Positions 1-64,000 of a DNA stretch of 64,000 nucleotides are shown in pieces (positions within the stretch are counted from its first letter, which is position 1; each line of letters starts with the position of its first letter). Source of the stretch: Phyllobates terribilis (taxonomy: Eukaryota); assembly GCF_046119375.1 (NCBI RefSeq), contig NW_027362764.1, positions 394,444,001-394,508,000 on the forward strand. Direction: 5' to 3'. Both the position numbers and the translations under genes were made by a program. A model generated the notes under the pieces. It did no database searches. It saw only the letters and a list, made by a program, of their open reading frames with translations, and was not told the DNA's origin.

Positions 1-13
1 TTTTCTTTTATTG

Positions 14-682
14 CAGGAGATCGTTGGCTTCAGCTGGAATGGGCGTGCGGGTAAGTATGGTTTAATTTAGAACAATAAAGAATTCTGTGTTTATTTCAAT
101 TAAAGGACTTTATTCTGGGTGCTGTGTTTTTTTTAAATACTTTACTAGAAATTCATGGCGGAGCTTCGCCCTATTTTTGTGTCCAGCCAGGTACAACTAG
201 GCAGCTGGGGGCTGGAATCTGCAACGCAGGGAGGCCCAAGCTTTCTGGGCCCCACCCGCTGCAAATTGCAGTCCGCAGCCACCCCGGAAAATGGCGCGTT
301 CATAGAAGCGCCATCTTCTGACGCTGTACCCAACTCATCCAGGGCCCTGGTGCGGTGGCTCACTGGGTAATAAAGGGGTTAGGGCCAGTTTGGCATTATC
401 AGCTGGTCCTAAGCCCGAAATTCATGGGGTCACGCCAATATTAGACATGACCGCCATGAATTTCTAGTAAAGTATTTTAAAAAAACACCCAGAATAAAGT
501 CCTTTCATTGAAATAAATACACAATTCTTTATTGTTCTAAATTAAACCATACTTACCATCACACCCATTCCAGCTGAAGCCAATGATCTCCTGATGGTAA
601 GTATGGTTTAATTTAGAGCAATAAAGATTTCTGTGTTTATTTCAATTAAAGGACTTTATTCTGGGTGTTTGTGTTTTTTTTA
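14..682. repeat. Foldback repeat: three copies of a ~140-bp unit in alternating orientation
   Basis: 14-160 is the reverse complement of 452-593. 595-682 is a direct copy of about 48-135 and is inverted relative to about 478-558. Confidence 0.85.
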
Positions 683-1197
683 ACTTTGACTATGGGGTTA
701 GCAATGGGGGTGTCTTATAGACGCCTCTCCATTACTAACCTGGGCTTGATGTCAGCTGGCATTATAAGCTGACATCAACCCCAGCCCTATTACCCCACTG
801 CCACCGCTACAGGGCAGTGGGAAGAGCGAGGCTAAGTGCCAGAATTGGCACATCCTATGGATGCGCCATTTCTGGGACGGCTGACGGCTGGTGTTTCTAG
901 CCTGGGAGGGGGCCAATATTCAAGGTACCCTTCCTGGGCTAGTAATATCAGCCCCCAGTTGTCTGCCTAGCCTTTGCTAGCTATTAAAATAGGGGGGACC
1001 CCACGTCATTTTTTTGGGGGGGGTCCCCCATTTTAATAGCTAGAAAAGGCTAGGTATTCAGCTGGGGGCTGATATTAGTAGCCTGGGAAGCTCCATGGGT
1101 ATTACCCCCTTCACAGGCTTCAAACATCTGCCCCACCCGTCTGCTTAACCTCCGCTAGAGACTAAAATTACGGGGAACCCCACGCCAATTTTTTTTT

Positions 1198-1782
1198 TAA
1201 TAAATCCTTTATTTTAACACTAAATGACAAGTACAGTAACCAACACTGTCACTGTACTTCTTATATATGTGACTGACATGTTTCTATCTATCTAATCTAT
1301 GTGTGAAGCTCTATCTTTCTGTTCTAAATTGTCGGGTACCGATGCTGAATTGCCGGCCGGCTTCTGTAAAGAGACAGTGCATGAAAACACTATTATTTTT
1401 TTAAATAAATCCTTTACACTAAATGACAAGTACAGTAAGCAACACTGTCACTGTACTTCTTATATATGTGACTGACATGTTTCTATCTATCTAATCTATG
1501 TGTGAAGCTCTACTCTTTCTGTTCTAAATTGTCGGGTACCGCTGCTGAATTGCCGGCCGGCTTTTTTAAAGAGACGGTGCATGAAAACACTAATATTTTT
1601 TTAATAAATCCTTTACACTAAATGACAAGTACAGTAACCAACACTGTCACTGTACTTCTTATATATGTGACTGACATGTTTCTATTTCTCTAATCTATGT
1701 GTGATGCTCTATTCCGTCTTGTCTAAATTGTCGGGTACCGGTGTATGCAGCTACTGAATTGCCGGCCGGCTTTTTTAAAGAG
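1198..1782. repeat. 199-bp tandem repeat, ~3 copies
   Basis: ACACTAAATGACAAG recurs at 1217, 1416 and 1615, and the rest of each unit is also conserved. Confidence 0.9.
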
Positions 1783-2195
1783 AGCATCTTCTGAGCAGTT
1801 TGTCAGCTTTTGGACACCTTTGAAGGTGTTTTCTATGTGTTTCTGTGTGTTTTTGTTTGCCTGCCATTGGTTTTAACGGTGTTCGACGGTGTTCTAAGGT
1901 GTTCGACAAACAGTTCGATGAACAGTTCCTCGAACATCCCGGTGTTCGACGAACCGAACCGAACCCGAACACTACGAGGGTGGCTCAACACTAGTCATAA
2001 CCCCACACACTATTAACCTGCAGATATGGGGTTAAGCTGCATGTTTATAGCACTCTAAAGCTGCCGGCTGCCTCACTGAAAGCTCATCTACCAGTAGGAG
2101 TATAACTTCCGACTTTCAGTCAAAGACGTTCCGGCGTTGCTTTGGTTAATGCTCAGAACACAGCAATGTTTGTAACAAAGTTACACATTGACTGA

Positions 2196-3162
2196 TGTGG
2201 CACCCCAGGGGTCTGGTTTTCCACAGTAATGTAATGTTATGTCTGAGAGCAGGTGGGAGGTCCTTTGGTCAGGGATCCTGTGCATGCCACACCTCCTGCC
2301 CAGTCTTGGGAGGGGAAGAACTTCCCCTGTATAAACCCTGGGCTGAGGCAGGGTTAGTCAGTCAAGGAGAGTAGAGACAAGAAACAGCAGAAGCAATACT
2401 ACTATGAGTCAGGGGCTGGCAGCTGCAGAGCTTGCCCTGACTGAGAAGCTTTCTTACCGGACCCGGCGTCCGAGGCTGTGGGGACTAACTCTTACCCAGC
2501 AGCAGAAGCCGACCGGCAGGGGATTTCAGGTCCTCAGGCCCAGAAACCCGAAGGCACGGTCACACGCGTGGGACCAGCACCGCCATCGTGGAGCGGAAGC
2601 CATTAGAAGGCCCCGAGTCACCGGCCATACGGGTGAGCACCACACGGTACACTCAGGGACGTGGGCTACTTATATCCGCTTCTAGCAAGGTAGCCAGAAG
2701 AGTACAGTCAGTTTGGGAGGCCTACAACTCCGCCTGGCCAGGGGAGATCCCAACTGCTCAAGGACTGACCAGGCCCCGTTCACTAGCAAGTACTCCGGGA
2801 GGGTCTATCGTTGTTACCAGTAAAGACCCTGAATTACACCGCACCGTCTCTTAGTGGTTCCTGCTACCCCCATCATCCACATCTGCTGCCCTGAGGCCAT
2901 ACCCCTCCCGTTGGGGGTTATACCATCTACGCTGCACCATCCATCCACCGGCCTCAGCGGACTGTCCTGCAGCGGCAGCTCCATAGCTGCATTCAACGGG
3001 TGGCGTAGTCGTCCTCCATCTACCGCTGTTACATCGCCGCTCAGTTTGACTCCCTGGGCACGGACCGGGTCACCGCCACGAGACTACAACCCTCAAGAGA
3101 TCCGGCTCCGGGTAAGCTCCCGCGTGCGCAACGCAGCGCGACACAGGCCCAGGGGCGCGTCA
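2196..3162 (+). repeat. 5' LTR (967 bp)
   Basis: Runs TGTGGCACCC...GCGCGTCA. Six substitutions versus the 3' LTR were seen by eye, at 2405, 2753, 2796, 2838, 2852 and 3006. Confidence 0.97.
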
Positions 3163-3166
3163 ACTT

Positions 3167-3185
3167 TGGCGTAGTCGGCAGGATT
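3167..3185 (+). promoter_or_regulatory. Primer-binding site, tRNA-Ser
   Basis: TGGCGTAGTCGGCAGGATT lies 4 nt after the LTR and is complementary to the vertebrate tRNA-Ser 3' end (AATCCTGCCGACTACG-CCA). Confidence 0.9.
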
Positions 3186-3253
3186 TCGTGCCCGCAACCA
3201 CCGGGTACTGCGTGCCTGAAAAAGAGACTTTTCAAACTTACCTGAGGTGAAGA

Positions 3254-3378
3254 TTCCCGCCATCCGGCGCCATCTTCAGCCTTCTTCCCGCCATCGGTGA
3301 AGTTTCCCGCCATCCGGCGCCATCTTCTGCCTTCTTCCCGCCATCCGTGGAGTTTTCCCGCCATTGGACGCCATCTTG
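3254..3378 (+). repeat. ~50-bp tandem repeat in the Gypsy 5' leader with CGCCATCTT (YY1-like) motifs
   Basis: TTCCCGCCATCCGGCGCCATCTTC at 3254 and 3304, plus a partial third unit. Confidence 0.8.
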
Positions 3379-3603
3379 AGGACGCCGCGCAGGAAGAAGA
3401 GGGGCGTGGACTCCGAAAGCGCGCGAGAACTTAAGCCCCGCCTCACGTCCGGACGTTGCGTAAGGTCCTGGAAGGAGCCCAGCAGACGCCGACGTCACAG
3501 GAGCGCGACGGAAGGTCTTCAACCCTGACGATCCACTGCGGAGCCGCGGCCTACGGAACAGGATCATCGCAAGGTAGGCCACGGTCCACTAGGGGGGAGG
3601 AAG

Positions 3604-4584
3604 ATGTCGGATACGGAGGAGAGCTTCACTGCCTCAACCCCCGCCAGCGCTACCGCTGCTGCAGTTATGCCCTTCACCATGCCCTATATCCCGGGAGCAG
3701 CTTGGCTACCCCAGTACTCAGGGGAGTCACATACCCTGCATGACTTTAGAGAAAAGCTGGATAGCCTCTTCCAGGTGTACCCCCTCACAGAAGAGCAAAA
3801 AGTGAGCATCCTGGTGGCCCAACTAACCGGGGCAGCCAAAAGGGAAGTAAAATCCTGGCCACCTGGGAGGAAGACTGTCGCAGGGATACTAACCCGGCTG
3901 AAGGACACCTTTGATACCCGCACCTCAGCCGAGATTAAGCTTAGATTCTACGGGTGCAAGCAGCGAGCGCATGAGAGTATAAGGGACTATGCACTAAACC
4001 TACAAGAGGCCCTGAGGGCCATTAAGCAGACCGACCCTGATGGAGTGGGAAACGAGGACAGGCTGTTGACTGAACAGTTTATAGAGGGACTGTATTGTAA
4101 TACCCACCGAACCCAGTTGCGGGCAATGGCCTTACAGGATCCCCATCTGGGCTTTGCACAGTTCAAGGACAGAGCCATCCGGGTGCTCCGAGAACCGGCA
4201 CCGGGTGGCGTTGTGATCCACAAGCGCCCTGCTATCACTTACCACCAGGAGGCGGCGCCCTTGTCGGCAGGGCCTGTGGGAGCTGATGTGCAGACTTTGG
4301 ACAATGACCCAGCTCCAGACCTACACCATCAGGTCCAAGAGCTAGCTAAGAGCGTTGCTGCGCTAACCCGAACTGTGCAGTCTTTACAGGCTTCCACCCC
4401 AGGGAAGATCCAGCTGGCATCCGGACCGGAGGACATCCCGTGGCGTCGACCAAGGAGGACCCCACCGGCCAGAGGAAGACCCAGTGACCGATACAGCGAG
4501 GACGGACGACCCATCTGCCGCCGCTGCAATCAACCTGGACATATGGCAAGGTACTGTTCTTTAAACGGGCACAACCTGGGGTAG
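3604..4584 (+). CDS. gag: Gypsy Gag polyprotein (326 aa)
   Basis: ORF follows the PBS and has a C-terminal CCHC zinc knuckle CRRCNQPGHMARYC. Confidence 0.93.
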   Translation: MSDTEESFTASTPASATAAAVMPFTMPYIPGAAWLPQYSGESHTLHDFREKLDSLFQVYPLTEEQKVSILVAQLTGAAKREVKSWPPGRKTVAGILTRLKDTFDTRTSAEIKLRFYGCKQRAHESIRDYALNLQEALRAIKQTDPDGVGNEDRLLTEQFIEGLYCNTHRTQLRAMALQDPHLGFAQFKDRAIRVLREPAPGGVVIHKRPAITYHQEAAPLSAGPVGADVQTLDNDPAPDLHHQVQELAKSVAALTRTVQSLQASTPGKIQLASGPEDIPWRRPRRTPPARGRPSDRYSEDGRPICRRCNQPGHMARYCSLNGHNLG

Positions 4585-4618
4585 AGGGCCAACCCCCAGG
4601 AAAAAGATCACCAGGCCC
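4560..4618 (+). promoter_or_regulatory. -1 programmed ribosomal frameshift signal (slippery site plus predicted pseudoknot)
   Basis: T TTA AAC at 4560-4566 is in the gag frame, and the -1 frame is open into pol. Stem 1 is CCTGGGG 4575-4581 / CCCCAGG 4594-4600; stem 2 is GGGCC 4586-4590 / GGCCC 4614-4618. Confidence 0.8.
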
Positions 4619-7600
4619 ATCGAACTGGCGCGACAGATATGTGGGAGGACGTCCAGTCTTGCCTGTGGTATTGGATGGCATTCCCATGAGTGCCCTACTG
4701 GACACCGGGTCACAGGTCACCACCATCCCGTACGTGCTCTTTAAGCAGTACTGGAATGACTCGGATATTACCCGCTACCCTGACGACGACTTGAGTATCA
4801 TCGCCAGCAATGGCCAGCCCGTGCCACAGATCGGATTTAAAGAGGTGACCATCAAAATCGGTAGAGTCGAACTGGCAGCACAGGGACTGATCATTGTAGA
4901 TATTGACAAACATGAGAGTCACCCAAAAATAACTCTAGGAACTAATGTAATTGAAAATTGTCTTGCAGAGGTGATTTTCCTTTTACAGCAGGTTGCCAAG
5001 AACGCCAGCTCCGGCGAGCAGCGGGTGCTCCAGAAAGAGATCCGGGCACTGATGCGACGGCAACAGGTGGAACTCTCCGGCGGTGAGATTGGTAGCGTAA
5101 GAATGTGTGACCCTTTTCCTATTGCCATGCCCCCAAAAAGTGAAATGATGATTTGGTGCCGGGCAGCTATTGGTCTGAGAGGTAGAGATTACCAGGCAAT
5201 GGTAGAACCAGTTTACTCGGACAGTAGGCCCACCATTTTGACAGCACGGGGGGTGGTTGATGTACGCCATGGGAGGGTGCCCGTTCGCATAATAAATATC
5301 GGGGAGAGGGAAGTGTACCTGCCCCGGTATGCCACGCTAGCCAAATTATATACCATTAACCAAAATTCTATACAATCTGTGGAACCCTTGCCTCCATCTC
5401 ACCCGGAGGAAGGTAACGGCTCTAAGAAAAACATGGAGGACTGGTGTCAGCAACTACATCTGGGTACTGACTCCACTCCCGCACACCAGAAACAAGGAGT
5501 CTATCGGGTGGTTCAGGAGTACGAGAGAGTGTTCAGTAAACACCCGTTAGACTTCGGGCGAGTCAAGGGGGTAGAACACCACATCCCCACGGGAGACCAT
5601 CCTCCTATAAAAGAGAGGTATCGACCCGTACCCCCTGCCCACTACCAACACGCCAAGGGGATGCTTAGAGACATGAAGGAGGCTGGGGTGATCAGGGATA
5701 GCTGTAGCCCCTGGGCAGCTCCACTAGTCTTAGTCCGAAAGAAAGACAACACCATGAGGATGTGTGTAGATTACCGGAAAATCAATCGTATCACACACAA
5801 GGATGCGTACCCCTTACCAAGGATAGAGGAGTCATTGGCTGCTTTAAGATCTGCTAACTTCTTCTCTACCTTGGATCTCACTAGCGGGTACTGGCAGGTT
5901 CCTGTAGCAGAGGCGGACCGGGAGAAGACCGCATTCACCACCCCGATGGGACTTAGCGAGTTCACCTGTATGCCGTTCGGACTCTGCAACGCACCGGGAA
6001 CCTTCCAACGACTAATGGAGTGTTGTCTGGGCCACAGAAACTTCGAGACGGTCCTGTTGTACCTGGACGATGTCATCGTATATTCCAAGATGTATGAGGA
6101 CCACCTGAAACACCTGGCGGAAGTGTTCGAAGCTCTGGCAAGTTACGGCCTAAAGGTGAAACCCTCCAAGTGTCACCTCCTGAAACCAAAGGTGCAGTAC
6201 CTGGGACACATGGTGAGCGCTGACGGAGTGGCTCCCGACCCTGATAAGATCACCGCAATTAAGGAATGGCCAAGCCCCTCCAGCGTAAAAGAAGTGCGGC
6301 AGTTCCTCGGGTTGGTAGGCTACTACCGAAGGTTTATTCCCGGTTTCACCAAAAAGGCAGCACCTATGCAGGACCTCCTGATAGGCCAGTCCCGGAAGGC
6401 CAAGAACCAGAAGCCGCCCTTCAAATGGGAGGAGCTGGAAGAAGAGTCCTTCCGCCAGCTGAAGATGGCCCTCACGGGGGACGAAATCCTGGCGTACCCG
6501 GATTATAGCCAGCCCTTTATCCTCTACACCGACGCCAGTAACATCGGGCTAGGAGCCGTACTGTCCCAGATCCAGCAGGGGAAGGAACGAGTAATTGCCT
6601 ACGCCAGCCGAAAACTGCGACCCACCGAAAGGAACCCCGAGAATTACAGCTCATTTAAGTTAGAGTTCCTGGCCGTAGTATGGGCAGTCACCGAGCGCTT
6701 TAAGCATTACCTCGCTTCTTCCCGGTTCACCGTGTACACGGATAACAACCCGTTGACACACCTGGACACGGCAAGACTCGGTGCCCTGGAGCAGAGGTGG
6801 ATGGCCCGTCTGTCCAACTACGAGTTCACAATCAAATACCGGGCAGGACGCTCCAATACCAACGCGGACGCCCTGTCCAGGATGCCCAACCTGCCGGACG
6901 GAGGAGAAGATCCGGAGGGACTGGAAGAAGTTGAACTCCCTGCATTCCACCGTCATGGGACTATCCAGTATTCCCACCGGGTAAGGAGTAAGCAGGCTGC
7001 TACGTTGAACCCCTTACCCCACTACAACTGGGCGGAAACGCAAGACAGCGACCCTGCCATCCGACTGGTGAAGGAGATGCTGACTCGGCTGGAGGCTCGC
7101 CTTGAACCAGACGCTCCGGAGGAAGCCAAACAACTATGGGCAGAGAAGAGTCGACTGTTCCTTTACAAAGGGAAGTTGTGCCGCAGAATGGTTAACTCCC
7201 GGACGCATGAATTACTCTGGCAAGTAGTGGTGCCACGAAGAGACGCAGCCATGGTGATGGAGGCATACCACGATGGAGCTGGGCACTTCGGGTGGAAGAA
7301 GCTGGAGTTCCTGCTGCGCGAGCGGTTCCACTGGGTAGGCATGAGGGGAACCATCGAGAAGTGGTGCAGAGACTGTGGCCCGTGCAACCTGAGAAGGAAG
7401 GACCGTGCCAGCCAGAAGACTCCCCTGCAGTCCATCGTCACCCGGCAACCGTTGGAACTGGTAGCCTTGGATCATGTAAAACTGACCCCAAGCAGAAGTG
7501 GCTACGTCTACGCGTTAACCATCGTGGATCATTACTCCCGGTTTCTGGTTGTCGTCCCCGTCAAGGACTTAACGGCTCAAACAGCAGCTAGAGCCTTCCA

Positions 7601-8696
7601 GCAGCACTTTTGCCGTCCACACGGGTACCCGGACCAAGTGCTGACGGACCAGGGACCTGCCTTTGAAGCGGAGGTCTTCCAGGAATTCTGCAATCTGTAT
7701 GGCTGCCGGAAGATAAGGACGACACCCTACCATCCGCAAACTAATGGACTTTGTGAGAAAATGAACCAGGTGGTAATGGATCTTCTAAAAACGTTGCCCC
7801 TGGAAGAACGCAGTCTGTGGCCTGAGAAGTTGCCCGATCTGGTGGACCTATACAACCACATCCCAGTAGGTTCCACCAACTGTACCCCGGCTTACCTAAT
7901 GAGGGCAAGACCTGGTAAGTTACCTGTTGACCTGGAAATGGGAGTCCTGACACCCGAGGACACTTCACCAGAAACAGACTGGGACACAGAGAGGCAGCAG
8001 CAGTACCGGAGAGTACAGGAGAGCGTGGAGCGAAGTCTCTGTCAGGCTAGGGAAAGACAAGAGAAAACTTACAACCAGTATGCTCCCGCTGTTCCCCTGG
8101 TACCCGGAGAGCAGGTCTTGAAGAGGAAGAGACGGCTCCACAAGTTGGATGACCAGTGGGAGAAGGACCCGTACACCGTACTGCCCTCAAGCCACGAGAA
8201 CCCGAAGGTTTGTACCATCAGTAAAGACGGAGGGGAAACCACAGCCATTGTATCCCGGGACCACCTGAAGAAGTGTCCCGAACAACTGAGGAACCCTGAA
8301 GAGGAACAAGAAGACCATCGACCCATAGAGGAAAGGGAAGATCTGGTTAGTACTGTGCTCGGGGACTTCCCTCGGTCTTGGACTCAAGTCAATGGTGCAG
8401 TTGTGGTACCCGTACTCACCTTCCTCCAACTAGCATCCCAAGCACCTACGGAGCAACAGGTAGAGCTGGAAGAACAGCCGGTCCAGGAGGCAGAAGACTC
8501 CACACAAGCAGAACAGGAGGATCAACCCTCTGCTTATAGTGAGCCTGCCGTACCCCTAGTGAGACAAAGAGCCGGTAGACAGCTGCCCAGTTTACCCTTG
8601 ACAGCTCCTACACCCTGTAGTTCAGGGCCAGACAGTCAGCTCCGTAGGTCCACTAGGGCCACTAGAGGCCAGTTACCCGCACGCTGGAGGATTTGA
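4566..8696 (+). CDS. pol: Gypsy Pol (protease-RT-RNase H-integrase), uninterrupted; ORF track lists it from 4641
   Basis: Protease LLDTGSQ; RT LDLTSGYWQ and YLDD; RNase H YTDAS / LEFLA / YTDNNPL / NADALSR; integrase HHCC (YHDGAGH, CRDC) and D-D-E (LDHV, TDQG, LCEKMN). Confidence 0.96.
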   Translation, partial: RAQPGVEGQPPGKRSPGPSNWRDRYVGGRPVLPVVLDGIPMSALLDTGSQVTTIPYVLFKQYWNDSDITRYPDDDLSIIASNGQPVPQIGFKEVTIKIGRVELAAQGLIIVDIDKHESHPKITLGTNVIENCLAEVIFLLQQVAKNASSGEQRVLQKEIRALMRRQQVELSGGEIGSVRMCDPFPIAMPPKSEMMIWCRAAIGLRGRDYQAMVEPVYSDSRPTILTARGVVDVRHGRVPVRIINIGEREVYLPRYATLAKLYTINQNSIQSVEPLPPSHPEEGNGSKKNMEDWCQQLHLGTDSTPAHQKQGVYRVVQEYERVFSKHPLDFGRVKGVEHHIPTGDHPPIKERYRPVPPAHYQHAKGMLRDMKEAGVIRDSCSPWAAPLVLVRKKDNTMRMCVDYRKINRITHKDAYPLPRIEESLAALRSANFFSTLDLTSGYWQVPVAEADREKTAFTTPMGLSEFTCMPFGLCNAPGTFQRLMECCLGHRNFETVLLYLDDVIVYSKMYEDHLKHLAEVFEALASYGLKVKPSKCHLLKPKVQYLGHMVSADGVAPDPDKITAIKEWPSPSSVKEVRQFLGLVGYYRRFIPGFTKKAAPMQDLLIGQSRKAKNQKPPFKWEELEEESFRQLKMALTGDEILAYPDYSQPFILYTDASNIGLGAVLSQIQQGKERVIAYASRKLRPTERNPENYSSFKLEFLAVVWAVTERFKHYLASSRFTVYTDNNPLTHLDTARLGALEQRWMARLSNYEFTIKYRAGRSNTNADALSRMPNLPDGGEDPEGLEEVELPAFHRHGTIQYSHRVRSKQAATLNPLPHYNWAETQDSDPAIRLVKEMLTRLEARLEPDAPEEAKQLWAEKSRLFLYKGKLCRRMVNSRTHELLWQVVVPRRDAAMVMEAYHDGAGHFGWKKLEFLLRERFHWVGMRGTIEKWCRDCGPCNLRRKDRASQKTPLQSIVTRQPLELVALDHVKLTPSRSGYVYALTIVDHYSRFLVVVPVKDLTAQTAARAFQQHFCRPHGYPDQVLTDQGPAFEAEVFQEFCNLYGCRKIRTTPYHPQTNGLCEKMNQVVMDLLKTLPLEERSLWPEKLPDLVDLYNHIPVGSTNCTPAYLMRARPGKLPVDLEMGVLTPEDTSPETDWDTERQQQYRRVQESVERSLCQARERQEKTYNQYAPAVPLVPGEQVLKRKRRLHKLDDQWEKDPYTVLPSSHENPKVCTISKDGGETTAIVSRDHLKKCPEQLRNPEEEQEDHRPIEEREDLVSTVLGDFPRSWTQVNGAVVVPVLTFLQLASQAPTEQQVELEEQPVQEAEDSTQAEQEDQPSAYSEPAVPLVRQRAGRQLPSLPLTAPTPCSSGPDSQLRRSTRATRGQLPARWRI

Positions 8697-9050
8697 AGTG
8701 TATAAATTGTTTTATTTATGTTTATCTGTGTATTGTTGCTTGTGTATAATTTTGTGTTTCCAGTTATTTTTAGGAATCCTTGGTGGATTTACCGGGAATC
8801 CTTGTACATAGTTGGAGCGTAACCCAGGATGGACTAGAGACTGTTAAGGACTCGGGGTAGGACAGACCCCTACCTGGTTACGTCTCCCTGTTTTGGTGAA
8901 ATGGACACCTTGCTTTCTTCAAAGACTACACCCGGTTACGGACATGCCGTGACCACCTTTATGTGTTTCTTCTTATTGTACTATTATTGTTGTTATATCT
9001 TGTTATGTTTTTTCTAAAATATGTTTAGTCCCGGAGTACTAAATTTCACT

Positions 9051-9059
9051 AGGGGGGAA
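9051..9059 (+). promoter_or_regulatory. Polypurine tract
   Basis: AGGGGGGAA immediately precedes the 3' LTR. Confidence 0.85.
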
Positions 9060-10026
9060 TGTGGCACCCCAGGGGTCTGGTTTTCCACAGTAATGTAATG
9101 TTATGTCTGAGAGCAGGTGGGAGGTCCTTTGGTCAGGGATCCTGTGCATGCCACACCTCCTGCCCAGTCTTGGGAGGGGAAGAACTTCCCCTGTATAAAC
9201 CCTGGGCTGAGGCAGGGTTAGTCAGTCAAGGAGAGTAGAGACAAGAAACAGCAGAAGCAATACTACTACGAGTCAGGGGCTGGCAGCTGCAGAGCTTGCC
9301 CTGACTGAGAAGCTTTCTTACCGGACCCGGCGTCCGAGGCTGTGGGGACTAACTCTTACCCAGCAGCAGAAGCCGACCGGCAGGGGATTTCAGGTCCTCA
9401 GGCCCAGAAACCCGAAGGCACGGTCACACGCGTGGGACCAGCACCGCCATCGTGGAGCGGAAGCCATTAGAAGGCCCCGAGTCACCGGCCATACGGGTGA
9501 GCACCACACGGTACACTCAGGGACGTGGGCTACTTATATCCGCTTCTAGCAAGGTAGCCAGAAGAGTACAGTCAGTTTGGGAGGCCTACAACTCCGCCTG
9601 GCCAGGGGAGATCCCATCTGCTCAAGGACTGACCAGGCCCCGTTCACTAGCAAGTACTCAGGGAGGGTCTATCGTTGTTACCAGTAAAGACCCTGAATTA
9701 CGCCGCACCGTCTCTGAGTGGTTCCTGCTACCCCCATCATCCACATCTGCTGCCCTGAGGCCATACCCCTCCCGTTGGGGGTTATACCATCTACGCTGCA
9801 CCATCCATCCACCGGCCTCAGCGGACTGTCCTGCAGCGGCAGCTCCATAGCTGCATTCAACGGGTGGCGCAGTCGTCCTCCATCTACCGCTGTTACATCG
9901 CCGCTCAGTTTGACTCCCTGGGCACGGACCGGGTCACCGCCACGAGACTACAACCCTCAAGAGATCCGGCTCCGGGTAAGCTCCCGCGTGCGCAACGCAG
10001 CGCGACACAGGCCCAGGGGCGCGTCA
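9060..10026 (+). repeat. 3' LTR (967 bp)
   Basis: Near-identical to 2196-3162 and followed by the TSD CTGA. Confidence 0.97.
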
Positions 10027-11057
10027 CTGACATTCATTGACATTCTGCACATTGACTGACATCTGACTATGCATTAATGACCTGCGTAGCTGGCAGTCAA
10101 TCAATATGACAAGCTGTACTTTCAGTCGTCGGACATTGGGTACTGAGCAGTGACTGAAGCTGCCCTGACACAACTCTATGACTGAAATCTGGTGGCTTCC
10201 AGGAGGAATCAAGTGTGGCAATCATAAACCTGCAGATGCTATAAACCTGCAGATTAATTCTATTTATTCAGGTTAATAGCAGATATGCAATCATTTATTC
10301 ACTGTTTATACACCTCTTGATCCATGTGCACACAATGATCATTAACATGATCATTCTGTTGTATAGAATACCATTGTACTTGACAACACATCTTACTTAC
10401 ACAGGACAATGTGCTGTTAAGAACAATAATTTTTAAACAAGCTTAAAATGATTTCACCTGACGAATGGAGATTTTACATTTCAGCAGGTGATCAGCAGCC
10501 CATATTTGGTAATTTCATACTTACTCAGGCAAATTTCATCATCTGTAAGTATGGTCTGATTGGATAAAAATCTCTGTGTATAGATGTAGAATTTAGACAA
10601 GCAGAAAACAGAAACAAAGAAACAGAATTGAAAATAGGAGAAACATTTTTGACTACTCATTAACTAAGGATTATCACAATGTTGGCAATTTATTTTATTT
10701 ATATTGTATAACAAAATGAACATATATTTCACTTACTTTATTTACCCATAAGTTTGAGGAAAGTTCCATTTTTAATGCCCTGCTGAATTTTTCAGAAATT
10801 GCAGCATTTTTAGCTCAGTTTATGATCTATACATGAAAAGTTCAACTAAAGCAGAACTGCTCTGGAATGTATTATTCTGCAACTTTTCTTCATAAGATTG
10901 GTAAAATGCAAGCCAATAGTTGTCCTTCATATTTTAGGCTTGAAGCAAGCTGGTTTAAACTAAAATGAAGATGTCCTAAGCTGTTTAAATCCTGAAAAAA
11001 AATCTGTATTAATCAGAATTAGGAGAAATTATTCATAGCGTTCTGTTCCAGCAGCAT

Positions 11058-11290
11058 TGCCGGAACTCCACTGCAGCCGTACCCAAATTCTGCCATGTGT
11101 CTTCCTACTACCTGCTGGCATCCTGGCCTTCCCTTATGATTAGAAGACCATTACATAGAGGACATCATGACATGTTTTGCAGCGCAATGTCATGACTTTA
11201 CGTAGCCTACTAATCAGAAGAGGCGCCCAGGATGCCAACAGGTAGTAGGAGGTTTACAGTGATATGTTACGACTGCCGTGGAATCCCAAG
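11058..11290. repeat. Degenerate palindromic MITE-like element
   Basis: CCTACTACCTGCTGGCATCCTGG (about 11104) pairs with CCAGGATGCCAACAGGTAGTAGG (about 11227); the outer arms pair more weakly. Confidence 0.55.
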
Positions 11291-11568
11291 TGGCTGAAAG
11301 ATCAGAGTCCACCAAATTGTTTTATTCAGTTCTAATATTGGTATGAAACATATTTAAACAAAAAATACATATAATATGAAAGAATATCTATTGAAAGACA
11401 TTTTTTGTAGAGGTGTATTAGATACAAAGTTGTATATCTTAGGAGACCCCTCTATGTTAGTTCTATTTGTAAAAATAACTGTGCCACTTTTGTACCCTGG
11501 AACTTATGACTTTCTAGCCACTTCCCCCATGTTTAATGCCTTAGAGACATAGTTGTTTTATATACAGT

Positions 11569-12176
11569 TGTAATGCAGCAGCTTGCGGCATTACTAAAAT
11601 GTCCAGGGGGTGTGTTCTGGCTGACCATGTACCTTCCCTTCAGGTGACTGATCAAATGACTGTGACATCATCACAGGTCCTGTGCACACAGAAGGATATA
11701 TAAATCCTGGTGGTTTTGAAACAGTGGGAGGCAAGATGCCTGAACCCTGTGTCTAGGACACCATTAGCCTTGGGAGGCAAGAGGACTGATCCCTGTGTCT
11801 GGGACACCATTAGCCCTGGAAGGCATGTGGCCTGGAGATCACGTCTGGTGAGCCTTAAACCACAGCTTTGGCAGAACAGTGCTGATAGAATCAGTTAAGA
11901 CCCGGCAAAGGTAAAAACGGTGCTTTTTATGGACATAGATGTTGTTATCTTGCTGAAGTCTGTATCTGAAGCCAAGCGAGCATAGCTGCCACTGAAAAGG
12001 CTCTAGGATATTACATGTGTAACATTCCTGCTAGCCACTGAGATGGACTATGTTATAAGCAGTTTATGATGTGTAATAAACTGCTGGACTTCATATTACC
12101 GGAAAACATTGCATGTGTTCTTTAATTGACCCGGTGGAGTGAGTGCCCTCAACATGATCATTAGCGCTACCTTACA
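11569..12176 (+). mobile_element. Probable solo LTR (~608 bp)
   Basis: TGTAA...TTACA termini, flanks CAGT/CATT (3 of 4 match), TATATAAA near 11696 and AATAAA near 12076. Confidence 0.5.
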
Positions 12177-12395
12177 CATTGTATTTAGCAGAAGTTCCAT
12201 AGAGAAGGCTTAGGAAATAGGTTTACTAAATACATGGCATGTGCTGTGTAAAAATACAAAATGTATTACCTCTCTTTTCGTATTCATCACATAAAGAATG
12301 TAACCAAAAATAATATCCATATTTGGTATTGATTTATATTTGTGCAGGATAATAAAATATCATATTATTTATCTAGCACAGTGAATGTTCTAAAG

Positions 12396-12579
12396 CATTG
12401 TTTCCCAAACTCCGGTCCTCACATCCCCCCACTGGTCATGTGTTCAGGATTACCTTAGTATAGCTTAGGTGGAGGAAGCATCATCAAGGCATCAGGAATT
12501 CTCTCACCTGTGCAATACTATAGAAATCCGAAAACTTGACCTGTGGGAGGCTGAGAGACCTGGAGTTTGGGGAACACTG
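12396..12579. mobile_element. hAT-type MITE
   Basis: TIRs CATTGTTTCCCAAACTCC / GGAGTTTGGGGAACACTG; flanks TTCTAAAG/TTCTTAAC (6 of 8 match). Confidence 0.65.
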
Positions 12580-12904
12580 TTCTTAACAAATATAAATTAT
12601 AATTGCCATTCTTGTTTTTTGCCTCCCTAAAGTTTTAAAAATGTCTCTTGTTCTCACAAAAAACAAACCCTCATAAAACTCCATTGATGGAAAAATGAAA
12701 ACTTTATAGATCTGGGTAGAGGTGAGCGGCTATCTGGCTCATGGAAAATGGATGGTAAGCTGAGGTAACCAACAGCATATTTAACAACTCACTGCAGTAT
12801 CAGACTTTTTAGGCTACCTAAATTGTATAAACTGTTCTAAAAATTATATCTTTTCCTCAGCTATTTGTCAAATTGTTCATTTTGTGTAAGAAAATTGTAC
12901 TTAT

Positions 12905-13385
12905 ATAATTGAAAGAATTTGCTTTTGAAACTTTAAACAATTATTTGGGGGGGGGATAATTTCCCCCTTTCTGATCTGCTCTGAGCAGAGGCTGAACACT
13001 TGGATAAGTGTTGACCCTGCAGAAAGTACATAGTGGTCACCTGATTATACATGTGATTGGCAACCATCGACTGTGCAAAAGTTTTACCAACTAGGGAAAT
13101 CAAATTTCCCTGTTAATACACAAATTCCCCCACATAAAGAAATTCTTAATAATTTTGTGAAACATTGTTCTATTTCTGACAGATCAAAATTGGCATATTT
13201 CCAGGAAATGTGCTCTGTAATCGGTATGGCTTTTCTACAATGAACAGTTGCCACCCACATTTATGACCAGGTGACCACTATCTTGAACTGTATGACTCCT
13301 GCACAGAGCAGGTCAGAAAAAGAAAATTTGATTTTAAAATTATTCAATTATTAAAACAAAATTCATTGAATTCCTTGAATGACAT
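12905..13385. repeat. Foldback MITE with long degenerate inverted arms
   Basis: CTGATCTGCTCTG..GTGGTCACCTG (12972-13042) is mirrored by CAGGTGACCAC..CAGAGCAGGTCAG (13268-13316). Confidence 0.55.
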
Positions 13386-15239
13386 TTTCTATACAATGCC
13401 AGTCTTACGAATTGGACCCATAGTGTTTCAGCCTAGTGAATGGTATGTAGTGTGTCAAGATTAAGATCGTAAGGTTATTAATGCTGTTGTGATCGCTCTT
13501 TTATTTAAGTTCCTGAAATAAACAAAAGTTTTTAGAGTCTGGAATCGGAATGCTGGACTTCATCTCTTCCTAGTAAAGTTCTAAAGTTGCAGTTCCTTTA
13601 GAATAGTTAAATCATCATTTTATCAATGATTATAAATTTGTTAATACTAAATTATTTTCAACACTGCTGCTTCATAACAGATAGAAGCTTAGAGGACTGT
13701 GAAATGTAAGCAAGTAACACAGCATTACATTATATATGACAATTAATTAAAGTCTTATGAACAACCTGTGTGACAACATACTATAATTTTTCTTTACACT
13801 CTATCATTATACTTTATGAGCTGTACAATTAATCTGAAATAATTTAGACATTCCCTAATTTATATTAATACACCACTCCAATTATATACTTTACATAATG
13901 CATAATAATCACATTTGCCCTATAATTTTTTAAAAAAATATTTACATACTGTTTTATACTACCACTTATCTAACTGTAGCACATGTAACAAGCTGTTAGA
14001 GTACAACATATAAATATCTTGGGAATGGGATTGATCAATTTGATTTCAGATTAAAAAAAAAACATTAACCAAAATGTTCTATTCTAATGATTTACTATTT
14101 ATGAAGGAGTAACTTTGCATTTAGGTTATATTAACTTATCATGCACAGTATGATTAGCACAGTATTAGCCAAGTATTTCCTAAATAAAGCACAGTCAGGG
14201 TAAGAAGAAAAACAGAAGTTACATACCTGTACTGTGCAACTCCACTCAGCAGTACATCAGTAAAAGAGAATAGAGATGGATGTTCCTTTACAAAAACACA
14301 AATTAAAAACTTCCCTTGTAGCTTAACCTTGTGCAGCAGAAAGCAAGTAATACATTTCAAAAATTGACCTGTTTAAATGCTCCTAGATTTACTGGATGGC
14401 AAGAAAATAATAATAATGTTTAATACATAGATCTTGAAGTTTCCAGATTTTGAATTGAGAAAAAAAACTCAAAAGTCAGACCCATTTGTTGCACAAGAAT
14501 GGAGAGAAGCAGCAAGCCAGGGAGACCCGCTGCATTTCTAGATATCATAATGAGATAAAAAAGTTTACCTCCATTATAGAACTCTGGACACCAACATTAG
14601 CTGGCTTAACAAGTCCGTGTTTCCCAGTTCATGTTTGCCCCAAACAAATGAATTTCTGATCTGACCCGACGCCAACAGCCTTATATATGCCTGTGAAACT
14701 ACCGAATTCATGTCAAGAGACCCATAGCCCGTCCAGAAATCATGATCTCTATATGGACAGTGAAATTTGAGAATGTGAAGCTGAATACTTTCAGGCACAA
14801 CAGTATCATCATCACTTTTAATCCCTTGCAGTCATTAAGGAGCCTTACTCCTCATCACTGCTTTTTTATAGTCCTAAAGAATAAGCAAATGAGTGCTCCC
14901 CGGACAGGTGAAAATGCAGTGGGTGTTAGTTATTATGACTGTATTATAGCTGACACTCTGCAGCATTAGCCTAATCTGTTTTCGCACTGATTATGGCCTT
15001 TCAAACCTCTGTATGTCACTGTCAATCACAAAAGTGACATCTGGATTGTTTACAGAGGGTAAGAACTCCCTCTCTACCCCTAAAAGGCTGAGTGAGAGTA
15101 AAATTGACAAATCTCATACACTGCAATACAGAAGCATTGCAGTGTATGAAACCAGCAATCACAGTGAAAAATGTCCAAGTCCTAATGTGGGACCAAGCAA
15201 CAATGTAAGAAAACCCATACAAAAACCATTAAAATAACT

Positions 15240-15560
15240 TTTGCCACTAAAAACCCAACTTTTGTGTAAAAACTAAAGTAAAAAACATAAACACAATTGG
15301 TATTGTTGCGTCCAGAATGACCTGAACAATAAAACGGTCACATTATTCTGTACATGCAATGCTCTGAAGAGATAATTAGAAAGCACACCACAAATTTAGC
15401 TTTTTCACCATGCTAAAATGCAAATATGGAATAGAAAGCTTGTCCAGCAAAAAACAAGCTCTCATATGGTCTCTCAGCAGAAATTTATAAATAAATGTTA
15501 CAGTTCTCAGAATATGGTGATGTAAAAAAAAATATTTAAAAATACTGCTTTTCAGATATG
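15240..15560 (+). repeat. Fragment of the AT-rich TTAA-type non-autonomous DNA transposon family
   Basis: Similar to internal segments of the 18981-23027 element (e.g. TTTGGTATCGCCGC..CC-like motifs, AAACAAGC..TCATATG). Confidence 0.45.
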
Positions 15561-16129
15561 TGCACACATTAAGTTTTGGCAGCATATTTTTTCTGCACCA
15601 AAAAGCAGAGTGTTAGCAGGAAGAACATTGTGCAAAATATGCATGTTTTTTACATGTTTTTACATGCTTTTGTTATGTGTTTTTACTTGCATTTATTTCC
15701 CATTCATTTGAAGATTTGGAAGATGCTGCAAAAACATTGAAAGAATTGACATGCTGCAGAATTGAAAAAATGCATTGATGGTTCAAATTCTCAAGGTAAA
15801 AATAAACCACTTCAACACAACATTCCAGAAACCCCATTCACTTTGCTGGTCCTGACTGTTAGGTGTTTGCAGGATCTGAAATGTATTCAGAAACATCAGT
15901 AGATTCTGTGGTCTCCCATTCTGGTCCAGCCAGGGCAGATGCTGCTCAGCATCTACATTGGTCCCAATACCTAGCTGGTGCACGAGATGTACAGGTTGTC
16001 TCTTGGGTTTTTGTTCCTAGCAACATGAAGGATTTTTTGCGGAGGGAAACAGGGCTGCTACAGCCTAAGTCCAGGATTCACTGCACTGAGCATGCCCGTG
16101 AAATGGCGGACCGTGATTGGTGGTTTGGG

Positions 16130-16810
16130 AGTCAGCTGATCCGGTGACCTGGCACCGCCTGATTGGTCGCGGGTGATGTCTCCAATAATGCGACGGTGGG
16201 CAGGGCTTAAACTTTAAATAGCCCGCCCACAAACATGGCGGCGCGCTCTGATCATTGAGCTATGATGGTGTAATTGTGTGGATGCTTGGTCGTTTGGGCT
16301 CCACGTGTGCTTTAGCTTCTGTAAGGCAGGTTTAGCAGGGGATAGGCAGCCTTAGATGGAGGGAGGCAGGTAGCTTCGTCTGACAGTCTGGCTCCGACAA
16401 AGGGGCCGCCATACACCCCGAGCAGTCTGCAGACGCCGTATTCCCGGCACCGTCTGTAAGCCACGCGGAGAGATATTCCTCAGTCCGGTAGCACACCGGC
16501 TGGGAGCACGTATACGCCGGCGTGAATCACACACGCATCCTAGCACCTGCTGCGTAGTCCCTGTGCAGTAAACAGGGCTACGGATACATTATTTGTAGCA
16601 CATCTCTCGTGCGGTTAACGGAGATAGTGCGAATCCGTATTCCCGTTCCGGTGTGCAGTAACACGGAATGGATTGTTATTTCTGGTGGTTGTTTTACCTT
16701 CTTACACGGAAGGTGTTCGGCCGCAGTCCTCCAGACTGCAACGCGGACCCTGGGTTCGGTTGCTTTCCATTATTTAATAAAGTTGTTTGCAACCGTCCCC
16801 TTAACACTGG
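16130..16810 (+). other. CpG-rich unit with promoter-like 5' part and AATAAA 3' part; possibly a short non-autonomous YR-retroelement derivative
   Basis: ATTGG boxes, TTTAAATA, AACATGGCGGC and AATAAAG (about 16777). GGCCGCAGTCCTCC resembles the Ngaro 3' motif GGTCAGAGTCCTGC at about 37855. Confidence 0.3.
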
Positions 16811-17121
16811 CATGCTGCACCTTGGCAAAAAAAAAGACATTGTATATGTGAGATTTCAGAAACCTCATTGCTTATATTGTCATTGCAAAATACTCTGTAA
16901 ATAAATGCAGCAAAAATAAAAATAAACACCGTGTGTGAATATACTCTAAATTTGATATCACGCAAAGAAAAAAATCATCAATTTTGCAGCACAGTGAATG
17001 GCATAACAAATAAATGATTAAAAACTATTTCAGAATTGCTGGGTTTCGTTCATTCTACGTCCAAAAACTACCAAGAGAATCAATCATACAATGTTATGTA
17101 GCCACAGTATGGAACAATTTA

Positions 17122-17862
17122 CTGTATTTTTCGGACCATAAAATGCACTTTTTCCCCCCATATTTGGGAGGAAAATGGGGGATGGGTCTTATGGTCCGAA
17201 CATAGCGCTTATCGGATAGTTGCAGTGGTAATGGAGCGGGATCGCAGGGCCCTCTGTTCCCTCCCTCCTTCAGGAACCCGGCGGTGGCAACAGAAGAGGT
17301 GAGATGCTGCCGGCCGATGTCTGGCTGTCGGCAGTGAGGCAGAGCGATGAGCGTGGTTTTTCCGTGGTTGCAGCCATCTTCCTGAAGCTGTGATCTACAG
17401 GAAAATGGCCTCCCAAGCCAGCACATGCGCAGCCCGAGAGCTTTGGGGGGCATTTTCCTGTAGATCACAGCTCCAGGAAGATGGCTGCAGCCACCGGAAA
17501 GCCACACTACTCTGCCACACCACTCACAGCCAGGCACCAGGCCCCATTCAGACACCGGGCCTCAGCCAGACACCAGGCATCAGCCAGACACCAGGCCCCA
17601 GCCATCTCACCCCTTCTGCTGCAGCCGCTGGGTTCCTGAGGGAGGGAATGGAGGGCCCTGCAATCCTGCTCCATCACCACTGCAACTCCCCCGCTGCTGG
17701 AGCACCGGCTTCCTGAAGGACCCTACCTCCTTTCACCCCCACTCCACCGCCACCCCAGGTAAGATAGTGTACCTATTCAGACGGACCCCCATATTAAAAA
17801 AAATAATTGTTATATTTTCCACCCCAAAATTTGGGGTGCGTCTTATAGTCCGAAAAATATGG
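17122..17862. mobile_element. pogo/Tc2-like MITE
   Basis: TA flanks; TIRs CTGTATTTTTCGGACCATAAAATGCAC / GTGCGTCTTATAGTCCGAAAAATATGG. Confidence 0.75.
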
Positions 17863-20481
17863 TAAATCTTCAACTTATCACATAAAAAAACTATTAGCAT
17901 CGAGTAAAACAGTTATCTCTCTCAGAAAATGTCAATGAAAAAACTACTTTGGATGAAATATTGCTTTTACTGTGCAAAAATTATCAAACATAAAAACTAT
18001 GTAAATCATGTATTGTTGTAATAATACTGACCTGAAGAATAAAGCTGTCATCACTTCTGCTGCATAGTTCATAGCATAAATAAGAGATCCAAAAAGGATC
18101 ATTAGGAAGAAATTGTAATTGGTAGAAATTTGAAAACAATGTGTCCATTTTGTACTATTACCCCTTGTGACAATGAAATATTTTAGACCTAATTAACATT
18201 TTAGTAGAAAAAAGCACCTGTGGATTAAAAATGCATACTGCACCCCTAGATGAGTTTCGTGAGAGGTTTAGTTTCCAAAATGGGGTCCCTTGTTGGAAGT
18301 TTCTGACGTTTTGGCACTCAGGAGCTTTGTAAAAGCAACATGGTGTTACATCCAATCCTGCCAAATTTATTGTTCAAAAATAATATGGTGCAATTTTTGT
18401 TTCTGAGCCATGCATGTGTCCAAACACTAGTTTTCAACTACATATGGGGTATCACCGTGTTCAGGAGAATTTTTATAATAAACTGTTGGGTTCATTTTCT
18501 CCGAATGTGATAATGATTAAATTGGAGCTAAAACAACTTAAAATAAGCACTATTTTTTTTTCTCCTCCAAATGTTATAAAGTTCCGTAGTTCTAAATGCT
18601 CACCACAGCCCTAAATAAAATAATTGAGGGATCTATTTTCCCAAGTAGGGTCAGTTACAAGGGGTTGCTACTCGTTTGGCACCTCAGTGGCTTTGCAAAT
18701 GTGACACGACATCCTCAATATATTCCAGACAAAATACACACCAAAAATCAAGTAGCACTATTTCCTTTCCAATCTCTGCCATATACCCAAACATTTTTTG
18801 ACCACATATTGGGAATTGACACGTTTAAGAGAAATTGACTATTGTGGTGTTCATTTTCTCCTATTAATCCTTGAGGAAATGACCAAAAAATTATTTTTCA
18901 TTTTCACATACCAATGTTATAAAATTATGTGAGGCAACTATAGGTTCAAAATCTTCACCACACCTATATGAATCCCTTAACCACTTCGCGACGGCCCACT
19001 GTAGATAAACGTCGGCGCTTGCTGGGCTCTGTGCAGCGACGACGTTTAAAAACGGTGGGTGGTCTCGCAGCGCTCAGGACCCCCAGGGTCCTGCAAGCGC
19101 TGCGATTCCGGTGCAGAGCGTTAGCTCTGACAGGGAACATCATCGGGACCTGATTGGATCAGGCCCCAGTGATGTTAACCCTTTGCTGTCTTCTATATGC
19201 CGCGATCTATAGTGATCGCGGCATATAGAAGACAGCAGGAGGAGAGGGGGTCATCCACTTACCTCTCCGATGGCCCCCTTATACCTTCCAGGACCTGGCG
19301 TTGCTATGGCAGCTGGAAGTCACATGACCGCCTCCAGATCTGCCATATATGGTGTCCTGCCTGGCTCAGCCTGCAGCTGAAGCCTGGCAGGACACACTGA
19401 CTGTGAAAGTCAGCAAAGATCTCATGGTATGTAATACATGTCTATTACATTCCATCAGATCAGTGATCAGAAAAATAAAAATTAATGTCCCATACAGGGA
19501 CTAAGTAAAAATGTAAAAAAAAAGTAAAAAAAATGTTTTTAAACTGTTAAAAAAAAATCACAAAATAAATAAAAATAAATAAAATATTAAACCAATAAAC
19601 CCGTATATTTATGCAAAACTAATAAAAGTACACAAATTTGGTATCGCCGCATCCGAAACAACCCAATCTATAAAACTGTCACACTAATTAACTCCTTCTG
19701 TGCACACCGTAATAAAAATAAATAAAAAATGGAGCAAAAAAATATGCTTTTTCATCATATCACCAAACAAAAAGTGGAAAAAAATGCGATTAAAAAGCAA
19801 AATGGAAATAAAAATGGTACAGCTGAAAACGTCATCTTGTTCCGCAAAAAGAAAGCCACCATACAGCTCCATCAGCCAAAAAATAAAAAAGTTATAGTGC
19901 TCAGAATAAAGCAATGCAAAAAAAATATTTTTTCTATAAAATTGTTTTATTGTGTAAAAGCGCCGAAACATAAAAAAAATACAGTAAGTGTAGTATCGCT
20001 GTAAACGTACTGACCGGAAGAATAACGCTGCCTGATCACTTTTACCACACGCAGAACGGCATAAAAAACCCCTCAAAAAACAATTCCCGAATTGTTGGTT
20101 TTTGTTAATTTTACCTCCCAAAAAACGGAATAGAAAGCGATCAAAAAATGTCAAGTACCCAAAAATGGTACCAATAAAAATGTCAACTCGTCCCGCAAAA
20201 AACAAGCCATCACATGACTCTGTCGGCCGAAATATGGAAAAATTATAGATCTCAAAATATGGCGATGCAAAAACTAGATTTTGCAAAAAAAGCGTCTCTT
20301 AGTGTGTGACAGCTGTCAGTCATAAAAACCCGATATAAATCTGGTATCTCTGTAATCGCACCGACCCGAAGAATAAAGTAATCTCATCACTTATACCGCA
20401 TGGGGAACGGCGTAAAAAATAAATAAAACCAATTCTTCACCTGCTACTGATTTGTTTATTATGTCTCCCAAAGATCGCAGT

Positions 20482-20870
20482 AAGGCTCTGCTCACATTTA
20501 TCCTGCGCTCTGCGCTGAGCGCTTACACCAGAGTTTCCGTGTAAATCTCTGAAATACGTGATTCAGACGGAACCCATGATGGAAGATTCCCTGTAATGAG
20601 GCAGATATAGGCCACTGTGGATGCCGTCTGGCCTGTGATCCCACGGTGTCATTTGTTTTAGGCGTGCATAAAAGTGCAGTTGGCCACAGTTTTGTGCACT
20701 TCAGAATAAAAGGACACCGCTAAACAGAGGCCAGACAGAGTCCAGAGTAACTCTGCTGCCTCATTACAGTGAATGGATCCCGCAGGGGTTTCATCTGAAT
20801 TACATCACTTGGAAATTTAGATGGAAACCCCGATGTAAGTGCTCAGCCTAGAGCGCCGGATAAATGTTAC
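20482..20870. mobile_element. Nested MITE (PIF/Harbinger-like ends, right end eroded)
   Basis: ACATTTATCCTGCGCTCTGCGCTGAGCGCTTAC is mirrored by GTAAGTGCTCAGCCTAGAGCGCCGGATAAATGT. Confidence 0.55.
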
Positions 20871-21328
20871 GTAAAATGTTCCCAATAAAAGCTTCAACTC
20901 AGTCCTCAAAAAAAGCTAGTCCCCACTCAGGTCCGTCATCTGTTAAAAATATAAGGGACTTCCAAGTTATTGGTAGCAGAAAGGCTCTGGAAAAGCGAAA
21001 TGGCCCTTGCCCCCCAAAAGAAATTCAGAAAATGTTGTGCTCCCAAATCCAAATGCCTATTCTACAATAATTTGTTCTCCAATTGTCAAATAGCGCTCCG
21101 TCCCCCCCAGATCTCGCCGTGTGGCTGAGCGGTACGATACAGCCACATATGGGGTATTGCCACTTTTAGAAGAAATTGTGTGACACATTTCGGCACCATT
21201 TTTACCCATTGCCCTGTGTGAAAATGTAAAATCTGAGGGTAAAACATTTTTTTGCGGTAAAAAATAATTATGCTTTTTTCACTGCCCAACGGTATAAATT
21301 AAAAAATTAAAAAATGCTCACTACTTCT

Positions 21329-22500
21329 CTAGATGAATTCCTTGTGAGGTGTAGTTTACAAAATGGGGTCACTTGTGGGGGTTTCTGCTGTTTCGGCATG
21401 TCAGCGACTCTTCAGATGTGACATGGTGTCTGCAACCTATCCCAGCCAACATAGCGCTCCTTTCTCTTCCGAACCCTGCCACCAAAGCAGTGGTTTTACC
21501 CCACATATGGGGTATCGGCGTACTCAGGAGAAATTGCACAACAAATTTCATGGTGCAATTTATCCTGTTACCCTTATGATAATGCAAAATTAGGGAATGA
21601 AAAACATTTTTTGTGGGAAAAATGTGAAAATTTTACTTTTATGGCTCAATATTATAAACTTCTGTGAAGCAGCTGGGGGTGCAAGGTGCTCACCACACAT
21701 CTAGATAAGTTCCCTAACGGGTCTAGTTTCCAAAATGGTGTCACTTGTGGGGGGGTTTCCACTGTTTAGGCACATCAGGGGCTTCCCAAATGCAACATGG
21801 TGTCCTCTAATTATTCAAACAAATTTTACATTCAAAAAGTCAAATGGCGCTCCTTCCCTTTCAAACCCTGCCGTGCGCCCAAACAGTGGTTTGCCTCCAC
21901 ATATGGGGTATCAGCGTGTTCAGGAGAAATTGCACAACAAATTTCATGGTGCAATTTATCCTATTACCCTTATGATAATGCAAAGTTAAGGGATGAAAAA
22001 CGTTTTTGTGGGAAAAATTTGAAAATTTTATTTTTACAGCTCATTATTATAAACTTCTGTGAAGCACCTTGGGGTTCAAGGTGCTCACCACACATCTAGA
22101 TAAGTTCCCTAAGGGGTCTAGTTTCCAAAATGGTGTCACTTGTGGGGGGTTTCCACTGTTTAGGCACATCATGGGCTCTCCAGACGCAACATGGCGCCTG
22201 CTAATTATTCAAACAAATTTTACATTCAAAAAGTCTAATGGCGCTCCTTCCCTTCCGAACCCTGCAGTGCGCCCAAACAGTGGTTTTCCCTCACATTTGG
22301 GGTATCAGCACGCTCAAGAGAAATTGCTCAAAAAATTTTGGGGTCCATTTTTTCCTGTTATCCCTGTGAAAATAAAAAAAATTGGGTCTAAAGTAACATT
22401 TTTGTGAAAAAAGTTAAATGTTAATTTTTTTCTTCCACATTCCAAAAATTCCTGTGAAGCACCTGAAGGGTTAATAAAGTTCTTGAATGTGGTTTTGAGC
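21329..22500. repeat. ~370-395-bp internal tandem repeats (about 3 units)
   Basis: CTAGAT(A/G)A..TTCC..TAGTTT.CAAAATGG.GTCACTTG recurs at 21329, 21701 and 22096. Confidence 0.8.
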
Positions 22501-23859
22501 ACCTTGAGGGGTGCAGTTTTTAGAATGGTCTCACTTTTGGGTATTTTCTGTCACAAAGACCCCTCAAAGTGACTTCAAATATGATGTGGTCCCTAAAAAA
22601 ATGCTTTTGTAAATTTTGTTGGAAAAATTAGAAATCACTGATCAACTTTTAACCCTTATAGTTCCCTAACAAAAAAAACTTTGGTTCCAAAATTGTGCTG
22701 ATGTAAAGTAGACATGTGGGAAATGTTATTTATTAACTATTTTGTGTGACATATCTCTCTGATTTAAGGGCATGAAAATTCAAAATTTGAAAATTGCAAA
22801 ATTTTCAAAATTTTCGCCAAATTTCCGATTATTTCACAAATAAACGCAAGTGATATTGAAGAATTTTTACCACTGTCATGAAGTATAATATGTCACAAAA
22901 AAACAATCTCAGAATCAGGGGAATCCATTGAAGCGTTCCAGAGTAATTACTTCATAAAGTGACAGTGGTCAGAATTGAAAAAATTGGCCCGGTCACGAAG
23001 GCAAAAACAGGCTCTGGTGCGAAGTGGTAAAAGACTCTACTTTCCAAAAATGTGGTCAAATTATGGAGAGTTTCTGCTGTTTTGACACCTTAGGTTCTCT
23101 GAAAATGCAACATGGCATCTACAATGTATTACAGCTAAATTTGTGCTCCAAAATTCAGTTCTGTGCCTTGCCGTGTGCCTAAGCAGAAGTTTTTGACCAC
23201 ATATGTGATACTGGTATGTTTGGAAGATGTTGCTTGACAAATTATGGGAATGATTACAATGATTCTCCTACTACCCTTGTGAAAATGAAAAATTTGTGGT
23301 TAAAGCAATATTTTAGAGGAAAAAATATATATTATTATTTTACTCCACTTTGCATTAATTTCTGTGTTGTACCTGAAGGCAAACAATTTTCCTTAAAGCA
23401 GTTTTGAATAATTTGAGGGGTAAAATTTTTTCACTTTTGCTTTTTTTTTCAAAATATACTCCTAAAAGTCATTTCAAACCTGAATAGGTTCATAAAAAAT
23501 AGAATTTATACATTTCCTTGAAAAAATGCTGCTAAATTTTAACTCCCTTAACTGCCTAACAAAATTATGTTTGAAAAAGATGTTACCATAAGTTCGATAT
23601 ATAACATTAAATATTACAAAAAGTAAAACATGCCAATCTAAGTTTGCCACCAATATAAAGTACAATGTGTCATGAAAAAAAGCAATCTCAGAATCACTGG
23701 GATATGTTAAAGTATTACAGAATCTCATAAGTTTTCACATGTCAGATTTGAAAACTAAGTTATTGCTTTTAACAATGTTTTACAGTTGAAAAGTTAATAA
23801 AAATCTGAGTTACTATAATTTGCATAACTGTATACTTATTTCATGTTGCAACAGATTGC

Positions 23860-24112
23860 ACTGATGTCTTGCAATGCGGGGGTCCTTGGTTTGAATCTGA
23901 CTGACATCATATGCATGGAAATTGTATGTTTTATTTGTGTTTGCATGGGTTTCTGATAAACACTTCAGTTTACTTCCATACAAGCCCCCCACCCCCGAAA
24001 AAAAGAAAACATTCTAGTAAGTTATTTGAACTGTGAGCCCCAATAATTGCAAGAACTAAAGTGAGTGATTAAATGCTTTGTACAGAATTTTGAAGCTATA
24101 TAAATAAATAAA
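23860..24112 (+). mobile_element. Degenerate V-SINE
   Basis: B-box-like GGTTTGAATC, V-domain-like TTGTATGTT..TTTGCATGGGTTTC, and an L2-like tail ending TATATAAATAAATAAA. Confidence 0.6.
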
Positions 24113-24189
24113 ACATAAGAAAATAAGTGTTCAGTTCTTCTGCATTCCCACCATAGGAAAAATAAAGTGCACAGTTATTCCTGAATTAA

Positions 24190-24665
24190 AGGGAACCTGT
24201 CGCCAGCAAAAAACACGATTAACCTGCAGATATGAGGTTAATATGCGGGTTAATACCGTTACTACCGTGCTTGGTTCCCATAGGTAGGAGAACACTGCGG
24301 TCAGAAAATGTACTTTATCCCCCCAGTAGCGTTTGGGTTTCAATCATCGCTTTGAGAATACAGAGCAGCGGCTATAGCCACACTGCTGGCACTGACAGAC
24401 AGCCAGCCCCAGTGCAGAGAGAGTGTCAGTCAGTGCCTGGGGGAGCGGTTACAGCAGCTGCTCTCTACACTCGGAGCCGTGACTGAACCAGCGCTGGCGC
24501 CGCCCCTGTGACTAGAACTGGAACTCTGCCAGGGGGATTGAAGATCATTTTCTCTCTGCAGCATTCTGCTAAGTGTGGGCACTGGGCAGGTTAGCAACGC
24601 TATTAACATGCAGATTAACCCCATATCTGCAGGTTAATAGCGTTTTTTCTGGTGACAGGTTCCTG
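24190..24665. mobile_element. T2/Kolobok-type MITE
   Basis: TTAA|AGGGAACCTGTC ... GACAGGTTCCTG|TTAA, with mirrored TTAACCTGCAGATATG(A/G)GGTTAA subterminal motifs. Confidence 0.75.
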
Positions 24666-26569
24666 TTAAGTAGATTGTCGATAGTAAGGTTTGGTCCTCC
24701 GGATTGTGGCATCCCTTTAAATACTTCTTTCCTCTGGATAATATATGAGGGCCTGAACAAGACAGTATCAAATATTATCTACACGTTTTCTAATAGAAAA
24801 TGTCCCTATAGATCTGTATCTGGGATCATTAGATACTCTGTCAGTTACCACATGGTGTCTTCATGAGGTCATGAGGGAATATATACTCTTACAGGCAGAA
24901 TGCTTATACTCCTATGGTAAACTACAATTAAACTTTTAATATCTATGTTAATGAGGCAATTATGATTAATCCAAGTGATTTCAGATGTGAAGATATGTTA
25001 AGTATTGAAGAGTGCTACTGACAAATGTTTGTATTATTATTGTGCACATATTTATAAACGACATAATACATATGTCATGTACAGTATGTGGTTTGTTATT
25101 TACATACTGTATGTATAAATCCTTGTTTTATATCTGTACTACATAGCCACTGGTGTGATGAGTGAGCTATATGCCACATATGGTGTTTTTCCATTGCTAG
25201 GAGTGTGCCGTAGTAATGCTCAGCTTTGCCTTGTGCTGCATTTCTGAACACCTTTCTGACATCTATAAAAGAATGTGATTTAGAGATGTAGAAATCTACA
25301 CCAGATCCATTGCTTTTACTTAAATCCACAAGCCTTTAATGTGAGGATCACATCTCCCCCTGCCATAGAATCCTCCTCTCCAGTAATTGCCTGTCTGCAT
25401 TGTTTGCAGATTGGATTATGACAGGAGTGTGATATCCTGGTACATCACAAGACTTCTTTAAGGAATTCCATTGTTGAAAGAACAAGTGACATGGGAGGAG
25501 TACATGCTGGATACAATATAATAATGATTTTGCTCCCTCTTTTGTTTCAACACTAGAATCAATTGCATCTCCTACTGTCAATTGTGTGTCCTCCCCATCT
25601 ATATCATGCAGTGGCTGCCTTCTTTTTTTTCTATGGCACATAGGCATTGAACAGTTTACAGATCTGGAATTTACTTCTTAGCCTGTTAGTGCCTAGATAA
25701 GAATCTACACATTTAAGCTGCTCAGAAACATTTGTTTCTTTTTTATTTGGTCACATAACTCTCATCACTGGTTCATTTTTCTCACTGTAACTAACGAAGA
25801 TAGAATTGTCCTTTATGGCCATGACATATCAATTACTTTCAGGGAGCAATCCTGTAGTGCTTTCGTGTAAGGTAAAACAAATGTAACTTATCCAAAGCAT
25901 TAAGATATAAGTAGTGTTGATCGAGCACTAAAATGCTCGGGTGCTCGAAGCTCGGGCCGAGCTCGCCGTGATACTCGGGTGCTCGACCCGAGCAACGAGC
26001 CCAATGTTAGTCTATGGGAGACCGGAGCATTTTTGCGGTAGCACCCCCGGCAGTCTTTTAAAAGCCTAACAAGTGCCCAAAACGATAGTGACAGTGCTCA
26101 AATGACATGGGGACAGCATGGGGATCGCCCCAGGAAGCATTTCTGACCCCCAGGTCACTGCTGTCAACAACGTGGTCAGAGGTATTAAGCCACTTTTACG
26201 GGCTCACAATAAAACGTTCAAAAACGAAACTGAAACTTTTTTCCTGTGAAATATGTTAAGGAATTTCTTTTCCAGGGTAAAGACTTGTGTATAAGGTAAA
26301 ATAAATAACCAAAAACAAAAATACTCCTCCACACCTTGGGCTATGTTCACAAGTAGCATTTTTTATGTGTTTTTGCACTTTTGTATTGCTTTCAACTGTG
26401 ACAAATGCATTCACCGGGAAATGTCATTTTAACATTTTACAACCTTATCTGGCCATGTGCTGTGTGACACATGCATAAAGTGCTAAAAAGACATGGGAAC
26501 AGCATGGGGAAAACCCCTGGAAGCATCTCTGACACCCAGGTCACTGTCTAAAAGTGTGCCCATCATAAG

Positions 26570-28000
26570 TGATCCTTGTCGCATCAAAAGATGCAGACTT
26601 GCAACTATCCCCATGCAAGTTCTAGTCCCAGGGCAGTGTTCAATTGTACCTCTCCCATTCCTTGCAATACAAGCGCAAGTATGCAACCTGCCACCCACCC
26701 ACCCCCAGGCTGCAATACTATACTGCTTGCTTGTTTGCACTTGAAATTGGGCCTTTTAGGCAGGTGGAGGCGGAATCTGCCCACCACGTCATGGCTGCGT
26801 TGGCGGCTTGGAATCCATACTCAGTCCCCAGCCGCCCGGCGGCCGGGTGTCCATGCTCGGTCCCCAGCCGCCCCACGGCCGGGTGTCCACACACGGTTCC
26901 CAGCCGCCTGGGGCAGCCGGGTGTCCATAAACGGTCCCCAGCCGCCCCTATTTCTCCTTGGAACATCCCCCCACACACTTTTCTTAGCCTGGCCTGCTTT
27001 AGGGCAGCATTGGATGAGCCCACCAGAGAACCAGACTCCTCCGGTGGGCCCTGGCTTCTCCATCAGGGGAGTTGATAGTGCCAAGATGAGGAGCATGATG
27101 ATGATGACAGAAGTTAGCATCTGCTTTGTTTTCTTTTAATGCAAGTGTAAGTGTGCAGTCTGCCACCCACCCACCCGCAGACTGCAATGCCATACTGCTA
27201 GGTTGCTCTTGAAATGGGGCCTTTTAGTTTGGAGGAGGCCGAAGCTGGCCACTATCTCATGGCTGCTTCGGCAGTGAGGTATTCATACTCAGTCCCCAGC
27301 CACCCCTATTTGTCCTGGTGTGCCTTATACATAAGATTAAGCGCATATACCAAAACATTACCTGTGCCCTCCCCAGTGCATTTAGCGGGAAGGAGAGCCT
27401 ATTCCGCTGTAGTGTGTGCATGCCAAACCCCTGTTCATGGTACATGCGAAGATGCCTCCCACCCTGCACCTGTCATTGCAGACTTGCAACTATCCCCGTG
27501 CAAGTCCTTGTCCCAGGGCAGTGTTCAATTGTACCTCTCCCATTCCTTGCAATGCAAGCGCAAGTATGCAGCCTGCCACCCACCCACCACCAGGCTGCAA
27601 TACTATACTGCTTGCTTGCTTGCACTTTAAATTGGGACTTTTAGGCATGTGGAGGTGGAATCTGGCCACCACGCCATGGCTGCGTCGGCGGACTGGTATC
27701 CATACTCAGTCCCCAGCTGCCCGGTGGCCGGATGTCCCTGCTTGCTCCCCAGCCTCCAGGGGGCGGCTGGGTGTCCATACTCGGTCCCCAGCCACCCCTA
27801 TTTGTCCCGGTAACCTTTCCCACACTTTTCTTAGCCTGGCCTGCTTTAAGGCTGCATTTGCCGAGCCCACCAGAGAACCAGACTCCTCCGGTGGGCCCTG
27901 GCTTCTCCATCAGGGGAGTTGAGAGTGCCAAGGTGAGGAGCATGATGAGGATGATAGAAGTTAACATCTGCTTTGTTTTGTTGGAATGCAAGCGCATGTA
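26570..28000 (+). pseudogene. Tandemly duplicated degenerate hAT transposase fragments, antisense to element A's main ORF
   Basis: Plus-strand SVQLYLSHSLQYKRKYA...LFALEIGPFRQVEAES...YSVPSR matches the main ORF segment SVQLSISQTFERKRKFA...LLALEMLPFRLVETES...YSVPSR. Copies at about 26580, 27130 (partial) and 27380. Confidence 0.85.
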
Positions 28001-28427
28001 TGTAGTAGCGGCTAGGCCTGAGGTGGTCAGCATTTTGGCGCATATCCTACCTCCTCCGAGGATTGCTGGATGCTTTCCTGCTACTATCAAAGTTCTATGA
28101 TTCCCGTTAAAACAAAGCTTCAGGTGATAAATGATGGATGAGGTAGTGGCAAAGGAGAAAGAGCAGGAGGAACAGGGACCATTCACATCAATATCAGGCC
28201 AGTCAACCAGATATGTCTTGTAGGATATGTTTCTGTAACAAAAGGAGTGGTTCGGCTACGCAGTTATAGGACATACAGTGAGTGCAATGCCTACCAAAAA
28301 TTTCGAGGCACTCCAATGCCCCTTGGAAATGACATGGAGGTCAGAGGGCCTTAACTAAACCTTTTTTTCCATTTATAGCAACTGGGTCTCCTGTGCACTG
28401 TTGGCCTAAGCAGTGAATGGAAGGCTT

Positions 28428-28850
28428 TCCAAAAATTTTGAGGAACTGCAATGGCCCTTATAAGAGCCATGCAGTACAGCATATTACAAACATAAGTCCC
28501 ATTATTGGGAAGTGGGTCTCCCATAGGATTTGCTTATGCCTTCCAAGCAAAAGCTTCCAAAAATTAGGACGGAGCAACTTGCAATGCCCCTTACAAGAGC
28601 TATGCAGTACAGCATATTACAAACATAAGTCCCATTATTGGGGAGTGCGTCTCCCATAGGATTTGCTTATGCCTTCCAAGCAAAAGCTTCCAAAAATTAG
28701 GACGGAGCAACTTGCAATACCCCTTACAAGAGCCATGCAGTACAGCATATTACAAACATAAGTCCCATTATTGGGGAGTGGGTCTCCCACAGTCTTTGCT
28801 TATGCCTTCCAAGCAAAAGCTGACAAAAATAAGGACGGAGGAACTTGCAA
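28428..28850. repeat. 133-bp tandem repeat, ~3 copies, downstream of the transposase stop
   Basis: GCAGTACAGCATATTACAAAC recurs at 28471, 28604 and 28737. Confidence 0.9.
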
Positions 28851-28998
28851 TGCTGGCACGCTGGTGGTATAGTGGTGGTGGAGGCTGAGGATAAGGAGAA
28901 GAACATAAAACAGCCGAAATGAGGAAGCATATACCCATGTGTGGGTGTGAAGCGGTGCATGTGAATACACCTCCCGAAATAACACAGTGGATTTGACT

Positions 28999-31900
28999 TT
29001 ATGTTACTCTGCTGTCATTTGGTGGTGATGAGAAGTCTGGCCCAATCCAGCCCTTGTTCATTTTGATAAGGGTCAGCTTGTCAGCATTGTCAGTTGACAG
29101 GCGAGTGCGCTTATCAGTTATAATTCCCCCAGCGGCACTAAAAACACGCTCTGATAACACGCTAGCGGCAGGGCAGGCCAGGACCTCCAAGGCGTACAGA
29201 GCGAGTTCATTCCAAGTGTCCAGCTTGGATACCCAATAATTAAAAGGCACAGAGGAATCAAGGAGGACGCTGGTATGGTCGGCAAGGTACTCCCTCACCA
29301 TCTTTTGAAACTTTCCACTCCTTGTGAGAGTACCCCGCGCCTCAGGGCCTGTAAGCTGGGCGGGTGTCAGAAATCTGTCCCAGAATGTTGACAGTGTTCC
29401 CCTGCCTCTGCTGGATTGGAGTTGCATCTCTCTCGCCTGTACGCCTTGGTTGGGCAGCGAACTGTGACCTCTGCCGCTAGCGTGTTCAGATGGGAAATTT
29501 TAAGAGTTCTGCAGCAAGGGCCTTCTGGTACTGCCCCATTTTTGTAGACCTCTCCACCTCAGGAATAAGAGAGTGAAAGTTCTCCTTGCAGCGGTGGTCT
29601 AAAGGTGTCACCAACCAGTAATGACTGTCACCCAACATTTTGACAACGCGAGGGTCACGGTTAAGGCAGCGTAACATAAAGTCAGCCATGCGTGCCAGAC
29701 TGGTAACGGGCAAGATTTCCGTGTCCTCACCAAGATGACGACTGACCATGCTCTCCTCCTCCTCCTCCTCCCCCCTGTCCCCAGGCCACCCACGCTGAAC
29801 CGACGGTATGACACTTGAACAGGTACTACCATCTACAGCGCATGATAGCAGCTCCTGTTCTTCCTCCTCCTCCTCCTCGCCATCCTCTCCCTCATTGTCC
29901 CCCAATGCACATTGGGATGAGATGAGGCTGGGCTGCGTGTAATCGCCCACTATGGCTTCTTGATCCATCTCATCATACTCTGGCTGCAATGCCTCCTCTT
30001 TAATTCTCTGCAGAGAGCGTTGCAAAAGACAGACAAGTGGGATGCTGACACTAATGATGGCGTCATCGCCACTCACCATCTTGGTGGCTTCCTCAAAGTT
30101 TGTCAGGATGGTACACATGTCAGACATGTGTGGAGTCTGACCTGAATATTGATGGCCTTGTTGCATCTGGTACTCCACAACTGCTCTCTTCTGCTCACAA
30201 ATCCTTTGCAACATGTGGAGGGTAGAGTTCCAACGTGTGGGGACATCACACACCAGTCGGTGTGCCGGAAGCTGCAAACGCTGCTGCAACACAGCAAGGG
30301 CGGCGTAAGCTGTAGCCGACTTGCGAAAATGAGCTGACAGGCAGAGTACTTTCACGAGCAGATCTGGGAACTCGGGGTACGATTTAAGAAACTGCTGAAC
30401 CACGAGGTTAAACACATGAGCCAGGCATGGTACGTGTGTGATCTCACCTCGCCTCAGAGCCGCCACCAGGTTACTGCCATTGTCACACACGACCATGCCG
30501 GGATGTAGGTTCAGCGGTCTCAGCCACAGATCTGCCTGCTCTATCACAGCTGTCCACAACTCACAAGCAGTGTGAGGTTTATCACCTAAGCTTATGAGTT
30601 TCAGCACAGCCTGTTGCAGTGCTTCCAGCTTGTAACTGATGTGGTGATATCTGAGATGGAGGCTGAACATGAGGAGGAGGAGGAGGATGATGCACAGGAG
30701 CTATACACTGTGGGGGCAACTATGACTGACATAGGGCCCGCAATCCTCGGTGTGGGGAGGACGTGTTCCGTCCCAAGGTCCGACTGGGTCCCGGCTTCCA
30801 CTATGTTTACCCAGTGTGCCGTCAGAGAGATGTACTGTCCCTGGCCACAAGCACTTGTCCACGTGTCCGTTGTCAGGTGGACTCTCCCAGTAACTGCGTT
30901 GTTGAGGGCACGGCAGATGCTTTGGGACACGTGCTTGTGTAGTACGGGGATGGCACACCGGGCAAAATAGTGTCGGCTGGGGACCGAGTACCGAGGGACG
31001 GCCACCGCCATAAGATTGCGGAAGGATTCCGTCTCCACCAGCCTAAAAGGCAGCATTTCCAACGCAAGCAGTCGTGAAATGTGCGAATTTAGGACTGTGG
31101 CCTGTGGGGCGTTAGCTGCGAATTTCCGCTTTCGTTCAAAGGTCTGGGATATGGACAATTGAACGCTGCGGTGGGACGTGGATGTGGACGTTGATGCTGT
31201 TTCTTGAGAAACTGCCATAACAAATGAAGAGTGAGGAGGGTGCATCTTTACATGCAGTATGGACAGGGGATTGCCTTGCACACACAACACGGGGTTCTAT
31301 TGCACGCACAACAGTGGAAGAAGGAGTGGTGACACCCACTGACACTGGTCGTGGACCCTGGGTTTCGCCCCACAAAGTCGGGTGCTTTGCTGCCATGTGC
31401 CTGATCATGCTGGTGGTGGTCAGGCTGGTAGTTTTGTCACCCCTGCTGATGCTGGCATGGCAGGTGGAACATATGGCCTTTTTGGGGTTATCAGCAGAGT
31501 CTTTAAAAAAATTCCAGACTCTGGAAGACCTACCGCTTGTACTGGCAATGTCCCTCGTGTTGGTGTTACGGGGAACGGTTGCCCACCTTCTGTCTGCGGC
31601 CACCACACTGCTTCTTCCTGCCTGTTGGGGTACTCTGCCTCCCTCCCCCTGGGTGCTGCTGGCCTCACTCTGCATGTCCTCCTGCCATGTTGGGTCAGTT
31701 ACTAGATCATCCACCACCTCCTCCTCTTCCACTTGCGCACCACGATGCTCCTCCTCACTTCCTGACAATTGTGTCTCGTCATCGTCCACCTCTTGTGACA
31801 AATTGCCAGCGTCGACTTCCTGTGGCCGTGGCTGTTCAAATATTTGGGCATCTCTACATGGGATCTCCTCTTCCACCACTTCAAGCGTATCAGGCGAGGG

Positions 31901-32311
31901 GCACAAATATGGAAATGGACCAGTGAACAGCTCTTCAGAGTGTCCAAGTGTGGGATCAATTTCTGTCTGACGACAATCGGCATGGTGGGAGGAAGGAGCA
32001 TCAGGGTGAGGAGGAGTATGCGGTCGAGACTCACGGCTACTAAGAGTTGACCGTGTGGAAGACAGACCGGAGGTGGTGGTGCCCAGGTAACTGGAAGTAT
32101 TATCTGCTATCCAATTAATAACCTGTTCACACTGATCAGTTCTCAATACTGGTGTTGTTCTGTGCTTCCCTAGTAATTCGGTGAAGAAGTGGGAGCGAGA
32201 AGATGTGGCTGTTGGTTGTGGCGAATTTTCACCTTGGCCACGGCCCCGTCCTCTGCACGAACAATCACCAGAACGTCCACTTCCACGTCCCTTGCCACGC
32301 GCCTTGCCCAT
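28999..32311 (-). pseudogene. hAT (ZBED-like) transposase of element A, frameshifted into four ORF pieces
   Basis: BED finger (VWNFF..C..C..RHMAAKH), TTDTWTS, CDNGSN, CLAHVFNL, DVPTRWNS and the dimerisation motif CPAASVLSERVFSAAG. ORFs 31136-32311, 30601-31290, 29486-30670 and 28999-29427. Confidence 0.92.
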
Positions 32312-32379
32312 TGTAAAGGAAGTAAAATAGCTTACACTTGCACTATCAATGGAAAAAGGGTAATAAAAAGTAGATTAGA

Positions 32380-34250
32380 ACCGTGGAAGAGGAAAACCAC
32401 AGTTCCATTTCTCTGGCCTACACCCGACTCTTTTAAACAATCTGAACAATCAGGGAGAAACTATTACTGTTTTTCTTTACGTAAAAAATAACAAAACCTG
32501 AATAATAGAGGTTTTTTACCGTGGGATGGCAAAACCACAATTATTGTTTACTGGGGTATACCAGACTTTTTTAAATATATAGATTTGCGGCTGAACAGTG
32601 AGCGACACACTCAAACTGGTTTTTTTTTAGATACCAAAGGCCTAAAACTGGATAGTGCAGAGATTTGACCCGTGGAACTGCAAAACCACATTGGGATTTG
32701 TCGAGCCTACACCAGACTATTTTCAACAGATATATTTTTGTGTCACAACAGTCAGGAGACACTACTGTTTTTCTTTACGGAAAATATACCAAAATCTGAA
32801 TAATAGAGATTTTTTACCGTGGGATGGCAAAACCACAGTTATTGTTTACTGGAGTATACCAGACTTTTTTAAATATATAGATTTGCGGATGAACAGTGAG
32901 CGACACACTCAAACTGAGGTTTTTTAGATACCAAAGGCCCAAAACTGGATAGTACAGAGATTTGACCCGTGGAACTGCAAAACCACACTGGGATTTGTCG
33001 GGCCTACACCAGACTATTTTAAACAGATATATTTTTGTGTCACAACAGTCAGGAGACACTACTGTTTTTCTTTACGGAAAATATACCAAAACCTGAATAA
33101 TAGAGATTTTTTACCGTGGGGTGGCAAAATCATAGTTATTGTTTTCTGGGGCATACCAGACTTTTTTAAATATATAGATTTGCGGCTGAACAGTGAGCGA
33201 CACACTCAAACTGTTTTTTTTTTAGATACCAAAGGCCCAAAACTGGATAGTACAGAGATTTGACCCGTGGAACTGCAAAACCACACTGGGATTTGTCGAG
33301 CCTACACCAGACTATTTTCAACAGATATATTTTTGTGTCACAACAGTCAGGAGACACTACTGTTTTTCTTTATGGAAAATATACCAAAACCTGAATAATA
33401 GAGATTTTTTACCGTGGGATGGCAAAACCACAGTTATTGTTTACTGGAGTATACCAGACTTTTTTAAATATATAGATTTGCGGATGAACAGTGAGCGACA
33501 CACTCATACTGAGTTTTTTTAGATACCAAAGGCCCAAAACTGGATAGTACAGAGATTTGACCCGTGAAACTGCAAAACCACACTGGGATTTGTCGAGCCT
33601 ACACCAGACTATTTTCAACAGATATATTTTTGTGTCACAACAGTCAGGAGACACTACTGTTTTTCTTTACGGAAAATATACCAAAACCTGAATAATAGAG
33701 ATGTTTTACCGTGGGATGGCAAAACCACAGTTATTGTTTACTGGGGTATACCAGACTTTTTTAAATATATAGATTTGCGGCTGAACAGTGAGCAACACAC
33801 TCAAACTGTTTTTTTTTTAGATACCAAAGGCACAAAACTGGATAGTACAGAGATTTGACCCGTGGAACTGCAAAACCACACTGGGATTTGTCGAGCCTAC
33901 ACCAGACTATTTTCAACAGATATATTTTTGTGTCACAACAGTCAGGAGACACTACTGTTTTTCTTTACGGAAAATATACCAAAACGTGAATAATAGAGAT
34001 TTTTTACCGTGGGATGGCAAAACCACAGTTATTGTTTACTGGGGTATACCAGACTTTTTTAAATAGATATATTTGCGGCTGAACAGTGAGCGACACACTC
34101 AAACTGTTTTTTTTTAGATACAAATGGCCCAAAAGTGGATAATACAGAGGTTTGAACCGTGGAAGTGCAAAACAACACTTCTGTTTCTCTAGCCTACACC
34201 TGACTATTTTCAACAGATATATTTGTGTCTGAAAAATCAGAGACACGCTT
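32380..34250. repeat. Satellite array inside hAT-A: 297/298-bp units forming a 595-bp higher-order repeat
   Basis: GTCAGGAGAC at 32751, 33048, 33346, 33643 and 33941. Alternating variants (GCGGCTGAAC / GCGGATGAAC). ORF-track copies recur every 595 bp. Confidence 0.93.
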
Positions 34251-35554
34251 TTTTATTTTGGGGGGGGTGCACCAAAAGGTTAATAAGACGGGTATTTGTA
34301 CAGTGTGAAGGAGGATAAAAAAAAGAGGATTTAGATGAAAAAAAAAAAGGATTTTTCCTGTCCCCTGAGACCTGGAGCTAAGTCCAGCAATTTCAGCAAC
34401 AGGAGCAGCACACAGGACTGTAATGCAGCGTTTGCTGGTATTACCACTGCGTCTCCTATACAGCCTGCCTGTCTGATATCTGGGAAGGATATTAGTCCTA
34501 AGTAGGACTGTTTGTTTGATCTGGCAGCCTTTACAGACCCTACACTAACTATTTTGCAGTTTATATCTCTCCCTAAATCAGCAGCGCTGTCCCTACACTG
34601 TCTGATCCGGAGCGACTGTGTCCAAGATGGCGGCGCCCAGATTTAAATACTAGAGGTGATGCTGTGAGGCCAGATAATCACTGTAATGCCCATAACCAAC
34701 ATGGCTGCGGCATTACAGTGACTGGCTGGCAATCCCTGCATGTTCATTGGCTCTGTAAAGAGCGCCAAACATGCAGGGCGGAGACCCGAGCTCCCGCCCG
34801 AGTAGCGTGATGCTCAGGCGAGTACTGAGCAGTGTCGAGCATGTTCGCTCAACACTAGATATAAGTATTGAACTAATAATTAGAGATGAGCGGTGTTCGA
34901 CTCGAACTGTTCGCCAATCTCAAATTTGAGCTGTTTTGGGCGGTGTTCGAGCCGTTCGACGAACTGGAACGATTTGCAAAAAATCCGGCTGTTCGAGGTT
35001 ATGTTCGATAACTGTTCGTGCACCAAAATTGTAGCTGGATTTTTTCACAGTAATACTGTTAATCAATGTTACTAGACAGTTTCAGTGTAGAGTGGGTGGG
35101 GGAGGGGCAGGGGATGGATCTCTGCAGAAATAATGCCGATCTCCATTTTTTTTTCTTTCCTGCATTTACAGTGGGGAGGTGCAGTCTTTCAGGCTATCAG
35201 CAGCGCACACACAGAGCTAAGTGCTTTTTTTCACACAAGCAAGGGCATGTGTCATTGGCTGTGTATGTCACATGTCCTTGCCCTATAAGACCCAGCCATT
35301 TTCCCCATCGCCACCATTTTCTCACTGCTGCAGCTGAGTGTTAGACGGCACAGCTGCTGCTGTGGGAGCTATACTTTGTAACTGTGTGAATTGCAAGCGA
35401 ATTTGCTCTTAAATAGACAGGTTTAGGGACTAGGGATTTGTTGTAATTTCAGCCCTTTTGAGGGCTAGGTTACAGCAGTTCCTAGCACTTTTTGCCAGGC
35501 AGGTCTGTGCCAATGCTGTGCAAGTGTTTTTCACAGAATTTGGCTAAATCTAGC

Positions 35555-35950
35555 TAAGTCAATCCTTTTGGGCCTCTAGCAGTGTGTGTTAGTCTGTGGA
35601 GTAGCCTATCTGTGTTGCAAGCTACACCACCTGTCTATCTAATACCAATTTTTTTCTGCATATAGCCAAGTAAAACCTTTTGGGCATATTAGCAGTGTCT
35701 GTTACTCATTGGAGTAGCCCATCTGTACCAAGCTACACCACCTTTGTATTTAATAAATTTTTTTTACTGCATCTAGTCCAGTAAATCCTTTTGGGCCTGT
35801 AGCTGTGTCTGTTACTCATTGCAGTAGCCCATCTGTAATAAGCTACACCACCTCTGTATTTAATAACAATTCTTTACTGCATCTAGCCAATTAAAACCTT
35901 TTGGGCCTGTAGCAGTGTCTGTTACTCATTAGAGTAGCCCATCTGTACGG
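35555..35950. repeat. ~110-bp tandem repeat in hAT-B, about 4 units
   Basis: CCTTTTGGGC...AGCAGTGTCTGTTACTCATT...GTAGCCCATCTGTA recurs at about 35565, 35677, 35786 and 35898. One inverted unit at 38153-38243. Confidence 0.85.
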
Positions 35951-35989
35951 ATATGCAGCGATACTAAATAACCAATGGTGCACAAGCTT

Positions 35990-36367
35990 ATGGCCTCTAT
36001 ATTGGGCAGAACAAGTGCTGCCAAAAAAACAGACACTCTTCCCAATAGTGGTAGCAATAGAAATATGAGGCGCGCGCCTGGCTAACAAAAATATACGCTT
36101 CATAACAAAAAACACCAGCCTAGCGCACTGCATTAATAAGATGGCATCATCGTCTCTCCCAGTGCTAGGCCTACTACGCCGGCTAGCATTCCTGTGCCTA
36201 AAACACAATGTATGGGTCCGCGCTAGCCATGATGCTGAGGGGTCTAACGCTACTGCTAACGCTTTATCACAATTCAATTGGCAGATTTTCACAGAGCTCC
36301 TCCCCAACGCCCACCCATCGGGCAACAGTTGCACACCCTCCCTATGGGATCTAGTGGCGAATAGTTG
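35990..36367 (+). pseudogene. DIRS/Ngaro RNase H domain, degraded
   Basis: LFPIVVAIEI*GARLANK...INKMASSSLPVLGLLRRL..CLKHNVWVRASH...NATANALSQF. Confidence 0.75.
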
Positions 36368-37245
36368 ATGCCATTAATTAGAGCGTCAGTTGCCCCGTCG
36401 ACGTGGCAAGCATACGGTAAGGAATGGGAAGAGTGGACACGACTAGTAGCAGGCAGACGGGTTGACCAATGTGAACAAGCCAGATTTCAAGTCACCATAG
36501 AATTTCTCCACCAGCTAATGATGAGGGGCATATCTGGGGTGTCAGCGCAGCGGTGTCTGACCGGAGTAGCATTTCACTTCCAACTACTGAATTGGGGAGA
36601 TGTGACAAAGAGATTCATCATCAGACAATCCATAAAAGGGTGGAAAAGGGGTCTGCCAAGTCAAGAGTATAGACGTCCCGTCCCGTGTCACTAAAACTGA
36701 TTTCTCACATCATATCCCTAACACCATTAATATGACACTCACAATTTGAAGCAACACTACTGTCTACTGCATTTGCGATCGCCTTCTTTGGGGCGCTATG
36801 CATAAGCGAATTAGTCGCTTAATCCAAAATTACCACCAGTGGAGGCTTATTACACCAGGACGTAGTCATAGCCAATAATGCAATAAGTCTACGTATACGC
36901 AAATCGAAAACGGTTCCAGCAGGCAGGGGCACTTGGGTACTTCTACAACCCACAAACGGTACACTGAGTCGGGTAACAATAGTAAAAACATATATTAACC
37001 ATCAGATCACAAAGTAATTTCTTCCTATCACACATTGATGGAACGCCATTATCAAGATACCAGTTCCAAGCTATATTTAATAAATGCCTAACATCGGCAG
37101 GGAACCACCACAAAGATTACGGGACACACTCATTCCGCAGAGGCGCGGCCACGGAAGCAGCAAGAGCAGGACTGTCAGAAACGGAAGTTCAGAGGATAGG
37201 GAGATGGCGATCCACGTGTTTGGCAAGATACATAAGACCGTACTT
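36365..37245 (+). pseudogene. Tyrosine recombinase, frameshifted
   Basis: LIRASVAPSTWQAY; AFFGALCISELV (catalytic R apparently changed to C); RKSKT; YGTHSFRRGAATEAA (H at 37127); GRWRS...YIRP. Confidence 0.85.
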
Positions 37246-37276
37246 GTTATTCTAACGTGGTTTGTTTCTTCTACAG

Positions 37277-37880
37277 GTGACGCTAAGCCAACAGTGTGGG
37301 TGATAGGCCACTCGTATATATATTGGGCAGAAAAAAGGGCGAAAGTCCGCCCAGGCGGGAGGAAATTAGAGTTTCATAACACATATTTCAACTGGAGAGG
37401 TATTAGAGGCCTGCAATGGCCACAGGTACTAATGGAGGTAATCAAGGTAGGGAGAGAGGCAAGAGGTCCAGTCATCTTAGCTATACAGGCCGGGGGAAAC
37501 GCCCTAGGTCATCACAAGAGCGCATAACTAATGGCAATAATGAAACTAGACACTGAGCGCTTCAGAGAATTTTTCACAAAACTAACTATAGTATGGTCAG
37601 AGATTGTGCTGATAGCGGTATGGCAGGGTGCGCAAGATATCACGGCCATCGAACGGACAAGGCGGGTAATAAATATTCGGATGGCAAAATTTAGAAGAGA
37701 CAGAGGCGGTGTAGTGATACGACACCGACAACTGGAAGGAGATAAAGTAGGCCTCATACGGCCCGACGGTGTTCACTTAATGGATATTGAACTGGACATA
37801 TTCCTGTCAGGACTCCAGGACGAAGTGGAACAAGAGTTAAGAGTGATAGATGGGGGTCAGAGTCCTGCATACGAGTACGC
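37277..37880 (+). pseudogene. SGNH/GDSL-like hydrolase ORF of the Ngaro element, one in-frame stop
   Basis: VWVIGHSYIYWA (block I), QAGGNA (block III) and PDGVHL (DxxH). Joins ORFs 37084-37527 and 37531-37905. Confidence 0.8.
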
Positions 37881-38524
37881 AGGATCCACCGTGGCCTGGA
37901 AATAGAAAGGACATGTTGGAGAGTTACACTTGTTGGCCAACTTGCCGGTGTGGAGACACAGGGCATGTTGCAACAAGCTGAATTATTTTAGAAATAAAAT
38001 ACCTTTCTAATGGAATGAGTATAAAGAGTTAATAAAGCTGTGACCGATCCTCACCCATCCAGTTGTAAGAGTTACATTATTGTATTGTCAAGGAAAGGGG
38101 GGCGGTAGGGGGGCTGAGTGTCTGGGTTTGGTTGGGGGTCCCCACAGTCTGCCTAGGCTAGATGCAGTTAAAAATTCTTATAAAATACACAGGCGGTGTA
38201 GCTTGCTTCAGAGCTGGGCTACTACGCTGACTAGCAGATACTGAAGCTTTGGAGCAGACCTCTGAGTAAACAGCTCTTCAGACTCAACCACCTGTGTTAC
38301 CCCAAGCCATAGTGTATGTAGTTTCTTACGGTTAAAAGGGGGGGGGGCGACTCAACCCACCTGGAATTGACGATGCCAACGTCACGTAAAACACAGCAAG
38401 GGGACTCCAAAAAGAGTCTCCATTTTTTCCAAAAATTGTGGCACAGACACCACTTAAGTGGCATCAATTGCCCCAGAGTTGCTTAAAACGGTTGGTGAGG
38501 TGATTTTAGCAAATCCTCAAGCTT

Positions 38525-41500
38525 TTAGTCTCCCCAGGATGACACAGGGGTAGAAAAGTCCTTGCGGATACATGATTTGTTCATCTTTATGAGCGTGAGT
38601 CTGTCTACATTCTCAGTGGACAGCCGCGTGCGCTTATCTGTCAGCACACCACCAGCAGCGCTGAACACACGTTCAGAGAGAACGCTGGCTGCAGGGCATG
38701 ACAAGATCTCCAAGGCGTGAGTGGCGAGCTCTGGACATTTTTCCAGCTTGGAAGCCCAAAATGAGCAAGGGTCCAGTGACACAGTCATGGCTTCGATGTT
38801 CACTTGGAGATACTCCTGTACCATCCTCTCTAGGCGTTGACTATGTGTCAGACTTCTTGTCTCCTGTGGCCTTGCAAAGGATGGTCTAAAAAAGTGGTGA
38901 AACGATTCCACAAAATTGCTGTTACCAGCAGATACTGTGTTACTGTTATGGTTTGAGTGATGAAGACTCGACAGACCCACGGTTGGCAAGTTAGAACTGT
39001 GAGATTCACTACGTGCACCACTGGTGTTTTGTGGAAAATCACATGTAAGATTCTGCTGATACTCCTGCATGCGTGAATCCCTTTCTATGGCAGGAATTAT
39101 TTCGGCAAATTTACTTTTGTACCAGGGATCTAAGAGTGTGGCAACCCAGTAGTCGGGATTACTTGGAATTCTGACAATCCGAGGGTCATGATGCAGGTAG
39201 TGCAGCAAGAAGGCACTCATATGTCTTGCGCATCCAGGAGGACCAAGTCCTTGTTGTGTTGGTAGCGAGGTAAGAATCATGCTTCCTTCCTCTGCCCTCT
39301 CCCCCCAACCTCGCACAACAGAAATGTGGTCAGGGTCTCCCTCATCTGATGAGTCTTCCATGCCCATCGCCAGTACGTCCTCCACTTCTTCCTCGGCTCC
39401 TGCACCTTCCTCAACAGTTTGGCTGCTACCATGCGCCCTGGTTAATCCCTCTCCCCCACCCTCCCATGCCTGCCACCTTGGTGCTGCCGACTGTCTGGAC
39501 CTTGGAGATGTTATCCCTTCCGCATAGGACTCCTCCTCTACTTCCTCCACCTCCTCTTGTCCCACCACCTGACTCCGAATTCTGTTTAACGTGTGCTCCA
39601 GCATGTAAATCACCGGAATAGTCATGCTGATAATGGCATCATCAGCACTAAACATCTTCGTCGCCATTTCAAACCTGTGCAGAAGGGTGCATAGGTCCCT
39701 GATCTGAGACCACTCCTGCAGCGTGATTTGCCCCACCTCTGGATCTCGTTGGCCCAGGCTATATGTCAGAACGTATTGCACCAGGGCTTGTCGGTGCTGC
39801 CACAGTCGCTGCAACATGTGCAGAGTTGAATTCCACCGTGTGGGCACATCGCATTTCAGCCGGTGAACTGGCAGGCCCAACGACTTCTGTAGAGATGTAA
39901 GTCGTTGAGCTGCAGGATGCGAAAGGCGGAAGTGAGCACACAGCGACCGTGCCCTCTGTAGAAGGCCATCTAGTCTGGGACAGTGGGCTAAAAATTGGTT
40001 CAACACGTGAGCCATACAAGGCACGTGTGTGACATTGCCCCGGCAAAGGGCCGCACCGAGGTTTGCAGCATTGTCACACACGGCCTTCCCTGGTTGCAGG
40101 TCCAGTAGAGACAACCATTCATGAAACTGGGTCTCCAGAGTTGACCACAACTCCTCAGCTGTGTGACTCACATTTCCCAGACATTTCAAAGTAAACACCG
40201 CTTGATGCCGTTGAGCCCTACTGCCAGCATAGTAAGGAAGTGTGCAGGATTCCTTCTGCACAGTTAGAAAGCGGGTGGCATTACCAGACAGGCTTTGGGT
40301 TCAGGTGGAGGACTGAGAGGAGATTGAGGAGGCAAAAGCAGTGGAGGAACTTCTAGATAAAGAGGATTGACGCACAACTCGTGGGCATGGCAAGACTTGG
40401 ACAGCAGCCCCTTGTCCTGCTGTCACCACAGTTACCCAGTGTCCAGTCAGCGACATGTAACGTCCCTGTCCATGCCTACTCGTCCAAGTGTCTGTGGTGA
40501 AATGCACCCTGTCACACCCAGAGTTTCTCAATGAAGCGGTGATGTTGTGTGCGACATGCTGGTGTAGCGCAGGCACACCTTTCTTTGAGAAGTAGTGCCA
40601 AATGGGCATCTGGTACTGGGGCACTGCGACGGACATAAGGTCTCGAAAATCCTCTGTGTCCACCAGGCGGAAAGGCAGCATTTCTGTAGCCAACAGCTTG
40701 CAGATGGTGAAATTCAACCTCTTAGCTTTGTCATGGCTAGGAGGAAATGGTCTTTTACTTGTCCACATTTGAGGGACCGAGGGCTGGCTGTTGTGCTTAG
40801 ACGGGGTAGAGTAGGGTGTCCCCTGCAAACTGCCGGTCTGTGAGGAAGATGCAGGCGGAAAAGTTAGGTTGCCTTGATCCAAAGGTGGTGCTCTCAATGT
40901 CGGAGAGCGCTCAACACCAGCTGGTGTTTCCACTTCTAAATGAAATGATGACCTGCCAATCACACTGGCTGTTGCGGGTAAAGAGGTGGCAGGTCTGCGT
41001 CCAAAAACATGTGTGACTGCTGTTCCCCCAGTACCCACTAGGCCACACTGTAGCACAGTGAGCTTCCCACTGCAACTTATGCTTCATATCCATGTGACGG
41101 TTAATGCATGAAGTACTCAAACTATGGATTTTTTGGCCTCTACTTAGCTTTGTGTGACAAATATTACAGATAACACGAGTTGGGTCATCCTTATCAATCT
41201 GAAAAAATGCCCAGGCTATGCAAGGCTTAGAGCCCATGCGACCTGAAGAGCCACCACGACTTGTCGTCAGAGGCAGAGTTGTGGTTGAGGATGCAGTTGT
41301 TGACATGCTTCCAGTACTCTGTCTCTGTCCAGGAACGCGCAACCTGACCTCGTCGTCAATAGCAACCTCCTCCACCTCCTCTGCTGACCTCATCGACTGG
41401 CTGACTGTGGGTTGACATTAAGTGGGATCTCCATCCTTGTCATCATCACCCTGTGTGTTCTCACACCCGTCGTCCTCAGAGCCAACCTCTTCCTGCCCTG

Positions 41501-42055
41501 ACCGAAAAGTCAAGTTGTCGGTCCAATCAGGTATTTGAGTCTCATCATCGTCTTCCGATTTTGTCTCCACCAACAGGAGTTACAGTTTTGGAATGAGGGT
41601 CTACATTATGCTCAGAACCTTCTTCATCTGGTCCTGGATCCGACTCATAAAGATTCTGGGCATCAGTGCAGATCATTTCCTCATCTGGATTAACAGAAGC
41701 TCTGGAGCAGACCTCCGTTTCCCAGGCTATAGTATGAGTAAACAGCTGTGCAGACTCAACCATCTGTGTTACCCCATACTCAGATGGGCAGCTGGAGACT
41801 TGGGAGCTGTGAGGAAGCAAGTGCGATTGGGGTGACACCTCTGAGGACTGGAGTATTTGTGACGTTGAAGTTGAGGTGGAGGAGAGCCCACATGAAGGAG
41901 CACTTGATCTCCGTTGAAGCACCTGCTGTTTTTGTGCCTCATCTGGAATTTGTAGCCATGGGCGTGTCCGTAAGAAAGGGATCGTATCACATTGTCCACA
42001 AAAAGAAGTAGACATCTTAGTTTGGCTGGAAGATGGTCTTTCTTCTGCAGATGTT
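38525..42055 (-). pseudogene. hAT transposase of element B, N-terminally truncated and frameshifted
   Basis: BED finger (AWAFF..CNIC..RHMDMKH), TTDTWTS, CDNAANL, CMAHVLN, DVPTRWNST, SERVFSAAG. ORFs 38525-40261, 40301-41056, 40911-41393 and part of 41545-42456. Confidence 0.92.
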
Positions 42056-42439
42056 ACTCCCCCCCACCGCGGGGCGGCTTGACCCACCAGTGCACAGGCA
42101 CCAGCATTGGAAGAGGGGGGCTGGCCGTCAGGGTCCACCGCGGCTCTGGCACAAACCCGGCGACACGGAGGTCGCACGGGCAGGAACGGACTGGCCATGT
42201 CGGCTTCGCACTCCAGCGTAGTTCCTCTGCCCGCTCGCGCCCATAACCTCAAAGGGATGCGCAAGCAGCTTTTCTTCCCAGGGCTGTTCCCCGCCCAGCA
42301 GGAACGTGGGGGAGCCCAGGTCGGCCTTCCACTGTACTCCCTTACCTCCCTCGCCCCCTTTCCTTCTTCTGTTCTCCATCTAACCCCTTGGCTCTGTTGT
42401 GTCCGATCTCCCTCCAGCTCTCTCCTTCTCACAGGTGGA

Positions 42440-42960
42440 CTACCGCGTGTATTCACACTGTGGCAAATCTTTTGGGCCCAGGCATAAGAAGTTGTCGGGG
42501 TAATGGATAATATGTGCTCACTTAGAAACGTCCATTACAACCCATTCGAGGAAGCAACTAAATGCCTCAAATAGTGAGCAGGATCTCGACCACCCCATGG
42601 GGAAAAAGCGATCTATATAGTATGCTCCTTCCCAGAAGCAGCCCAATAGGTGGACACTATTCGGAGGCACAGGTAGTAAGTAACCGGAACGCCGCATCAA
42701 TGTCTGTTTTGGCCATTAGGGTGACCCTTCCCAACTTCTTGATCCACCTGATTGCCTTGTCAAAGGATGTACAGTATATACTACTGTACTTGGTTCCGCG
42801 TCGATGTTGTCGTTTACTGGCCTGTCCATTGGATATGACAAATTGTGGATTAGTCCGAATGTATTGGGTTCCGTTTTTGGCACAACTCACAACGGGGATA
42901 CCATTACGTCTTGTAAGGAAAGTGTTCTGAATGGAACCGCCATTCTACCTAAAGATATTT
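42440..42960 (-). pseudogene. DIRS/Ngaro reverse transcriptase fragment
   Basis: LGRMAVPF..VSPL*VVPK..LIHNLSYP..SFDKA..LMAKTDIDAAFRLL..HLLG..YYIDRFFPMG..HYPDNFLCLGP (degraded YLDD). Confidence 0.85.
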
Positions 42961-43866
42961 ATTTTTTTAATTTTCTTGTCACGACGTCTGGGTGTTGGTA
43001 GACTGCTTTAAGATTTTTACTCCAGCCTTTCTTGATTTTAGAAGGGCATGACATGCCTATATCTGTGTCTCCCCCTCCTTTTACTCTTCCACCTCTTTTC
43101 TTTTCACTTGACTATATGTACTTGTCACTTTTCCATGTGTTAGTTGTGTCTTCTGAGCACTTTGTCAGCTTTTGGACACCTTCGAAGGTGTTTTCTATGT
43201 GTTTCTATGTGTTTTTGTTTGCTTGCCATTGGTTTTAACGGTGTTGGACGGTGTTCGACGAACAGTTCGACGAACCAAACCCGAACACTACGGGGGTGGC
43301 TCAACTCTACTAATAATAATTAGTGATGAGCGAACATGATCGCCACTGCTCAGTACTCGCCCGAGCATCACTGTGCTCGACAGGCTCGGCGAATATTTCT
43401 GGGTTGACCGGGCGGGAACTCAGGTCCCTGCCCTGCATGTTTGGCGCTCTTTAGAGAGCTAATGAACATGCAGGGATTGCCTGCCACACACTGTAATGCA
43501 GTAGCCATGTTGGTTGTGGGCATTACAGTGATTGGCTGGCCGCACAGCATCATCAGGTCTATATAAGACGTAGCGCCGCTATGCTCGTCACAGTCTACTC
43601 CGAAATCAGGCAGAGTAGAGAGATGCTGCTGAGTCAGGGAGAGATTTGCTTGTTTATAGATAGTATAGGTATTCTAAAACATATATATATATCCAACTGA
43701 ACTAACAGTTCATCTGAGGACTAATCCAGCTGCATATATTCAGAGGTGATAGCAGGAGTTAGGCAGGCAGGCAGGGTATGTGGCATACTGCAGTGCATAA
43801 TATAGCACAATAGGGTCCATTGAATGTCCTGTTAGTATAGGTATTCCACAACATATATACATATAT

Positions 43867-43901
<35 letters not shown>

Positions 43902-45531
43902 CAGTACAGACCAAAAGTTTGGACACACCTTCTCATTTAAAGATTTTTCTTTATTTTCATGACTTTGAAAATTGTACATTCACACTGAAGGCATCAAAAC
44001 TATGAATTAACACATGTGGAATTATGTACTTAACAAAAAAGTGTGAAACAACTGAAAATATGTCTTACATTCTAGATTCTTCAAAGTAGCCACCTTTTGC
44101 ATTGATGACTGCTTTGTACACTCTTGGCATTCTCTTGATGAGCTTCAAGAGGTAATCACCGGAAATGGTTTTCACTTCACAGGTGTGCCCTGTCAGGTTT
44201 AATAAGTGGGATTTCTTGCCTTATAAATGGGGTTGGGACCATCAGTTGTGTTGTGCAGAAGTCAGGTGGATACACAGCTGATAGTCCTACTGAATAGACT
44301 GTTAGAATTTGTATTATGGCAAGAAAAAAGCTGCTAAGTAAAGAAAAACGAGTGGCCATCATTACTATAAGAAATGAAGGTCAGTCAGTCCAAAACATTG
44401 GGCAAACTTTGAAAGTGTCCCCAAGTTCAGTTGCAAAAACCATCAAGCACTACAAAGAAACTGGCTCACATGAGGACCGCCCCAGGAACGGAAGACCAAG
44501 AGTCACCTCTGCTTCTGAGGATAAGTTTATCCGAGTCACCAGCCTCAGAAATCGCAGGTTAACAGCAGCTCAGATTAGAAACCAGGTCAATGCCACACTG
44601 AGTTCTAGCAGCAGACACATCTCTACAACAATTGTTAAGAGGAGACTTTGTGCAGCAGACCTTCATGGTAAATTAGCTGCTAGGAAACCACTGCTAAGGA
44701 CAGGCAACAAGCAGAAGAGACTTGTTTGGGTTAAAGAACACAAGGAATGGACATCAGACCAGTGGAAATCTGTGCTTTGGTCTGATGAGTCCAAATTTGA
44801 GATCTTTGGTTCCAACCACCGTGTCTTTGTGCGACGCAGAAAAGGTGAACGGATGGACTCTACATGCCTGGTTCCCACCGTGAAGCATGGAGGAGGAGGT
44901 GTGATGGTGTGGGGGTGCTTTGCTGGTGAAACTGTTGGGAATTTATTCAAAATTGAAGGCATACTGAACCAGCATGGCTACCACAGCATCTTGCAGCGGC
45001 ATGCTATTCCATCCAGTTTGCGTTTAGTTGGACCATCATTTATTTTTCAACAGGACAATGACCCCAAACACACCTCCAGGCTGTGTAAGGGCTATTTGAC
45101 CAAGAAAGAGAGTGATGGGGTGCTATGCCAGATGACCTGGCCTCCACAGTCACCAGACCTGAACACAATCGAGATGGTTTGGGGTGAGCTGGACCGCAGA
45201 GTGAAGGCAAAAGGGCCGACAAGTGCTAAGCATCTCTGGGAACTCCTTCAAGATTGTTGGAAGACCATTTCCGGTGACAACCTCTTGTAGCTTATCAAGA
45301 AATTGCCAAGAGTGTGCAAAGCAGTCATCAAAGCAAAAGGTGGCTACTTTGAAGAACCTAGAATATAAGACATATTTTCAGTTGTTTCACACTTTTTTGT
45401 TAAGTATATAATTCCACATGTGTTAATTCATAATTTTGATGCCTTCAGTGTGAATGTACAATTTTCATAGTCATGAAAATACAGAAAAATCTTTAAAAGA
45501 GAAGGTGTGTCCAAACTTTTGGTCTGTACTG
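43902..45531 (+). mobile_element. Tc1-like transposon, DD38E (Intruder type)
   Basis: TA flanks; ~200-bp TIRs starting CAGTACAGACCAAAAGTTTGGACAC; inserted in a (TA)n tract. Confidence 0.95.
44316..45368 (+). pseudogene. DD38E transposase with a single late nonsense codon (TAG 45288-45290)
   Basis: WSDESKF, QQDNDPKH, SPDLNTIE, with 38 residues counted between the second D and the E. The frame continues after TAG as LIKKLPRVCKAVIKAKGGYFEEPRI* to 45368. Confidence 0.9.
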
Positions 45532-45543
45532 TATATATATATA

Positions 45544-47121
45544 CACTACCATTCAAAAGCTTGGGGTCATTTAGAAATGTCATTATTTTTTAAAGAAAAG
45601 CACAATTTTTTTCAGTGAAGTTAACATTAAATGAATCAGAAATACACTCTATTCATTGTTAATGTGGTAAATGACTATTCTAGCTGCAAACATCTTGTTT
45701 TTATTACAATATCTACATATGTGTATAGAGGCCCATTTCCAACAACCACCACTCCAGTGTTTTAATGGTACATTGTGTTTGCTAACTGTGTAAGAAGGCT
45801 AATGGATGTTTAGAAAACCCTAGAAAACCCTTGCACAAGTATGTTAGCCCAGCTGAAAACGGTTTGGCTGATTTAAGAAGCTATAAAATTGACCTTCCTT
45901 GAGGAAGTTGAGAATCTGGAGCATTACTTTTGTTTGTTCTATGAAACTCTCAAAATGGCCGACAGTCTATTCTTGTTCTTAAAAATGAAGGCGAGAGATT
46001 GCCAAGAAACTGAAGATTTCCTACAACGGTGTGTACTACTCCCTTCAGAGGAGAGCACAAACAGGCTCTAACCAGAGTAGAAAAAGAAGTGGGAGGCCCT
46101 GCTACACAACTGAGCAACAAGACAAGTACATTAGAGTCTCTAGTTTGAGAAATCGACGCCTCACAGCTCCTCAACTGGCAGCTTCATTAAATAGTACACC
46201 AAAACGCCAGTGTCAACGTCTACAGTGAAGAGGCGACTCCGGGATTCTGGCCTTCAGGGCAAAATGGCAAAGAAAAAGCCATATCTGAGACTGGCTAATA
46301 AAAGGAAAAGATTAATATGGGCAAAAGAACACAGACATTGGACAGAGGAAGATTGGTAAAAAGTTTTATGGACAGACGAATCAAAGTTTGAGGTGTTTGG
46401 ATCACACAAAAGAACATTTGTGAGACGCAGAATAACTGAAAAGTTGCTGGAAGAGTGCCTGACTCCATCTGTCAAGCATGGTGGAGGTAATGTGATGGTC
46501 TGGGGTTGCTTTGGTGCTGGTAAAGTGGGAGATCTGTACAAGGTAAATGGGATTTTGAATAAGGAAAGCTATCACTCCATTTTGCAACACCATGCCATAC
46601 CCTGTGGACAGCTCTTGATTGGAGCCAATTTCATCCTACAACAGGACAATGACCCACAGCACACCTCCAAATTATGCATAAACTATTTAGGGAAGAAGCA
46701 GGCAGCTGGTATTCTATCTGTAATTGAGTGGCCAGCGCAGTCACCAGATCTCAACCCCATTGAGCTGTTATGGGAGCAGCTTGACCGTATGGTACGCAAA
46801 AAGTGCCCATCAAGCCAATCCAACTTGTGGGAGGGGCTTTAGGAAGCATGGGGTGAAATTTCTCAAGATTACCTCAGCAAATTAACAGCTAGAATGCCAA
46901 AGGTCTGCAACACTGTAATTGCTGCAAAGGGAGCATTCTTTGACGAAAGCAAAGTTCGAAGGAGAAAATTATTCTTTCAAATAAAAATCATTATTTCTAA
47001 CCTTGTCAAGGTCTGGACTATATTTTCTATTCATTTTGCAACTCATTTGATAAATAAAAGTATGAGTTTTCATGGAAAACACAAAATTGTCTGGGTGACC
47101 CCAAAATGTTGAATGGTAGTG
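45544..47121 (+). mobile_element. Second DD38E Tc1-like transposon, degraded
   Basis: TIRs CACTACCATTCAAAAGCTTGGGGTCA / TGACCCCAAAATGTTGAATGGTAGTG. Transposase remnants at about 45955-46960 (WTDESKF, QQDNDPQH, SPDLNPIE; 38-residue spacing) with stops and frameshifts. Confidence 0.9.
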
Positions 47122-47505
47122 TGTGTGTGTGTAAATATATATATATATTCAGTATATATATCCATCTTAGCTAACAGTCCTTCTGAGGACTAATACAGCT
47201 GCATATAATCAGTGCTAGGTAGGCAGGCAGTGTATGTGGCAGACTGCAGTTTATGATACAGCACAATAGGGTATATTGAATGTCCTGTCTGCTGCTGCTG
47301 TAATAATTACAGATATTTGTAGACATAGCCCCAGATATCAGGGGCCCGGGCAAATTTTTTTTTATCTTAATCCTGTTATTTGCTTAAAAAGCAATCCAGA
47401 GTACACCATTTTTCTGCTCCATTTGCTTGTTCCAGATCTGTTCCATATTTCAGCGATAAAAATACAGAAATTTAAACTGAACGTGGAAAATATTGGCCTC
47501 CTTTT

Positions 47506-48250
47506 CCATTCTGTTGCAGTGTGTCGGTCAAGCTATTCACACTAGGTGTCTGTGAAGAATAGTATTAGTAAATTACAGGCCTGCTATTTAAAACCGTGGT
47601 TCTCTGTCAGACATATCACCTATAAGACTGTTCCAAAATCAGACATTTCTTCCATTTCCATTCTGTTGCAGTGTGTCGGTCAAGTTATTCACAGTAGGTG
47701 TCTGTGAAGAATAGTATTTGTAAATTACAGGCCTGCTATTTAAAACAAAGGTTCTCTGTCAGACATGTCACCTATAAGAGTGTTCCACAATCAGCCATTT
47801 CTTCCATTTCCATTCTGTTGCAGTGTGTCGGTCAAGCTATTCACACTAGGTGTCTGTGAAGAATAGTATTAGTAAATTACAGGCCTGCTATTTAAAACCG
47901 TGGTTCTCTGTCAGACATATCACCTATAAGACTGTTCCAAAATCAGACGTTTCTTCCATTTCCATTCTGTTGCAGTGTGTCGGTCAAGTTATTCACAGTA
48001 GGTGTCTGTGAAGAATAGTATTTGTAAATTACAGGCCTGCTATTTAAAACAAAGGTTCTCTGTCAGACATGTCACCTATAAGAGTGTTCCACAATCAGCC
48101 ATTTCTTCCATTTCCATTCTGTTGCAGTGTGTCGGTCAAGCTATTCACACTAGGTCTCTGTGTAGAATAATATTATTAAATTACAGGCCTGCTAATTAAA
48201 ACCATGGTTCTCTTTCAGATGTATCACATATAACTGTGGTTCAAATCCAG
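47506..48250. repeat. Satellite in hAT-C: 152-bp monomers in alternating A/B form (304-bp dimer)
   Basis: CCATTCTGTTGCAGTGTGTCGGTCAAG at 47506, 47658, 47810, 47962 and 48114. Diagnostic variants CTATTCACACTAGG / TTATTCACAGTAGG alternate. Confidence 0.93.
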
Positions 48251-49319
48251 CCATTTGTAGTGAATGTGGAAAATATTGTCCTCTATTTATAGATTGGAGC
48301 AGTGTGTCAGTGTATACCATTTTACAGCTCCATTTGCTTGTCCACAGAATACAGCCAGATTTTTTTAGTTCTATTCATATTACAGTATAGTGGAAGCAGA
48401 GGAACTTTTTTCAATGATCAGACGCACGTGATCCATATGACTGCCATAATAATACAGAAATTTTGTGGAGTGTGCCAAATATTCCACTCCTTTTAAAGTC
48501 AGCCACCTGTGTTTTGTTGAACCAATTGACACCTGGTCGCTGACAAATACCATACCATTAGGCGACTGCCTGAAACCGTGGCCATCAGATGTTATCCCAT
48601 ATGACTGCCCTAATAATCCAGCAATTATTGTGAGCGTGTCAAATGTTACACTCCATTTAAAGTATTGCAGTTGAGGGTTCAAACCTATTCTCGGTTTGCC
48701 GCATATCTGTGAACAATGTTGTCAGAGTATTACGCCACTTCTGCGGACTGACAAAAAAAAACATAAAAAAAAAGCTAAAATGGAAAAAATGTTAAGAAAC
48801 ATTCTTTCCAGGGTAATGACTTGTATATAAGGCCAAAGAAATAAAAAGGAATAAAGTTATGGACTGTGGAAGACATTCATGCGAGCAGAATGAACACTCA
48901 TGTGTAGCTGGTGATGATACCACCTAGCAGCAGCACCTGTTCCAATTGTAAATGCATCTGACAGCATTATCAATAGGTAATAGAATTGATTTTAAATTTT
49001 TTTTGGCAGCACCAGCAGCACGCAGTATAAGGCAATAATTCCTGGCTGGATCGGTGTATCCATACTTCGATACCTCACCCGTAAAAAAATTTCAGATAAG
49101 ACAGTTAGTATTCTAGAACATAGAATCTATTTGAATTGTCCTTCCCATTATTAAGGAGTGTGTCTCCTATACTGTTATTGCATATGCAACAATTTCAAGG
49201 TCTGCCAAAAATTAGGACGCACTCCAATGCACATTTGAAGAGACGTAAAAAAAAATAAAAACACCGTAGGATCTTTCTTTAGAATAAAATAACAGACTTG
49301 CCAATGTAACCTCAATGTA

Positions 49320-49590
49320 ACCACATTGTTCAGCTTCTGCACCTCCTCCTCCAGTTCAGCCTCCATCTCCAAAATGACCACATCAGTCACAAGCTGGAAG
49401 CACTGCAACACTACCTTGGCCAAGGGGCAACAGGCTGTGCTGAAGATAATATGCTTAATGCTTAGGTGACAAACTGGCCACCGCTGCAGAGTTGTTGAAA
49501 GCTGTAACACAGCAGCCTGATCTGTGGCTCTCACCACTGAACATACAGCAAGGCATGGTCATGTGTGACAATGGGCGGAACCTGGTGGCA
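49320..49590 (+). pseudogene. Short sense-orientation remnant of hAT-C transposase
   Basis: Plus strand reads ..TTSVTSWKHCN..GMVMCDNGRNLVA, matching hAT-A transposase around 30440-30680. Confidence 0.7.
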
Positions 49591-49930
49591 GAGAAATGAC
49601 AACTGAAGTAGATACAGTTTCCCTCTATGCCAGTACTTTCACCGAGCTAAAGAATATAGCTGTGGTGAAATACAACTCTCACCGAGAAGCAGTGTCAGAG
49701 TGAGAAACATTGAGTCCACCACAGGATTTGATTCTGAGGGCCCACCTTTCTCCCCCGCTCAAGAGCCCCATAGCTGCTGCAAAGTTTGCGCTATTATGAA
49801 CTCTGCTGATGGAGAAGCCAGGTCCCACCCGAGGATTCTCTGGTGGGCCTGTAAAACCCTCCTGAGAAGCAGCCCTGGCTAGGAAAAGTGTGTGGGAAAG
49901 TTCCTGGACACTCTATGGCTGCTTTTTTAC

Positions 49931-50060
49931 TGAGGGGAAAACCCACGCAAGCGCGGGTAGAACATATAAAATCCTTGCAGATGTTGTCTTTGGTGGGATT
50001 TGAACCCAGGACCCCAGCGCTGCAAGGCTTCAGTGCTAACCACTGAGCCACTGTGCTGCC
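49931..50060 (-). mobile_element. V-SINE 5' portion (tRNA-derived head)
   Basis: Minus strand GGCAGCACAGTGGCTCAGTGGTTAGCAC...GGTTCAAATCCC...TGCGTGGGTTTTCC, with A and B boxes. Confidence 0.85.
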
Positions 50061-52239
50061 ATCTCTGTTCTCCCTCTGATATCTAACATGCTGGAGAAAC
50101 TTGCACCTACTGCCACTCAGTATCTTCAGCTCCTTTGTGAGAAAGTAATGTATTTGAGCAGCCACTCAGTCTACCAAATAATGGTAATAAGTGGATGGCT
50201 TCGCTACTGGTACTGGGTGCCAACACCAAACCATTGGAAATATTCCAGACTGGTTGGAGCCAAGCTGATTCCCACAAGAAAGTACCAGCAGCAAGCTAAG
50301 GAGATGGTGGCCTCTATCATCATCACGACCTCACCTCGGCACTATGAAATCTCCTGATGGAGAAGCCAGAGCCCACTGGAGGAGTCTCCAGTTTTCAGGT
50401 GGGCCCGTCCAACCCTGCCGAGAAGCAGCCCTGGCTAAGAAAAGTGTGTGGGAAGGTTCCTGGACGCTTTATGGCTGCTTTTTTTTTTCCTTTTACTGTG
50501 GACTGGCTCCGCACTGTCCCTAGCCACATTCACCTGTTCACGTGTTTGTGGTTAGGCAGTCCTTCTCAGTAAGTGCACTGGGGAGGACACGGGTAATATT
50601 CTGGGACCCGCGCTTGTGGAAGGCAGAGACAACACTGGGAGAAATAGTGGTGGCTGTGGACCGAGTATGGACACCCGGCCACCGCCGGCATGAATTTGTG
50701 AAAAGCTTCCACCTCCCCGAGCCTAAAAGGCAACATTTCAAGTGCAAGCAGTCCAGAAATGTGTCAGTTTAATATTGCGGCCTGTAGGTGGGTGGGTGGC
50801 TGGCTGCATACTTGCGCTTGCATTCCAAGTGACACAAAGCTAAGGAGATGAATGATTCAACCATCATGAATAATTTGGTTGTTGTCTAGAAGACCGAGCA
50901 CAATATTAACCCAGTCACATGTGTCAGTGAGATGTACCATCCCTGGCCACATTCACTTGTCCACGTGTTTGTGGTTAGGCAGTCCTTCCCACTTAAGTGC
51001 ACTGGGAAGGTCACGGGTAATGTTCTGGGACTCACGTTTGTGGAAGGCAGAGATGATACTGGGAGAAATAGTGGCGGCTGGGGACCAAGTATGAACACTC
51101 GTCCGCCGCCATGAGGTTGTAAAAAGCTTCTGCCTTCGCGAGCCTAAAAGGTAGCATTTTAAGTGCAAGCAGTCCAGAAATGTGTCAGTTTAGTATTGCG
51201 ACTTGTGAGTGGGTGGCTGGCTGGCTGCATACTTGCACTTGCACTCCAAGGACTGTGGTAGGGACAACTGAACGCTGCAAAGGGACAAGGACGTGGACGA
51301 TGATAGTTGCAAGTCTGCAATGACAGGTGCAGTGCAGGAGGCATCTTTGCATGTGCCATGGACAGGGGATTGGCATGTACACACAACAACGGAATAGGCA
51401 GTGGTGTCACCCGCAGACACTGTTTCTGGACCTTGGTGTTCGGTCCAGCTAGTCAGGTGCTTTGCTGCCATGTGCCTGAGCATGCTGTTGGTGGTCCGGC
51501 TGGTAGTTTTGGTGCTCTTGCTGATGCTGGCCTGGCAGATGTTGCAAATAGCCTTTTGGGGTTATCTAAACAGTCTTTAAAAAAGAACCAGACTTGGGAA
51601 GACCAAACAGTTGTTCGGGCAACGTCCGTCGTGTTGGTGTTCCGTGGAGCATTTGCCCGCCTTGTGTCTGTGGCCACCACATTGCTTGTTCCTCCCTGTT
51701 GTGGTGCTATGCCTCCCTCCCCCTGTGTGCTGCTGTCCTCACTCTACATGTCCCCTTGCCAGGTTGGGTTAGTGACTTGTTTTCCACTTCCGCACCCTGG
51801 TCCTCCTCCTGACTTTCTGTCCATTGTGTCTCATCATTATCCACCTCTTGCGACAGTATTTGCACTTTACCACCATCACCTTCGGATGACCATGGCTCCA
51901 CAAATCGCTACATATGATTTTCTGTTGCCCTGCTCGAAGCTGGCCGGTCGAGAGGCCCAAATTTATCGATGGAAAAGTGAACAGCTCTTGGGGTAACCCA
52001 GGACTCTAATCTCGCCTTCAAACTACAAATCCAAGCTCTTTCCACTTCCGAGCTGACCAAGCGAGAGGCCAGGATCTATAAATGGAAAGATGAACAAAAC
52101 AGCTCTTTGAAGTGTCCAAGTCTGGGATAAGTTGTCTCGAGGCACTCGGAATGGTGGGAGGAAGGAGTATCAGGGTAAGGAAGATGCCAACTCCAAGTAA
52201 AAAAAAATCTCCTGCATCCGCACATTCCTCAACCACGAA

Positions 52240-52955
52240 TCTACAAAAACACTAATGCGCTCATCATCTCCCTTCTCGACATCTGCAATGTCCTGCTCTG
52301 TGGCCTCCCTTCTAACACTCTCTCGCATTCCTCCTCTATCCTAAACTCTGCTGCCCAACTAATCTACCTGTCCCCTCGCTATTCCCTGTCCTCTCCTCTC
52401 TGTCAATCCCTTCACTGGCTCCCCATTACCCAGAGACTCCAGTTCAAGACCCTAACCTTGGAAGGCAAAGCTATCCACCACTTGTCTCCTCCATACATCT
52501 GTGACCTAGTCTCCCAGTAGTTACCTGCACACAACCTCCGATCCTCACAAGATCTCCTTCTCTTCTCCTCTCTTATCTCCTCGCATACAAGATTTCTCCC
52601 GTGCATCCCCCCTTCTCTGGAACTCTCTACCCAACCATTTCTGACTCTCACCTACTGTTGAAACCTTTAAAAGGAAGCTGAAGACCCACCTCTTCTGACA
52701 TGCGTAAAACCTGCAGTAACCCTCGCTTTACTATACCTCTGGAAGACCTTCTCTATCCTCACCTAGTGTGTCCTCACCCATGCCTTGTAGACTGTGAGAC
52801 CTCGTGGGCAGGGTCTCTCCCCTCTCCTGTACCAGTCACTGTCACATTTTTGTCACATTTTTGCTCAAGATTATTGTAATTGTTTTTGCAATGTATTCCC
52901 CTTTTTCACATATAAAGTGCAATGGAATAAATGGCGTTAAAGTAATAATAATAAT
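52240..52955 (+). mobile_element. L2-clade LINE 3' fragment
   Basis: LIISLLDICNVLLCGLP...LCQSLHWLPITQRLQFKTL, a 3' UTR and an (AAT)n tail. Transposase remnant resumes on both sides. Confidence 0.85.
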
Positions 52956-53123
52956 GTGAGCCAGACTCACATCTACTGAGACTGGACCATGTGGAACACA
53001 GGGTGGTGGTGGTGGCGGCAAACTGACTGGAAACTTTATCTGCTATCCAACCAACAACCTTTTCACACTGCTCTGGCAACAATAGTGGTGTTCTGCGGCC
53101 CCCTAGAAATTGGGACATGAAGG

Positions 53124-53355
53124 TAGTTTGACATGAGCAAATTTGTTTGGCATTTCAAATTCAGGTTTGTGTTCGGGGTTCCGGCTTGTCGTGGCAAAAA
53201 ATCGGCTCCACCCACGAACATCCCTAATTTGCTAAGCTGTCACGCAGATGCCAAAATATCGGCTTTGCCCACGAACATCCCTGATTTGCCACGCTGTCAC
53301 GCAGATGTTAACACGAACACGAATTTGAAATGCTGAACAAATTCTCTCAACACTA
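53124..53355. mobile_element. Small hAT-type TIR pair nested in hAT-C
   Basis: TAGTTTGACATGAGCAAATTTG..GCATTTCAAATTC / GAATTTGAAATGC..AAATTCTCTCAACACTA; two ~52-bp internal repeats; no matching TSD. Confidence 0.5.
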
Positions 53356-55869
53356 ACCATCACCATAATCTCCACTTCCCCATCTCTTGACACACACCTT
53401 GCCCATTTTAAATGGGGTTTAAGATTTGTCACGTTGCCAAAAATGTCTGTATTATTACCGCAGTAATATAGGATCACGTCTGATGAAATGACCACAGTTT
53501 TAGGCAGTGCCCTGGGAGTCAGAGATGCTTCCAGGGGTCTTTCCCATGCTGTTCCCATGTCACAAACCACATGGCCAGAAAAGGTTGTAAAATGTTAAAA
53601 TGACATTTCCCGGTGAATGCATTTGTCTTGGTTCAAAGCACTGCAAAAGTGCAAAACCGCATCAAAAATGCTACGTGTGAACATAGCCCAAGGTGTGGAG
53701 GAGCATTTTTGTTTTTGGTTATTTATTTTGACTTATATACAAGTTATTACCCTGGAAAGGATGTTCCTTAACATATTTCCCAGGAAAATCCATTTTGGTT
53801 TAGTTTTTGTATGTTTTATTATGAGCCCCTAAAAGTGGCGTAATACCACTGACAACATTGTTGACAGCAGTGACCTGGGAGTCATAATTGCTTCCAGGGG
53901 TGTTCCCCATGCTGTTCCCATGCCATTTGAGCATCGATTTAGGCAATTTTTAGGCCCTCTGCAGACAGCTGGGGAGGGTGGGGGCACCAGAAAAATGCTC
54001 GAGTTTCCCATAGACTTACATTGGGCTCGTTACTCGGACCAAGCACTCGAGCATTCAAATTTGCTTGACCCAAGCAACGAGTACCCGAGCATTTTCGTGC
54101 TTGATCATCACTAATAATAATGAATAGTTTTAAAACACACAAGCAGTAGTTAAGTAAAAATAGAAATCCCCTTTATTATTAGAAAAGATAAACAGATTTA
54201 ATCAGATGTATTATCAATGAATATTGTTGACCTCAGACATTATTAGACTTATTTAAAAACTATTACAAAAGATTTTTTAAACAGTGATACCCCAATACTG
54301 ACACCAGAGCGAGGGGTCAAGCGGTTTAAACTTTCTGGTAATTGATTCATATTTTCAACCTCTGCTCTATTTGTTGTTTTTGAGACAGTCAAAAATAGCC
54401 AGGCGTTGTGCTATGATTTATCTAGCAGTCCAACAGACAATAAATAGAGCTCCTTCACTATATTCAAGACAGAATTCTGGATCATCCCATTTTGGGATCA
54501 CTGCACAGTCTCATGCAGGAGTGCTGAGCAAGTAATTTCCTTTCTCTCATGTTCGATCTCCACTCCTTTTGTTGCCGAGGAAAATGCTTGGCTATTTTTG
54601 GCCGTCGAATAGATAATAAATAGAGCTGAGGTTGAGAATCTTCACTTCTTTCAATACAAGCTCTGTAGAGCTTGGTTCTCCGGTTCCTGAGCCTTGTTCT
54701 TTGAATTACTTGGATTGCTTGAGGTCCACAGGGATCATTATCCCTTATCCTAAGGACCAAAAAGTGTTTGCTCTTAGATGGTGAGCTTTGGAGGAAGTCA
54801 ATGGTAACCATAAGGAGCAACTTAAAGTGAAATTCCTGCAATGGCAGACATATTGGACTTTGTTAAATTTTTATTCTTTGAAATTGGTGAGCAAAAGAAC
54901 TCACTAAAATAACAAATATTGTTATTTTAATGCCTATATAAAACTGTAAAATATACTAACTATTATGTTGATCGTTCCTTGTAGGAAAATACAGAGGACA
55001 TTTATTACTGATAAAGCATCTATCACAGATGGATTGTGTAGTATGAGTAATTGGTACAACATAATCTTAACCTTTTGAGACATTTCTTTGATATTCTGTC
55101 CTGAGTTTGCCTGATGATTGTTATTGTGTCTTTTTGTTTGTTGTTGTTTTTTTTGTTGCTTTTTATACTTTTTATAAAATATGGATAAAGGATAACTTAA
55201 TATTGCAAACCTTTTAAAATGAATTCACTGATGTTAGCCACATTTTCTATGGATTACATGTTTGCTTTGTTAAAAATATTTTACTATTTCTTGGCAATTT
55301 TTAAACATAATCTTTCACACTACACAAAAATACAAAATACCACAAAAACAAAAGTATTTACAAGTAAGTATGTAAAGGATGCCAAAGTATGTCCCCACGC
55401 ACCGTCTGAGCATCTTGTGCAACAACTTGTAAAGGGTTGGCCATAGTAAACAGCAACAGCACACTCTTGCCCTGACAGGGTAGCTAGGCAAGCTATGATG
55501 GCAATTTCCCTGGGTGCAGGAGATGGTGTCATTGTCACAATAGGTGTAGTGTTTAATGCCATTTCATGGGTGTTCATATGAGATGTCTGAGAGCTTTTAA
55601 GTTGACACTGAGAAGGAGTAGGCTTTGTCTTTTCTGTTGAAAAGCCATCAATAGGATGATATCTAAGTAATATCTTTTCATGGGTCACCTGAAGTTTTGA
55701 CAGGATCCCCAAGTTGGAGGAGTGTCAGAGTAAAGAAGTGGGGAAAACCTGAGTATCATGAAGAAGAGGCAATCAGTGAATTAGCTAAGGAAAGTATCCC
55801 GTGTATTGGTTGGCTTTATGAATCTATCAGCACTGCAGAAGGTCAACTGTAAGAGAATACAGAGAAAAT

Positions 55870-56430
55870 TCCTATAAGATGTACTTTTTTCTCCCAAAAT
55901 TTGGGAGGATAATGAGGCATGTGTCTTTTAGTCCGAATACAAGCTTACTAAGGGGTTGCGACAGTGGTGGAGCAGGGTCCCATCCTCAGGAAGCCACCTG
56001 CAGCAGAAGTGTGGCGATGCTGCTGGTCCAGTGAGCAGAGTGGAGTACATCATTGCTTTCTCAATGGCCATTTTCCTGGAGCCGTTGGCCACCGGAGGCT
56101 GCGTGTGCGCAGATTGGGATCTCGGCCCGGCCGAGATGTCAATCTGCGTATGCGCTGCCTCCGGCAGCCATTCCCTGGAGCCCATGGCTCCACGCAATGC
56201 ACTCTGCTCTGCCTCAGCCCCGACACTGGGCCCGCAGCATCGCACCACTGGGATACCCCCTCCTCACACCCAGGGCCCTCAGCATTGCCCCACTTCTGCT
56301 GCTGCCGGTTCCTGCTGCTGCCACCCCCAGGTAAGATACTATAAATTCGGACTATAAGACAGACCCCCATCTTATAAAAATCTTTTTTTTTTATATTTTC
56401 CACCCCAAAATTTTGGGTGTGTCTTAGACA
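55870..56430. mobile_element. Second, more decayed copy of the pogo/Tc2-like MITE
   Basis: Shares CCCCAGGTAAGATA..CAGACCCCCAT..TTTTCCACCCCAAAATTT and CCCAAAATTTGGGAGGA with 17122-17862. Confidence 0.65.
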
Positions 56431-56480
56431 CTTTCTAAGGTTCATCCGCCCATAGGGCATAGTTTACTAGAAAAGTAGTA

Positions 56481-58050
56481 CAGTCATGGCCAAAAGTTTT
56501 GAAAATGACACCAAAATTATATTTTCACATGATCTGCTGGCCTCTGTTTTTTTTTAGTGTTTGTCTGATGTTTATATCACATACAGAAATATAATTGCAA
56601 TCATATTATGAGTACCAATAGGTTATATTGACAGTTAGAATGAGTTAATGCAGCAAGTCAATATTTGCAGTGTTGCCCCTTCTTCTTCAAGACCTCTGTA
56701 ATTCTCCCTGGCGTGCTCTCAATCAACTTTTGGACCAAATCCTGACTGATAGCAGTCCATTCTTGCATAATCAATGCTTGCATTTTGCCAGAATTTGTTG
56801 GTTTTTGTTTGTCCACCCGTCTCTTGATGATTGACCACAAGTTCTCAATGGGATTAAGATCTGGGGAGTTTCCAGGCCATGGACCCAAAATCTCTATGTT
56901 TTGTTCCATGAGCCATTTAGTTATCACCTTTGCTTTATGGCAAGGTGCTCCATAATGCTGGAAAAGGCATTGTTGGGCGCCAAACTGCTCTTGGACGGTT
57001 GGGAGAAGTTGCTCTTGGAGGACATTCTGGTACCATTCTTTATTTATGGCTGTGTTTTTAGGCAAGACTGTGAGTGAGCCGATTCCCTTGGCTGAGAAGC
57101 AACCCCACACATGAATGGTTTCAGGATGCTTTACAGTTGGCATGAGACAAGACTGGTGGTAGCGCTCACCTCTTCATCTCCGAATAAGCTGTTTTCCAGA
57201 TGTCCCAAACAATTGAAAAGGGGATTCATCAGAGAAAATGACTTTGTGCTAGTCCTCAGCAGTCCACTCCCTGTACCTTTTGCAGAATATCAGTCGGTCC
57301 CTGATGTTTTTTCTGGAGAGAAGTGGCTTGTTTGCTGTCCTCCTTGAAACCAGCCCTTGCTCAAAGAGTCTCCGCCTCACAGTGCGTGCAGAAGCACTCA
57401 CACCAGCCTGCTGCCATTCCTGAGCAAGCTCGGCACTGCTGGTAGTCCGATCCCGCAGCTGAAACAGTTTTAAGATACGGTCCTGGCGCTTGCTGGTCTT
57501 TCTTGGGCGCCCTGGAGCCTTTTTGACAACAATGGAAGCTCTCTCCTTGAAGTTCTTGATGATGCGATAGATTGTTGATTGAGGTGCAATCTTTGTAGCT
57601 GCGATACTCTTCCCTGTTAGGCCATTTTTGTGCAGTGCAATGATGGCTGCACGTGTTTCTTTAGGGATAACCATGGTTAACTGAAGAGAAACAATGATAC
57701 CAAGAACCAGCCTCCTTTTAAAGTGTCCAGTGATGTCATTCTTACTTATTCATGACTGATTGATCGCCAGCCCTGTCCTCATCAACACCCACACCTGTGT
57801 TAATGGATCAATCACTAAAACGATGTTAGCTGCTCCTTTTAAGGCAGGACTGCAATGATGTTGAAATGAGTTTTGGGGGTTAAAGTTCATTTTCTGGGCA
57901 AATATTGACTTTGCAAGTACAGTAATTGCTGTTAAGCTGATCACTCTTTGACATTCGGGAGTATAGGCAAATTGCCATTACAAAAAATGAAGCAGTAAAC
58001 TTTGGAAAAATTACTATTTGTCTCATTCTCAATACTTTTGGCCATGACTG
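56481..58050 (-). mobile_element. Tc1-like transposon, DD35E (Traveler type)
   Basis: TA flanks; TIRs CAGTCATGGCCAAAAGT / ACTTTTGGCCATGACTG. Confidence 0.93.
56658..57674 (-). pseudogene. DD35E transposase, inactivated
   Basis: One reading frame with two nonsense codons (57249-57251 and about 57175). FSDES, QHYGAP (second D changed to Y) and SPDLNPIE, with 35 residues of spacing. Confidence 0.9.
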
Positions 58051-58598
58051 TATATCCTAGTATTTAATACCGTGGACCAAAAATATGCCAAATAAAAGGC
58101 AGTGTACACTTAGATTAGGCAGTCTTAAAAAAGCATTGAAAATTTATCCTGCCATCAGGATTTACCTAAAAAACCCTGGGCCACAAGGTTCTTCAGCCCT
58201 CTAATATATTCTTAACAAGAGTACTATATTTCTAAGGCATCACACATTCTTTAGAAAAAAAGCTTTGAAGTCATCCAGTGCCATATTCTAATGAGTAGCA
58301 AGCAACCCAATGAGTGTTTCATCAGTGTTTCTGTAGATGAAGTCCCCACTCTGTTTTGTAATGCTCCTCCTCATGATTGACATGGATGACTTCTACTTCA
58401 TCCATAAAGTCAGCAAAGCCTAAGCCTGTGCATGTACAGGATGTCTCCCTTATATAATTTTGTTCACTTTGTATGTGTAATTAAGAATATATTTATAACT
58501 GGATAGACTTTATTAAAGCTCCAATATCACAAATGATAAAAAAACTGTTTTGCAAAAAGGAAATTTAATTGAATAATTTCAAATATTTCACTCATAAG

Positions 58599-58802
58599 TA
58601 GAGATGAGCGGATCATTTGAAATAAAAATTTGTGAGGTTCTGCAAATTTTCCCCAAAAAATAGATTTGTGGCAAATTTGAGAGAAAGATAAAGATATGTC
58701 GAGTATTTTTTATTAATAATTTTGCAATCTTTGCAGGAATCTGCGAACTTCCGGAATTTCAACTCAAAGTCAATCCTCCACGGATCTAACCACTCATCTC
58801 TA
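58599..58802. mobile_element. hAT-type MITE (204 bp)
   Basis: TAGAGATGAG(C) / (A)CTCATCTCTA; flanks CTCATAAG/CTCATGAA (6 of 8 match). Confidence 0.75.
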
Positions 58803-58803
58803 C

Positions 58804-60009
58804 TCATGAATATAATCAATGGTTAAAAAAGAAGTCACATATAGATCACTTCTGAAATCTCACCCCCAGTCAAATTAATTCAGCAGCTGAGATAGAAACG
58901 TAAGCCACATTCACACGTTCAGTATTTGGTCAATATTTTACATCATTGTCTCCAACAATTGGCTTGCCAGGGTGCAGCCTGAAGGTAATCATAAGTGTGG
59001 GCATTGCAACTTTTGTCAATTTCACCTAACGTCAAAATCATTTCAAATAGGAGTTATAATGCATAGAGTCCGGGATTTCATCACTTGTCGCAACTGTTAT
59101 GTGGTGTACATAGTTTTTTTCTCTTGTGGCTTCTATTATATAGGCAAAATCATTCAGCCACTGTTTGTCCGATTTTGTGAGCATTACAAATCTATTGAGA
59201 CTAGAAATGGGTCTCAAAGATTGATCCAACATATTTGAGGGGTGCACGGAGGTAACCCAAAATTTCTTCATTTCGAAGGTGTCGAAAAGGTCCAATTACC
59301 CGGACAAGGAGGAGATCTCCATAAACTCCTAGCTCCTAGTCAGAAGAGAGGCTTGGTGGATTATGCGTACTCGAGCTCAGGGTCCGAGGGGCTTCAATGA
59401 TAAATTGGACATGTCTGTTTTTGTATAAAATGGATATAAATGTTTGTTTTTAATTGTTTTAACTTACCTGTTTGTGATGGATTTGTTGAGGGTAAGATCT
59501 TTTGTTTGCAATGGTGGTGGTGTTTTTGCTATGAGAATGATGAGATGTTGAGGGCGGGACTTCGTTATAAGCCCGCTGTTCGTCACTTCCCCATACCATA
59601 GGACCCGTTGAAGAGTAATCTATGTGAAATGGCCTTCGTCCGACATGTGCTCCACATGCCTCCCTGTTTTTGGGTTTTAACTATGAAATAAAGATTTGCT
59701 TTTACGGCCCAGTGAGTGCCATCAATTCTTCTACTTGGGGCTTTTGAACTGTTGTTTTCTGCAATGAGCACTGGGGTCCCGAGGGTTAGGTGGACTTCAC
59801 ATTCGCTGAAATTGCTGAGTGCCACTACAAGGTGGAACACCAGAGCCGGCACTGTTTCTTTTTTGCTTCATGAATATAATCAATGGTTAAAAAAGAAGTC
59901 ACATATAGATCACTTCAGAAATCTCACCCCCAGTCAAATTTATTCAGTAGCTGAGATGCAAACTTAGGCCACGTTCACACGTTCAGTGTTTGGTCAATAT
60001 TTTACATCA
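58804..60009. repeat. 142-bp direct duplication (58804-58945 and 59868-60009) flanking a Penelope-like fragment
   Basis: Both copies run from TCATGAATATAATCAATGG to TATTTTACATCA with few mismatches. Confidence 0.9.
58946..59867 (+). mobile_element. 5'-truncated Penelope-like element (GIY-YIG endonuclease plus 3' region)
   Basis: ORF 58972-59238: KCGHCNFC zinc motif, ITC..YVVY..CGFYYIGK..RFCEH, matching the zinc-motif-bearing GIY-YIG of Neptune-type PLEs. Confidence 0.8.
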
Positions 60010-60157
60010 GTAAAAGCCCAAACCAGGAAAAAATGAAAAATACAGAAGTGGTGCACATGTTTCTACTATATTTTTCCACTGGCTGTTCCACTCCTGATTT
60101 TGGCTTACAAATACTGATGTGAAAAACTCACCAAATACTGAACATGTGAATGTGGCC
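59967..60157. mobile_element. PIF/Harbinger-like MITE
   Basis: GGCCACGTTCACACGTTCAGT / ACTGAACATGTGAATGTGGCC. Confidence 0.7.
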
Positions 60158-60485
60158 TCCGAGGGTTAGGATCTGTTCCCTAGCCTATAGTAAAGCAATC
60201 AGTAGGAACTCTGACCCAATGGTCCATGTAAATAAGACTACCTCTTTAGGGCTTGTACAAATGACCAACAAAACATCAGATCACACTCAGACCAATGCTA
60301 TTTTACGGGGTCGTCTATATGTATGATTTTTTCCTTGGACTGAGCCAGTCAGAGGAAAAAATTGCAACATGCTCCAGTTCAATCTGATTACTAGATCACA
60401 CTTGTCAATGCAAATCAATGAGTTCATGGAAAAAATCAGACTGCACTCAGATGAAATATGACAAGACATCTGACAAGAAGATTAG

Positions 60486-60599
60486 GCTCATATACAGAAC
60501 AAACAAGTTTCTTGGGATATCCCTTCTCCTTGGGAGTTCTGCTATCCAGATAAAAGGAAAAGGGATATCCCAAGAAACTTGTTTGTTCTGCATATGAGC
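60486..60599. repeat. Near-perfect 40-bp inverted repeat with 34-nt loop
   Basis: 60486-60525 versus 60560-60599, one mismatch. Confidence 0.9.
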
Positions 60600-60629
60600 G
60601 TAATCTTCTTCTGACCCAGAATGATTGCT

Positions 60630-62200
60630 TACATCCAAATAGACCCAATAAAATTGAAAATGAAAATACATCCAAATGGGGATATAGTTTCATAACTACA
60701 TTTAATAGGAGAAATAAGATGATTTGTAGCATACTCATTAAATACTGGTACCTCTTAAAAAAGGATCCAGTATTAAAAGATTTGGTTCCCCCAAGACCAA
60801 ATGTTGTATTCCATAGGGAAAAAACTTTTAAAAACTGTATAGCGCCCAGCCTATTAAAGAATAACCCCAAACTTATCCAAAATACTGAAAGTAATAATAA
60901 TGGTAAAATAGTGGGAGTCTATAAATGAGGAAGTAAACACTGCCACTGCTGTAAGATTATCAATCATGGACAAAAAACAGTAAACATAAAACATTCCGGT
61001 ACAGTATGCAATCTCACTCAAGAACTCACATGTGGCTCAGAATTTGTTGTCTATGCGGTGTCATGTGACTGTGGACTTCTTTATGTGGGACGGACCACAC
61101 AGACGTTATGTAGTCGTATGAACGGTCATAGACACAATGTGAAAATAGGGTTTTTAAAATACAGCCTGTCCACACACATCACCTTAGGTTAAAACATAAT
61201 AAAAATTTCAATTCAATAAAAGTCACTCCTTTAGAGCAAATTTCTTCTACTATTTTAAATGGAAAATCAGTCCTGAACACCAAAGAGTCCTACTAGATTT
61301 ACCAGCTGGGTAGCCTATATCCAGATGAGCTTAATGAAGTATTAGAATCCATATGAGATAAAAGATTTTTTTTTTACAAAAACACTAATACCTGATTCAC
61401 TATGATGCCTTGAGTTTCTGGCCCTTTATGTCAATGAGATATGGCTTATTCCCCCTCGGGGTGTATGTGGTTGGAGGTGGTGGTATCCATTTTGGGGACA
61501 TGAGCAGATGGGTATCGTCCACCCAGTGTAGTCTGCATTCATTTTAGGGGAGCTTGAGAGAGGGTGAGCACACTGGTCGTTGTATAGGGGGAGAGACATG
61601 TGGGACATGTTGAACCCGATGGTACACACTAGTACTAACATGTGCCAGCGCTAAGGCTAGTAGAAAAGCAAAATGTGCAGATATATTCATTATCAAAGTT
61701 TTCGAATATGACATGTGGGAGGGGGGGGGGGACATATGGAAGTAGTTGAACCCGATGCCAAGTACAACTATTTGCACACTCTGTGATTAGTAGAAAAGTG
61801 AAATGTGTTAATATGTCCATTGCTTATCTTCATTTATTATTTTTCAAGGAGATAGATAGTGATAATGAAATATTCAAAATTACCTGGTAACTTGTTTTCA
61901 GTGACATAAGTTATGAACTATTTATTATTATGTAATTAATTATTTGACTAACCAAAACAACCTAGTATAAACTTTTAGTAAGAAATCCCTTTTGTGATTG
62001 GCGTTACTATTGACAATGGTGATTGGGCCCCATGAGAGAGATAACCTCACCTATAATTAAGGAATAAGGTATAAATTCCTTTAATATGGCATTTGTTTTA
62101 TACACCTGACAAAGACTTATAAGAGTTGAAACGCGTTGTGTTATTTTCTATATGTAATTTTTAATTTCAAATGTGATTTGGCACTTTTAATTCTAATCAT
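60630..62200 (+). mobile_element. Second Penelope-like fragment (pre-endonuclease linker, GIY-YIG, 3' region)
   Basis: FITTFN..ILIKYWYLLKKDPVL..RPNVVFHR (ORF 60719-60928); LTCGSEFVVYAVSCDCGLLYVGRTTQ..RMNGH at about 61020-61140. Confidence 0.75.
62101..62141 (+). ncRNA. Degenerate minimal type-I hammerhead ribozyme motif of a PLE terminal repeat
   Basis: ACAC-CTGACAA-(A)GAC..GTT-GAAA-CGCG-TT-GTGT. The core is CUGANGA with G8 changed to A, with palindromic stem III ACGCGT and a 4-bp stem I. Confidence 0.45.
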
Positions 62201-62624
62201 AATCAATAAATTTATTACGCTTTTTATCGAACGTTATATGAGTGTCATTTTTCAAATGACTCCTGTCATTTTCCAAAAAATATTTTGGATTGAATAATTC
62301 ACATAGATATATGAATCTATTTATGACTGGAAAGACACTGTGAACCCCTTCTCTAACAGAAGCGCCATCCCAGTTTTTTGTTCTCTCTTGCATCCATGTG
62401 AAGCAGCTTTTGGGTCAGGAAAAGTAAACTACCAAGGTGATGGATGAGCAGCATGCCGCAGGAGAAATTCCAGTCCTTTTACTTCATTCTCAGTGTTGTG
62501 CCTGTATTGCGCAACCGGCTCAGGTGAGCTCATTGCTTTTACCTACTCATCATATACTATCAATTACTGCGCTTAGGTGGCGCTCTCTGTTTCTTTTCTC
62601 CCCTCTTCAATTTTTCCTGCTCAG

Positions 62625-63620
62625 GATAATAACCATACACCAACTTTGGGAACATGTAGAAGAGACCTGGGATCAAATTTCAGTCAAGACATGTTTGAAT
62701 CTGATTGAGAGCATGGCAAGAAGGATTCAGGCAGTGTTGAAAGCCAAAAGTGGATTTACAAAATACTAACAAAATAATAAAAATTTAAATTTAGATTTTT
62801 AGGAGCAAAACAGTAATAACACAGTGACATGACATGAATCTGCATACCTAATCATATGCAAAATAGTTGCAAGTCAAATATATGCATGAGATAGCCAAAG
62901 GCCAAAAGGCACTGCATATCACCCCAAAAACACCATACCAACAGTAAAGTTTTGAGATGAGAACACCATGGCGTGGGCCTGTTTTTCATGATAGGGCACT
63001 GGCAAACTTTATGCAATTGAAGGAAGAATGAATGGACAAAAGTACCAAGACATTCTTGCTGCCATTTACCAGGATTATGAAGATGAAATGAGATTGGACG
63101 TTTCAGCAAGGCAATGATCCCAAACACACAGCCAAGGAAACTCTCAATTGGTTTCAGAGAAAGAAAATAAAGCTGCAAGTATGGTTCAGCCTGACACCTG
63201 ACGAAATTCCAATAAAAAATGTATGGGAAGAACTAAAGCTCAGAGTTCATAGAATGATCTCATGGAACCTTCAGTATTTGAAGAGTGTTTGTGTGGGAGA
63301 ATGGACCAAAATCACACTTGAGCAATGCATGCAACTAGTTTCTCCATAAAAGAGGCATCTTGGAGCTGTCATCACCAACAAAGGCTTTTGTATGAAGTAT
63401 TAAATAAATTTCAGTACTTTTTTCCTGAGTCCTTTCTCATTATTATACATAAACTAATTTATGGACATCTATGGTTTGATTTACTTGCCTGTGTGGACTG
63501 GATAGGTTGTTACCGACATCTGGTAAGAATTTATAATATAGTATTTGTAATATAGCACCTTTCGAAATATACTTACTTAGAAAACTGATGATGTTTTCAA
63601 TACTTAGAGTATTTCACCTG
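62625..63620 (+). pseudogene. Tc1 (DD34E-like) transposase fragments from two decayed copies
   Basis: QLWEHVEETWDQI..MARRIQAVLKAKSGFTKY (62640-62769); [29 protein letters not shown] (62930-63200). Confidence 0.7.
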
Positions 63621-64000
63621 TTGTGTTTATACTTTTTAATTTTTTTTCTTTGCTAGGCTGGTCTTTTGAATCACTAAATTGATTACTAATTTTGTGAGCT
63701 TATTCACACAGGTAGACCCAGTTTCAGATGCACACATAGGCTGCCATTGTTCTCAACTGTATTGCCCACGTTTACACACGATTATGCACTCCTGAGAGTG
63801 ATGATTTTTTGTGAAAACCAAAAAAAATGTTTTTCTTATTCATCAGGTGACTGGCATCCTGTTCAGACTACACAATTATTGTGAAATGAGTGCTCCTAGG
63901 TACGCTCGTTCAAGATAATTGTACAGTATAAGGCCATGTGTCCATGTAGCAGATTTGATGCAGTGCGTTTTTGCCTCTCTCTGGCAGAAAAAAATGCATG

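What the first reader, a model, noticed from the sequence alone, without database searches (positions are those of the whole stretch)
25904..54121. Three different 8-11 kb hAT elements inserted side by side into one 26-bp target
Each element has its own perfect 8-bp TSD: A GATATAAG, B CTAATAAT, C ATAATAAT. They are separated by only 23 bp (34858-34880) and 11 bp (43310-43320). Removing them reconstructs GATATAAG-TATTGAA-CTAATAATAAT, in which the B and C targets overlap. They are not nested and not tandem duplicates: A and C are diverged members of one family in opposite orientation, and B has different ends. Three independent insertions in 26 bp suggest targeting next to existing element ends, for example BED-domain transposase bound to resident subterminal repeats capturing incoming transpososomes, or an extreme hotspot. 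Such end-adjacent stacking would build TE arrays without destroying residents. The mechanism is inference.
Basis: partly seen in the sequence, partly recalled or inferred. Interest (0 to 1): 0.8.

Follow-up and report, generated by a model that had tools for sequence, protein, structure and literature searches.

The report
Three stacked frog hAT transposons
Three large cut-and-paste (hAT) transposons from two related families landed independently within 26 bases of AT-rich frog DNA; the stack is real, but it looks like an extreme case of the known re-use of favoured target sites, not proof of a new mechanism that seeks out element ends.

Summary
Element A (25912-34857), B (34881-43309) and C (43321-54113) each end in TAG(A/T)G(A/T)TGA inverted repeats. 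Each is flanked by its own perfect 8-bp duplication. The spacers are 23 and 11 bp, and the B and C targets overlap by 5 bp. A and B carry decayed BED/hAT transposase genes that are 39% identical. C is an inverted, gutted relative of A. Public contigs support both inner junctions. The A/B junction words are missing from one individual that does have the B/C junction, so A may be a recent, polymorphic insertion.

All three targets match a Tol2-like TTATAA core in 5 of 6 positions. The 26-bp patch is in the top 0.16% of the window for such sites. At roughly 4e-5 hAT copies per bp, pairs within 25 bp are expected by chance. A triple is not: about 0.002-0.006 expected in the roughly 49 Mb this scan has read.

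The best reading is independent insertions into a fine-scale hotspot. This extends the "double insertion" known for P and hobo. Capture by resident ends remains possible but is unshown. The scan noted similar hAT stacks elsewhere in this genome (s1-224807, s1-198969, s1-198982, s1-238356).

The parts
25904..25911 (.). Left copy of A's target-site duplication, GATATAAG
   Evidence: identical to 34858-34865
25912..34857 (-). Element A, an 8946-bp hAT element. The strand given is that of its transposase gene.
   Evidence: Inverted tips 14/16. zf-BED in ORF 31136-32311(-) and hAT dimerisation domain in ORF 28999-29427(-).
29014..31759 (-). A's transposase gene, decayed. It aligns to residues about 50-967 of frog ZBED4-like transposases, in four pieces with frame changes.
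   Evidence: tblastn
26570..28000 (+). Family-intrinsic antisense copy of part of the transposase gene in A. The equivalent in C is at 50626-51549(-).
   Evidence: tblastn hit at 26626-26835(+); repeats D5/D12/D16
32465..34228 (.). Satellite cargo in A: 298-bp unit x 5.9. A second array (133 bp x 3.1) lies at 28440-28853.
34858..34865 (.). Right copy of A's duplication, GATATAAG
34866..34872 (.). 7 bp of host DNA (TATTGAA) between the A and B targets
34873..34880 (.). Left copy of B's duplication, CTAATAAT
34881..43309 (-). Element B, an 8429-bp hAT element of a second family, with GTTCGA subterminal repeats
   Evidence: The terminus at 43309 is confirmed by other genomic copies and by the copy ending at 1993.
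38543..41255 (-). B's transposase gene. Residues 236-965 align in one frame, but with an in-frame stop between ORFs 38525-40261 and 40301-41056. The BED part is in another frame.
43310..43317 (.). Right copy of B's duplication, CTAATAAT
43313..43320 (.). Left copy of C's duplication, ATAATAAT. It overlaps B's right copy by 5 bp.
43321..54113 (+). Element C, a 10793-bp non-autonomous member of the A family, inverted relative to A
   Evidence: End homology to A is inverted. Only residues about 396-471 of the transposase remain, at 49371-49590(+).
43902..45531 (+). Tc1/mariner element nested in C inside a (TA)n tract. It has long inverted arms (284-nt repeat pair, 94% complementary) and a 324-aa ORF.
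   Evidence: (I1)
54114..54121 (.). Right copy of C's duplication, ATAATAAT

Best explanation
Three separate cut-and-paste integrations, by two related and very abundant hAT families, hit one small AT-rich patch of single-copy host DNA. The patch carries three in-register near-consensus hAT target sites (ATAA at duplication positions 4-7, TTATAA-like core).

Each integration made the usual 8-bp staggered cut. This copied the target and left it, or the neighbouring sites, available for the next element. B and C re-used the (TAA)n-like site CTAATAATAAT with a 3-bp shift. A took the next site, 7 bp away, and probably arrived last.

This extends to three elements and two families the 'double insertion at a preferred site' described for P and hobo. 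What is shown: independence of the events, the termini, the target motif and the abundance of the families. What is inferred: that the clustering comes from a fine-scale hotspot in the target DNA or its chromatin, and not from the resident elements.
For: - Each element has its own perfect duplication and inverted tips.
- A and C are 8-23% diverged and structurally different, so neither is a copy of the other.
- All three duplications score 5/6 against the Tol2 target core TTATAA (PMC2753552). So do the flank of an independent B-family end at 1993 (GTCATAAC) and the left flank of the small element at 58599-58802 (CTCATAAG). Only 0.96% of positions in the 35.8 kb of host sequence do so.
- The patch holds 3 such sites in 26 bp. 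Only 0.16% of window positions reach that, and with 4 sites in the slightly longer stretch it is the densest cluster in the window.
- B's end and C's start are massively repeated in reads. Summed word depth is 1e5-1e6, against 14 for the unique junction contig, and a third of laid contigs are at least 99% alike. The families are therefore abundant and recently active.
- McGurk and Barbash 2018 (PMC5932611) show that P, hobo and other elements form dimers by repeated insertion at preferred sites, and that the duplication regenerates the site.
- Stacking here crosses families. That fits a property of the target better than a family-specific protein tether.
Against: - Motif preference alone does not raise the chance of insertions at different neighbouring sites. 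It only does so if good sites cluster, and the measured clustering factor is about 1.6.
- With about 4.2e-5 hAT copies per bp (265,361 copies in 6.36 Gb of Dendrobates tinctorius, PMC11152451; 2 per 36 kb in this window), a triple within 25-bp gaps is expected about 0.3-0.8 times per genome, or 0.002-0.006 times in the roughly 49 Mb scanned. An extra fine-scale heterogeneity must therefore be assumed, and it was not measured.
- Other 5/6 sites 13-80 bp to the right are unoccupied.
- The motif rests on five duplications, three of them from the stack itself. The choice of core and threshold was made after seeing the data.
- Earlier scan notes suggest large-with-large hAT stacks recur more often than any simple null predicts.
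Confidence: 0.5

Rival explanations
1. Resident-end-assisted capture, a generalised form of the reader's idea. A transpososome carrying an excised hAT element has spare DNA-binding sites. These bind the tip or subterminal repeats of a resident hAT element, so integration happens a few bases outside that end. The near-identical tips across families would allow cross-family capture.
For: - The later of B and C integrated with its 8-bp target only 3 bp from a resident tip. The later of A and B integrated 15 bp from a tip, so the target footprint overlapped resident end sequence.
- The tips are 11/12 identical between B and C's left end. The subterminal hexamers differ by one base, GCTCGA versus GTTCGA.
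- Hermes transposase is an octamer that uses only three BED domains on its left end (PMC10368747), so spare domains are plausible.
- If A is the newest insertion, it landed beside B's repeat-rich left end.
- The triple is about 200-400 times rarer than one event in the scanned DNA under simple nulls.
- Unverified scan notes report four more hAT stacks in about 770 windows, several between different families.
Against: - No direct evidence exists; this is n = 1 here.
- The transposases are only 39% identical.
- The repeat-rich ends of A and C point away from the junctions.
- All three targets are good motif sites in the best patch of the window, which an end-tether does not require.
- The other hAT ends in the window, at 1993 and 58599, have no hAT neighbour. 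The end at 58802 abuts a non-hAT repeat.
Confidence: 0.28
2. Pure coincidence in a transposon-saturated genome. There is no hotspot and no end effect. With hundreds of thousands of hAT copies, some triples must exist, and the scan selects oddities.
For: Pairs within 25 bp are expected about 2-6 times in the scanned 49 Mb even under uniform insertion. Genome-wide, 0.3-0.8 triples are expected, rising to about 20-36 if the density is 2e-4 per bp.
Against: The expected count in the scanned fraction is 0.002-0.006. All three elements are large (8-11 kb) members of a rarer size class. The targets are in register on the same motif.
Confidence: 0.15
3. Assembly artefact: repeat-induced mis-joins of three elements that lie at different loci.
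For: The ends are extremely repetitive. The outer junctions were not checked with reads. The two samples holding the A/B junction may include the assembly's own source.
Against: The A/B junction 31-mers are present 5/5 in runs of two samples from two studies. The B/C junction is in a zero-mismatch contig from a third sample at low, single-copy-like depth. Matching duplications on both sides of every element would not arise from mis-joins.
Confidence: 0.04
4. One composite event or rearrangement: a macrotransposon bounded by the outer ends of A and C, nesting, or ectopic recombination between copies.
For: A and C form a large imperfect inverted repeat around B.
Against: The outer flanks GATATAAG and ATAATAAT do not match, so the block did not move as a unit. 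No element interrupts another. Recombination between copies would break the matched duplications. The junction is low copy, not a repeated composite.
Confidence: 0.03

Closest known systems
Double insertion of transposable elements at one target (McGurk and Barbash 2018, Genome Res, PMC5932611): P-element, hobo and other dimers in Drosophila
   Same: Independent insertions land at a preferred target. The target duplication lies between the elements. The site is regenerated by the duplication. Dimers form at sites that fit the preferred motif well and during bursts of activity. hobo is a hAT element.
   Different: That work describes two copies of one family in exactly the same 8 bp, mostly head-to-tail. 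Here there are three elements of two families, with three distinct targets (two overlapping by 5 bp, one 7 bp away), in a vertebrate, and the elements are 8-11 kb.
Local transposition and preferred sites of P and hobo. A hobo preferential site in the dpp heldout region (Newfeld and Takaesu 1999) is cited in PMC5913719. The double P elements are from my own knowledge and were not read here.
   Same: A second element of a cut-and-paste family sits within bases of a resident one.
   Different: Local hops copy the resident element. Here A and C are 8-23% diverged and B is another family, so no element is the donor of another.
Tol2 target preference (Kondrychyn et al. 2009, PMC2753552)
   Same: A vertebrate hAT element with 8-bp duplication, AT-rich targets and a weak palindromic core (C/G)TTATAA(G/C). 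The five duplications seen here each match that core in 5/6 positions.
   Different: Tol2 showed no bp-scale clustering in 338 events. Tol2 is a 4.7-kb element of another hAT lineage (the size is from my knowledge).
Hermes transpososome (Lannes et al. 2023, PMC10368747)
   Same: A BED zinc-finger transposase that recognises subterminal repeats, with the nTnnnnAn target preference.
   Different: No target capture by resident ends is described for Hermes. Whether the frog transposases form octamers is unknown.

Membership tests
hAT superfamily DNA transposon (each of A, B, C) | 8-bp target-site duplication | tested here: met
   Perfect 8/8 for all three elements
hAT superfamily DNA transposon (each of A, B, C) | Short terminal inverted repeats starting YARNG (the consensus is from my knowledge) | tested here: met
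   TAGTG / TAGAG tips, 10-11 of the first 12 bases matching between the two ends
hAT superfamily DNA transposon (each of A, B, C) | Transposase with BED zinc finger and C-terminal hAT dimerisation domain | tested here: met
   A: PF02892 and PF05699. B: PF02892 and PF05699. Both genes are broken by frame changes or stops. C keeps only a roughly 75-residue remnant and is assigned through its ends.
hAT superfamily DNA transposon (each of A, B, C) | Ac-type target pattern nTnnnnAn | tested here: met
   B and C fit fully. A has A at position 7 but A instead of T at position 2.
Same-site double insertion (TE dimer in the sense of McGurk and Barbash) | Elements separated by exactly one copy of the shared target duplication | tested here: not met
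   The spacers are 11 bp (two overlapping duplications) and 23 bp (two duplications plus 7 bp). It works like a double insertion but is not the strict same-site form.
Same-site double insertion (TE dimer in the sense of McGurk and Barbash) | Targets fit the family's preferred motif | tested here: met
   5/6 to the TTATAA core for all three targets, against a 0.96% background. The sample is small and the threshold was chosen after seeing the data.
Local hop of a resident element (double P / hobo type) | The neighbouring elements are copies of one another | tested here: not met
   A versus C is 77-92% identical at the ends with different internal structure. B is another family.
Nested insertion | One element interrupts the body of another | tested here: not met
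   All six tips are intact and host DNA lies between the elements. Only the Tc1 element in C is nested.
Composite or macrotransposon | Matching duplication at the outer borders of the whole block | tested here: not met
   GATATAAG versus ATAATAAT
   The frog genome DNA could not be fetched. Only this window and unverified scan notes were available.

The most novel reading that the evidence does not exclude
In this poison-frog-like genome, hAT transpososomes are captured by the tips of resident hAT elements, even across families that share the TAG(A/T)G(A/T)TGAGC tip. New copies therefore integrate 0-15 bp outside existing ends and build arrays of giant elements without destroying residents. 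The process would be ongoing, because element A appears to be absent from one sequenced individual.
Probability: 0.25. Interest if true: 0.65.

Novelty: new member of a known kind. Interest (0 to 1): 0.4.

Why it matters
If stacking only reflects site preference, this is a clean vertebrate example of how active DNA transposons pile up at favoured sites. It shows the pile-up with three elements, two families and overlapping targets. Such pile-ups create large inverted repeats (here about 28 kb) that can destabilise a locus or seed satellites.

If resident ends really attract newcomers, that would be a new targeting rule for hAT elements. It would bear on how giant amphibian genomes grow and on the integration profiles of hAT-based vectors such as Tol2.

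The possible presence/absence polymorphism of A gives a direct handle on the order and timing of the insertions.

Tried and rejected
- **Apparent inversion inside C.** Its A-like coding segment is direct while its ends are inverted. tblastn resolved this: the family carries a built-in antisense copy of the 5' part of its transposase gene. C has lost most of the true gene, so C is simply an inverted, deleted A-family member.
- **Other copies from related frog genomes.** I tried to fetch them through the look-up of encoding contigs to test stacking on independent loci. No DNA was served because the files are too large.
- **De novo scan for inverted tip plus 8-bp duplication.** It was too noisy to count other hAT families. 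The only perfect-duplication TAG-tipped hits were A, B and C.
- **Hairpin or cruciform at the empty target.** The fold energy is -1.1 kcal/mol with z = +0.75, so no structure.
- **nTnnnnAn density as the explanation.** The patch is only at the 7th percentile.
- **Literature.** A search for 'double P element' gave only surgical papers. Newfeld and Takaesu 1999 is not held.
- **Reads.** Only one stretch could be laid, so only the B/C junction was examined at contig level. The A/B junction was tested only through indexed 31-mers, and the outer junctions were not tested at all.
- **Other readings.** The macrotransposon, nesting and ectopic-recombination readings were rejected on the duplications.
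Full report
**What is there**

- Element A spans 25912-34857 (8946 bp). It is flanked by GATATAAG on both sides.
- Seven host bases (TATTGAA) follow.
- Element B spans 34881-43309 (8429 bp). It is flanked by CTAATAAT.
- Three more bases (AAT) complete ATAATAAT, the duplication that flanks element C at 43321-54113 (10793 bp).
- The inner gaps are 23 and 11 bp, and the B and C duplications overlap by 5 bp.
- Removing the elements restores GATATAAG-TATTGAA-CTAATAATAAT. This lies in single-copy flanks of 35-36% GC, against 44% for the window.

**Are the borders real element ends?**

Yes, on three independent lines.
- A and C are related in inverted orientation, and their homology stops exactly at the tips on both sides.
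- A truncated B-family copy elsewhere in the window ends at the same base as B (1993).
- In public read contigs, the many other genomic copies of B lose homology at 43309 (joints from 43309).

Three perfect 8-bp duplications beside TAG(A/T)G tips cannot be chance.

**What the elements are**

- A carries a BED zinc finger and a hAT dimerisation domain on the minus strand. Its gene aligns to residues about 50-967 of frog ZBED4-like transposases, but in four pieces with frame changes.
- B carries the same two domains. Residues 236-965 align in one frame, but with an in-frame stop, and the BED part is in another frame.
- The A and B proteins are 39% identical, so these are two families.
- C looked internally inverted at first. 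An earlier scan note (s1-204982) and tblastn show that the A family carries an antisense copy of the 5' part of its own transposase gene near one end.
- C keeps that antisense segment (50626-51549) but only about 75 residues of the true gene (49371-49590). C is therefore an inverted, non-autonomous A-family member.
- C is padded with a nested Tc1/mariner element (43902-45531), a second Tc1 fragment and a 152-bp array. A and B also carry satellite arrays.
- All three elements fit the hAT definition: 8-bp duplication, YARNG tips, and BED plus hATC transposase.
- B's ends are not entirely different from A's and C's. Its first 12 bases match C's left tip in 11 of 12 positions, and the subterminal hexamers differ by one base (GTTCGA versus GCTCGR).

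**Organism and abundance**

- The best protein matches are dendrobatid frogs: Anomaloglossus at 71%, and Ranitomeya imitator fragments at 87-89%.
- B's right end and C's left end are enormously repeated in reads. Summed word depth is 1e5-1e6, against 14 for the unique junction contig. About a third of the laid contigs are at least 99% alike.
- These families are therefore abundant and recently active.
- A common B derivative lacks about 823 bp (joint 42212 to 43036).

**Is the assembly right?**

- All five sampled 31-mers across the A/B junction (34830-34910) occur in every listed run of samples S1 and S2.
- A 78-nt contig from sample S3 (run X4, depth 14, no mismatch) covers 43287-43364. That is 23 nt of B's end, the 11-bp spacer and 44 nt of C. 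It has more than 31 letters on both sides of the spacer/C border but only 23 on the B side.
- The low depth shows the junction is single copy and not a repeated composite.
- The same sample S3 shows none of the five A/B junction words in two runs.
- Since S3 has the B/C junction at good depth, A is either absent from that individual or the junction differs there. This is a lead that A is the youngest, still polymorphic insertion.

**Is it more than chance?**

- A related species has 265,361 annotated hAT copies in 6.36 Gb, or 4.2e-5 per bp (PMC11152451). This window outside the stack has 2 in 36 kb.
- Under uniform insertion, the roughly 49 Mb this scan has read in this genome should hold about 2 pairs within 25 bp but only about 0.002 triples. 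That is about 0.3 triples per genome.
- All three duplications share ATAA at positions 4-7. So do the flank of the independent B-family end (GTCATAAC) and the left flank of the small element at 58599-58802 (CTCATAAG).
- All five match the Tol2 target core TTATAA in 5 of 6 positions (PMC2753552). Only 0.96% of host positions do so.
- The 26-bp patch holds three such sites, which is the top 0.16% of window positions. It is the densest cluster in the window.
- By the generic nTnnnnAn pattern the patch is unremarkable, at the 7th percentile.
- A site motif multiplies re-use of the same site about 100-fold. It raises hits at different neighbouring sites only through clustering of good sites, measured here at about 1.6-fold.
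- The motif model therefore still predicts only 0.004-0.006 triples in the scanned DNA, or 0.2-0.3 if the density were 2e-4 per bp.
- Pairs need no special mechanism. The triple needs either luck at the 1-in-200 level or extra fine-scale clustering.

**Mechanism**

The shown steps are three independent staggered-cut integrations. No element is the donor of another.
- The later of B and C integrated 3 bp from a resident tip.
- The later of A and B integrated 15 bp from a resident tip.

The cause of the clustering is inferred. I favour a fine-scale hotspot in the target (confidence 0.5), for four reasons.
- The targets are in-register motif sites in the best patch of the window.
- The stack crosses families with 39% identical transposases and different subterminal repeats.
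- The repeat-rich ends of A and C face away from the junctions.
- The same logic, site preference plus regeneration of the site by the duplication, explains the P and hobo dimers of Drosophila (PMC5932611).

Capture by resident ends (0.28) stays open, for four reasons.
- The tips are nearly identical across families.
- The Hermes octamer leaves BED domains unused (PMC10368747).
- If A came last, it landed beside B's repeat-rich end.
- Earlier scan notes list further hAT stacks in this genome: s1-224807 (confirmed by a follow-up agent), s1-198969, s1-198982, s1-238356 and s1-237641. If those stacks involve only large elements, their number would exceed simple nulls. These notes are unverified and readers notice palindromes preferentially, so I use them only as a lead.

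The remaining rivals are pure chance (0.15), mis-assembly (0.04) and a composite or rearranged origin (0.03). A hairpin at the empty site is excluded.

**Comparison and verdict**

- The stack works like the double insertions of P and hobo, but it is not the strict same-site homodimer. It has three elements, two families and offset targets.
- It is not a local hop, not nested and not a macrotransposon. The membership tests give the details.
- I class it as a new member of a known kind and score interest at 0.4.
It should be run against motif-matched and density-matched nulls. It could not be run here because frog genome DNA was not obtainable.

Noticed in passing
window 34830-34910 (A/B junction) in sample S3: All five indexed junction 31-mers are missing from two runs of an individual that does carry the B/C junction at depth 14. 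Element A may be a presence/absence polymorphism.
   Followed up: partly
window 26570-28000 and 50626-51549: The A/C family carries an antisense copy of the 5' part of its own transposase gene near one end. C's copy (residues about 152-357) is longer than A's (about 239-306).
   Followed up: partly
window 42212-43036: In all four read sets many B-family copies join 42212 to about 43036. A deletion derivative lacking about 823 bp is therefore common in the genome.
   Followed up: no
window 43309 joined to 43519 or 43714 in read contigs: Contigs from other loci join a B-family right tip to positions about 200 and 400 bp inside a C-family left end. This hints that B-family copies also insert into C-family subterminal regions elsewhere.
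   Followed up: no
window 43902-45531 and 46393-46842: A Tc1/mariner element with long inverted arms (284-nt repeat pair) and a 324-aa ORF sits in a (TA)n tract inside C. A second Tc1-type DDE fragment lies 900 bp further on.
   Followed up: partly
window 58599-58802 and 58804-58945 / 59868-60009: A 204-bp hAT-tipped miniature element (imperfect duplication CTCATAAG / CTCATGAA) abuts the start of a 142-nt repeat. A second copy of that repeat, 94% identical, lies 1 kb downstream.
   Followed up: partly
window 2195-3162 and 9059-10026: A 968-bp direct repeat, 99.4% identical and 6.9 kb apart, probably marks a young LTR retrotransposon. It starts 200 bp from the truncated B-family end at 1993.
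   Followed up: no
window 32465-34228, 28440-28853, 35548-35948, 47499-48233: Each of the three hAT elements carries its own tandem array (298, 133, 110 and 152-bp units). This is in line with scan notes of satellite-carrying giant hATs in this genome.
   Followed up: no
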